Below, piece by piece: positions 1 to 64,000 of a DNA stretch of 64,000 nucleotides (its first letter is position 1; every line of letters starts with the position of its first letter). This DNA comes from Raillietiella orientalis. Lineage: Eukaryota. The position numbers and the translations under genes are program-made. Location: NCBI GenBank assembly GCA_036172245.1, contig JAYWIR010000006.1:3968001-4032000 (forward strand). Reading direction: 5' to 3'. Below the pieces are notes generated by a model that searched no databases, had not been told where the DNA came from, and was given only the letters and a program-made list of their open reading frames with translations.

Positions 1-1270
1 GATGAAGAAGTGGGAAAACAATTGGTAAAGGTTGGGAATTGAAATAAATGTTTCCTCATATATAGCAGTGTTGTATCCAAGAAATCTTTCTTAGCAGGGA
101 AAGAAAGGATAAGCTGAACAGTCAGGTTGAATTGGTTTTATAGAAGAAATGTAAAAGTAATGAAAAGATGTATAAAGGAGATGGCAGTATTTATGAGTTT
201 ACTAAGGCTGGATGTATATAAGTCATCCTTTGATCTTCAGGATGATTATATTGATGAATGGAGCTGTAGAATTTTGTATAGAAGTGATAGTGCCTTAAAT
301 GAAATGGACTGAGTTAGTTGAACATGCAAAAAGTATGGATTAAGAACAGTAAATTCACTTGTATCAAATGCTGAATGGCACATAAACATTTGTCATTGAT
401 TAGTAAATTTTGTAGTTGTCATGGAGATGGATGATTTTAATAGGAAAATTGTGTCATCAAGTTGATAGAGCAAAAAAAGGTCATAAGTATTTTGAGAAAG
501 GGAAGAAAAGGTTTGAACTGTAGCATGATGTTTGTAGTAACATGGGCTCAGGAAGCATAAGTAAAAATCAAGACTGGGTCAGAGAGTACAAAACTTCAAA
601 CAGTGTTTGAGACTAGATTAATAGTGTTCCCTTGAATGTGAACCGTCTTGCTTGCGAGAAATTTTTGTTAATTTCTCTAATATGAAGAATACAGAAAGTG
701 TTGATGCATTAGGGCCATATGGAGATAGACTTGTTGAGCAGTATAGGAGATGAGGAAGCAGAAAAAATCTCTTTTTTTTTAAAATGAGGTTTAAGAAGCA
801 ACAGAGAAAGAGAGGACTGGTCTGTTAGAGTTTGAGTTTTGAGGAGATCAATTGCTGTGTCTGTGGAATGAGCAGCTAAGGATTTTTATGGTAGATTGCC
901 TGGCACCTATTGTTTTGTGCTGTGGGTAAAAATTCTTCGTAGTGAGGGTGCTGAAATGTTTGGAGGGGTGTTGAAAGACCAGCGGCAGTGGCATGGTGGA
1001 CATCAAATATCCAGTACTTACTGTTGATTCAGGTGTGACTTCTATTGAAGAATGATTGGGCTACATGAAATCATGGTCAACAGATGCAATAGTAAAATGG
1101 ATACCATAGTAGTGAAATAGTGTAATTGAAGTGACAGTTGTTTATTTTTGCGTATGAGCGAATTCAGTTGTAATGTGTGTTTTCATTATAGTGCATACAT
1201 GAAAGTAGAGTTTGTGGTTGAAAGATCCATGTGTGTGTGGAAGCATTCTGATTTGTGATGATGCAGATAG
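1..1270 (-). mobile_element. Highly decayed CR1/L2-like non-LTR retrotransposon fragments
   Basis: Minus-strand translations give eroded APE endonuclease motifs: HIQGNTINLV (~610-645; cf. THxxGNTLDLV) and a GDFNxHH-like segment (~995-1020). Many stops. Boundaries approximate. Confidence 0.35.
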
Positions 1271-2349
1271 CAATGGGACTAAGGGTGAGAACCATATGAG
1301 GAGCAAACCATCGCCCTGAGGTGGTGGGAGTTAGGAATAACTGTCTCTTCCATTGCTTTAATTTTCTTTTTTTTTGTGCGCGTTTTGGACCACATTGAAA
1401 AGAATTGTAATTGTTTTCCTGAGTTATGCGTTGGAGGCCTCATCTGGATTTGGATGGATTGCTTGGCAAGATCGAGTTCTTCGAATTTTGCGGTTTTGGA
1501 AAGTGGCGTCGGGGACTGCACAAAGAATTCTATTTTCGTGTGTAGTGGCACTTCTGAATGCTGAAAAGTTTGTAAGAAGAGCTGTAGATTCCAAACCAAA
1601 CTGTTTTTCCACCTTTTCCTCCAAGTGTCTCGTATCTCATTAGATTCCTTAGTAGCTGAATGGAAACACAGAAGACTGATTCTCCGGGTCTTCGTCCGAT
1701 ATTTGTTTGCCAAATCCTTTGTTCTCTGATAGCAAACGCAGTTCCGAGTAAACACCAGGTTCATCCTGCTTTCAGTGGTCCAGCAGCGTCATTCAAATCC
1801 GATCGCAGAGTACATACATTCTGCCACTTTCTTTGCTGCCCAGATTGTAAATTTCCGTTCTTCCGTGCTTCAGGATTCTAAATCCGTCCGTCGACCGAAA
1901 ACTCAGGGATGGAAAATTGCGTGAAGGCTCATTACCGTCTTACCGGATGTTTCATCTTGCACTCCAAGAAAGGACTTTGTTGTTAAGACCTATTGCAATA
2001 TCGCGGAATTTTCGAAGACATTGAGTTGCACTTCAGAAGAAAGCGTGAGTGATCGACTTTGAGACCCTCGAATTTTCCTATGAAGCACATTCCGTTGCAG
2101 GGTAGTGAGAACTGCAACTCAGCTTTCTCAACGGCTGATCCAACCATCTCCATCTGCTAGAGTGCAGAGATGGCAACTTTTCCGTTGCAGTGCTGATTAT
2201 CTCGAAAAACAACAACAACTGCCTTTGCATCTTTGGAAAGCAGTTCCCTGCTGTCATTTCAAGAAGTGGGAACACCTTCCTATGTGTTTCCAGCAGCACC
2301 AGGTGCTATAAAAGCACCGACATCCTCCCTGCTTGTGACTAAGATTTCC

Positions 2350-4603
2350 TGGAAGATGGGACACGAGTGCGTTAGTGGCACTCCTTTTTTCCATTTGCTC
2401 CTAGCATAGCATGGGGAAATAAAGAAGGCCAGACTGCAAAGGATTCGTGCTGTCTTCTGCAGAGTGCGGAGATGAAGCGGTGAGGACACTCTTCTGATCG
2501 GTACGAGGGCCCATCTGCTTGTTTGATTTTGATTTTTTTCGATCCCACGCTCGGACACACGATGGGATTCGGTGTTGTCGTTGTAAGCCATGCTGGGCTG
2601 CTAGTCGCCTGCAGGATGGGGAATCATCCAGCTTCAACGATGTGTGAGATGGGAAGGTATTCGGAAAACTTCTGTTGGACTCGCGAGAGCGCTGTTTGAC
2701 TTCTGCTGGAGGCGCGAAACGAGTTCTTTTCTTTTTTCTTACCAAGGATCGCGGAATCGTATGCAGTGCAAATGGATCGAAGCTTCCTGGATGTAGAATA
2801 GGAAATCTTTTTTTGAAGGTATCGACAAACTGTCGCTGGTACGCCAGGCAATGAGGATGCGAGTTTCAAAAATTGACCCTGGTCCACGAGAAGGAAGATG
2901 ATGATTAGTCACCCTTCAACCTTGTAATAGCAATCCGGCAAAACCTTCCTGAACTTTGGCATCCTTTTTCACAACACAGTTGGCAAGCTGTCCCCAATTA
3001 TCCGAGACGCAAAATTGTGCTGCTCGAGAACTTTGATCTACGAGCATCTTTTTGTCTGCATTGACAAGTTTCTGTTTCGAAGTCGCCCCTTCGAGGAAAT
3101 CATTCAGAATTCGTTACATTGGATAGGTGTGGCGAGAGGGTAGACGTGGACAAGATGCTTTCACAGCGAGGTTTGACTTTCACTCAGGATTCAGGAGGAG
3201 GTTTGACTAAGCACCTCATTCTTCGGCTGCAACTGGATCAGGCTTCTCTGTGTTGTTTTCTCCCTTTCTCTGCAGCAAAGCTCTTTCCATGTTGTGTTTT
3301 TTCTCCTTCGGAAGACGAAGGAGATGGCTTTGCATTTGCACGAATTTACCTCGCATACGCGCGAAATGGGGCACTCCTGTGTTGATCGATATAAAAAACG
3401 GTATTGGAAGCGAAGCGGAAATCTCTAGAAGCTTTGAAAACCCACAAGTACCAAAGCTTCGATCCGAAAGAGGCGGATGTTCCGAATGCAGCTGATTTGT
3501 GGCACAGAATCTCCTCCAGCACCTTCTCAAATGATGGCGTTGGTGAGGACAAATATGCCCCAAAGCGAGCGGCGGGAATTCCGCCGGACTTCAGCTCGTG
3601 CCGTGGGATTTCTGAAGGAAAGCGCTGGAACCGCGATGGGGAATCACGCGGTTGAAGTTTTTCCAGCCATTCCTGAGGCGCCCGCCACCCGAAATCCAGG
3701 AGTTCCCAGATGTGGAGTTCCGGTGTTTGTCCCTCCATCAAGAGGCAAATTAAAGATCCGATGTTGCTGCGGTGTTCCAAAAATATGTCTGCCGAATTCG
3801 CGCAGTCCTCGCGTGCTGGTCTTCTACAAGAGCAGTGAACCGCGACTCGAGGAGGGCAAGAAATTCTCCTCAGCCCTTTCCAATTCCTGGTAATTCAGGC
3901 TGCGGCCGACTTCTGGAGAACAGTCGAAGGGTGTTTTTTAAACAGAGACGTGCAAATCTGCCTGATGGGCGAATCGCAGATGGATCGATGCTTTCTTGGG
4001 GGCAAGCCATCTGCTCATCCGAGATCATTTTCGCCGCTGCCAGGTGAGCGAAGATGCAGTCGCACGAGCGCAGATGGGATGCAGGCAGCGTGCGACGTCG
4101 TGTTCTGGCAGAAGACGGGCGGAAAGCCTGATGATGGATGGTCAGCGAAAGGTCGCGTTTCTCTCCAGAAGCGAGGGTTGCAACGCGTGTCAGTTGCACG
4201 TGCGCGCGAGTTCTTGCAGCTTTGCTCTTCCTCCACCGCGCAGCGAACTCCAACACGGATGGATGGATGACGAGGGTCTCTCCGAACTGCACCAGGTGTG
4301 CTCCCACACTTGCTGCGCGCCTTAGACCAAGCTACTGGGACCAGAGTGGAAGCCCAAGGCCGCCGCTGCTTCACGCACAATGGATTTGTGCCTACCACCC
4401 CCATTCTTTTCTCACCGTCGCGTGGGGAGCGTGGCAGCGACTCGCTACGCCGCGGCGTTGCTGCAGCAACGGATGGGAGGCAACGTACTTCGTCTCTGTG
4501 ACGAGGTTTATCACCCGTTTATTATAAACATAATAAATATGCGTGGTTTTTGTAGAACATTTGGTTCTACCACGCAAAAAAAAAAAAAAAAAAAAAAAAA
4601 AAA
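2350..4603 (+). mobile_element. Decayed L1/Tx1-like non-LTR retrotransposon (copy D)
   Basis: Eroded ORF2 motifs in order: KDSCCLLQ (~2438; cf. DIxxLQET), KYAPKRAAGIPPDF (~3550; cf. KAPGPDGIPxEF) and PNCTRC (~4282), which matches the PNCxxC zinc knuckle of copies A and C. AATAAA at ~4533, a short hairpin, then A28 at 4576-4603. The 5' extent (perhaps to ~1300) is uncertain. Confidence 0.55.
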
Positions 4604-4883
4604 TAGGTCTTTTCACCTTGGCTCCTGAAGTTCGATGCAGGAATAGACAAAAAAAGGTAGAAAGTTGTTTGTTTGGGTAGTGGGTGGGATGGGATGGCAC
4701 CAGTGTGTCTCGCGATGCCCCGTTCGTCCTCTGGAGGATGCTGGCAAGTTGCTGTTTTCCGTTTCACAGATGAAGCCATCTAGCGGCGATCCTCAAAAGC
4801 AGCTTCGACAAAAAGAAACAGATGCCATCAACCTTTCCCCTTTGAATAAAGTCATATATATCTAAAAAATGAAGAAGAAAAAG

Positions 4884-5060
4884 CCCGTGTTGGAGCCCGT
4901 GCGGTTGCGGCCTCCACGAAAGGTGCAAAACGTTGCATATTCGAAGCCCCCCTAGAGAAGGGTCGACTGAGAATGGTGGATACAGATCGTCGCCCCGCTA
5001 GACGACGCTGGTCGGCCTATTCGAGTGCGGCACTGGTTGACACCCGGTCACGTCGGGTCG
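4884..5060 (+). repeat. Repeat unit with degenerate tRNA-like head, 45-nt conserved core and SL2-like 22-mer (copy 1)
   Basis: Core 4993-5037 is 38/45 identical to 14848-14892. The head has CCGTGTTGG and a B-box-like TTCGAAG. The 22-mer GGTTGACACCCGGTCACGTCGG (5035-5056) is followed by GT. Confidence 0.6.
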
Positions 5061-8000
5061 TTTATTTATAAAAAAATAACCTACATGTCTGTGGCAGGAC
5101 GTTTGATCCTGCCATGTTGCTTATAACTACGAGAAGGGACCTGCCGGGAAGCGGCACGCAGGCCTGCAGGGTTCGCCTCGGCAGCACAGGGAAGGGGACA
5201 CAAACAAAAAGAAAACATAAAACGAACAGTCAAAAAAAGGGGGTGTTCGGGAAGGGATCACTGTGTGCTGGAGGGTGTCCTCTGAATCCTGGTAAGGATG
5301 CCGGCGGATTTCTTTTTCAAGACTATATTGACGCTCTCCTCATGAAGAGGACAGCAAAATAGTTGGCATCCCTGTCGTTCGGGTCTCCTCTGGCGTTGCT
5401 ACATGCAACCACGATCCCTCGTAGGCAGCAGAGTGCTGCTGCTGGGGATGCGGCCGGTGTGAGGGCGTTGCGCGAGAATAGGCGATTCAAAACGTCTCTG
5501 GCGTTGCCGCCGGGGGTTCCAAGGGTCACGGCAAAGCGTCCCCAAAGGGGTCGGAGGGCAACACAGTTTACTAGGAGGTGAGGGAAGGATTCCCGCTCCC
5601 CGCACCTTGCACAGTTTGGGTTCACACGCATCAGTGCCCACAGATGCCGGGGGGCGTTGCACGGGAGGACTCAGTGCACAGCGCATACATCGACTTCTGC
5701 CACTTTAAGGGGAGTGTGCGAGTGTTCATGATTACTGGGGGCCACTGCAGATCTCTTTCCGGAATAATCAGTAGAACGCCCCACTGCAAAAGTCCTCGGG
5801 GTGGGGCACTCGGGGTCGCAGCGTCAGTGAGCTGACCCGTCGTTTACTCGCCCAGTCCTTTCCTTCTTACGGAGATTTCCACAGTGACCTCCCATCTAGC
5901 CGTAAGGCTGCTGCGCATAGGAAACCTCGCACCTCTTCCACGCTTGCCACCCGGATCTTCGCCCACGTGCGCACAGTTTTCTGCAACCAGGCATTCCCGT
6001 TCGCGGAGATGGCACGAGATCCATCCGTTTATCCCTGCCTACGTGGCCATCTGCCGAAGGTGCAGTCCGCCGTGGATGAGGCTGCACGGACGGCGCGCAA
6101 GGTAGGACGCAAGCCACACGCTGCCGGTGGCTTGCTGGACGAGAAGACGTGCAGGTTGGCACCAGGTGGTGTTCCAGAGGTTTTCCACGAGAGTCAGTGA
6201 TCGAAACTGGAGCTGCAACTGCAGGAGCTCCAGCGTCAGGAGAGGTTTAGGCCGCCGTCCCGGCGCGGAGCGCACAAGTCCTTCAGGCGGACTCGGGGTC
6301 TCCTTTTTCCCCAGAGCGCGATCCGGAGATCGTCCATCCGCTTCCTGATGCTGCACGGCAGGGGCAAACAAAAAGCAGGGAGCGGCTCTGGCGGAAGCCA
6401 GGAACCGGACCCCCCCCTCGTCTGGCTGGGATTGCGAGTTGATCCTCCTGGATCCTTCCGAGAATCAAGGGACCCCTTCGGGATTCCCCTCCAATTTTGG
6501 GAATGGGTCCGTCCCTCCCCCTTCCCCTCGGAAGGATCTTCCATCGTGTACCACAGGGCTGGTTGATGCTTTTCCAGAGTGCCACGAAGCGCGCTGCTCC
6601 CATTGGGGAAATCCGGAAGCGTCCCATCTGGGTTCTCTTCAGAAGAAGGAACAAAAAAAAGGCAGTTCCTTGAGGGATTCCCTCCAGGAAAGAAAGAGAG
6701 ACTACCAGAAACCGAAGTGTCCTTCCGGGGAGAACGAGGAAGAAGTTACTTTCGGGGTTCCCCTCCCAAGCGTAAGAGGAACGGACTGCTCCTCCCTCCG
6801 AAGCCTCCCTGAATCCATAGGGTGGTCTCTGAGCGGTGACCCCTGACTTGAAGAGTGACATGCGCCGACGGCGGCCCCAGGCAAGCCGAATCGCACTCTT
6901 CCGCACTCACCGCTGCGACCCCGCTGCTTGCCACAACAGAAGGTGCCCGCCGACGGCGGAACGCCAGAGGGCAGGAAGGGTTCAGTTCTGGCGGCGGTCG
7001 AGGACTGTCGTCTGGACTCTCGAGCACCGCCTGACCTCAGGATCAGCTTCCTCGTCAGGCGAGGCGTTGGCCTACGCTCATTAGGGGTGATCCCGACCCG
7101 TCGTCTTACTGCCTATAGCAACCGGCACCTTCCGTGGGATCTGGTGTGAACCCTCCGTCGAGCGTCGCCGCCTTTGGTCCAGCCCGCAGCGCCCGCACTG
7201 CTTTCCAAGGTTGTCCACCCGGATCTTCCAAAGCGTTTTCCATGGAGGTGGGCAGTTCATACGTTGTGGCACGACCCTCGGCCCTGTCACTCCCAAGATG
7301 TGTGAGAGCTGCCCGGAAGCCGGTGGGTAGTCCGGCGAGGTCCGCCTCGTTAGCCAATGGGAGAGGAGACGGAGAAAAGGAAAGAAGGGAACGAAAAAGG
7401 GCAGCTGATGTTTTCCTGGGTGAGGGGCAGGAGTTGAGAAGGGATCCCTACTCGCTGCCGGGCGGCCTCCTCATCCTAAGCAAGACAGCCCAGAGGTGTG
7501 CGGCACTCCAATTGGAGAACAGGGTGCGTTCCCCTGGCGCAGATTGCGGAGGTACGCGGAACGTGCAAAGAGCGTTTTGATGAATGAGTTGAGCCCACCT
7601 CTGGTTGGACCTGTGGAAAATCGTGGCGGTCATCTATACCTGGGCTCTGCTGTTGTAACGCCGGCTCAGAAGAGTCTCGTCTCCTCGAGAGAGTTCCCCT
7701 CCCTGAGGTCATGGAGAACCCAAGGAAGCGGGCTCGAGTGTCAGCCACACGCCTCACCTCAGTACCTTCTTATCTAAGCGGCAAGAGAAACTATTATCCC
7801 GGGATGGGGAGGAAGGAGGTCTTTCTCTCTTCGTCAGGCTGCCACCTTTCCGAAGGAAACTCCTGGTCTGGAGTGAGCAGGGAGCCCAGGGAGGAAGGTT
7901 TTGCGTCGTCCGTGCTGTGGTCCACGGTTTTGAGAGAAAACACCTCCTAGGAGGAAGGTCCACAAGCCAGCTGGCCGAAGTGTTTACAGGCAGGGACAGG

Positions 8001-8410
8001 GTGTACTGCGAAGGGCGGACCATTGGCGTCCCCAATGAAGAGCTGGTGCGGACAGCACCGTGTTGCCCTTCCAGTCCGCGTCAGCGCTCTTCCGCATCAA
8101 AGATTCCTATGCAGCCAGCAGCTTCGTCGGTGGGCACGTAAGAGTTCCTCCTCGAACTGTGTGAGGTGCGATAGGATCGAGGCGACCTCCCCCCTTCCGA
8201 TGTGGTGAGGTGCCTCGCTCTCGGGACAGACGAGACTGGCCGAGGCTCTCCCGCTCCCCGATGGACTCGGTAAGGCGGTCGTTTCTTCTCCCAAAGCTAT
8301 CTGTGACTGCACCGGTGAGGGTGCTGTGCTCCTTACACGGAAGAACAGATAAGTAGGGAAAAACTCCTAAGGGTGGAGGAGGAAGTCACACTTCGGGACG
8401 CTGACATGGT
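5061..8410 (-). mobile_element. Decayed, 5'-truncated L1/Tx1-like non-LTR retrotransposon (copy A)
   Basis: C-terminal CCHC knuckle PNCARCGERESFPHLLVNC (5560-5631), LCAPRRDGGL (~6250-6280; cf. PKxxGGLG) and QPALWY (~6545-6565; RT thumb). Nucleotide homology to 14940-15330. AATAAA 3' end at 5061-5066. Frameshifts and stops throughout. Confidence 0.75.
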
Positions 8411-8422
8411 GCGTCCGGCACA

Positions 8423-8475
8423 GAGCAAAAGTTAAACACATGGCTGGCACGCGGCCTCGTGTTTAACTTTTGTTC
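8423..8475. repeat. Hairpin with a 14-bp perfect stem (extendable) at the 5' junction of copy A
   Basis: CAAAAGTTAAACAC (8426-8439) and GTGTTTAACTTTTG (8459-8472) are exact reverse complements. Confidence 0.85.
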
Positions 8476-8614
8476 ATTCATTCATTTATTGTTCCTCACT
8501 ATTGTATATGCCCTCTCCGAAACTGTGCGTAGGCATTTCCCTTGACTGAACCTGAACCTGTGACGTTTTCCTCCTTCCCGATTGTATGTTTAGTATTTTT
8601 TGAAAATAAATTCC

Positions 8615-8636
8615 CCTGAGTAACTGGGTTACAATC
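8615..8636 (-). other. SL2-like spliced-leader 22-mer (pseudogene or target-site remnant)
   Basis: Minus strand GATTGTAACCCAGTTACTCAGG vs C. elegans SL2 GGTTTTAACCCAGTTACTCAAG = 19/22, including a 15-nt exact run. No GT donor or Sm site follows. AATAAA at 8605-8610 on the + strand is 4 nt away. Confidence 0.5.
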
Positions 8637-8815
8637 AGTGACGGAGCTTCACCATTTTGCAGACTAATTTAAATTTTAGTTATGAGGGTTTCACTTCTTC
8701 CCATGAGCCTTCTCCCATTGAAGCACCTGGAACTAGGATTCAGTGGAGCAAATCCTCAAAATTATTAATTATTTGTCCTCTAATAACACTGACAACAGTA
8801 CTGACACAACAGTAC

Positions 8816-8845
8816 TGTTATTCGAGTTATTAAACTCGAATAACA
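8816..8845. repeat. Perfect hairpin, 13-bp stem and 4-nt loop, within short AACACTG/AACAGTACTG repeats
   Basis: TGTTATTCGAGTT-ATTA-AACTCGAATAACA. Confidence 0.85.
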
Positions 8846-9663
8846 CTGTAATAACGCTGAGAATCAAGATGATCTATTTCTGATTTAGTTCTTTTAAATG
8901 CAGTTCTGCGGGAAGAAATAACTTTCCAGCATTATAACCGAATCCGAGTCTTAGATGTCAATAGTCATTCTTAAATAAGCATTCCTAATTGCCGAAGCAA
9001 ACTTTCGGCGCTTTGAACAGCAAATATTTCTTGCTCTCAATACCAGTATTTGGCATCTTAGGATTGCTCTCTTTCACGCATATATGGAATATTATAGCTG
9101 AAATTCCTAAACGAAAAAGGTTAATTTAAACTGATTCTCAAGCGAGCTGAAATGCATATAAGACACCCCTTTAAACCTATTACTCGCCCCAAAAAGAACA
9201 TCCTGGACAATGCCAGATTCCTTTGTATTACTGGAAATCACTCACGATGAATTTTCATTACGTTGTTGAGTTTGGTTTTAAATTTAAATTGTTCAGTTTT
9301 AAATGTCTGCAGTTTAGTAGACTGAAATCAGCGAATCTCATAGTAACAAACTAACTTACAAGTTTTCAAAAAACCCTCCAGGGCGGCACAAAAATAAAGG
9401 CGGACAGCGAATTCCCCGTGTGCTAATATAAGGTACTACAATTTCTTTTTGCAGTTCAAGCTTGCTTTTTCGTAATGATGCTAAGTGGCTTAAAAAAGAT
9501 TCTTGAGAAATCTTTCAGTAATTCTAGGGAATTTTTCATCTCATTTCAACTTTTGAACCAGAACTGTGATTAACGGCAGCTTTTCTCTTTATTTATTAAC
9601 GTTTTCGTAAGCATTATGATAACTGATGAAGTTTTCGTTTTTTATAAACTACTGATGCTGGCA

Positions 9664-9733
9664 TGATTGGCCCGCCCGTGCACGAGAGTTTGAAATTGAC
9701 TTTCCCGCTGTTATTCAAGGCAAAAACGTAAGT
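9664..9733 (+). promoter_or_regulatory. Candidate cell-cycle (CCAAT/CHR/E2F) promoter and non-coding first exon of the survivin-like gene
   Basis: ATTGG 9666-9670, TTTGAA 9689-9694, TTTCCCGC 9701-9708, then a GTAAGT donor at 9728. Acceptor TTCCCAG ending 10472 lies upstream of the ATG at 10530. Confidence 0.4.
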
Positions 9734-10529
9734 TTCTGCTTTGGAAACTGTAGTTTTCGATATCTACGCGTGCAGCCACACCAGCACATACTTTTTCAAG
9801 AATATGACCATATAAATTTAACGATGACGTATGCGTTATGTAGAAATACCATTTTTTCGTATAGCTTTTTTTATTTTGTTGTCGACAGAATCCGTTTTAA
9901 ATGGCCCTCAAGTCATTGTAGATTATTTATGATTGTTATGTTGATTATATTGTGATAAGGAATCCCTCAAATGTGCTTGGTCGTTGAAACTCAAGTGGTA
10001 CAGAAATTCAAGATGCAAAAAATGAACTTGAAAACTTGGGGGTGCATATCTGCTTCTTTGAAATATTTGGAATAGTCAAGGAAAATTCTAGCTTATAAAT
10101 TTAAGTGCAATTTTTTTTTTGCCCCCATGATGAAGATATTCTGGACCATTATATTTTTGAGCATATGTGCTGATAGGAAACTGCATGTTTGCCAAATTAT
10201 TTAGTTGTGTTAATAACAATTGTGGACCTATTGGTATTACTTCTACAGTGTAAGCTTATGTACTGAACATTGTCTCTGCAAATGCTCTTAGAGGGTACTT
10301 AATTTACTATTAATGTGTATATTTATTCCAAACATTTTGAAACGAAGGTAGTTTACAAAAAACTTTCCATTTATATAATTCCAGATAATTTAAATTTTAT
10401 ATTAAAATGCAAAGACCGTCTAGTTAGATATTTTATATGATGTATTCAATAAGTGAACACTCATGTTCCCAGATATTGCCTTTTGAATGAAAAAAAGAAG
10501 AAAAAAATGATATAAAGGCCAGGCACAAC

Positions 10530-11844
10530 ATGGAATCAAACAGTTATGAAGATGAGGGGCAACTTTTCCCAGAGAGTAGCTTTGAAGCATTTAAACATCA
10601 CTATAAAATGTGCTTTGAAAAAAATAGAATAAATACTTTCACAGGCAAATGGCCCTATATGAGTAAAGAGAGCTCAGTTCATCCAGAAAAGGTTTTGTTC
10701 TTGAGTGTACAGTATTTTTCACTAATATGTTGTAGATGGCTCAAGCTGGCTTCTACTTAGTTTCTGAAAACAAGAATGAATTGTGCACCAGGTGTTTTCT
10801 GTGTTTAAAGGAAATGACTGGATGGGAGGAGGGTGATATTCCATGGTATGATTTCAAGCATTGAAACAACTGTTGCTTCTTGACTGACTTCATGATTGAC
10901 TCTGCTTTGTATTTATGCAGTGATGAAAAATGACTGGTTAAATATTACTGAGGTCATGTTATATTATGTCAACATTTCGAAAACTGGCCTTCTTTAACAC
11001 AGAGATTCCATATAGCACGTTTTTTGAATTCCTCGTCTGACCATAAATGCCCCATATTGACATTTGTGTTCCTGAATCTCTCAATTTCTGTGTCATAAAA
11101 TGGACTAAGTGCATTATACATTCTGTACATTGTGGGTGTGCATACAGTATTCCTTCCTGTTCTAAAAGTGATTTGCTTTCATTTGCTCTTTAGTTCATGT
11201 GCATTTGCTATTTTAGGGCACATGCCTAAAAAGTGCATAGTCTATAAAGGTTCAGCCTAAACAAAGTACGCTTCTTCTAAAAAAGTCATTGAATGTTTTT
11301 TTGAAAGTTTGCAGGTCTCTTGCAGATAAATTTGTAGGTCATGTGCACATTTAGTAGAGAAGTATTCTTATTTATCAATACATGAGACCCCATGTGTTGT
11401 CACCTTTTTTCTTTTCCAATTAGATAATAATCTTGATAATCATGCATTTTTGGATTGATGATTAATGTAGTTTTTTCCTCTGGACAGAAGAGAAGCACTC
11501 TAAATAATGTCAAAAAGTCATTCAAAATCATGTAAATCGTGTTATTTACAGGGAGCAGCATTGCAGGTCCCTGCATGGACGTTCAAAGCGTTGTGCTTTT
11601 GTTGAAGTTTGTTCTGGAAAATCCGAAAAAGATTTAACCTTATCCGAGCTATTAAATTTGCAAAGAGAAGCATACCTTCGTTATTTGGTGAGTTTCAGAT
11701 GATTAATTTTGTTTTACCTAGAATGTCAACCAGGAGCATGTATGTCAGAAGATTATTGATAGAAGGGAGGAGTGGTTGAAGGAAAAACAAAAAGAGCTGG
11801 ATAGCCTTTTAAAAGTCCATGGAACTGCCAAAAGAAGGAATTAA
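10530..11844 (+). CDS. BIRC5: Survivin/BIRC5-like single-BIR protein, ~176 aa; exons 10530-10691, 10736-10845, 11552-11687, 11722 (or 11734)-11844
   Basis: The spliced translation reads NRINTFTGKWPY...PEK|MAQAGFY...RCFLCLKEMTGWEEGDIPW|EQHCRSLHGRSKRCAF...LTLSELLNL plus a charged helical tail. This is a BIR domain with a survivin-type C-terminal helix. All introns are GT-AG with matching phases. Confidence 0.9.
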
Positions 11845-11954
11845 TTAATTAACATAGCAATAATTATGTATTGAAAGCCATATTATTTTTTCTCGTACAT
11901 CCATAATCCCAAGACATTTACAATTTAGGTCCATGAACTTGCAAGCTTGAACTT

Positions 11955-12687
11955 GAACACAAAGTGTGGACTGTCCGTTTGGCCTGAAACCACGATCTTT
12001 ACAGGAGAGGGAGATCCGAGCCACAGTCACCGGGGGTTCAGTTGCATCCGAGCTGTAGTCCGGGAACTGACCATTTCCCAGAATGTCCACTGCGTACCTT
12101 GTAAGCCTGATATGAATTGGAATAGTTTCATATTTGTGAACATTTTATTACTATTTGTGAACCTGACAAGAGATAAACAGCAAGACCAAATACTAAATTC
12201 AGACTCGTAATGTAGATGAAAATCCATTTTGTGCCTGAAGTATTTTCAGCATGTTATTAGCACTGGCTTGAAAAGTACCTTACTTTCCATAAGTCAACAG
12301 ATCATTAGTCTCAAAGGAGATAGAGTCTTGTACAAAAGAGTGTTGAGGGGTTTCTAAGAAAGTTAGGATGAAGTGATTGGCAAATTTAACAAGCTGTTTA
12401 ACTGCAAATAACTGAGAAATCATCAGTATCCAGTATGCATGATGTTTTTCTTTCAACTTGCTTTCTTGGTGGTGGGCGCTCAGATAGAATTGAATGAATG
12501 CATGCAGATGGTTGGTGTACACGTGCTTTTCGTATGCGAAAGAACATTGTTTGTGTTTAAAATACTCTATGGTTTTGTTGCCATATCTGAAAGAAAAGAA
12601 GGAAAAAGAAAAATTCACTCACCAGCCTGATGAAGACCGAACTGTGGGGTGGTGACCAGGTGCCATCAGGACCATGCAGAGCACCAT
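11955..12687 (-). pseudogene. Truncated Wnt-like gene fragment: exon 1 (12687-12623) plus partial exon 2 (~12100-11955)
   Basis: Exon 1 encodes MVLCMVLMAPGHHPTVRSSSG and ends TG|GTGAGT. Exon 2 completes a Trp codon (phase 2) and continues YAVDILGNG...SCKDRGFRPNGQSTLC (C-x9-Q-x3-C, as in Wnt N-termini). No downstream Wnt exons were found, and the frame runs into the 3' region of the survivin-like gene. Confidence 0.4.
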
Positions 12688-13248
12688 GAAAGCGTGAATT
12701 CTTCCGATTTGTGGCGTGCAGACGACCGTATGCGAATTCGCATCTGTTTTCAAACAGCATTTTGATAATAAAGCCGATCCATCTCTACACACAGCAATAA
12801 CAGAAACGCGCCTGTGGCTTCCTTTGCGCCCTCTGCTGCTTGTGGTTCCCGGATGTACCTAAAGTGATTCCCTGCAGCTTTTGTCCGCAACAGCACCGGT
12901 CTGCTGTCACTGTTGCCGTCACGTAGATGTGTGCAACTTTTGGTACTGACCTGGAAGACAGCCGTGGGTGACAGCACGCAGGAAGTGAGTTAGGTCGGGC
13001 GCAAGCGCGTCCCAGGTTTGCAGTCGTAGGAATCATCGCGCCGAAACCAAAGACTGCCTTAAGGCCAGCACTAACTGACTGACTTTGGTGGCACTTGGGA
13101 GTCTTCACGAAACGGCTGACCGTGATGGATCCCCAGGAATCAACGATCAGCTAGGCATTCCTCACGGTTCCCTTTGCCATGTGCAGGTTGTCAGCTTCAG
13201 CGTGTGCTTTGCTGTGATTCGACACTTTGTCAGGGTGTTTTCTTAGAT

Positions 13249-13392
13249 GGTACGCAGTGGACGTTCTGGGAAATGGTCAGTTCCCGGACTACAGCTCGGA
13301 TGCAACCGAACCCCCAGTGACTGTGGCTCGGATCTCTCTTTCCTGTAAAGATCGTGGTTTCAGGCCGAAAGGACAGTCTACGCTTCGTGTTC
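13249..13392 (+). repeat. Inverted duplicate (144 bp, 10 mismatches) of 11955-12098
   Basis: Direct manual alignment. Preceded by TTTCTTAG. The frame continues VLERALAPQLLDVDCT to a stop. Confidence 0.95.
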
Positions 13393-14761
13393 TTGAGCGT
13401 GCACTCGCTCCCCAGCTTCTGGATGTTGACTGCACGTAGGAGTGAAGTAGGCGCTGCTGCTGGCGGCCCCATCCCACTTTGTTCTTTCTCCTGATTGCAC
13501 GACGAGCGCGGACCGCGTTTCCCGCATCCTGTTGGCCTCACAAACTCCCACAAATGATTGAATTCAATCGGGTACTGTCGAAAGTGTTTCCTCGGGATGT
13601 TCCTGAACCTCAATTAGTCACGTGTCCCTATCAACTGGAGTTGGGAAAGATTAAGAAAAAGAAAGGGCAGGTCGTCGCATTAGGCGTTTCGCTGGAGGCG
13701 CGGCGTCGAAACGCGTGACTTCTAGAACTCTCCTGGACGTCGGTGAAAATGACATCTCAATTCCCTTCCCCCCCCCTCCCTTTTTCTTCCTCATTTGCGA
13801 GGCGTTGGAATCGCCCGGTCATAATTTGCCTGTCTTCACGAACGACCTCATCGAGTTGACCTGTCGAATTCTGGTACGCCTTCGTGACGTAGCCGGTCGC
13901 CGCGGGGCGAGCGCTAACGGACCTTCCGCGTCCAGGCGGATCTTCCGGGAAGCGAGGATGGTCAGGACGTCCGCAGGAAGCGATCAGCCCCGTGAGGCTC
14001 CCCGGGTCTCCGCGAGCAGCGCGCGACTTCACCGGGAAGGACGGAGGGGCCTGCCTTAGGAAGGGGGCGTGACTACGGGGAAAGGAACCCTCTCCTCTGG
14101 CGTTTGGGAGGGAGAACGGCCCTGCCTGCCTCGGGGTCGTTTGTGGGAGACGGGCAAAGCGCGGCGCCAAGAGCAGGAAGGCGTTCCAGGAGGGCGCGGG
14201 GTCACTGTGTGACCTAGGTGACCATCACGCGCGAAACAAAGGCCGCGAGAGCTGACGCCTACCTCCGAGGAGCCTCCTCGGGACTGCCTAGGGCTCCACG
14301 GCTCAGCGACGTAGTGGTGGTGGTGGCCCCCTCCCCTTCCCCCGCCCCGTTCTGAAGAAGTGCCGTGGGCACAGACGCGGCCGCCCTCGTCGCCGCGAGC
14401 AAAATCGCCCACGTCGACCAAGGTAGAATCTCCGCCGCCCGGGCGGACCGTCTCGGGGAGACGCGCCCGCAGTAGGGCAGCGGCGGCTGTCGACGTCGCT
14501 TCCGACGTCCCTTCCGCGCTCCCGCAGCCGGCTGCGGCGCGCGTCGCCAGCGGGGCGGATGCCGCCGCTCGCTTCCCGGACGCACGCCCCCAGCACATTT
14601 GTTTCTCATCTGCGCGGATGATGGAGGTGGCGCGTCAGGGCAGGTGACAGGAGGCTCGCGGAAGCGGTGCGATGGGCCCGCCGCCAGGCGAGAGGGGGCG
14701 GACGCATCTCGGTGAGGTGCCGCGGGGACTGCGAACGGCCAGAGACTGTATCTTGCGCGCA

Positions 14762-14901
14762 GGTCCGTGTTGGCGTCCGCGCGTGGCACCGGGCGTCGCG
14801 GGTTCGAATCTCACCCTGGGAGGAGGAGTGGACGCCGTTTCGAGTCTCCCCGCAAGATGACGCTGGTTGGCCCGTTCGGATGCGGCACTGGTGTAAGCCG
14901 G
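14762..14901 (+). repeat. Repeat unit with tRNA-like head, 45-nt core and partial SL-like motif (copy 2)
   Basis: B-box GGTTCGAATC at 14801-14810. Core is 38/45 identical to 4993-5037, followed by GGTGTAAGCCGG (14890-14901). Confidence 0.6.
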
Positions 14902-14929
14902 ATGTTCCCTTTCACCGGCCGGGATTGGA

Positions 14930-17900
14930 ATTTGACCCTTCGGGAATCAAGAAATCCTTCATGGCTCTTCTCCGGTTTTGAAAATGGAACCCTCCGTGGG
15001 TTACCATGCAGCTGGTTGATACCCCCTTCAGGGGATCGCCTCCAGAGCGCTCTTCCCTTTGGGGAGCACTTTCAGAGAAAATGGGGAGCGTTCCTTCGGA
15101 GTTCTCTTTGGAGGAGGAAACCAGGAGCAGCCCCCACAAACCTGGGGGTCCCTCCAGAGAAAATGAGTCCCTTTGGAACTCCCCTCCCAATCGTGGGAGG
15201 AACGGAGTCCTTCCTCCGGAGCCCTCCTGGATTCGTAGGGGGGTCCCTCCAGGGTTGCCTTCTGACATGAAGAGTTGCACGTCCTTTCGGGTGGTGAGGA
15301 CGGTGCCAAAGAGCTCCGTGACCCCCCCCCTTCCTTCTCCCCATGAGGAGGCGGACGGCTCTTCTGCACTGTTTGGGAAGCAAAAAAAAAAAACCGGAAA
15401 AAAAAGGGCGAGGTTTCCTGTTCCCCCGCGGGTCAGGTCAAGGCCTGACCCGCGGGTGAACCGGCCTTCCGTCCTGGAGTTTCACCTCCTCCGGTCTCCC
15501 GAACGCTCAAAAAGATGCCGCCAACCGGAATTTTCCTGGCCCTCCGGGCGTGCGGCTTCGAGAGCTGCACGAATTGCTTGGAAACGCGACTGGCACTGCG
15601 CAACGGGAGGAGGAGGGGGGAGGGGAAGAATTGCCTGGGATTGCGAGCTCGACCCTCTGCCGTCGAATTACGCGCGCAGAAAGGAAAAAAAAAAAAAAAA
15701 AAACAGAGAAAGGGGAGAAATCTGTGTGCCTGCAGGCAACCTAGTTCGGTCGCTAGCGCTCGATTGCAGAGGTCGGCCGGAGAAGAACAAAGCACCTTCT
15801 GCGTGTGGTTTTGCTTCTTGTGAGCTGTCCGAGAACGCGCCTCCCGGCAGACCCTCGAGCGTTCCGGATCTGGAACCATAGAGGAGACCGCGGAAGATGG
15901 CTCGGCCGGCCACGATGCCGCTCGAAACAGCCGCCGCGTTTCCGGGGCACGCGGGGCCCTCCAGGGATGTCCGGACCATCAACGCTCCTGGCAACTGCAC
16001 CTGCCTCGCTGCCTTCCCAGAAGCAGCGGCGCAGGACGACCCAGGGTTGCTTCGCGCGCGCCGCAGTTTTCGCTCGTCGCCCTCAGCCACCGCCTTGCGT
16101 GACCACCCGCCACCTCTTCGCCGCCAGAACGTCCGCTTCCGCGGAGGAGGGCTAGGGTCGCGGTCAACCCACCGCGGGCGGATGCCGCCGAACGTCTGGA
16201 GCGCCGCCACTCGAGTGCATGCGAGCGCCAGTTGTGGCGGCTCCTGGAAGCTGCAGGGGAACAGGGAAAGTTCCACGTGCGGCGCCAGCAACGAGGAGGC
16301 GCAGCCGGCCAGCAGCGAGTAGAGCCCCATTGGGTAAAGCCGCGCAGTGGCGGACTTCTGGCCGACGGAGGCGTGCGGAAACCGCCGGACTGCTGATGCA
16401 ACCTGGCGGGAGCAGCCGAGTTCAATGGACAGTCGCCATGGTGAGCGGCGTCCCGGCTGCTGGAGGGGGCGCGACCACCGGCCGGCATTCCCGCGTGGGC
16501 CCCTCCCTGGTCCGTTCAGGCACGCAGCATGCCGAGAGGAGCCGGGACGACACGGAGGGGCGTCTCTGGGGAATAAGGAGGGGTGGTCACCCCCACCCGG
16601 AAGTGATTTGCCCTGAGGCCGGCGAGACGACTCGCGGAAGAGGAGGCGCAGGGTCCAAAGGAAAGGAGAGGAAGGAGAGTCTCGGGATTGACCCCCTCCC
16701 CACCCGGAAAACAGGAGGACCTCCGGGGGTGATCCCAACGGGCCTCGAAGACGGCAGAAGGTCAGAGAAACGGGCCGAGCACCCCGTCCTTCGCTGCCTC
16801 TCGACCATCCTTTAAACGAACCATTGCAATCTTTTCCCCCGTCCTCTCGCAGCGCGCGACAGCTCTCCCTTGACAGGAAGCGACCGGGAGGGCTGGCCCC
16901 CGGCCGCCTCAATGCCTCGCGAACCTCGAGGAGGCGTCCTTTCCGGCTCTCTGCGCGCGCGAGAGTCTGCCGCGTCCCGGTGGGTCTCCCAGACCCGCGA
17001 GGACCGCGCCAGACTTCCCTCTGAGCACCCTTCCCACCCAGGAGGGACAGTCCCCGATCCTTTCGCCGGGAACGCCGCCCTTACGGCGGCGGTCATCTTC
17101 GGAAACGCCGGCGCACGAATCTCGAGCTCGCGGAGCTTCGATGCGCCTTCCGACCTTTGGCGCGGGAGCTCCCTGCTCCCGTCGCCGAGGAACGGAGGCA
17201 GGAGCGCAATCCCTCCCCCCCTCCAATCCCTTCCGAGGTCCTCACGGGTCGGTGGAAGGCTACCCGCAGGTGTCCGGGCAAAGTCGACGCCCGGGGAGGG
17301 GTGATGCCGCGCGGTTCGAGAGAGCGCCAGCCACCTTCCTGACCGGAGGAGTGCCGGGGAGGGAGTGCTTTCCGCGGAAGAGCCGCTGCGGGGAACGGTC
17401 CAGGGAGAAGCTGGAGAAGCGCTCCTCACTCCGGTTCGAAGGCCAGCAGGGGATACCTCGCTTTGTGCGTGTGCTTTCTTTCTTTTTGAGAAAGGAGGGG
17501 AAGAGGGGGGCTCGACCGATAGTCCTTTCCAGGCTTTCCTGAGCCTCCCGGGATCTTCTTCCATCCATACCCTCCCTTTCGAAAACACCTCGGAGAGGGC
17601 GGAAGCGGCAGGGCTCGACGGTTCTCGAACCTTCGCGCCGCGTGTGAGGACCGAAGGACGCACACGTGGGCCCGAGAAATCGAAATCATTCATCGCGCGA
17701 ACGAGGCAACAACAGGCAAAGGCTTTCGCCGAGGTTCCCATGGCAACCGACCGGCCGCCGACCCGGCAGCATGGGAGGCATCGGCAATGGAAGGAAGAAG
17801 AACGTTTGGGTAATTAAAAGGGCGGGTGGCGGGAACCGCATGGAAACACAGGGTGGAAGCAGCGGGGTCCGCCAGAGGGGGGAACCTCGTGCTCGAGCAA

Positions 17901-19000
17901 GGATGCCATCAACTCTGGGGCAGGTCAGCCCGTGTGATCTTCCGCCGCGGAAGATCCCGGAGGGAGATCGAGGGAAACCGTTCCCCCGCTTCCGTGGTTG
18001 CTACGCTCAGCTCCTCTCGCCTGCGCCGAGAAATTCGAACGGGGGACTTTCGCGACGAGTCCCACGCCCAAGTCAGCACGCGCAGCCACCACCATATTTT
18101 CATGGTGGTGTCATCCACACAGTAGAGCGCCGTCATGTGTGATTCATCTTTTTTTTGCTTTTCTTTTTTTTGTTGAGGGGAAAGAAGCACAAATCAAAGA
18201 GGCGGGCATCGGACGAGGCTCCGGGCCTTCGAGACGAACGTCGCGGTGGAGCCACGTGAGCACGAGGGCGAAGATCCCCCGAAAGCCAGCGGCACGCAGG
18301 ACCCGTTGGTTGCGCACATTTGTTACGCAACCCCGGCAGCCACCCGTGGCTGAAGAGGAGGAGGAACCGAATCGCCGAAGAGCAGGAGACCCCACGGGGG
18401 AATCGCGGCTCTCGGGCTCTTCAAAAGGGTGGGAGGCACTCGCAGCAGCAGCTGCAGAAGTGGGCGGAAGATGTCCGGGGAAGGGAAGGGAGCTTTTCAC
18501 CGGGGAAGCCCCCACAAATTCCCACTTATTATTCCAAGGCAGGGAAGATGCTGAGAGGCGGGCTGCACCTTCACTCGAAAATCTAACGAGCAAAATGGCG
18601 ATGGCAACCATCCAGAACTCCCGCGGGAATGGAAATGCCAAGGAGGGTACAGGATCTCCAAACTCCGGTTCCCCTACTGTCCAGGAGACAGCTGGCTGCC
18701 ATGCGCGCACATCATCGCCGGTGTGGTAATGACCTCAGTCCATCCGGAGAGCTGGGCTTCTCCCACCTCTCCTCCCAGGTAGGGGCGCGCGAGATCAGCA
18801 TTTGCGGTGTTGCGATGGAGCCTGCTTGACAACGGCGGAGGGTGGGAATGGTCTCGTGCCGATGCGCAGATGTTCCGGATGGAGTGGTTGTCGCTGCTGC
18901 CGATGGCCGCTGTGGGGCACCGCGGGGCTGTGAAACGTTCTGCACGGTGTGGTAAGCCCCGAGCATTCCATGCCGCCATAGCTGCCCACGCAGACTGATG
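14930..19000 (-). mobile_element. Decayed L1/Tx1-like non-LTR retrotransposon (copy B), 3' end deleted
   Basis: APE motif AAWNARGL (~18953-18976), RT-like PMGLYSLL (~16310-16335; cf. Tx1 GQLYSLA), and nucleotide homology to copy A (GCTGGTTGAT and GGGGTGATCCC blocks). Confidence 0.65.
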
Positions 19001-22000
19001 ATGATGATGATTTGGTGCCCTCTTGACCTCCAAAGTGGCTCACGGCGGTTCAAATGATCTTCCGTACCTCGCTGTGAGACGGAGAGGCGGATTTCCTCGC
19101 TGGCAACAGAGAATTCGTCCCGGCCAAGTTCTTCTTTCCTCCTGGGAAAGTCACGTCGTAGGCAGTCGCGGTTCGCGGCACCCGAAGAAGTCGTCATCCA
19201 CGTGGCGAGTTCCATCCACGTTCCTTCTTTCCCTCCTTCCTTCAGGTCACACGGGATGGAAGAGAGCGCTCCGTCAGACGAGGAAGCGCGGTGCATCTGG
19301 CCATCATCTCAAAGGGCATTCTCTGAAATAAAATTTGAATTTTCGTGAACGGAATTCTTCTTTGGCTCACCAAACGATCAGCGTGGACGTGCACGTAGCC
19401 ATCGCGTGTCGATGCAAAAGTCCGTTTTTTTTTGTTTTTTTTTTTTTTGCCGCAGTGACGCCCGAAAGGCGCACCGCAAATGAGAAGGGCAAAGAAGGGC
19501 CTCTCCGGATTCGGAGACGAAGTGGTTTCCTTGACCCCTGAGAAGAGGTTTTTCCATGCGGAAGAGCGGCGCAGAAAATTCACGGCTCCAGCGGCGGGAA
19601 TTCTCGCCACGGGGCGAAATGGAACTCTTCGCGCCGGGCCTCCCTCGCTGCACCTGCGCGCGCGGACGGGGGGCCTCGGTCGGCGGGTTGCATTGCTGCC
19701 CGCCATTTGCGCCGGACGGCGGCCAAACCAGCTGCGTCCCCTGGTTGCCACGGAGCCGGCGGAGAGCGCCTCCGCTCTGCCTCGCGATCGGAACGGCGCC
19801 CGGTGGTGCCTTGGAACGGATTCGCCGCAGCGCCTATGCTTTTCCTTCTTCTGCTTCTTCCTCTTCCTTTTCTTTTTTTTTGTGCCGTTCCAATCGAGCG
19901 ACACTTTTAGCTGCGTGTGGGCAGTCATGGCGACTCCGCAGCAACCACCACCGAGGGATTCTCGGAGCGCCGCCTCCGGGGGGTCACGGGATCACCGAGT
20001 GGATCAGCGGGATGCAGCGCCGGAGCCGGGGATTCGATCGTTCTCCGGGAGTTCCGGGTTCCCGCGAGCGGGGCTGGAGCTCTGGACGCGAGCGCTTTCG
20101 CAGCTTTCGGGAACTCGAGGTGCGTGCGCGCGTGAGGGAAGGGGGGAGAGGAGAGGGGAAAAGGGGGGGGGGGAGAAGAGCAGAACCGGCAGCGGTTCCT
20201 CCCCGAGACGACTGCGATCCTTTGAAGTCCGACTCTTCATCCGCGCTTCCTCTTTCCCAGACGTGGCGCGCGCGCTCTCGACCGAGTGACGACGGTTTGA
20301 GCGCGGATCGGAAATCACGCGGCCGCCTTGATCAGAAGCTGCGCAGCACCGAAAGAATCCGGGAAGGGGAGTGATGGGGGGTGGGGGGTGGGGTGGGGTG
20401 AGAAATGCCAAGCAGGAGATTCCCGCCGTCGAGAGAGAGAGAGTTAGAGAGAGCAGCAAGGATGCTTCAGCCGCGCCAACGGGTTCTGCGGGGACAAAGA
20501 CGGAAGCGATTTTTTTTTCCGACGGAAGGATGAACGGAAATTTCGGGACCGATGTCCGCGGGGGAAGCGAGGGGATGTGACCCCGCGCCTTCCATCACCA
20601 CCAGCGTGCGTGTGTGCTCACCTGCCTTCGGGAACGAGGCGAGGGACTGCCGGCTGTTCCCCGGGAATGCATCCGCCTCTTTGCGAGCGCGAGAGGCGGC
20701 TGAACGGGGGCGGCACGGTCGGCCACGGCAGTCTAAAAATAGAGCGGCGCTCCCACGAATCCCGCGCGAACTCCCAGCTCCCCCTCCCGGCTCCTTCCCC
20801 TCCTGGTCTGGGGTTCCTCGGCGGCCGAAAGGAGGGGGGGAGGGGGAGACGGAGATTCCGCGTGACGCGGGAATCCGACGGTCGGTCGGGGATCCTCGTT
20901 TGCCGAGAATAGGCGCCGCGCGGGGACGCGCCGCTCGTCCATCCCGTCCGCCTGCCTCCTGGATGTGCCGGGCTTTCCGGGCACGTCCGCGACCCCATTA
21001 CCGAAACGCAACTGAGGCGATTTCCAATTGGCAGCTGCCCCTACCGCTCTGCGCGAACCGTTTCCCGAGGACCCATCCTCCTCCCCACTTCCCCCTCCTC
21101 CTCTTGTTTAACGTACCGCTCGGGTCCAACACGCGCACGTGAATTTTTCAAAAACGGCAGAGGTCGGCACAGTCCTCGCCTTTTTCTTTCTTTCCTTCCC
21201 CCCCCCCCCACTCCCTCCCGCCTGCCGCGAGAGACAAAGACGCGAATCCGAAGTGTTTTTTTGCGACCTCTTCTGGTGTTTCCATTGCCGGGGTCCGGCC
21301 GGGGGAAGGGGTGCGATCGTGCGGACACCCATGGCGCGGCTGCACGGGAACGTCGGCCGCAATTCATCCGCCAAGCGAAGTGATACACAGGAAGCGCGGG
21401 ACCGTGGGGGTGGGGGGAGGAGAAAAGGAAACCGAGGTATGCGGGTTCCGTCCTGCGGCGGGAATCCGGGATCGGTCCCGTTCGCGCGCGCGGCTCGGCT
21501 GCCGCAGGAACCGCGTGAGTGGCGACGCGCGTTTCGGGAACCACCGGGGGAGGCGAGAAAACCTGCGGCAGCTGCTGCGTCTCCTCGGTTGCGGGAGGTT
21601 CGGCAGGAAACCCCCTCCCCCCCCCCCTCCTTCCCTTCAAGCACGGATGCCTGACGGGAGGGGTGCGGATTTCCTGGATTGCGCATTTCCCTACTGGCTC
21701 AGCAGATGCCGCCGCCCGTCCCGGTGATTAGACCGTCTTGAGAGAAGGAGGGATGTTGATGGCCCGTCGTCGCGCGGTAGCGGCGCGGCGCGCGCAGCCT
21801 CGGGAAGCTGCGAGTCGGAGAGGAAGGGGGAGGTGGGGAGATCGCGAGAGATAGAGAGAGAGAGAGAGAGGGGGGGGAGGGAGGGAGGGCAGGCGCGTGC
21901 GCACGCGTAAGAGCATATCGACTCGGTTCGGCACAGATCGGGCAGCACAGAAGCGAGCCGGCAGGCAGGCAGGCAGCATCGCGGCTTTGCAAACGTGCGC

Positions 22001-25000
22001 GGCTACGAGTTCACGGTGAGTGCGCGAGGCATTTCTTGCCCCCTCTCCCTCCCTCACCCCCCTTTTCTCCCCTTCCCTCCCCCCCCGTGCGAATACCGAA
22101 GTGTGCCGCCGAGGCCGCTTCCGCGCTTTGTTTGGTGCTTCTTCGTACGCTCCGGAGCGGAACATCGCCGACCCCCAAGGAACCGGCTCTTTGAACCGAT
22201 CCCCCCTACCTCTCGAGGCCCTCCCCCCGCGGGGGTGGATGACGGAGCAGATCTGTCGCGCTTCTTTTCCGTGTGCAGCGGCTTCCTCGTTGCCATGGCG
22301 AGGCCGAAGGAAAAAGGGAGCCGCAAAACCGCATTGTTGCCGAACGCAGCGTGGCTCGCAGGCGGCGCTCCGGTCGGCGTGGTGCACTGACGGAAAGTGC
22401 GGGGGTGTATCTCGGGGGGGTTCCCATCCCTCTGCCTCGTGTCGTTGCCGTGGCCTCCTCGCATTCCCGCCGGGCGCGAGTGGATCGATCCCAAGTCATG
22501 AAAGTGACCGTCCCCGTGATCCTTTTCCCCCTTCCTGGTGGTGACTCTTGGGTGCAGCCCGCTCGGGTGCGCTCGCGACCGTTTCTCAGCCTGCCGGCTG
22601 TGCTTCGGGTGGGTTGCCGATGGTAACGGAGCAGCCTCGCTCCTGTTTCCCTCCCGTTTTGACAGTCGCCGCCCGTTGTCACGACGAGGCCTCGTTCCGC
22701 ATGGCTCTCTCCTCAGAATCCTTCTTGGCGTGATGAGAAATCCCAGCGGCAGTGCCATCTGCTAGCAGGTTTCTTTTACGCGCGCGCCTGTCGGTTTGCA
22801 CGTGTCCCTACTCGCAAAGAGTAGGGGGAGAGCTCCAGATGCAGGCGAGGGACGTTGCGTTTGCAGCAGAGTCCGGCAGTCTGGTTGTCGGGATCGGTCT
22901 GGTTGGGAACTGCGTCGTCGAATGTGCGCAGGCGAACGACAAACGGTGCGGGCGGAGTGGGGGAAGGGGCAGAGTTGGGGGCTCCCCCTGCCAGTCCCTA
23001 GGGAGCGAGGGCTGGATTCCGCTCCGTTTCGTCGGCACGTGCTTTCCGTCGTCCTCCGGAGTTGCTGGGACTCCCAAAAGCCTGCGTCGTTTCCTTTCCA
23101 CCCCCTCTCTTCCTCTTCGGTTCCCGCCGGAAGAACACGGATCCCGGAGAACCCGAAGCAACACAAACACCCCTTCGGAATTCTTCGGGGGGGAACTTTC
23201 GGAGGGAGGAGGGCTGCGGTAATTTTTTCGCACGGCAGGCAAGCAGGCAGACGTGCGCCGGGTTTGACCCTGGAATGCCAAGCGCTTCCCCGTCGTATTT
23301 TTAGAAGTGCGGGGACATGTATCAACCGGGATACCTTTCGGTTGTCACGGAGGCAGCTGCGTGGACCATCTTTCATCGAAAGTCGCTGCCTCTGGAACGA
23401 GTTGAACCGCATGGGCGCACAGCGGCACAGTTCGAACCTTCGCCCCGCGCGCGTTCAACAGGTGGCGCATCGACGCGGACTTCGCGGCGGTCAGTTTTCC
23501 ATCTGCTAGCAGAAGTTTCCGTTTGCCTCCTCCGAATGGTTCCCAAGGGAACCTCCCCGGGCGGGGCACTGGTTGCCTCCGGGCCTCCCACGCCCCCTTC
23601 CATGCGTCCGCCCTCCCTCCGACGCTCTTTGCTTGCCGCGCCCCGCCCCTCCCGCAAGCGGAGGTCGTCGCCGTCGGCTCTACCCCTCTACCGACAACCT
23701 AGGAGCGAGCTGGGTGATCTCGTGACCTCTTCCTCGTGACCTTGCCTTCGTAGCTTGACAAGGTCTACCGAGCCAGTTGAAAGCCATCGCCATCTTTGCC
23801 ATCTCTTTGAGCTCCTTCTTCGCCTCTGTCGTCCTCATCAGCTGGATCACTACCCAACTGGGTGACCTGTCCTCGTGACCATCGGCATTATACGAGCGTC
23901 CTCGCAAGGGTCGGAGTGTTTTCTTTTTGTTCCTCAAGCAACCCTCGCCTTCCCCTTTGGGGCAGCGCTGCCGTTCTGGTGCGCTGTTCCTGCTACCCCT
24001 CCAGGTCGCAGGGCGGAATCCGCTCGAGGTCCTCGACGAGGGTGCAGGGGCGCGCGCCGGTCTCGTGGGACTCGCAGCGAAGGAGGCAGGGGAGAATGGG
24101 ATGGGCATCGGCTCCCCCCCCATCCTCCATCTAGCGAACGGCTGCTTCCCCTCTCCGGGCCTTCGGCCGCCTCTTCGCCATCGTTCCCGCAGACGCCCCG
24201 AACGCGCTTTCTGGGTGGGTCGCTGCGTATGGGGTGGTGGTGGTGGGAGGGTTCGAGGGCGGCAGTTCGTGGGAGAGCGCACCGGCGCTCCTTGAGCCGT
24301 GACCAAGCCGCGCGACCGTTCCCGCCCTCTTCGCTCGCACTCCGTCCGGAGTTTGCTCTACGTGCTTCCCGTCCATAAGGCGGAATGGTGGATGCACGGC
24401 AGAAAGGCGATGCTGGAATTCTCCTCTCCCTTTGATCCGCGTCGTGCCGTTCTCCGGAGTTCAGGAATCTCTCTCTGTGTGTCACGCCGCTGCTACGTGT
24501 GTCTCGTCCTAGCAACCGTTGCCCCTGCGTGCTGGTCGCCTCGGAATGATGGCGAGTGCCTCCCCCCCCCCACACACACACGCACAAACACACATACAAC
24601 GTGCTACTGAGCCCGTGCGCCTCGGACGGCGCCGGAGCCAGTCTTGGAGCCAGCTGGACGGGGACAGTTGGCTCGTCAACGGGCCGTTTCTTCGGCTCGC
24701 ACCGTGGGAGAACTGCTCGGAACAGGTGGAGGGCGTTCCATTCTATTTTTAGCCCGGAACGCGGCGCGCGCGTGGGACTACGCTGCGTGCATTGTTGCGC
24801 GCGAAAATCCTCCCCCCTCCCCCCTTCTTTGCTTCCTTTCTTTCTGTCCCTCTCGATCTCCATCTTCGCATAGCTGGCCCTCTGCCCTTCCCGAAGTCCC
24901 GGAAACTTCGGCGCAACCCTGACGCCCTCGAACTTTCCACTTTATGCCTGCACCGCGACTTTGATCTTTCCAGCGTCTTCATCCCCTTTTCTTTCTTTCT

Positions 25001-26307
25001 TTTTTTTTTTTTTTTTTTAAATGGCGTGCCCGAATATTCCCGAAAGCTTGGAAGGACGAACCTAATCACATGGGGAATGTAGATCCGTTTTGTGCCGAAG
25101 ATCACGTAAGTAGATTCTGAAAATTGCACCTTGTTAGTCGTGAGCTCAGCTCGTTACCCACCAAGAGCCGCTTTGAGTGTTCCGAGAAGAGGGCCGTACA
25201 AAGGAGGAATCGCGTGCGAAAAGGATTTTTCATGGCAGTTGATTGCGGGAATCTTCCGCCGCGCGTCATCCTCCAACAACGTGATGACCTACGTCATTCC
25301 TCCGCAGGCTGCTTCCATTTTCTCCGTTGACCTTTCCTTAACGACCGCCTTTTCTTTGCTGGTCGTTTGGCGCGGTCCGAAGAGGGGAGCCCTGACCGAG
25401 CTTTCTTCTTCCTTCCTCCCCCCTCCCTCCGTCCCCCTTTCTCCTTTGGCTCGCCACACCAGGCGTCGGGAAATTTTCCCCTTTTTTTTGGGGGGGGGGG
25501 CGGGGAAGGGGGGGCCGCCGTCTCTCGTCACCCGTCCCCGCTTGCGGGAGGGGGCGCGTCCAGCTCCCGGTCGGGCCCCGCGCGAGGCGGGCGGTCGTGC
25601 GGAGGGTCTCGCGCGTGCGAGTCGCTCCGTGCATGGGCGCCCACCTCGCGCGGGAGACGGAACCGCTCTCTTCCGCAGCAGCGGACGGCCCAGCATCCGC
25701 TCTTTCCACGCCGCTGAGCTTCCACCGTTGGCTGCCTCGGTCTCCCGACACGGGGCGCTCGTTAGCTGCGGTGCGCTCAGTTTTTTGGTTCAACGGCGCA
25801 GCCTTCAATTCGAAAACAAAGGGGGAGGACAAGGAAGGAGTGGGAACTCACGGAAAAGAAGGGGGAAATGCATCCGCGTCTGTTGGCGTTTGCCTTGGCG
25901 TAACGCGCGCGGCTCCGATGTCGGGCGTTTCCTACCCGGATGGTTCCTTTTCCCTTCATGCGTGGGAGGGGCCGAGGAGGGAGGGAATCCTGCACCACAG
26001 CTGCCGTCGCAAACCCTCCGTCATCTGCTCACTTTTCGCCGGGTTGTCGAGAGTCCGGGGACATCGCCCGGTGTATTCTTCGTTCCTACCCCTTCCCCTC
26101 CTCGCCCTAGCTACGAGGGTCTCGTCGACTCCCCCGCCGCCCCGCACTCCGTGCTGCTCCTTGCGCGAGCGCCTCCAGGTCGCGGCCGGCAGAGGGCAGG
26201 GGGGAGAGGGAGGGGCCAGCGAGCAAGCGGGCGCCCTGGAGGGAGGCGGGGGGTCGGGTCGGGTCGAAGCAGGGACCCTACAGATTGTCCTGTTTCAGCC
26301 CACAGGC

Positions 26308-29300
26308 ATGAACGGCTCGCCAAACGAGCGAACGGCGGCCGAGGGCGGCGTCTGGCGGGTGGGTCTGGTCAGCGACCAGGGGAAGTACCTGACCGCAGAG
26401 ACGTTCGGCTTCAAGATCAACGCAAGTGGCAACTCTTTCAAGAGAAAGCAGACGTGGTGCCTGCTGCCCTCAGGGAGCGGCGGTTGCGTGTGCCTGCGGT
26501 CCCACCTGAACCGCTACCTCGCCGTCGACCAGTTCGGGAACGTGGCGTGCGACTTGACCGACCGGGACGCCGACGCCGCCCGCTTCCAGCTGTCCTTCGC
26601 CCCGGACGGCCGCTGGCTCTTCCGCAACCTGGCCAAGGGCTACTACCTCGGTTGCGCGCCCGAGAAGGTCGTCTGCGAGTCCAAGAATCCCGGCCCCCGC
26701 GAGCGCTGGACCGCCCACCTGGCTTCCAACCCCCAAGTGAACGTGCGCTCCGTCGGCAGGAAACGCTTCCTGCGCCTCGACCCGGCGGCGGAGGGCGGCG
26801 GTGGCGGTGAGCTGCGCGCCGACGCCAACGTCGCCTGGGGGCCCGATACACTCTTCGCCCTGGAGTTCCGCGACGGCAAGTATACGGTCCGCGCCTCCAG
26901 CGGCGACTTCCTGAGCAGCGGCGGGGAGCTCCTGCCGCAGTGCTCCCGCGACTGCCTCTTCGTCCTGGAGTACCACGGCACGCAGTTCTCCCTGAAGGAC
27001 GTCTGCGGCAACTACCTGGCCCCGGTGGGGTCCAAGGCCGTCCTGCGGGCACGATCCCGCACCGTGACCAAGGACGAGCTCTTCCAGCTGGAGGAGACCT
27101 CGCCGCAGGCGTGCCTGGCCTCCTGCATGAACAGCCGATACGTCTCCGTCAAGCAAGGTGAGCGCGACAGCGAATGCTGCCCCCCTTCCCCCCCCGTCTT
27201 CGCAGCGACCGGGTGACCGCCTCGGGACTCCTCTCTGCCCACCCTTCCACCTCCTCCTCCTCCACCTCACAGGAGGAGGAAGGAAAACGCGGCCCGAGAT
27301 CCGCTGATTCCCTTTTGGAAGTCCCGCCCAGCCCGTTTCCCCCGGGAGGCGGCAGGCCCCGCCATGACGCGGAGAGGAACCGGGACCTCCTCGGCAACGG
27401 GCGCGCGGGGAGGGACGGGCGAAGTTTCCAAGGAGCTCGCATAGTATCGATGTCTGAGGAGTTTTTCCCCACTTTCCCCGTAGGTGCCCACCCCTCCCTG
27501 CGTCCCCTCGTTTTGCGCCTTCCTTCTCCTGTCCTTCTCCTCTGGCCGCCCGTCCCCGAGGGAAGCAGCCTCCCCTAGGCCAGGTCGACGGGGGAAGTCC
27601 CTGGGAGGAGGGGCGTGGAGCCTCCGCATCATTCGTCTTCCACCGTCCTCTCTCGAAGGACCGCCGCGTTGGTGCACTGGCGTCTCTCCCGCGTCCTCGC
27701 GGCCGCCCCCGTTCCTCCAGCTTGCGCGCGGGGTGAGCAGGATGGATGCACGCCGGCATCCCTGCCTGCTCCCTCCCTTCCGTTCACTCCGGGTACTTTG
27801 TTTTTTGTTTTGCAAGCGCAGCTTCCCCGTCTCGATCCTCCGCCTCGGAAGGCGCTGCACCTCATCCTCGGTCGCTTGCCCTTCCCCCTCTGGATCTCAG
27901 GGATGAGCCCGAGGCGATCCACGCCCCTCAGCCGCGGCTGCCCGGGCTCCTCTCCCCTTCGCCGACAAGGTGCGGGGTTGGGCGTGGCGCATTCCGGCGA
28001 AAGGGCCATACGCGCACTCCAGCCCCGCGCTGGGCGTCATCATGGGAACGGCTCGAAATCCACGTTCGCGCCGTTGGCTGCGGCAGACGTCGGAGGAGCT
28101 CTCTGGTTAGGGGAAGGGGGTGTACCCCTGTGGAGGTGAGAGGCGACTCAAGGCACGCGGACCGCCCGAAACCTCGTCGGGCGGGTGGCTGCTTGCTCTC
28201 GGGTTGGGGGTCATCGGGGTCCATCCGAGCGCACCCCGCGCGCTTCTTCCTCCGCCCCGTCGGCTCTAGGGTGAATGCCGAGCCGGAGGCACGCTGGTGG
28301 GAAGTCTTCGGGCCTCCCGGATAAGCGCGCGGCCAGCTCGCCGGCAGCTTTCGTCGTCTGGGTCGCACCTGGTGGCGGCGGCTTCCACGCGGCAGCGGGC
28401 GCGGCGCAGCCCTGCTGCCGCCGTGGGGGAGGAAGGGAGAGCACGCGCTCCCAGCCGCCCGGCACGCCGGGTTCTCCCCTCCCCTCGCCAGCCGACGAGG
28501 AGGGCGGGGAAGAGGCGCGCGCGTCCCGTCCCTGCTCGTCCGTGCTACTGGGGGTGTGGCACCCGTCCGGAACCCTGAAGTCCGAGGGGGGCGCGCAGAG
28601 GAAAAAACTCCCCCGTATTCCCTCCAAACGTGCCACTTTGTTCCCAGGAGTCGACCTTACGGCGAACCAGGATGAGATCGGGGAGTCGGAGACCTTCCAA
28701 TTGGAGTTCGTCCCGGACGTGCAGCGCTGGTACATCCGCACGATGCAGGACAAGTACTGGGTGCTCGAGGCCAGCGGGGGCGTGCAGGCCTCCGGCAGCG
28801 GAAAGTATGGCTCCCCTCCCGCCTCTTCCCTCCCCCCTCCATTCCCGCGCCGCCACAGCCTGCGCCATCGCAGGTGTGCCGCTCAACTCTGCCTTCCCGG
28901 GACGCCCCGGCGAAGTACAACATGTCTTGTCCCCGATCGATCCCCACAGCTCCCGGAGCGAGCAGCGCCGCCGCCCTCGGCGGGAGCGGTCGCGCGCGCG
29001 CGCGTCGGCGGCAGTAGTGCTGGCGAGGGGACCGGCGACGGGCTCGACGGTGCCCTTGAAATCCCTTCGGAATCGCGGGAAGCTCCCGGAAGGCGGCGGA
29101 GGAGTCCCTCCCCTTCCTCCTCATCCGTGGCGGCGGTCGGTCCCTCATGCCCTCGAGGGGTGGAGGGACGCCCTCAAGGGCATCTCAGCTCCCGCGAGAG
29201 CGCATCCCCCCCGGAGCTCGTGCGCGCGGATGGGTTTCCCGTACCTCCGGAGCGGTCCGCTCGGCTGCCGCATCCACGTGGATCCGCCCGCCTTCCGAGG

Positions 29301-32300
29301 CCCGGTAGCGCTGCCGGGCGAGGGGGACGCCGTCCCTTTGGGAGCGGAGGGGAACCCGACCCTTCTTCCCCCTTCCGCTGGCGGAAGCACCTCGCGCCCT
29401 GCCCCTTCGATCGATGCCGGTCCAACCAACCAGCCCGCGTCCCGTAGATGCCGGGGAAATTCCTGGAATGTGGGGTTCCCCCGCCTCGGAATGCGCGGCA
29501 TCACCTTGCTGTTTTTCCCTGCGGTTCTCGACCGCCTTGGCACGTGTTGCTGCACGTTGCCGGAGCAACCGCTTCCTCTTCTCCCTCTCCCACTTCCTCC
29601 TCCTCCTGAGGTTTTTGCCTCCCTGGCACCCGCTCATCCGTCTCGGGAGCCCCCAGGAAGCGCCTCCGCCGCCTGTAACTTGCGCGGGGAAAAAAATGGC
29701 GGCGGCGCCGCTTCGGGGACAAGATCATTCAGCTGACAGTGGAATCCGGGTTAGACGACTCGGGGGTGGGGGGTGGGTGGGCGTCTACGTGGGATCTGCC
29801 GGAGGCGGCTGCTGTCAACTCCGCTGCCCTCGCTGTCCGCCGGTGGGGAGTCGCGGGGGAGTGGAGGGGCGACCACCCGCAGTCACTTCCACGGTATCCG
29901 GTGCGACCGGCACCCTCCTTCCAGGAACGCGGACAACCACTTCGAGCTGCTGTGGGGTCCAGCCGGGAAGGTGCAGCTGCGCGCCGCCAACGGCAAGTTC
30001 GTAAGCACCAAGAAGTCCGGCCATCTGTACACCAGCGGCGCGGAGCCGACCCAGGACAATGCGCAGTTCCATTTCTACCTACTGAACAGGTGGGCACCCC
30101 CTCCCCCCCCCCGCGCGTGCACCCCGCTCGCGAGTGACAGCAAGCGTGCACGCGCATGAATGCTTGTACACATTTCTGCGCGCACGCACGCAAACACATG
30201 CACGCACCTGCGACGCTACATGCGCATGCGCAGCGTTCGCTCGTGTGCCGCACTCGCGCGCGTGCACGCGTTCCAAAGTGCGTGCGCACGTGTACACGGA
30301 AGTGCACGCACGCACATTCACGCATCTGTGTATGCACCGTTACGTGCTCATGCGTGCATCCAAGCGTTCTTGCATGTGATCGCGTGCGCACTTGTGGAAA
30401 AGCGTGCAAGTGCGCATGCGCAGGAAAGGGAGATCCACTTGGTTCCCCTTTCCTGCACCTCAAACCGAAAGGCTCCTGGGTCCGCTCCACGTGGACCACG
30501 ATATCCACGCGGAGCTACTTTTTTTTTTTTCTCGTGTTGGCGAGGTCCCGCTGCCTTTCGAACGCGAAGGAGGCCCCTTGCCCGACCGAGAACGCGCGCC
30601 CTTGTCCGCCAGAGGACGCGAGCCCCGATGTCACCGTGGCAGCAGGGGGAGGGGAACATTCCCCGCCTTACGCTACCCCGAGGGCATCCGGGAACAGCTC
30701 CTGGGCGACGCAACATCCAAGAGTGTTGCGCGTCCCGGGTCGTCTTCGAGGTGGCGCGCCTGTGGCGGTGCCGATGAAACCGTAGAATAAGGAGACTTCG
30801 CTCACGGCAGCGCGGATGACGCCTTGGTCCGCCTGAGGAAGGGCAGGGGGGGGGGGGATGGGGTCTAAGCCCGCGCGTGTGCGCGACTGAAGTTCTGGGC
30901 TGGCTCTCCTGCCTTCCTCTCGCGTCTTCGGGATTCGGAAACTCAACGGCTCCGCTCCGGGTGGGGAGGGTCCAGTTCCTTTCGTACGGTGTTCGCGTGA
31001 CCCCGACCGCACGCGGCCGCCTCTGCACCGGGAAAAGGGCCCCGGCCGTTCCTTCCTCGTTGAAATCGCGGCAGCGCTTCCCCGAGAGCGCGCCGGACGG
31101 GGCCTTCTTCCGCTCGCGGCTGGCATCTCTTGCCGTCCTGCGCACCTCGCGCAGCCTTTCCGAACACTCTGCCGCGAGTCCCCCCTGTCGCCGAGGTGCG
31201 CATCCGGAGGTGGGCGCTCGGCGGTGGCTCCCGTGCTTCTTCCTGCCCTCCGGTTGCTCCGATGCGAATTTGGCACCTCCGCCCTGCTTGAATTTCGCAC
31301 CGGCCGGCACTCGTCGGGCCGGGATCCACTTCCAGCACCTCCCGAATTTCCCAGACTTCGGAGCGCCAGACTCCGAAGTTACCTCAGCTGCCTGCCGTCA
31401 GGAGCGCGGGAATGAGATCCGTGCCTGTTGCCGTTGGCAACGCGTTCACCCACAATAATGTGCGCCTGCTGCTGCTGCTTGAGCCTACGCGACCATGTGC
31501 ATAAACGTCTCTCCGTACATACGTTTACATATACACACACATATATATATACACGTACGACGCATGCCTTATCGAAACGCGTATGCGTGTTGCGTGTGTC
31601 CATTAAAGCAGAAGATGCATCCGGGAAAATGGCCGCGCTCCGCTCCTCGCCGCGACGATTCATCCCGCCCGGAGGAGGCAGCTGCCGTTCGGGTTGCCAT
31701 CTCCCTGTCTCCCCTGCGCCACGATCGGCCCACGCCCCCAGCCGCCTGCCGGGCGCGTGGGGCCCTGCCGGTGCACCGTGAGCGGCATCTCTGACCCCGA
31801 AGCGCCTCTTCCAGGCCTCTTCTGATTCTCAAGTGCGACCAAGGATTCGTGGGCGCGAAGAGCGGCGCCGGAGCCCCGAAGCTGGAGTGCAACAAGGCGT
31901 CTTACGACAGGGTCTACATCGAAAGAGGCGACGCAGGGAGGCTGTTCTTCCGAGGTACGTATTCCCCTTGCTCCCGGTTCTCCAAGTCCCGGCGCGAGCA
32001 AGACGCCACGCGGCGAAGGAGTTACGCGGTGGTCTCGCGCGAGGGGAGCGCGCGCCGTGCATCCGCGGGATGTCAAGGGCCGCGCCACAGCCGCGCTTTC
32101 CGCAGGTCCGCCCGGCGAAACGCGCCCAACCGGCGGGATGGCGTCTGGGCGCGACTGCGATTCCCTCCCCTTCGGGCACTTCCCTTCTTCGGCGCGGGGC
32201 GATCCCAAGAGATCCGACGGGGAAGGGGGAAAAGCCGTTTCCCGGGAAGCGATCTCCGGGGCACAATTCCCAACGTCCAACCCTGGCAGGGAGAGGCGTG

Positions 32301-34690
32301 GCTCCTGATGCCGCTGTCTTGTGGCAATCGTGTCGATCGCCGCACCGCTGTGGACGGTGGCGCGCCACGAAGCCGCAGGCGTTCTTGCAGCCGGAGGTGG
32401 GGAGGTGGGCATGATGGACGAGCCTCGGCAGCGTCGCACCGCGTTAGCTTCCCTAAGAAGGGTGGCGAGGAAGGCGCCCTACCGGGCTACTGAAGACACA
32501 GCAACACCCTAAAGGCGACTGCGCGGGCGGTCTGGTCCGCACCCGGATCGCTCGGTCTCCCCGTCCATCATCCCGTGGAGCGCATGCGTGAATTCTATCT
32601 CTCGCAATTCTCTCTCGTGGGCCGCGGGTTCTCAAACCGCGCAGTTTCGGCTGCGACCCCCGTGAGCCCCGTAAGTGGCAGGGGTCGGTCCATCGACCTG
32701 ACCTCAGTGGCGTCCACCGTTTGCGAACGTTCACTCGGTGGTAGGGAAGGCCGAGTCGAGTTCCTCCTCCGGTGCCTCACGGCTTCCTGGAGCACCGACG
32801 ATCGCACAGCGACAGCGAGGAAGAGCGCCAGATGGCGCCAGAAGGGAACCGGCGGCGTGAAAGGGGAGGAAGCGGCGCGCGCCTAGTCACCGGTGCGGCA
32901 GGAGAAAACATTTATTTCCTTCGGAGAGATGGTATTTCCCGGATAGCCTCCTCGTCCTGCGACGGCGACCAGGGATCCTCCGCTTGTCAGCCACTCCATA
33001 CGGTTCTGCCGCGTGTGCCGCGAGAGCGCTCTCGACCTCTGGCAATGGGGACCGCTGCAGTCGGGGTCTGGGCTCTCGGCACAGGCCGACTGACGCAGCT
33101 GCCGGCAGGGGCGCTTCACGCACGCGCCGAGGGGTAGGGGCGCAGCGCAGCCTGCACGCAGGGTGGCCGGTCAGGGCTCGCGGACAGACCGGCGAGGGAG
33201 GGCCATCTGGGCGCGCACGTGTGGGACGGCATCGGCTCTCGCCATCCCTGCTCAGCTTCCGCTGTGAGCCCAGCCGGATAGAGGGGTCGGCGGGGGGTCG
33301 TCCGACTGACCAGAGAACGCCTTGCTCGCGATCGAGAGGGACGGACACGCGGATTCGGGCTGCGCTCGCGGCCTCCCCGGTACTCCATCGTCGTCCCTCC
33401 CTCGGATCCCAGCACACGCGGTATCCAACCGCAGGAACGGCGACTTCCGATTGGCAGTGAAGGAGGCGAGGCCGCCGGGGGATGGCACGGTCGCCTCAGG
33501 CGGTGGCTCTCCGCTCCGGCTGCATCCAACACCGACGCTGTTCCGCGAAGGGATGCAACGCACGTCCCGCGCGAACGCGTCGGTGTTCGCCCTCGGCGAC
33601 CGGGAGCTCACGTGGCCCTTGAACCAGGACTAGGTGGGCTTTCCGTGCTGCATCCCCATTAGACCAACTCCCTCCTCCCGGCCCCCGTGAGCCCTGCGGC
33701 ATCTTCTCGTAAGGCATCCCTAGTCAGCGAAGAGGGGAGGCGTTGGTAGGAGGCGTCGGTGCCTAGACGCGAACCCGCACTGACCCGCGTTCAAAGCCGC
33801 GTGATAGGTTTGCATCCCGAGCTCATTTTTTCCCGATGCTGCTGCCGCCGAGCTGGCGGTGGCAGCGGCGCCAGGCACCGCGTAGAGCCATCGATCGGCG
33901 TAGACGCAGCTCGAGAAGCAAGCAGCTTCCCTCTCTTCCGCGCGTAGCGCACTCGCTCGTTCTGCCCGCCGCAGAGTAGCGTTGGGCGTCCGACGCCGCT
34001 CGGCAGCCACACGCCCTCTCGCCGCCACTGCCGCGCGTGCGTGCGCTAGCAACTTCGCACGTGCGTGAGTGGGGACCTCTCAAAACGCGGGCAGCCTGAG
34101 CCTCCCTCACGCTGCCACCGCGCGTGCGCGCTGCACCGCTCTGTATCCGCTCTGTACGCGGTTGGATCCATGTGCTGGGTTCGCTCCCAGGCGGTCAGTA
34201 CATCTTTCCGGTTCTCTTGAGCACTCGTTTCCTCGGCGACGAACGGCCGCAGATGGCACCGGGAGACGTTCCGGAAAGCCAGGAGAGCGAAAGTCGGACG
34301 GCTTTCGGTTGCCTGCTCATGCTCCACCGCGTTTTCACGCACTGCGGCCTTCGGGAGTCACGCTCGCTCCCCAGGCGGCTCTCCAGGGAGGAGGGGCATG
34401 GACTGTCGCCCCCCTTTTCTACATAAAGTATTCCGAACTCTGTCAGCGCTCTCGTCCAAGCCACACGTCTTTTCCTCCGGTCCACAGGTGCGGATGGGCG
34501 GTTCTGGCATCGCGTCGCGGACGAGATCCATGCAGATGCCGAGGACCCGGAAGGATTCTACATGGAGGTGCTCAGCCCTTCCAGGATGCTGCTAAAGACT
34601 GCCTGCGGCAAATACCTGACCGCTGGGACGAATGGCCGGCTCTCCGCCGTCTCGGACGACCGCAACATGGCTACCAAGTGGGAATACTAG
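26308..34690 (+). CDS. sn: Fascin (singed) actin-bundling protein, 504 aa; exons 26308-27157, 28648-28804, 29925-30089, 31815-31954, 34488-34690
   Basis: GKYLTAETFGFKINASGNSFKRKQTW (regulatory Ser region), YVSVKQ|GVDLTANQDE, LRAANGKFV, NRPLLILKCDQGFVG and terminal KWEY*. The exons sum to 1515 nt with GT-AG junctions in phase. Confidence 0.95.
30140..30422. repeat. Degenerate alternating purine-pyrimidine (CA/CG/TG) microsatellite in fascin intron 3
   Basis: About 280 nt of GCAC/GCGT/GCAT/ACAC units. Confidence 0.8.
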
Positions 34691-34949
34691 GGACCGACCT
34701 TCCCTCTGGCCCCCGCCCGTCACGCGGTGGTCCCCGCAGACCAGCACGCGGGCCAACAGAGAGCTCGCAAGAAGCTGCGTTCCTTTTTCAGGTTTGGGAG
34801 AAGGGGGACAGGGGACGGAACGGAGGGAGCGACTCCACTTCCCTCCCGGGAGCGGGAGGGTTGCCTCCTTTGGGTCCTTCTCAAGCGGAGTAGGCCGGGA
34901 AGCAGCCGGCACTGCGGAATGGAGTCCCCTGGAAGGCACCGGACTGACG

Positions 34950-37788
34950 CGGGTCTTCCGGCAGGCAGACGGAGGCGCGGCCCGTCTGCCGCGAACCAAG
35001 AACCTCTCCCGTCAGTGGTCGCGGCGAGCGAAGACCTGAAGGAAAAGCAGTGGCGCCCACTCCTCCTGTCTGCCCTTCCAAACCAGGACGCTCCCTCTTC
35101 CCCTCGGAACGGCCTGGTCCGTCGAGCCTCGGGAGAGGGTGGGGCGCTGCAGCCTGCCGGGCCTCTCCTCCGCAAGGGGCCCACAGAGGAACGGCCCTTC
35201 TTTCTGAGGATCCGGAGCCGTTGGCAGAGCTGGCAGAGGCGCACGCTAGAACCACTCGGGGCCTCGCCTGCACCTGCGACGCTGTGGCAGAAGAGGCGAT
35301 GCACAGACCCCCGCTCGCGGCCTCGCCTCCTTCGCTGCGGGCGAATTGGTTAGGCGAGGAGTCCCTCTCCCGCATTCAGGGCAAACGACCGGACGCCCCA
35401 ACAGCTCGAGGGGCAGGCAGACAGGCCGCGTCGGGCAGGACGGGCAGCCAGGGGTTTGCGCCCTCCGCCACCCGCCAGGCGTGGCAGTGCGTCGATCCTG
35501 AGCGCCCCTTTCTGCAAAACGAGCGGCCATCTGGTAGCAGACGTTCGCTCGATGCACGCGTCTCCGCTCTGGAGACTACCGCTATTTACAGGCGCGCGTT
35601 GACTCCACGGTCTGATTCCAGGGAGGGTCCAGACAACCCTTGGTCTTCATCGACACTCTGCGGTTGGAGGCTGCGGCTTCAAGGAAACGCCTTCCGAGGT
35701 GCTGCCTGCTCCTTCGGCAGGCTGCCAGGAGCGACGGCCTCCCTAACGCGACCCAGGAACCCGTCGGAGAAAGCGGAGCACGCGGGCCGCACACGTCTGG
35801 GTCCCGAACGCGAGCCTTAGCGCGAATTTCCTGGGTGACCTTGGGAAGCGCCTCGGCTGTTTGCGTACGGTTTCTCCCGGGAGCTGGGAGGAACAGAAGA
35901 ACATGCAGCGGAGGAGTGCAGGAACTCCGCCAGCGAACAGCTGGCGGAGTTCCTTTCGGGGTGCTTTGGGGGGAAGGGGTGTGGGGAGACCAGACGGAAA
36001 AAAACAAAACGTGCAGGCACCACGAAGGACGGGTTGCCAGTCTACGCGGCCACCCTCCGTCACTGAGCTTCCAGCTCCGCGTGGTAGGATCCCGGCGAGG
36101 CGGCCTTCCTCCTGCCTCAGGCAGCACTCGAGAGGACTGTTGCTTCTGGCGGCAATCCGTCCGGGTCGAGGGGACGCCGCACCCCCGTCACCAGTGCAGG
36201 AGTTCGTCTGCAGGGTTCCCTCCCTGGATGAGGGGCACCACATAGGTCTAGAAGCGGATAAAGGATGGGTTCTCCCACGTCGAGCAGTTCGCTCCGCGAG
36301 GAGAGGGAAGAAGGGTGCACCGCGACGGCTCACCCGTGACCTCGTCCCCTGAGCCGTTCCCATGTGATTTTCCCCCTTGGCGGCCGAGCGAGTACTGAGC
36401 GGCGACTAGGGCCTTCCCTCGCAGGCGGGAGTCTCTTTGAGGCGGCGGCCCTGCAACCAGGGCATGGGAACACCCGCCGCCCTGGCCAGGTACTGGACTC
36501 CCCCCGCCATCCGGAACCTCGCCTGATTGGTGACGCCTCCGCTCTTCAGGGTAGAGCTCAAGACTCCTTACTTGAGATGGAGCCATTGCACACGCCATCC
36601 ACAGGGACAACCATGGTGATCGCCGCACATTCTGCCTCGCCCAGGCAGGCAGGCCCTACGTTTCCCTAGGGTTTACGGCCAGTCGAACGCTGGCGGAGGT
36701 GAAGGTGACTTCTGGGAGCCCATGCTTTCCGTTCCATTCGGCGAGCTGGCATCGCAGCACTAGGGTCGATGCCTCCTGGATGGGCCCAGCTCCTAACCGA
36801 AAATTCAGACAAACCTCCAGGCAAAGACGTGGGTCTCCCCAACCCTTTTACTCCAGCCGCCTCCCTAGCAAGTTGCTCGAATGTGCGGCTACGCAACCCC
36901 GCGCACAGATCAGCATCGACATCGCCAGGAGTCCACTGTCCTCATAGTCAGGCGGACGAAAGAAAGGAAAAAAAAATCGGACGATTCGCTACGTCCCCTT
37001 ATAATCCTCTGGCATGCTCTAGGTCACCATCCCCTGCAACGTCTCATACAGCAACACTCCGAAGCACTTTACCCCCACAACACTAGCACAGTGCGTTAGA
37101 ACACCCGTTCTCACTTCAAAGCGCAACAGCATGCGCGGACTATCGGCACACTATACCGATACACGCCTTACACACCACAACACAAGGCCGTCCCCCTTCG
37201 GTGGAAACAGGACGCTTTTCTGCTGGTGCATTGGGGTCTGTATTGCAACCAGCGCGCGCACCTGCTTTCCGGGGGAGTCGCGCCCCCGAACTGTGCAAAA
37301 TGCGTAGCGGTGGAATCGCTCCCGCACTTGCTATTCGACTGCGGTGCCCTCCAGGGACTGTGACGGTGGCTGTCTTCAGCGCTCCTGCATCCGGGGGACA
37401 CGCGTGGCGGCCTATCTCTTGGAGCGGTCGTCGCAATCATCTGCTGCGTCCGCGCCATTGTCAGGGCCCTCCACATTGCAGCTGCGAGCGGTCCCAACAT
37501 CGGTTCCCGACAGCGCAGCCTGCAATCTGCAACCGACTGCCGGGTGGCCACACCTCGACGAAGAAGTGAGCATGGAGATTGCCGGCATTCACCGCCGGTT
37601 CTGAGAATAGGAACGGCTGAAACTGCAGACCCCCTATCCCCACCCGCCTACTATTTTTATTTATTATTGTCCCTTCCCTGCCATTCTGAACCATCAGTAT
37701 GCCCGACCTGCGTGTCGGGAAACCCTCCCCCTTAACTTCTGTTCCCCTTGCCTGGAAACTATGTTCCCAGATGATTTCTTATAATAAA
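34950..37788 (+). mobile_element. Decayed L1/Tx1-like non-LTR retrotransposon (copy C)
   Basis: KQWRPLLL (~35045; cf. NWRPISLL), zinc knuckle PNCAKCVAVESLPHLLFDC (37286-37342) homologous to copy A, and AATAAA at 37783-37788. The 5' boundary is approximate. Confidence 0.7.
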
Positions 37789-37792
37789 CATA

Positions 37793-37814
37793 CCGGCGTA
37801 ACTGGGTAACAAAC
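37793..37814 (-). other. SL2-like 22-mer abutting the 3' end of copy C
   Basis: Minus strand GTTTGTTACCCAGTTACGCCGG, 16/22 identical to C. elegans SL2. It is 4 nt from AATAAA. Confidence 0.45.
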
Positions 37815-37899
37815 GACGCAAGGCCGTGGTACACACTCTACACAGCAACCACCTGCGCGCTGTTCTACGACTCTTTGGTGCTCCATCGCGCCTGGACAC

Positions 37900-38200
37900 T
37901 ACGCTAAAACACGTTGCCTCATCTCCGCGATGCGCACGCGCACTATAGTGTGACGCCCCTTCTTCACGGCAAGCGTCACGCATGCGGCAGCTCCAACGCG
38001 CGACGCCGCAACACGCTACGCTACGGCAACGCTTTCGCGCACGCCATCCGAGACCTCGAGGCAGACGAATATTGGCTGGCTCTCCTTGTGACCGGTTGCC
38101 TGGAGATCGGGAGCCCCCACACGCCCTGTACGGCTGGCCGTTGTTAGGCTGAATGCGGCCTCGTTCGTGATGGGGTCCTTTACCAGGTGACGACTCACGC
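37900..38200 (+). mobile_element. Possible relic of a restriction-like endonuclease (R2/NeSL/Utopia-type) domain
   Basis: SVTPLL...ARRRNTLRY...LLVTGCLEIGSP loosely follows DVTxPF...ARxxKxxKY...LVVGxLGxW. Recognised from motif memory only. Confidence 0.3.
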
Positions 38201-39338
38201 CAGGGGTGGAAGACTCAAAACCGGGTGACGGACGCTGACGGCCTCCTTCTCGCGTCTCGAACGCATGGCGGCGATGACCATTACCTCTGGTACGTCGGAG
38301 GTCCAGCACCGTTGGCGGAAGAGCATACTTCGGAGGTGAGGAAAGTGACGAAAGCCTCTCGAGAAAAAAGGGCGCTTCCCGGAACCCCGCGTCCCTTTTC
38401 CTGTGCGTCACGCTGGGGCAGTACGAAAACGAACGATCTGGTCAAGAAACAGCCGAGGGCCGCCACTGCACTTGGCCGCACTCACTCCGACCCGGGCAAC
38501 CCGAAGGCTGCGAGCGACGGGCGTTGGCTTCGGATGCCAGCCACTCCACTGCTGCCTCCTGGGCGACGTCTCGCTGACTGTAGAAGCTTTTTTCTTTTTT
38601 GAGGGAGGAAGGAGGAGGGTGGGGTTAGGCAGCCGAACCAATGACCCTTCCAGACCTTGTCAGCATCACCTTTAAGTCACTCGAGAGGGGGGCACCAGCA
38701 TCGGGCTTCTTCCTAGAACCGTCACCCACCCGTTCCGCCCCTCCCACGGAGCCCCCCGCGCGCCACCACAGCCTTGCTTCCTTATCCACGGTGGGTGGGT
38801 AATGGCGGCGGATTTTCGGGAGTGCAGACCAGCCCCCCTTCCCACATTCCCCAACGGGCAAGCACGCCCAGTTTTCTCTCGACAGATCTCGTAGATTGCT
38901 TGGTGAGCGTCGTCGTGTTTCGGGGTGCTCGGTGAGCACTGGACGGCAAGGAAACGACAAGAACAAGGGGGGCAGAGAGAACGAGGGACAGGAGATCGAC
39001 GGACGTATTTTGGTCCCCTTTCCCCCCCCCCCCTTGTTCTTTTCCCACCTCCTGGACCGGAGGGCACACGCTCTGGCGGCCACTTGCGACACGGGGGCCC
39101 GGGTTCAGGTGGGGTAGAAAGTAGGCGGTCCGGAGCAAGGGGCATCTGCTGGCCGCGACAGTCCGGAGAAGGAGCGGGTGCGGGTGACGAAGAGCGGAGG
39201 GGGAGCTGAGACGAGGGTCGCCGCACAGGTCCAACCGACGGGGCCCACGCCTGCACTTCCCCCTTCCCGATCCGCGCGCCGACGGGAGGCAGGGGGCGGA
39301 TTGGGGAAAGGGCGTCTCCCTCCTTACGTTTCGGGGCG

Positions 39339-42300
39339 TCAGACGAAGGAGGAGAAGCCCGGGAGGGGCGCGCGGCTGCCGGCCATGTTGTGCAGCACGA
39401 TCTTGCCCCCGTTGAGGTTGTACATGCCGCAGTTGTCGGGATCGGAGTCGGTAAAGCTGGAGCACAGGTTGTGCGGGGGGCGTGGAGGGGGGGGGTCGGC
39501 AGCTGCCGCCTCGCTCCGCGGGACGGGGCGCTGCTTCCTCCAGGACTGCCGGAGGGTGTCGTTTATGTTGGCGTAGTGGTTGACGAAGGAGTGCGTGTTC
39601 TCGTCGACGGTCCGCTCGGTGTCGCTTTCGTTGGCCTGGAAGGGCGGCGGTGGGCGCGGCGGCTGCACCTCCCTCCCGCTCACCTGTGAGTCCGTCGAGC
39701 TGATCTCGGACGGCTTCTCGGTCAGCGAGGAGTCGTCGTCGTCTTCGTCCTCGTCGTCGTCCGGGCGGTCGCCGCAGTTCTTCTCGCCGCCGCCGTCGTC
39801 GCTGTACTCCGTGTCCGGCGAGTCGGACGAGCGCCGCATCTTCTGGAGGGACGGCTGCCTGGACGGGCGCCTCAGGAAGGGGAAGTCCCGCGACGGCGTC
39901 GTGGTAAAAGTGGAGAAGTCGCCCGCATCGTCCAGAGTGCCCAAGGAGCCCTTCTCCCGCATCCCTGGAAGGGCCCCCGCCGGCGCAGGTGGTAGGGCGT
40001 GCGCGCGCGCGCGTCCCCCGTTTACCTCTGCTGCCGCCGCCGCCGCCCCTGCCACCGCCAGCCGCGGCGCTCGTCTTGACACAGAGAACGGCGACCACCA
40101 TCATTAGGAGGACGATACTGGCGGCCGCCAGGATGACAAGGAAAACGGACTGGCGGTAGAAGGGGAGCTGGTGGGTCAGGCCAGAAGTGTGGACAGGGGT
40201 GACCAGCGCCTCCGGAGCGAGGGTGGGAGCGCTGACGCCGTGGCGGTTGTAGGCCATGACGCGGAACTCGTAGGCGGACGAGGGCAGCAGCCGGTAGAGG
40301 GGCAGCGCCAGCTCGCGTGCGGCGCCCCCTTGTGTGTGCGCGAACGTCTCCCAAGCGGGAGTACCTGATGGAGCGAGAGAGAGGGGACAGGGAGATCGGT
40401 GGGTGCACGAGACTGAAGCACAAAGAGGGGAGAAGGAGAAAAGAAAGAACAGGAGGAGGAAAGGAGGAAAAGGAGGAGGAGGTAGGAAAGTGAAAGAGTT
40501 ACCTCGCTTCCTGTACTCCACGTGATAACCCAAGACAGATTCTTCCTCAGGCGCAGCGGTGCTACTGGGGAAGTGCTCGGTCCATCGGAGCTTTGCGGAG
40601 GTGCCCGTCTTGACCAGGGAGACGTCGCGCGGCGAGGGAGGTGACCCCTCCTGCGGTCCGGTTGTCACGTTGGCCGCGGCAACGGGCCCGTGCCCGACCA
40701 CAGTGTGGGCGGACACGCGGAAGGTGTAGGTGGCGCCCTCCTCCAGGTCGCGCACAAACAGCTCCGTCTGGTTGACCCGAACTTTGACCTCCTTGCTGCT
40801 CACCTCTGGCATCCGTTCACCCGGGAAGGAAAAGAAAGAAAAGGGGACGCAAGCGGCGTTAGGAGACCGCCCCAGCCCACATCTCATTCCTCCCCGTCGT
40901 TAGGACCACCGTCTTACCGTTGGCATCGTGGGCAGCAGTCTGGTAGGCCACCAGATAATGGGCGATCCTTCCCTGTGGCTTGGACGGCGCCGACCACGAC
41001 ACTCGGAGACTGGTCATGGTGATTTCCCCGAAGTGGACGTCTTCCACAGGGCCGGGTATGCCCTGAGGGTGCACGTGGCCTGCTCGTCCCTTCCTTCGCC
41101 CCCGTCCCCGTCAGTACCTGCAGGGTTCGCACGCACACCTCTTCGGAGCGAGGGCCGTCGCCGGCGGCGTTGAAGGCGAGGACGCTCACGGCATAGGTGG
41201 TGTACGCGTCCAGGTACAGCAGCGCGTGAGAGGGTGCGCGCGAGGCAGACGCCACCTCCTCCTCCTCACCATCATCATTCTGCCCATCGCGCCTGGAGTA
41301 GAAGACCTGGGAGGGAGAAAATGCTGCTGGCTCGCACCTGAGGGGAGCTCGCACCCTTCATCTGACCTTATAGCCGAGGAGGTCGCCGCCACCGTCCTGC
41401 TCCTGAGACGGCGGCCGCCCGCCATCCTGAGGGCCATCGTCTGCAGGAAGGGGAGGTTTCCAGGTCAGGCGGACCTCGTTTGTCGAGACGGCCTCGGCCT
41501 GCAACGCCCGCGGGGCCGTAGAAGGCACGGCTTCGCCCACGTACGTGACGACGGGAGACGTCGGAGGCCCGGCGCCGCGCGAGTTGACGGCGCTCACACG
41601 CACCTCGTAGGTGCAGTCCCTGCGGAGGCCATCCAGAACCCATCCGGAGGCCTGCGGAGAAGACGGAGCAGGCGGGACTGGGTCGAGGAAAAGGCGGGGA
41701 GGATCGCTCACCAGCCGACCAGGGGCATCGATGCTACGCTCTTCGTCCGCGCATCCGCCCACCCCGGCGTAGCGGACGCGGTACGCGGCGGAGTCGTGAT
41801 CTCCGTTCCACTGCTCCAGGTGCAGGGCCTGCCACTTCAGCTCAAGCGCCGTCGGTGTGATCGGCACGACCTGCAGGTCGGCGGGAGGCTGCTGTGGCGC
41901 TGCAACAAGAAACACGAAGCAAATGGTGAGGTGAGGGCTCAGGGCGGGGAAGGTACGGGGGAAGGGGAGCGACTAACCTGCCGGCAGCGTCACGGCGAGG
42001 TCTGTGGGCTCACTCCAGGCGCTGTGCCCGACATCGTTGACGGCCCGCAGGCGGAAGCGGTAGCCTGTGAAAGGGTGCAGGCGCTCCACGACGTGGGACG
42101 TGCTTGATGAGTCGAGTCTGTCCGGCAGCGTGGTCCATGCGTCCTCTCCAGCAGCCCACATCTGCACCGTGTAGTACCTGGAGGTGCGACATGCATGGAT
42201 CTCCGGAGCAACCGAAAACACACGGAGACGGGGGTGGAGGGGAATCTGCACATCTTGCTCCGGATTCCAAACGTAAGGGAGAGAAGGGAGTGAACGTCCG

Positions 42301-45300
42301 AGGAGAGAGGGCGGGCCCGGCGGGAAGGATCCCCCGGCAGCTCACCTCAGCGGGGCGAAACCATCTCCTCCGGGCGTCCAGTCCAGGAAGACGGCGTCGC
42401 TGCGCACCCGGGACTGGTCGACGGTGGGCCGCGAAGGTGACTCCGGTGGGCGGCGGTCGCCAGTGGTGTACACGAGGGCGCTGGCTGCTTCGCCGCGTCC
42501 CAGGTGCGTGAGGGCGGACACCTCGAACAGGTAGTAGGTCTCTGGGGCCAGCCCGGTCGCCCTGCGAGAGAAGGGAGGAGGGCGGGGAGCGATGTGTGGG
42601 AGGGAGGGAAAAGGGGGACCTACTGATACGTGCGGGTGGTCTCCGCCAGAGTCCGCGTGGCGCTCTCGGCGGCGGGAGGCAGTGTCTGCAGCCGCGGCTG
42701 CCTCCGCTCGCGGTGCCTGACCTCGTACCCAAGGATGATCCCGTTAGGCTCTTCGGGGGCGTCCCAGACGATCCGGGCCGTGGTGAAGGTGACGTCGGGA
42801 AAGGAGACGTTGGAGGGCACCCCGGGGACTAGAGGTGGGCAAAAGGAGAGCACGTGGCGGTTTCCTGGAAGTTTCCGTTCCCCTTCCCGTCCACTCACGG
42901 TCTTCGCGGGTGCTGACGAGGACGGGGGGCGACGATAGGACTCCGTCCCCCAGGCGGGAATACGCAAGCACCTGGACGGCGTACCTGGTGAACTTCTTCA
43001 GGCCGGCGAGGTCCGCCTCGAAGGTGTCGTTGCCAGGCACATGCAGGCACTGGATAGTGACGCCCGGGGTGAGTGGGAGGGTCGGACGGGAGGCCCAGTC
43101 CCTCGCAGGGGGAAGGGGTGGGCTGCCAACGCCAACCTGATCGAATGCCAACGTCGCCATCGAACCGGGGGACGGGGAGTAACACACGCGGTAGCCCCGC
43201 ACGACGCCGTTCCGGTGCACCTCGTCCACGGGACCCCAGGAGACGCGCACCGTCGTCGACGAGGTGGCGCTCGCCGTCACGTCGACGGGGCCGGAGGAAG
43301 GCACTGGAAGGAGAGAGGAAAAAGGCGCGTTCGCTGGGGCCGAGAGGGACGCTCCTCCCATACCTGACTCGCGGGTCTTCTCCGACACCGCGGGACTCCT
43401 GCCGGAAGAGCCGACGTCGTTCAGGGACTCCAGCGCGACGTCATAGGAGGTGAAGGGGCGCAGGTCGGCGATCACGAACGAGTTGGCGAAGTGATCGCTG
43501 ATGTCGGCGACGCCCTCGTCTGAGACGCCGGGCGAGGTGGTGGCCCTGTAGGAGATGCGGTAGCCTCGTGGGTTCCCGTGCCACTCGACCTGCTGCAGGG
43601 GCTGCAACGAGACAAAGGCGGGTTGGGACGGAGATAGATGGCAGTCCTGCAAGCAGGCCCTCGTCGTCCACGTGCGCCGCCGGCAGCGCCGAGACGGAAA
43701 CGCGCGAGGCGGGTGGAAGCGGAGGGGGGGGGGGCATGGCGAGGCGAAGAAAATGAGGAGGAGAACGAGAAAAGAGCAAGTCGCGGGCGTCGAGGGAGAA
43801 AGCAAAGACGTCACGGCGCCGAGCAGGACGCCCGCGCAGCTGGACGGAGGGCGCCCGCAAGCGGAATTCTCTTCGCGCGAAGCGGCAGCGTGCGCGCTGG
43901 CCCGGGGCACGGCGTCTCGCGCGCCCATGCTTCTCTCCCCCCTGCTGCGAGTCCCATAAACGCACGGGGATTCCCAATCCCCTTCCTCCCCGACCCCGCG
44001 AGCGCGCTACTCACCGTCCACCGCACGCGTATCTCAGTGGGGCCCGCGGCCCGGGCCGTGACGTTGTGGGGAAAGTGGGCGGGGACTGCCTGCAGAGTCT
44101 GGAAGGTCTTGCTGGGCTCGGAGGGAGCGCTGGCGCCCACCACATTCTCCGCGACGATGCGCACCCGGTACTGCACGAACGGGATGAGGTTGTCGAGGAC
44201 TATCGAGGTTGCGTTAGGGGCGTGTCTGGAGGTCAGGTTCCTCCACAGCTTGCTGGGGCCGACCTGCGCCTGCGGGGATGAGGCACATGGAGGGAGGAGG
44301 GGTGGGGTGGACGCCCGACCCACCTGCACCCGCCAGTTAGAGATGGACGAGTTGCCGTCGAAACCGGGGGAGAATTGGAGGATGGCGGAGAAGGCCCGGA
44401 TGTTGGAGATGCCCAGGTGGAAGGGTGGCTCCGGCAGCACGGGTCGCACTCTCGAGGTGAAGCCGGCGGAGACCGCGGGACCCGGTCCGGCGGCAGTCCA
44501 CGCGTGGATCTCACACACGTATGAAGTGGACGGCTGAAAAAGGGAAGAAATTGCGAGCTGTGGAGCCTCGTCGCGATACCGTCGTCCCTCCGGGGTGGTG
44601 GGCCGCAGCAGCTTCGCCTCCCACCGTTTAGCTGAGCACGCGCCGTTCCCTGCAGATATTGGCGCCAGGATGGCGGGACTTTCCCGTGCGCAGGGGTGTG
44701 GGAAGCCCCCCAACCCGGTTGCTGCAGCCCGAACTCTCCCTCCAACTCCCTCGCGTGACATGGAGGCGGCGGCGGCAGCGCGGAGGACCGCGGTCCACGA
44801 AACTCACCACCAGGCCGGTGACGAAGGCCGAGAAGACGTCGGCGTCCGTCTGCAGCTCCTGAATGAGCGTCCCGTTTCCCTCGGAGAGACACGCCAGCCG
44901 GAAGCCCAAAATGACGCCGTTCTTGCTGGATGGATCGCGCCAGGTCACGAGGACCGACCTGTCCGTGACGTTCTCAAACCCCAGCCCTTCCACCGGACCG
45001 GGAGCTGCGAGGGCGGGGATCGGGGACGCTTCCCTCCTTCGGTCGCCCCGAACTCACCGTCCTGCAGCGTGCGCACCGCCACCGGGCTCGAAGGCACGCC
45101 GTCGCCGGCGCTGGTGAAGCAACGGACGGTCACGTTGTAAGTGGTGAAGGCCCGGAGGCCGCTGAGCACCTCCGCCTGCTCCGCGAACGGGTTCATCAGG
45201 TTCGGAGGCACCACCAGGCGGCGGGAAGGGGTCCCGTCTAAGGAAGAGCGCCCCTGGGTGCCCACCCACGTCCATGCCCCCAGGGGGCTGAACTCACGGG

Positions 45301-48300
45301 CGAGGACCTCCACTTTGTAGCCCTGGTTGATGCCGTTGATCTTCTGCGGGTCCGGTGGCTTCCACGTCACCACGACGCTGGTCGAGTTCACGGCTTCGAC
45401 GGACACGTCCGAAGGCGGAGTTTCCGGAACTGCCGAAGAACGGGGGTGAGAAGGGGAAAAAGGGAGGGAGAAGGGGCGTCGTTGCGCAGCAGAGACCGGA
45501 CGAGTAGGACGGGGAAGGGCTGGGAAGTGCCAAAGACGCGAAGACGAACGCGGAGACGGCGGTTGCCCCGGCTCCCCGGAGAGCGGAAGGGCTACCGCAA
45601 AGGGGGGGAAAGAGTGACGAAGAACGCGAAGGAGAATGCGGGGGTGGCGGTCACTCCCAGCTTACAGGGGAGTGCCCGCACCCACGGTCACGACGGCGAG
45701 GCACCCGCCTACCTCCTTCCTTGGTCCGTATCTTGAGAGGAGCGCTGAAAGCCCCCACGCCCGTGGGGTTGAAGGCCGCAATGCGCATCTCGTAGTCCTT
45801 CCAGCTGATAAGGTCTTCGACCAGGAAGGTCCGCTGAGCCTGGAAGAGAGACGAGGGAAGAGGGTGCGTCTCGAAGGTCCGAGGGAAAGGGCGAGGAAGG
45901 GAGGAGGAGGGCGGCGAAGAAAAGGGGGCCTCCTCCCCTCCAGGAGGCCCGCGACTCGAAGGGGCAGCCGCCGCCAAAGTGACTCGCGAAATGTCCTTCA
46001 GGACGACGCGCGAGACGTCCGGCAACACAGCAGCCAGACAGCCAACCTCGTGAGACCCAAGATGACGAAGACGGTGACAGCGGCGTTGTAGGGGTTTTGC
46101 AACCGTGACGGCGGAAGGCGGCGCTGATGGCGACGGCGGCGAACGACCGCGGTAACAGGCAGGGACAAACATCAGCGGCGATGAGGTTGAAAAAGAACAG
46201 CGATAGCGCGGTCCGTCTGGCCAGAAGGGGGATGCCGCGGGAGAATCCTCTCCGCCTTACGCGCGCCTCCTGGAGGGGTCAGCGCCCAAGGTACCGCCCC
46301 TTCTCCCCGGCTTCGCACGCTGGACATCGCGAACGTTTTGCCCGGGGGAAGGGGGAGGAGGAGAAACGACAACTCTTCGCGGATAGTCGAGAGGGCGAGA
46401 AACGAAGGCGTTGACCCCGCTTGCCGCACCATCCCCGGTCGGTCGGCATCCCGGAGGCAGAGGGCGGTCGCGGGAAACACAAGAGGCGCCCAACGATGCG
46501 ATCCGCTCGGCGTGGGATCACGTGGCAGAATCCGTCAACGATGCCCCCCTCCACGTCCCCGCCCACAGCCACGCTGCTCGCACGTAAACTAAGCACACAC
46601 TGAAAAGTTGCACGCAGACACACACACATGTATATACATACATATATACATATATGAATAAAAAAGTACTACTACCTTTGGAAGTAAAGCATCCCGTTTG
46701 CCAAGAAAGAGTGAGATAGCTACTTAGTTTACCATCCCGAGAAGTGTTAATCTAAAGGCCAGGAAGCAAACTGGAGAGTTAGTCAGTCCTTCCGGTGTCC
46801 AGCTAGGAAAACAAAAGATTGAGAGAAAAACGCACGGGCCTCACCCTCCACTCGAAACGCGGGCAGAAACGGGAGGGCCCTTCCCGAGCCACGCGGGTCC
46901 CACTTTGGACGTGCGCCGGGCAAAAAGAAACGTGGAAAGACGTCTCTGGATGAACGTGCACGCCGCGCGGGCAACCGCTGGTCGCACTCCTCTCCCTCCC
47001 CACGGGGATGGGATGGGAGGAAGGGGAAGGGAACAAGCTACTCGCTCCCTCTTCTCGGCAGCAGGGCGTCCCCTGCTTCATGCGCGCTCGTATTCTGCTC
47101 AGCTGCTCGCAAGCGCCTTCCGTGCCCTCGCTGACATGTCAACCGTGCGTGCGCTCCGGTGAGTGTCAAAGCAGCAGGGGGGCGCCACGCGCGCCGAGAC
47201 ACCCCGTTACCACGGAGATAAATCCGGAAGACAGGAGGTGCGAGTACAGAGTGCAAGAACGGGGAGGGAGCGCAACTCGCGTGCTTGCATCCCAGCCCAA
47301 CCGCTGCCTGCGTTTACCTCGTTCGTGATGTTAATGGACGACCACGGCGAATTACTGTACCCGTACAACCGGAACTGAACGACGTATCCGTTAATCTTCC
47401 CGTTCCTGTGCTCCTGTCGGGGCAGCTGCCACTGGACCATGATCGCCGATGAGGAGTGGGGGGCTCCGAGAAAGTTTTCCGGCGGCGCTGCAACGGAAAT
47501 TCGCTCGCCACCCGCAGACGGGAAAGGAAGAGCCACCCTTGGCCGCCATCACGTCGCCTCCTCCGGCGGGCGCGAGCAATGGCGTCGCCGCCACCGCCGC
47601 GAGCCCGTCGGGGATGCGGAAGGACGAGCGGCTTCCCGGAAGACTGCAATTCGCATTACCTGAAGGCGGCTCTTGCGGCAGGACAAGCACGTTACTCGCT
47701 TCGGACGGCGCCCCCTGGCCAACTCGGTTGACAGCGATCAAGCGGAACTGGTACGCGGACGCTGCCTGGAGTTTGGACAGGGTGACCCATCTCTTGTCGG
47801 CGGAGATGTTGGAGTACACGACGTTCCAGTTAAGGCTCGACTCTGGCATCGCCTCCGAATCTGTTGAAAGAACGGAAGCGAATCAAAGGGTCACTCCCCC
47901 TTCTCCTTCAAGTCGCCTTGAGCGTATGAAGAAAGGGAGAGAAGAAGAAAAATAACATTTACCGTTGAGTAGGACTCGCTTGCTCTGCAGCACGTAATGC
48001 AGGATCGGGCTGTTGCCATCGAACCCAGCAACCCAGCTAACGTTCACGACCTCGCTTGATTGGGGGACCATGCTGGCCCGAACGTTCAGGGATTCGTAAG
48101 GGACTTCCGTGACGTTCAGAAGCACGCTGTATTTTTCGGAACCGCTCAGGGATTTCACGACGCAGCTGTATTGACCACTGTCCGACGCACGCACTGCCTG
48201 GATTTCCAAAGAATTGTCGGCAAGCCGCCTTCTCAGATGCTTTCCGACCTGCAGATGGCTGAACAAACAAGCCGACGACACCCTCTTTCGATAGCTCCCG

Positions 48301-51300
48301 TCGGGTTACCTACCGTTCGTTGTGGTACCACTGCACCTGACTGGGCAAAGACGGATAGACGGATACCTTGCACGACAACACCGCCGTCTGACCAAGGACG
48401 ACGCTGATGTTTTCGGGAGAGAATGTAACGTGCGTCCTCACTAGAGAAACAGTCTCTTTAAGAGAGAGAGCGAGAGAGAAAGCAAAAAAAAATTGCAGGG
48501 AACAAGTAAGGCATAATCTTGAGGTTGCTGAGTGCATAGGCTCCCCCAGCGTCGAACCAATGCCGAACGCACAGCACTTGGTTCATCAGGCGCTGAAAGC
48601 AAACAGGCGACCAACGTGACCAGAAATGCCCTAATTGGAGAAGAACTGCAAAGGGGATGTAGAAGTTAAGTTCGCACTATTCCTTCCCTCGAATACGAAT
48701 GTCAGCGAAAGGAACAAAAAGCCGTAATCGCCGTCCCTGGCTTCTCTTTTCTTGGTCGATTTTTTTTTATACTTCTAACAAGGATCGGCGCCTTTCAGTT
48801 CCATCTTAGCCGATCTTTACTGCATTACAGAAGAGCCTACGTTAGTGTATTCTAATAACATTTTGGTCACTGTGACCTCGCAGGTTAACCTAAAGGAAAG
48901 AACAGGACACAAAATCTGCTTTGAAAGAGCTCCTCAGGCAGGGCAACAAGTGAGCGAGACGCGATCAAAACAGAATACAACTGCAATATAAACTGGAAGA
49001 TCACCCTCAAGAATAATTCTTGCTTTGTGCTTGCACTTGGTTGACAGGCAAATAGGACGGTTGCAACCGCATGCACAGCAAAGCAATCCAAAATTCCAGG
49101 AGGTATTGGGGTTAGTGAACGATGCACTTGAATTCAATCCGATGTTTGCGATGTTTCGGCTACAACGCTTCGGATAATCAGTTCTTACTTTGAATTTTGA
49201 GCCATGTGGAAGATGACGACTGCCCAGCTACATTCTCAGCCACGCACTGGTATATTCCCATGTCATCCAGTTTTACATCAGTTATAACCAACGTTCCATT
49301 GTCGTAAACATTCATTCTGGTAAACAGAAGACATCAAGTAAACCAATGATTGTATAACATTTTACAACCACGAATATACAATGGATGTGTATTATCATTA
49401 TTATTATTTAAAAAAAAAAAGTCACCTCGTTGTATTTTGTAAGCTTTCAGTATCCTTATACCAACGAACGCTTGGACTAGGATGGCCCTGAGATACACAT
49501 GATAAGGTCACTGCGCTGCCCAGTTTCACTTCAGTTTCTCGGGAGAAAGATGAATTCAACACAGGAGCATCTGTGTGGACACTTTGAAGTTGACAGGCGT
49601 ATTCTCAAAAGTATGTCAACATTACCAAATACTTCTACGATAGCTGATGCTGTCAGATTTGTCTTAGTCTGATCATTTAAACGGACAACGCAACTGTACA
49701 ATCCCGCATGATTGACACTGATAGGGTACAGGTTCAAGGTACGATTGTATAAATCCGTAGTAAACGAAAATGGGATATTAAGTAGCTCCACAGGTACCTG
49801 GTCCTTAAACCACAAAGTTTCGATTCTGTCCAAATACCTGATTAAAAAGGAGAAAAAAAATACAAATAACATTTTTTTTTACACAGTTATGGGCAACGAG
49901 CATATTGCATGATAAAAACAACTGAGCTCTAATTAAACAAAACAATTGTGCCTGTAGCTAATTTTTTTCTCCACTGGAGGATGATAAGCAACATTGCATA
50001 CCGAAAATGGCACTGCTGGTGTAAATAGCATTACTGATGAAATGCAACTAAGATAAAAAAAAATCATGAAAACACATATTTCATTTTTTCCATCATTGTG
50101 AAGGTAAGCATACACACAGGAAATCATTCAACAACAAATTCGATGAAACTAAATGCTTTGCCAAATTACAACAGTACCGAGGCCACCTTAAACCTTCACT
50201 GATCTACGCCTGTCAGATGATACAAATGATATGCCCTCTTTACCATCTCAACAGGTAAAGTACTCATTCGCTCATTCAGACCTGCCTTTGTAGTATATAC
50301 TTTGATACTCATTTTTTTTACCCCTTCAAGTTGATTATCATCAACTCCCTTAAGGTGCACACAATATGGCAAAATCATGGGCAGAATGGCTGTTCATGTG
50401 AAAAGGAACTGGTGCTACCACTCTACTGATGTACTTCAGGTGCTAGATTGATCAACAACTCATTGACAAATTTGTTAGCAAATAAATTCATTTTAGTCGT
50501 CATTTCACAAAACGATTCTGCTCAAGTAGAAACCAGGGATTCCACATTCTTCTGATATACCAGATGGTGACTGAAAAATGGTCTTACCTGCTGGTAAGAC
50601 CATTTTTCAGTCATTCTGACTGCACTTTTACCTCGGCAATTCATGAACATTCCATTGCTAGGTATTCAACTTGAATTTTTTGTTATCAGCTTGACCTCTT
50701 CACAACTAATGCCCTACTTTTTCAAAATTACTGTCTATGGAACTGGTTTAAACTTTTTGATCAAAAGGCTTGCGCAATCCATTTCAATAATTTACTTGAT
50801 GGATAAAAATGCACTCGTGCAATATTTTGATGAAGGAATAAGATCTCCCAAGACACGATATCTATTCTGTAAGGAAAACTTCATAAGTAGACATAATGCC
50901 GATGAATCAATGACAACATGGTGGCAAAACTTTCCATAATTTGCATTGAACAACCTCAAGCATACTTGTCAATTACCTGAATTTGTTAAATGAGAGGCAA
51001 TTAACGTACGCAGCCATGTTCTTCAGCAATGGAATAAGCCAATTTTTCAAATTAAAACTTCTATTTTATCCCTAGACTAATGTGCTTAACTTCTTCAATA
51101 TCTAATTCATTGCATGTATTAATACACAAGCATAGGGCTAATCTTGTTGCTATCCATTAAACAGTTGTAACTTTAACTTCCTCAAATGCATGTGGACAAA
51201 ACTGTTTTTAACATTATTATGAAACTATAAACCTCTGTATCTTGGCCATTCAAGGCATAAACAAGATGGCATGCATTTGCTACACTAGAATGCTTTCTGC

Positions 51301-54300
51301 ATCCAGTCAACCAAAGATGTTCTGTAGCATTGGTTTAAATACTTCACATGAAGATTCAGCATTCAATACAATTTTTGCTCCTTTACTTGATAAACTGAAA
51401 AAATAATCCAATATAGCATTGCAAAGTACTAATTACCCATTAACTAAAAGCCAGAAAAATTCTGCCAAGGGCACAATCTAACGAAATTTTGCTATTCACT
51501 GTAAAACAATATACTGCAAGGATAGATTTTGTTAGTTCAATGGCACCTTGATGGTTCCACTGGACTAACAAATTACTGTTACCACGCAGATACTATAATA
51601 ATGAAAAAATGTCACCATCCACATAGATACCAAAATAATAATGAAAAAGATAAGCTTTGATTTACAGAAATCAAATACCAAGCTACATATTACTCCATCA
51701 AATGAAACCTTTTTTGTTAATGAACTAATCTGCATTTATTGAATGCTGAAAAATTTAGTGAATAAGCTAACACAGGTTTTGAGATTCAAATCCCTGTGCC
51801 ATTCTACTTCATACTCCGTAGAATCTTAAACTGCTCCCTGGAATGGCAATAAGGCATGTCTAATAAGTGATTGCCAAACTTCTAAAGAATACTGATAAAA
51901 AGTCAATACAGTTAATCACGTGAAACACTGCCACCATATCAACAAATCACTTAGTCATCCCATTTAAAGACTTTACTGGAGTCCAAATACAACTGTTATT
52001 CTTTAACGATGGTTGAGGTTCTTAGAAAGACTTTTTTGTCCAGTTTTTTATCCAACACATGGTTATTACCAATTTTTTTTTTTACAACTTCCAAAAAGAA
52101 GCATTGAAAAAATTTTTTTGCACACATCTGCAATCACTTTACAATTTTGAAAAACGTGTGAAATCAAATAAAAAATTTTCGAAGCCATAAAACAAGTACG
52201 AATTACATCCTGAAACACTTCTCCATTGTCTAAGTCCAAGTTAAAAAAAAAGAAGGGACAATGTGCCAAACCACAATAAATTAATAACTTGATTTTCGAC
52301 AGTGAATATTTAAAAAAAAAAAAAATGTACTCTACTTGAAAAACTTTCTTCTTCTAGTGCACAACTTAGCTCCCATTAGGCCTGTAAATGACCAAAGTAC
52401 CTTAACCAAATTTTCCATGGCTCTTGGAAACCAAGTTATACTTATATTTCCAGAAAATACCAAATTACCTATGAAAAACCTATTGTTCTTGAGCACACAG
52501 AGCACTAACAAAGAATAAACACTTTATTTGAAAAGAAGAAATGGAATTCTTTTTTTTTTTTTATAATTAAATCTGAATAATGTTTTAAATAAATGGCTGG
52601 CTAAAGAATAGCTTTTAAATTAAGACTGCATCATCAAAAAAACCTATGACTCGTTTCATTACAACCAAATTCAGAAATAAACCCATGGCACAAAAATATG
52701 CTGCACCTACTCTTCTGGATCATTATAACTTAAAAATACGTTAGTATTATGGTTTAATCTTCACATATTTCACAGTTATGGAGATCATGCATTCTGTGCA
52801 AGAACACAGTTAAACCTGACCAAAAAATAGTGAATATGTAGTCTTAAACATAGCAAATAAAAGCAAGGAATCGTACTTGGAGTTGGCAATGCACTTCAAA
52901 TAATGATGACCCATGCCTCTAATCAAATTTAAGGATTTCGGACGTAATACAATTTCCAGATCTTGTGAGTAATAGGAACCATCATCAACAATAAGATGGA
53001 TGAAACCAGAACTTAACTGTAACTCTTCGTCAGGGAAAATAACATCAGCCCTGCAAAAATTATTCATGCATGTCCGTTTCAGATATTAACCTACTGATAA
53101 ATTGATTCATCATTTTTATTTACGGACAAAATGATGAGATTTCCATCCAGATCTGTAGCATATTTCCTTCCAATTAGTTCTAAACCATGCATATTTTTCC
53201 ATGATACAATTTTTCTTGATGGTATGCTAGAGTAGGGTAATTCTAAGACTGCAGCTGTCCCTGATTTTGCAATGACAGTAGAATTCAAAGGATTTCTGTC
53301 AGGTGGAGCTACAAAAATTTTTTCAAATGAGAACTAATTAGATACGAAATTGCAGATATTTGACTTCTAAATCATTGCAGAAACATAGATTTACCAGATA
53401 CAATAATTTTAGATTTCTCACTGAAGAGAGCACCAATATCATTTTTTGCTATACATTGATAATCTCCTGAATCATCATACTTCAACTTCTGTATTTTGAA
53501 AAAGTATTCTTTGCTGAAATTTCCTAAATACTGTCCATCTTTGAGCCATCTATAAAGTGGAAGTGGATTTCCTAATCGAAACACAAGATGAATAAAATTT
53601 TTTGCTTAAGCAATTAGCATAACAGATTGTAAGGTAACTGATTTGGAAAATTCATGAGGGTCACAACAAATAAACACAAAACACAAAACCGAAGTTTTCT
53701 ACACAATTTATTTACAAAATAATGCTTGCTAATAACTTTTATGTTTACAAAAGCTAGATTATTTGAGATGAAACAAATATTAGAACTTAAACTAAAATAT
53801 ATTAATAATAACTTTGGTGTTTATAAATTAAATCCTTTGAAGTGTCTTTCCTATTAGAAGGTACACTACATTTTCACTTTCCAATAGAGAAAACACATTT
53901 TCCGTGTGTTTGTATCTAAGAATGATTCCTAAGATCCCTAGAAAAAAAATTAAGCTCACTTTATATTTCTTTCTTCATATTCGAACATTATTTGTTTTCA
54001 AGTTCACAATTTCTACGTATTGCATTCGGATTAACAGCAACAAGAATGAAAAAAAAATTACAACATAGCAATTTTCAATGAATTTCCACACTTATAATTT
54101 GTAATGTTTTATATAAACATATCTCTCACAGAACATTGGGTTAAAATAATGCATACACAACAAATAAAGCCTTTAAATGCCTGAAACATCAATTAAAATA
54201 AACACATCAATTGTACTAGAAAAAATCATCTTTACTTTACAATATGCACTCTTAGGAAACAGGTATACCTATGGCTTCACAGTGAAGGATTTTCGACTTT

Positions 54301-54841
54301 CCTAAAATAGCAGCTTTACTTGGATCTGATGGATGGCTTGTAAAACGTGGGGCTTGCAAAATATCTAAAAGTAGACAACCCGGATGCATTCTCTATACAA
54401 TAGGTAATAACATAATTGATATTTCATTATAAATAAGTATTTTACTCAGGAGTGCACATTTGTTGCTCAACTGCAATAATCATGGCTTATTAGGAATATT
54501 CGGATAACATTCATCACCAAAAGTGAATAAAAGTTAACCCTACTTCAGACTGATAATTGCAAATAAATGAAAGAAAATTCCATTAGTTTCTATATAAAGA
54601 AAATTTGCTATCAATGCTCAATAATTATTGTGATATGAAGTTGTTCTTCATTCACACTTGGTTTTAATAATCACTTTTGTTGTGCTTAAATTACATTCGA
54701 AAAAAAGGATGCTAAGCTCTTCCTTTATAAATAACAGCATATACTTATCACGTTAGCATTGGCCTAACCTTCATTTCTGCAGGAAACGATGATACAAGAA
54801 AACACAAAACACTGAAACACACTTTCAACAATGTTTTTCAT
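39339..54841 (-). CDS. sdk: Sidekick / RIG-4 Ig-FN3 adhesion receptor; about 30 exons, with 5 recognisable Ig domains, 13 FN3 repeats, a TM segment and a cytoplasmic tail
   Basis: Ig1 YLQAPRFTSHP...LHCEAIG|NPLPLYRWLKDG...LFSEKS, FN3 exons with GFDGNSPI, KINGINQGYK, WHGNPRGY and NVSFPDVTFTTARIVW, TM VFLVILAAASIVLLMMVVAVLCV, and tail HSFVNHYAN...NMAGSRAPLPGFSSFV* (Sidekick PDZ-binding end). The putative start exon 54841-54769 and micro-exon ~54470-54446 fit by phase but are less certain. Confidence 0.95.
50568..50613. repeat. Perfect hairpin, 21-bp stem and 4-nt loop, in a sidekick intron
   Basis: TGACTGAAAAATGGTCTTACC-TGCT-GGTAAGACCATTTTTCAGTCA. Confidence 0.95.
50650..51550 (-). mobile_element. 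Possible ancient LINE RT relic in a sidekick intron
   Basis: Frameshifted LDA/KAF (~51288-51308; cf. LDASKAFD). Little else is recognisable. Confidence 0.25.
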
Positions 54842-56199
54842 TGTCCAATAAATTCATGATGATTTTTTATCTTATCAAGGAGATAAAAAAACTATCATCA
54901 ATCATATGCTGGAAGATTGCACAGTTGATACTTCGAAAACTCATTCGTGTGTGCCAACACTATCCCTTCTAACGTCGGTTTCTGCTTAGTAAAATCAACG
55001 AAAATAAAGATTTTCGAAAAAAACAAACCAACATGGTCTCAAACAACAAAAATAGTGTTCCAGATTTAAAATCTCACGGTAAACATGCTAAGATACTTTT
55101 TTTATCACTCCTGCATTGACACAAACATTACATATCAAAGTATCACTGACATGTGAGTCCTTGTGTTTACATCTGCATTTTAAACAAGAATTACCAGGCT
55201 ACATCTTCGCATGCAATCCCCATAAACACGTCGATTGACCCAGCATGACACAGCACTCTGAAACTCATTAACTTAAATTAGCAAGAGGACAACACAGTTT
55301 CTGCCTAATGTAGAAATCCCAAAGTCCCTGATGTAGATAATTTAACATATTCATAGGAAAATTACTGTGAGTTCCAAAACTAGCATTAAAATTCAAGAAC
55401 GAATTAAAACATTAATGTTACGAACACAATACAAAAAACATACACTGAAACATTTATACAGAGAACATGAGTCCTTAAGATTCTTCCGCTTCCCACTTTT
55501 ACAATTTTAAAGTTTCTAAAGAGGAACGAAAGTGCATCAAGAATTCAATATTTCATGGATGATGAACTACAAAGAACTATCATACACAGTAGAAATAATA
55601 TGAAAACAAACAAATGTGATATTCAATAAAACCATTCAAATGATTTTTAATGTTTTCAATATACTATTATCGTAAAATTCTGAACTGATTGAATGCTTGT
55701 TTCAATTCTTCAGAGTATTTAGAAATTATTTAGCATATGAAACCAAAAAAGAGAGATTTTCTGCTTCAGTAAAAAAATTCAATCCACCGATTCTTCAGTG
55801 ATGTAGACAATGGAAGGAAAAGGATATGTGGAAGTCAGTTTGCTGCACTCAGTATTCAGTTCTTGCTATCTGCAGCAAACAAAGTAGTGGCTGAATCTTC
55901 GATCGAAAAAGTGCTGTAATATAGTTCACAAATGAGTCCATGGTAAAAATGATGTGATTCCTGCTATCTTGAATCCTTAGAGGTTAATAAAAAGTTGAGA
56001 TCATTGTTAAATATTCAGGGTCAGCAAAAGAATTAACATACTCTGTGATCATGGAGGAAAACTGCACACAAATATAATAGATTAATGCGCGAAGAGAACA
56101 GGATTCATTTTTTTAATTCATCAAGGTGAAGATATACTTTGGTTGCTCCTCTATGGCTAGATGCAGTGCTGATATTCAGCGGGTACGCACCGGCAAGGC

Positions 56200-57246
56200 C
56201 GCACCGATTGTCAAAGGCGTTATTTGATTGTATCATGATGACGATAGTTTATTAAGTGAATTAACAAAATTGCAAATTTCGATACTTTCCACGGCCTTGC
56301 AGGAAAGAAATATTCCAGTTATCAATGCTGACACATTAATTCTCGAAATAAGAAATGGAATTGAACATTTACAAGTTGATAGAGGAAATCATGAAAAAGA
56401 AGCAAATTATAGAAATGAATAAGTACAGTATCGTACATTTAATGGAAATAAAAGATCCATTGTATTTTCAAGAAATAAATTTTTTGATTGCTTAATAAAA
56501 CACATGAAAATGCGTGGTTCTATTCGACGACAAAAATGAAAAATGCAATGCTCTTTTGAATTATTTTAATTTGGTGAGTCCTGAAACTTGGCCGGGTGAT
56601 GTTTGTGAAGCACCATGGATTTGAAGGAAAAAATCGACCGAAGCAGCTGAACAGAATTATAAAATACAACGTTTCAGTGAACAGTTTCGAGTTTCGGAAT
56701 TCTGTTGATAGCAGAGGTATGGAATGTAAAAAGATTCCAAATAGGATTTTAAGAGCCAAAAGAACTTTGAATGTTAGTGCTCTTAATTCCGCCGAAGCGG
56801 AAAGAGATATCAGCACCGTGAATAATATTACTGATATCAAAATAAACTGTATACTAATAGAGACAGCAAGTCACTTGATGACTATTAATTTAACAGGAAA
56901 ATCTTTAAAAGACTTTGAAGCATTCTGGTTGGGAGAAGGACACCACCCCCTGGCAAGCGGTGATCGAGTGTTCCCACTACACCTTGCCGTAACCAAAGTA
57001 TGATTTGGAATTTGTTAAAGCAAAATATTATATTATAGTATTAATAGTGTAATCATGTTAATGATTATAAATAAATAAATAAATGTGTAAAAGGATATTT
57101 TTCTGGCTACTAAATGTAACGGCACACGGGCTTATTTTTTTCCTGCTCTTCTAAACGGAAGTGTGATAAGCTCTTTTTGTTTTTGTCGGAAAACTTAGTC
57201 CCCCCTCCCCCCCCCATCATCGCAAAAGATTCTGCGGACACTTATG
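56200..57246 (+). mobile_element. Decayed hAT-family transposase (KIAA1586/ZNF862-like C-terminus) with possible right end
   Basis: NSAEAERDISTVNNI...ETASHLMTINLTGKSLKDF matches the hAT dimerisation motif (SxAxxERxFSxxNxI...LM). A C-rich subterminal tract is followed by TCTGCGGACACTTATG at 57231-57246. Confidence 0.7.
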
Positions 57247-59539
57247 CCTACCGGTTGTCAAATATTTTGAATGTCAGCACTGGCTAGATGTACAGAGCAT
57301 ACGTGGTTTTCAAACTTTGCATGAGTGAAATCGAAATTTTCAGCTACTAAAGAATACATTTTTGACTTTGATTCAAGTGCGAAACGATGAAAGATCGGTT
57401 AAAAGGGAGATCGCCGACGGCAGGCTTGGCTCTTACAAGTGACAAAATCATGTTTGTTTGATGACATGAAAGTACTGGGCTAACTTTGAACTTTTGTGAA
57501 AGACAACGAAACCGATGCTATCTCTTGTGAGAACATACCTACAGATCAAAGAAAATATAAAAACGCGTAAAAATCAATTCTCCAGCATTTGTTGACAATT
57601 GCGATACGAAATACTCACATATTTTCTCCTGCAAACTGAAACCGTGCAAACGCATGCGAGTGGCGTCTCCCTCGAGATCTGCTCCACGTGTGAATACTCT
57701 TTCTTCCACGGGTCATATTTGATTGCACAACTTGAACTTATTTATAATTGTCTGCAGCACATCCAGGTATATCTTTCGAGTCCCCAGAGCTTTACTTATT
57801 ACTTATTTCTTTATTTTGTTAATGGATTCGACATTCTTTCGAAGTCATTTTGAGTTACTAAAGTAGAGAGATTTTTCACATCATAGTCGGTACTGTGATA
57901 CACTCTCGAAAAACAAGCTGAAACAGTGGATGATGCCATTTTGACTCTTGGTTTCACGATTTCAACATTCACGTAATTATCTCGGACTTTTGATATATTT
58001 CCAAATAAATGTGCAATTTGTTGCTTTCCACATACATCACACATCATAATAAGAAATACCCACGTACACAGGGGAAATGAAAAAACCTTTGGTAATGCCT
58101 GGAGCTCAGGGAGTTCTTGTGCCACCAGGGAACCGTAGAATCGCTCGATTTGGTTAATAAGATTACTGGGAGGCCATTTTTTTGAAATCAGTGCTTTGTT
58201 TTTCACATGTGATGAAGACCTCAAGTCCTTCTTGACGACGAATCACGGCCTTGAAGAGAAAAAAAAAAAAAATGTATGCATTTATTGCCTTCTCCATTTA
58301 GGATGTGTAAGTTACTGTTACCCTAAAAAAAAAAAAAAATTACATCTTACATAAATGTACCCTATATTCACAACATATTCAATAAAGATCCGGCAGTCTT
58401 AATACATGGCCAAGACATCGCTGCGTTCTCTGGCTTGGTCACTTACAATTTCCTCCTAACTTGAAATTAAAGGAATGGATTCATTTTCTACCAAAGAAAG
58501 GCATTATTTTGGCGCAACCTCCAGCTGAATTCTCTTTGGTTGGCCCTCCCCCCTTCCCCCCCCCGTCACGCTTCCGTCCATTTCAAAGGAATCTACGGGG
58601 TTCCTTCGAAAAAGAACGTGATGGGACCACCGATCCAACCACACAGATGGGAAGTGTTCGTTTTTCATTAGAGAAACTTCCTGGCGCACCCGGGTGGCAA
58701 TCCAGCCAGAATCGTGGCTTCTAAATTCGTATGAATAAATCCGATTTTCTGAAGACAATAGCTAATTTGCTTGCAGGTCTTCGGCATGTTTTCTAAGACA
58801 AACGAGGCGCACTCCAAACTTTTGTGGCCATGAATTCGACTTTCATTTCAGGTTCCAATGTAGTCTTTACCATTGGGAAGGATCTCAAAAGATGCTGGAG
58901 CACTCCACAGTATTCGGATCAAACAAGTTCCAGTATGGCACACCGACGTCGAGGGACAATAGGGAGTTTTCCCAGGCTGTCGCGGATAATGCTTCGAACT
59001 TCCCATGTTCTTTAATCCACGTCAGCATAATTCCAAAATAATTTCGAAGACGTTCGTGCTTTGCCAGGCAGATGTTCAGACCGTTTCTGTTACGTTTTCC
59101 GAGCGTATCATAATATTGGGGAACGGATATTGAATATTTACTCCGATGCTCGAATCCTGCTCTTTATCGTAACCTTTCCAGCCAATTCTTCCATTTTTTT
59201 TTTTATTTTTTTTTTTGCATTTCCATTCTTCCTCAAGGGAGTTTCCCCTCTTAGCGATTCATTCCTTTTGTAGATTCTCGGCAAGTGTTAAAGCAAATTC
59301 TGCTTTCACATTTCACAAAGATTCAGTTTATTTCATTCCCATCTTATGAATTCCACGCTGTTTTCCCTTTTTGTTTACAAACCATATGTTTTTGGTACTC
59401 AGTTTTCATAGTTTCATTTATAAATAAATCTCTGGATTGTCTATGGAAAGCAGAAAGCAGATGAATGTACTTATTGCATTTGTGGGTGTCGATGTAGTGT
59501 CAGGGATCTCCAACCATAACAGTGTAGTTAGTGTACTAA

Positions 59540-60090
59540 AGGTGTGAATGTGCACCAAAAAAGAAGGGCATTGCTATAGTGTAGGCACCTTTACTGATTT
59601 TCTGACCAGCTGAAATATCGGTAACTTCTTGCATTGTCCTTACGATACACAGGACGAAAGGTGTGCCCAAAATACAAGGATAGCTTGATCCAATGAAACC
59701 ACTCAGATGAGTGCTTTGAATCAAATATGACAAGGAGAGTAAGTTTTTGCTTGAAGAAGGTAATCTGCATGTACGGTTTACACTATGCAAGAAATGTGTG
59801 CAATTGTGCTGTGTTATATTATACACATGCATTTGTATCGTGGATTTATAGAAAAAAGGCATTATGCTAAAAGATTTTGTGTCTGATGGGCTGTAAATTG
59901 CAGTGCATTGCCACATCTCCATACAAGTGTATCCTCATAATCAGAATGATTGTGCAATGAAACAACGGGAGAATTTTGATTTATTTGTGTATGCATTAAC
60001 ATTGAAACAGGCATGTTTTTGCAAAGGGTAACCTTTCTGGATGCCGAGAAATGGCATTTGAGGGAAAGTGCTGCAATTTTCGAATACAAG
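59540..60090 (-). mobile_element. Decayed L2-like RT fragment
   Basis: Collinear eroded motifs: MHVYNITQ (cf. YHxYADDTQ), ILGTPF (cf. LGVxxD) and LHYSNALL (cf. LDYCNALL). Confidence 0.45.
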
Positions 60091-60128
60091 ACCGAAAACA
60101 GTCATCAGTATTTAAAGGTAAGAATGGA

Positions 60129-60160
60129 ATCTACCCCTAAATCCTAATTTAGGGGTAGAT
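60129..60160. repeat. Perfect hairpin, 14-bp stem and 4-nt loop
   Basis: ATCTACCCCTAAAT-CCTA-ATTTAGGGGTAGAT. Confidence 0.9.
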
Positions 60161-61694
60161 CTGCTTCCTTCTAACGGATGAGAACATCACGACTGTAGAA
60201 GCAAGATCGGAATTATGGACACATATTCATCGGGACGATTAATGAGATCGCAGCTGAATGATTACATCCCGACGTCCCGTCTCAAGTGCATGAACGCACA
60301 AGACTTCCTATTCAAGGCAGAATCCTCGAAAATGAAATGATCCAGGCCATCATCGGATAGGAGATCTAAAGAGTTCAAAATTGAGGTACCTGATACAATC
60401 TTAGTGAACTTTTTGCTTTCAAATCTGTTGTAAAATCTGGCACTGTATGAATTTATAGAATTTCCATTCCGACTTTCATGATCATAACAGACATGCTTCA
60501 GCGCATAAGGATTGGATCGTTTTTCGTGGAGAGCTCACCTAATAAGCGAAGGGTTCTCATGTAACAGCTATTTTAGCAATGCTTGCTATTTCTCTCCGTT
60601 CAGGTTATGAAGTGTAAGAACATTCCTTTTTGTCCTCAAAGACGCAGTGTGCTATTTTGCACCTTCATTTATCTTAAACTTTTACAAGTTTTAATTGAAT
60701 TTAAACAGGATGTGTTAGTAAATACATATTCATATTGTGACTGAAAACAAATTATGCAAATTAATCTCGTTGGATGTTAAATATTCTCATCCTGTGATTG
60801 AAATCGAGCGCTTTTAGTAAATCTTTTTAACCATACATTTTCAGTATACTCTACTTTCATTTCCTATGAATCCTAAGATTAGACACGTGTTCCCAACGGT
60901 TTTGTTTCTTGATTAGAAATTTCTTTCTGCGGTAATTATGATAGATGCACTTGTAAATGCAACAGTTCATCATTATTTTAAAGGTGAATATAGCCATTTC
61001 CAAACAAAAAATTAATTAATCATTGTCGCAAAATTATGCAACTGAATACTAAGAAAATGATGTATATTTGTTGGATTTATTCCAGAAATTGATTAGAGAC
61101 ACTGATAGTTTTCCTTTTGGCTGGTTTAGAACATCGAGTTGTTTTCTCGTAATGCTTATCACTGTCAATTGGAAGACTTCTAGATCATTTAAATTTTGGT
61201 ACAGGACGAGGAGGTAGTGAAATATTATCTGAAATACTTTGCTTGAGTTGGTCTACTCGAAAAAATGATGTGGAAAATGTATTAGGATTCTCCTAAGATG
61301 TCTTCATCAAGTACTGAGGAGCACCTAGATTTATATCTTATTTTTCACGGTTTTCAACATCTTATCAAGAAATTGATGTATTTCTGAAGCATCGCAGATG
61401 CAAACCAGCCCAATTGAGAATATAGTAGTCTAGTGGAAATAGGAGAGCTCATTTCCTGTAAATGTTGATTTCGGATGTGCGAATGTTGTGGTAATGCTTC
61501 GCTCGTGCGCATGGTGATCTCCCGTTCTCCGATTGAATGCTCTGAGTGGTGCGCGCTGCGTGTGCACGTGTGCGTTACGCCGAAGGGTGTGTGTGTACTG
61601 TCCTTGATGACTAGCAGTTTGAAGAAATCACATCTCACCCTACTTTGCTTGTGTGTAGCCCAACTCGAAGAAGCAGAAAGTTGAGGCCAGGGCC

Positions 61695-63368
61695 ATGCTG
61701 AACAAAAACACACACCTAATGGAGTTGGAATCTGATGAAGAGAATGCATGGGATGCTGAGGTATGTCACGGGAACTCTTGAACATCAAGTAGGAATCGAA
61801 GTAGAACCGAATGGCATTTCCGTTTCATTTTGAATTTGGATTGATTTTAATGAATGGTGAATTAATCCTAAGGTTTTATTAACTTACACTTCATATGTTA
61901 AAGAAAAGGGATTGTCTGCATAAAGGAAATGGTTTGTATTTGCAGCAACCGTTTCAATTTGGCGGCTTTTAATCAAACTCAGTTTGTTAATTCGTTGTTG
62001 GGGCGTTATGTCTGCCAAATTTTCATGGCTTGTTTACATTATTCACCATCAACGTTCTGTTGCACTTATTTTATGATTTTAGTTACAGCTTGCCTTTGCT
62101 GAAGGAAAGCTGAAGCCAGGACTGAATGCAATAAAAATAAAGAAAAATCCAGTCAACAACGTGGTAAAAAATACTGCTTATATATTGCATTGTTCTTATG
62201 TTATGTTTGTTTTGATAGAATTCTATGAAACAAAAGTTACAGGAGTTTAAACTTCACTTGGATTGGCTAGAAACTCTGGATTCATCTGTATCTGTTGATG
62301 GAATTACGGAAAAGATTCTTAGACAGGTCTTTTTTTTGTTTTTTTTTGAATCCAGAAATTCATAATTTCGTGAGTGGTGGGTGAAAGGAAGCTAATGAGC
62401 ATTTCTACGTGGGCAAATATTGACAGTTCATTTTTGTTTTTGTTTTTTTCTATTTGAAGGAAGAAACACTTGAACTGGATTTGAAGTCAGATTTGTCCAT
62501 GTCAAAGATTTCAGCTGATGATGATTTAAAAAGAGAATTATCATTGTAAATATGTTTTCATAAAAACTGTTGACTGGAATTATTGAAACTGAATGTTTTA
62601 GTTATAGACAAAGTCAAATGTCTGTAATGGAAGCTCTTTCAAAATTGCATGCCTTAAATGTAGTCACAAAAAGACCAAATGATTACTTTGCTGAAATGGT
62701 GAAGAGTGATGATCATATGCAAAAGGTAAGACCTTTAGATGCACTAATTTTAATTTATCATGAGCACTCAGTCCTATTGGATAGTACTTGTATAAATATT
62801 AAGCAAACGTAAAGTTTATATTGAAAAAATGGAACTGTTGCTTTCAATTGCCCATTTTGCTTTTCCCAAGGTCCAAGAGCGGATAATGATGAAGCAATCC
62901 GAAATGGAACGATCTGAAAAGGCTAAACAATTGAGATTGTTGAAAAAACAGGGAAAGAAGATACAAACTGAGGTATCTTTGCAAAAAAAAAAGGAAACAA
63001 AGCAGTTCTCGGAAAAACTTAAGCAATACAGTAAAAAAGAATTAAATAACTTAGATTTCTTAGAGGAGAGTAAGCAGAAGAATCAAGGGCATGCCAGTAG
63101 CAATCCAAAAAGGTAAATCAAAGAGAAGGGTAGCAGTTTTTACAGTACTTACAGCAGAGTTCAGAAGAAAAAAATTAAGGATCGTAAATATGGGCATGGT
63201 GGGCAGAAGAAGAGAAGCAAATACAATACATCATCCAGTTATGTTAGCGTTACGAATGATATGCTCCCTAAAAGGAAAAAATCTAAACAAATGCTCACTA
63301 AAAAGCAAAAATCCAGATTACCAAAAAGAGTTCATTCTAAAAATAAAAAAAAAAGTTTTAAAGCATGA
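61695..63368 (+). CDS. EBNA1BP2: rRNA-processing protein EBP2, ~306 aa; exons 61695-61760, 62083-62163, 62219-62326, 62460-62545, 62602-62725, 62871-63112, 63155 (or 63146)-63368
   Basis: E|LQLAFAEGKLKPGLN, LDWLETLD, DDDLKRELSFYRQ, KRPNDYFAEMVKSDDHMQK and KYGHGGQKKRSKYN. Exons sum to 921 nt with GT-AG junctions in phase. The start codon could alternatively be 61719 or lie further upstream. Confidence 0.93.
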
Positions 63369-64000
63369 ACTGTGTGAGCACATTTGCTTTCAAGTTTCAG
63401 ATTTTCTCTTTATTTACAGTTTTTGCTTGGCAGTATCATGAGATCTGACAAGACAAATGGACTCTAATTGCTTTTTTTTTTTTTTTATAGTTCTTGTTGA
63501 GAAGTGCTGTTCATAATGTTCTTGCATATTCCAAGACTGTATTAATATCTTGTGAAGTTTTCAAAATTTCTTTGGTACCTGGATAACATCAATGGTTATG
63601 AATATGCACATTTTGAGTACATGCTTCTTCATTTTATGAGGGATGCAAAACTACTTTTTGTCTCTGCAGAGTGCTTGCTTTAAATGATTTGATGGAAATG
63701 TTAGTAATTTCTGATTACAGAGGAAATGCATTTTAAAGGTGTCTCAAATGAGCTCTACACATTAAAAGCAACTATGCACAAAAAATGTTGCAAGAATTAG
63801 ATACTCATGAGTCTGTAGCAAAGCAGTGTACTTAATTTTGTATCACTCATGTTACAAATCACTTCAAGTGATCACAGGTCATAGGAAGAAAACACGAACA
63901 ACCACATGTATTAACAGTAAAATATTGAAACTTGTCTTCATATAAGTTTTAGAACTCTTCTTTAATGGTATGGAACCATTTGCATCAAGTGAGTATGAGT

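Follow-up and report, generated by a model that had tools for sequence, protein, structure and literature searches.

The 3' ends of LINE fragments in the window, here the whole stretch of 64,000 nucleotides analysed from Raillietiella orientalis, raise the question of whether a retrotransposon equipped with an apurinic-type endonuclease (APE) can take spliced-leader (SL) RNA genes as its target. The first-pass annotation had described L1/Tx1-like retrotransposons whose AATAAA is followed at three loci, after 4 nt, by the antisense of a 22-mer resembling the nematode SL2 leader, and had proposed either that an APE element inserts antisense into SL2-like genes or that the element itself carries an antisense-SL tail. 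The answer favoured here, with moderate confidence in both of its parts, is that one old L1/Tx1-type LINE family has probably left five short fragments in the window (A, A2, S, C and D'; Table 1), all of them dead 3' pieces truncated on the 5' side, and that the 22-mer belongs to the element, as the conserved terminus, without poly(A), at which the family ends, with no SL RNA gene involved. All of the readings weighed below rest on five decayed copies within one window.

The common 3' junction

The position and spacing of the three junctions were confirmed in fragments A, S and C (Table 1). A fourth junction, absent from the earlier description, was found in degenerate form in fragment D' at 58672-58702(+), where AGAAAC is followed after 4 nt by a 21-nt version of the motif; D' matches the profile of the LINE 3' UTR (E 9.9e-10), and an nhmmer alignment places D' 58599-58703 on A 5034-5141 (E 3.3e-4). 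Pairwise alignments of the junctions, scored against shuffles, gave z values of 5.1 (A-S), 5.5 (S-C), 3.3 (A-C) and 2.9 (A-D'), so that a single repeat family, and not independent coincidence, accounts for the three or four sites, which are its homologous ends. This common junction is seen directly in the alignment, where homology among the copies is unbroken from the 3' UTR through AATAAA to the 22-mer and then ends, and where the flanks of A, S, C and D' past the motif are no more alike than shuffled sequence in five of the six pairs.

The terminal block is common to four of five otherwise diverged LINE ends, no A-run comes after it, and no tandem repeat was reported by TRF at the junction loci. 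A 17-nt core pattern, searched with up to two mismatches, matched the four LINE ends only, and no free-standing full core lay apart from a LINE end anywhere in the 64 kb; the pattern was built from those same four copies, so the search proves the absence of free copies and nothing more. An identical junction in four of the five ends would also suit a sequence-specific LINE, a reading considered below, and the fixed position has likewise been counted in favour of an SL gene target. Unrelated flanks in five of six pairs weigh against sequence-specific insertion, which could then have only a very short target.

Table 1. Features of the window, with positions counted from its first nucleotide
Feature	Positions	Strand	Parts and remarks
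LINE fragment A2	4518..4905	-	ORF2 tail ~4728-4829; hairpin 4552-4570 in 3' UTR; T28 run; AATAAA 4518-4523
Putative 12-nt target-site duplication of A, 3' copy	5023..5034	-	part of possible 24-nt duplication 5023-5047
LINE fragment A, 5'-truncated, ~1.34 kb	5035..6377	-	insert limits from A/B alignment; CCHC knuckle 5563-5613; ORF2 tail to ~5326; hairpin 5093-5113 in 3' UTR; AATAAA 5061-5066 (TTTATT on +); spacer 5057-5060; terminal 22-mer 5035-5056
Duplication flanking A, 5' copy	6378..6401	-	12-nt core 6378-6389; tail-like 12 nt 6390-6401
LINE fragment S ("stub"), 5' limit uncertain	7978..8636	+	decayed knuckle ~8089-8205; AATAAA 8605-8610; 4 nt; antisense 22-mer 8615-8636
B, paralogue of the DNA on both sides of A (repeat X)	14768..15285	-	junction-equivalent 14878-14901
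Host context: coding exons of fascin/singed homologue	26305..34687	+	
Target-site duplication of C, 12 nt, 5' copy	37180..37191	+	adjoins start of LINE protein homology
LINE fragment C	37192..37815	+	knuckle 37292-37342; AATAAA 37783-37788; 4 nt; antisense 22-mer 37793-37814 plus 1 nt
Target-site duplication of C, 12 nt, 3' copy	37816..37827	+	begins 1 nt past 22-mer
LINE fragment D', new here, 3' UTR only	58599..58702	+	AGAAAC 58672-58677 replaces AATAAA; spacer 58678-58681; 21-nt motif 58682-58702

A LINE family and its 3' terminus

The description of these sequences as L1/Tx1-like holds only in part: what is left of them is an L1/Tx1-type CCHC knuckle and a 3' UTR, the window contains no reverse transcriptase (RT) or endonuclease domain, and the sequence formerly listed as copy B is without LINE features. 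Identity with LINE C-termini is observed directly. The intact CX2CX7HX4C knuckles of A and C are the only two CCHC-pattern matches in six frames; the Pfam zf-RVT model itself matched only faintly (E 0.083), and a profile of the two knuckle ORFs found 15 proteins at E <=1e-3, with zf-RVT present in 14, RVT_1 in two, and Exo_endo_phos, RVT_1 and zf-RVT together in one. Only the C-terminal 50-100 residues of these proteins have a match in the window. The distant full-length relative P0055 carries an Exo_endo_phos (APE) domain, an RT and a knuckle, and in tblastn searches with this and two further RT-bearing proteins (P0065 and P0067) C-terminal parts only were matched in the window, residues 1106-1203 of P0055 falling on A 5706-5434. 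Fragment A2 is matched by P0052 (E 4.9e-6), and S shows weak knuckle matches (E 0.013-0.6) together with a match to the 3' UTR profile at E 3.9e-5.

No RVT domain was detected in 149, 144 and 150 ORFs, a scan that left out 36 small ORFs at 48-64 kb, nor in 12 read-through frames, and Exo_endo_phos is absent from the window. As the copies are 5'-truncated, the RT of the family could not be seen there. The label of an L1/Tx1-like APE element is supported only indirectly, through the zf-RVT proteins and the one full ORF2 that the profile finds, and not by the window copies, which have neither RT nor APE; intact members of the family may be expected to have encoded both, judging from these relatives. 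A word-based protein search for longer relatives of the knuckle ORF of A returned none at E <=0.01, and a metagenome scan with P0052 produced 598 pattern matches, of which none was confirmed. The junction pattern gave one metagenome match, on a contig resembling bacterial coding DNA, and this was taken as chance.

An intact 3' region of this family would run from the ORF2 CCHC knuckle through a 3' UTR of ~260-440 nt with a stem-loop to AATAAA, 4 nt and the 22-nt terminal block, without poly(A). The AAUAAA would fix the RNA 3' end ~26 nt further on, where the block stops, and reverse transcription at the nicked target would then start from this defined terminus, recognised by the RT, to yield an insert bounded by a target-site duplication of ~12 nt. 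The stem-loop lies 20-45 nt upstream of AATAAA and, on a hand reading, differs between A and A2 by two compensatory pair changes that preserve it, as is typical where selection acts on the 3' end of a LINE. RNAalifold, applied to four tails, returned five pairs and no covariation.

Such a terminus is reminiscent of the "stringent" LINEs, whose RT recognises a defined 3' end, as in UnaL2 of the eel and the CR1 and L2 elements. The window family shares with these a conserved terminal block, a 3' UTR stem-loop, the lack of poly(A), and 5'-truncated copies with an exact common 3' end. The elements of the L2 and CR1 groups end in short tandem repeats, whereas here the knuckle is of the L1/Tx1 type and AATAAA stands 26 nt from the end, and recognition of that end by the RT would be by analogy.

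Fragment A2 stands against an element-borne terminus. It is the one LINE 3' end of five without the motif: no recognisable 22-mer follows its AATAAA, and its significant homology to A (0 of 300 shuffles) ends at AATAAACG, as expected of an element that stops at this point, with the 22-mer belonging to the flank, and as an off-target insertion of a sequence-specific LINE would end. A 13-nt deletion in A2 is a candidate that would also account for the missing motif. A deleted tail in A2 was convincing by eye, but not significant against shuffles. On balance, the evidence supports a LINE family that is undescribed and long dead, and whose 3' terminus is defined and lacks poly(A).

Insertion sites and target preference

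The sequence called copy B does contain a partial motif, at 14890-14901, but it is not a LINE, and no knuckle, LINE protein or LINE 3' UTR match was found in it. A 4905-5044 and A 6379-6866 are colinear with B and flank a 1.3-kb insert in A, so that B is the empty-site version and A the filled one, a pair that is likewise observed directly. Missing from B are AATAAA, the spacer of 4 nt and the motif's proximal 9 nt. The distal motif part in A (GGGTGTCAACC) resembles, by eye, the remaining LINE ends with their GGGT, 2 nt and CAA; in B and in the 5' copy at A the corresponding sequence is GGCTT.C.CC.

Three further candidates around A and B were rejected. A fragment A of 2.46 kb, drawn from a 10/11 repeat at 7497-7507, failed because the would-be RT-coding stretch (~6750-7500) has no RT signal. 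The flank shared by A and B is unsupported as a tRNA-derived SINE with a GGTTCGAATC box at ~14800, ARAGORN having found no tRNA. More tail-like motifs at ~7205-7260 and 7498-7540 were convincing by eye and not significant against shuffles.

The site of A also furnishes an argument for a second explanation, in which the LINE is sequence-specific, as in the Tx1 clade, and its target is a dispersed motif of ~25 nt rather than an SL gene. Such a motif may lie in the tails left by earlier members of the family or within repeat X. About 24 nt would then be duplicated, and the distal half of the 22-mer, with the AGTGCCGCA-like block that follows, would be target-derived or templated by read-through RNA. 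B 14878-14901 aligns both to A 5023-5047 and to A 6379-6401, and the repeat around A is therefore readable as 24 nt present on both sides of the insert, in which case the distal 13 nt of the motif would come from the target, and this tells against an element-borne terminus. By hand counts, the identities of the two halves of this repeat do not separate the 12-nt from the 24-nt reading; B and the 5' copy in A are, moreover, paralogues, and so amount to one observation, not two.

Fragment C offers a further view of the boundary. Its duplication, seen directly, is an ordinary one of 12 nt whose copies match at 11 of 12 positions, where 0.04 such cases are expected by shuffle, and the downstream copy begins 1 nt after the 22-mer, which places the motif inside the duplicated-target boundary. 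The 12 nt beside the motif agree well, but the preceding 13-15 nt agree at only ~7/13 with an indel (hand count), unlike one 26-28-nt duplication made at once. In the search for a repeated target, the insert in A proved to have the same 12-24 nt at either side, and the flanks of S, C and D' proved unrelated to A or B; a candidate motif for the nick site is no commoner than chance, with 22 occurrences where 19.5 are expected. Immediately upstream of the 5' duplication of C, the sequence (CGCCTTACACA) agrees by eye with the site in B (CGGCTTACACC) at 9 of 11 positions, with CG.CTTACAC in common, and this likeness hints at a preferred target.

In Xenopus, the Tx1L element inserts into another transposon with a duplication of ~23 bp, which the possible 24-nt duplication inside a repeat at A/B recalls. 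The window family also resembles the Tx1 clade, which we take to include Tx1L, Keno, Mutsu, Kibi and Koshi, in an ORF2 C-terminus with a zf-RVT-type CCHC knuckle, in a nearest full-length relative with APE, RT and knuckle, and in a precise 3' junction without poly(A). Unlike that clade, it has heterogeneous flanks and, in C, a duplication that begins after the motif, and no small-RNA gene or microsatellite target was recognised in the window. The Tx1 and R1 clades are counted among the main target-specific groups of APE elements in the accessible part of one account (PMC4640811). Sequence-specific insertion is nonetheless judged rather unlikely, and clearly less probable than an element-borne terminus.

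Likeness to a spliced leader

A third explanation takes the 22-mer to be the leader exon of an SL2-like SL RNA gene, into which an APE LINE inserts antisense ~4 nt inside the intron, or whose sequence it has picked up as a tail, by read-through of a master copy residing in such a gene. The identities on which this was based, 13/22 (A), 19/22 (S) and 16/22 (C), were reproduced, those of A and C by hand count and all against SL2 as quoted in the first-pass annotation. S is the one match at <=3 mismatches, which 0 of 100 shuffles reach; the copies other than S match at 12-16/22 only. A GT follows the 22-mer directly in A, but in C only when a leader of 21 nt is assumed, and in S not at all. By eye, the sense strand of repeat X has U-runs and then hairpins in both A and B (e.g. 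AATTTTGG at 6493-6500), but folding of the flanks on the sense strand is no stronger than in shuffled sequence (z -0.48 to +0.28), and B, the sole LINE-free version, shows only part of the motif, lacks a donor where one would be expected and has a fold z of -0.17. No SL1, SL2 or other SL-like Rfam match was obtained at the loci, even at E <=10, and nothing reached the gathering threshold.

The surroundings of the motif are equally unlike those of an SL gene. Homology among A, S and D' runs on upstream of the supposed leader start, as judged by eye in the alignment. The 5' junctions, covered for A and C, show no SL gene remainder: that of C is a plain 12-nt duplication of DNA after the motif, and that of A runs into repeat X, colinear with B. 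The copies lie in ordinary gene surroundings, C being ~2.5-3.1 kb downstream of the last coding exon of the fascin/singed homologue, rather than in an SL gene array. Antisense insertion of an APE LINE into SL2-like genes finds no support in the Rfam result, the unconserved GT, the unrelated flanks, the position of the duplication at C, or the incomplete motif and lack of a fold signal in B. The other proposal, an antisense-SL tail, survives in its first half, as an element-borne tail fits most of the evidence; no evidence links that tail to a real spliced leader.

Among known systems, the SL-gene-specific retroelements NeSL-1, CRE, SLACS and CZAR are superficially similar, in that a retroelement end adjoins a leader-like 22-mer. 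They have a restriction-like endonuclease and occupy real, conserved SL gene arrays, whereas the present family shows neither an SL gene feature nor an array, and its relative is of the APE type. Compared with nematode SL2 RNA, the motif has 12-19 of 22 leader identities, on the antisense strand of the LINE, but no Rfam match, conserved donor, fixed-place Sm site with flanking stems, or fold signal; the host genes in the window look arthropod rather than nematode. Douris and co-workers are said to have described SL trans-splicing in copepods in 2010. SL trans-splicing is reported in amphipods in the accessible part of PMC3282834, and SL exons are retroelement targets for which the accessible part of PMC4640811 names only lineages with a restriction-like endonuclease. 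Literature hits for the 11-nt motif core were nematode SL2 primers and unrelated primers, with no arthropod leader among the titles. Given a post hoc comparison and only 12-16/22 in the other copies, the SL2 likeness of the 22-mer is, in our judgement, probably coincidental. An SL RNA gene as the source of the 22-mer is highly improbable, and only a very slight chance is given to an APE-type L1/Tx1-group LINE of an arthropod-like host being truly sequence-specific with a target, or a read-through tail, from an SL2-like SL RNA gene family.

Were SL genes involved after all, they would be a new target class for APE LINEs, with the first SL-directed element to use an apurinic endonuclease, and would point to an SL2-like leader and trans-splicing outside nematodes, in an unexpected animal. 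For annotation, the 22-nt block with its AATAAA marks the ends of this LINE family, B and its partner A form a filled/empty pair able to date an insertion, and fragment C puts an AATAAA (37783) downstream of the fascin gene. A tail-like preferred target would be a small but testable point on how elements of the Tx1/L1 type choose their sites.

Terminal junctions of a decayed LINE family

The first-pass annotation reported three loci at which AATAAA is followed after 4 nt by a 22-mer whose reverse complement resembles the Caenorhabditis elegans spliced leader SL2, and all three (the LINE 3' fragments A, S and C) are borne out at the positions tabulated here, together with a fourth, degenerate junction (D'). 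Against the SL2 22-mer quoted in that annotation, S is identical at 19/22 positions, a match seen in 0/100 shuffles of the window, and hand counts give 13/22 for A, 16/22 for C and 12/22 for D'. The junctions are mutually homologous (z 2.9-5.5 against shuffles), and the repeated spacing is therefore an inheritance from one repeat family rather than three coincidences.

LINE-end junctions and host gene features in the window
Feature	Coordinates	Strand	Composition or remark
Junction A	AATAAA 5061-5066; 22-mer 5035-5056	minus	4 nt spacer
Junction S	AATAAA 8605-8610; 22-mer 8615-8636	plus	4 nt spacer; 22-mer antisense
Junction C	AATAAA 37783-37788; 22-mer 37793-37814	plus	4 nt spacer; 22-mer antisense
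Junction D'	58672-58702	plus	AGAAAC, 4 nt, 21-nt version; degenerate
Fascin/singed gene exons	26305-27159, 28596-28796, 29893-30090, 31810-31956, 34487-34687	plus
fn3/Ig gene	~38.8-48.3 kb	minus	convergent; in GC block

A pattern search of six frames finds exactly two CCHC knuckles, 5563-5613(-) and 37292-37342(+), each correctly oriented and 440-500 nt upstream of its own AATAAA. The profile of the two knuckle ORFs, run against 1.84 billion representatives, retrieved 15 proteins at E <=1e-3, with zf-RVT in 14, RVT_1 in two, and Exo_endo_phos, RVT_1 and zf-RVT together in one (P0055, 1250 aa). Only the C-terminal 50-100 residues of these proteins match the window by tblastn, at A and at C, along with a weak match at 8077-8262(+) that is the decayed knuckle of S and a match of the retrieved protein P0052 at 4728-4829(-) that leads to a further fragment, A2, with its AATAAA at 4518-4523. 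A 3' UTR profile recovers five ends in total (A, A2, S, C and D') and no others. By Pfam, neither reverse transcriptase, endonuclease nor knuckle was found in 149 ORFs of at least 140 aa, in 144 ORFs of 70-139 aa whose starts lie in 2-25 kb, or in 150 of the remaining 186 ORFs in that size class (all but 36 at 48-64 kb); the sole yield of 12 frames read through stops with X was a faint zf-RVT match at A (E 0.083). The retrotransposons of the earlier description are thus real, but as old, 5'-truncated 3' stubs of an L1/Tx1-type family. To judge from distant relatives, the family probably encoded an APE endonuclease and a reverse transcriptase.

Upstream of AATAAA by 20-45 nt lies a 7-bp stem-loop in A (5093-5113(-)) and A2 (4552-4570(-)), which on hand reading is kept through two compensatory pair changes and has a similar counterpart in a similar place in C; RNAalifold on four tails detected no covariation. 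A stretch at 7264-7479 resembles the 3' UTR of A (5089-5292) on the same strand ~2.2 kb away (nhmmer E 2e-9), which suggests a sixth LINE remnant; together with A2, A and S it would make up a same-family cluster within 4 kb. Its tail region bears no significant likeness to the motif. Within the 3' UTR of A2 lies T28, which on the plus strand is an uninterrupted run of 28 A (4576-4603) and may have come in as the tail of a different insert, retroposed in the opposite orientation.

Origin of the terminal motif

An element-borne tail, one of two readings offered earlier, is favoured over a flanking origin of the 22-mer. The copies are similar without a break from the 3' UTR through AATAAA to the 22-mer, where similarity stops: past the motif, A, S, C and D' give six flank pairs, of which five align no better than shuffles. 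The exception, S against D' (8671-8766 and 58816-58914), is gappy (z 5.6 against shuffles) and lies at unequal distances from the junctions, 35 and 114 nt, and may derive from an older shared repeat. Within the window, a 17-nt core pattern built from these copies has no match at <=2 mismatches away from LINE ends. A 12-nt direct repeat frames fragment C (37180-37191 and 37816-37827, 11/12 identical; 0.04 expected); its upstream unit adjoins the first LINE-like residues and its downstream unit starts 1 nt past the 22-mer.

The tract at 14768-15285, previously called copy B, gives no knuckle, LINE protein or 3' UTR profile match and cannot be retained as a LINE. It runs colinear with the DNA on either side of A (4905-5044 and 6379-6866), so that A represents a filled site and B its empty paralogue; in B neither AATAAA nor the spacer is present, and the motif lacks its proximal 9 nt. 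A less likely alternative, though one of some weight, is a family preference for a tail-like motif, possibly older tails of its own, with a ~24-nt duplication made on insertion. Such a duplication accompanies insertion of Tx1L. The repeat around the A insert allows two readings, one of 12 nt (9/12) and one of 24 nt that takes in the tail-like CCGGCTTACACC; A2 is clearly related to A as far as AATAAACG (0/300 shuffles) and then diverges; and the DNA upstream of the duplication at C looks by eye like the site in B. These three points weigh against the element-borne tail.

Host genes and neighbouring repeats

In this eukaryotic window a block of 60-69% GC, which holds both the fascin/singed and the fn3/Ig gene, spans ~14-48 kb (34 kb) amid surroundings of 30-40% GC, an isochore-like and unusually sharp contrast; 11 kb of it (14-25 kb) has no Pfam match. 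The best named relatives of the fascin/singed gene are arthropod (~54% identity), and the host genes look arthropod. The AATAAA of C stands on the sense strand ~3.1 kb downstream of the last fascin coding exon and faces the 3' end of the fn3/Ig gene, and could be a candidate host polyadenylation signal. Elsewhere, an inverted pair of ~151 nt at 92% identity (11955-12105 and 13242-13392, ~1.1 kb apart), with ORF-level similarity around it (11929-12207(+) against 13233-13613(-)), could mark the ends of a DNA transposon (terminal inverted repeats) or have arisen by inverted duplication.

Spliced-leader likeness and relation to known LINEs

That the 22-mer is tied to a spliced leader is very improbable; sequence likeness to SL2 is the sole pointer in that direction. 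Rfam returned no family across the whole window at the gathering threshold, and nothing SL-like at the loci at E up to 10. GT follows the 22-mer in A only. Read on the sense strand, the flanks of A and B show no more folding than shuffled sequence (z -0.48 to +0.28). A, S and D' appear by eye to be similar even upstream of the supposed leader start, contrary to what one would expect of the 5' end of a transcript. At the 5' junctions of A and C, the sequence is duplicated target and not the remainder of a small RNA gene. The proposal of an APE LINE targeting SL genes accordingly finds no support from Rfam, GT, folding or 5' junctions. The repeat X, common to B and the DNA either side of A, carries conserved CCCTTCGGG-type hairpins (6425-6540 and 14918-15010, plus strand) and a U-run followed by a hairpin (AATTTTGG in A, GGTTTTGA in B) that is snRNA-like by eye; this stretch has no Rfam match and no fold signal.

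Trans-splicing is known from some arthropods other than amphipods. It has been reported in an amphipod as well (PMC3282834). SL exons are among the LINE targets listed in PMC4640811, where the APE-bearing target-specific groups are the Tx1 and R1 clades and the SL-specific lineages named (NeSL) have restriction-like endonucleases. The family described here resembles Tx1-like elements in knuckle type and in its precise, poly(A)-less 3' junction. In having a defined 3' terminus it behaves as certain other LINEs do, and one of its 3' UTR hairpins is kept between A and A2.
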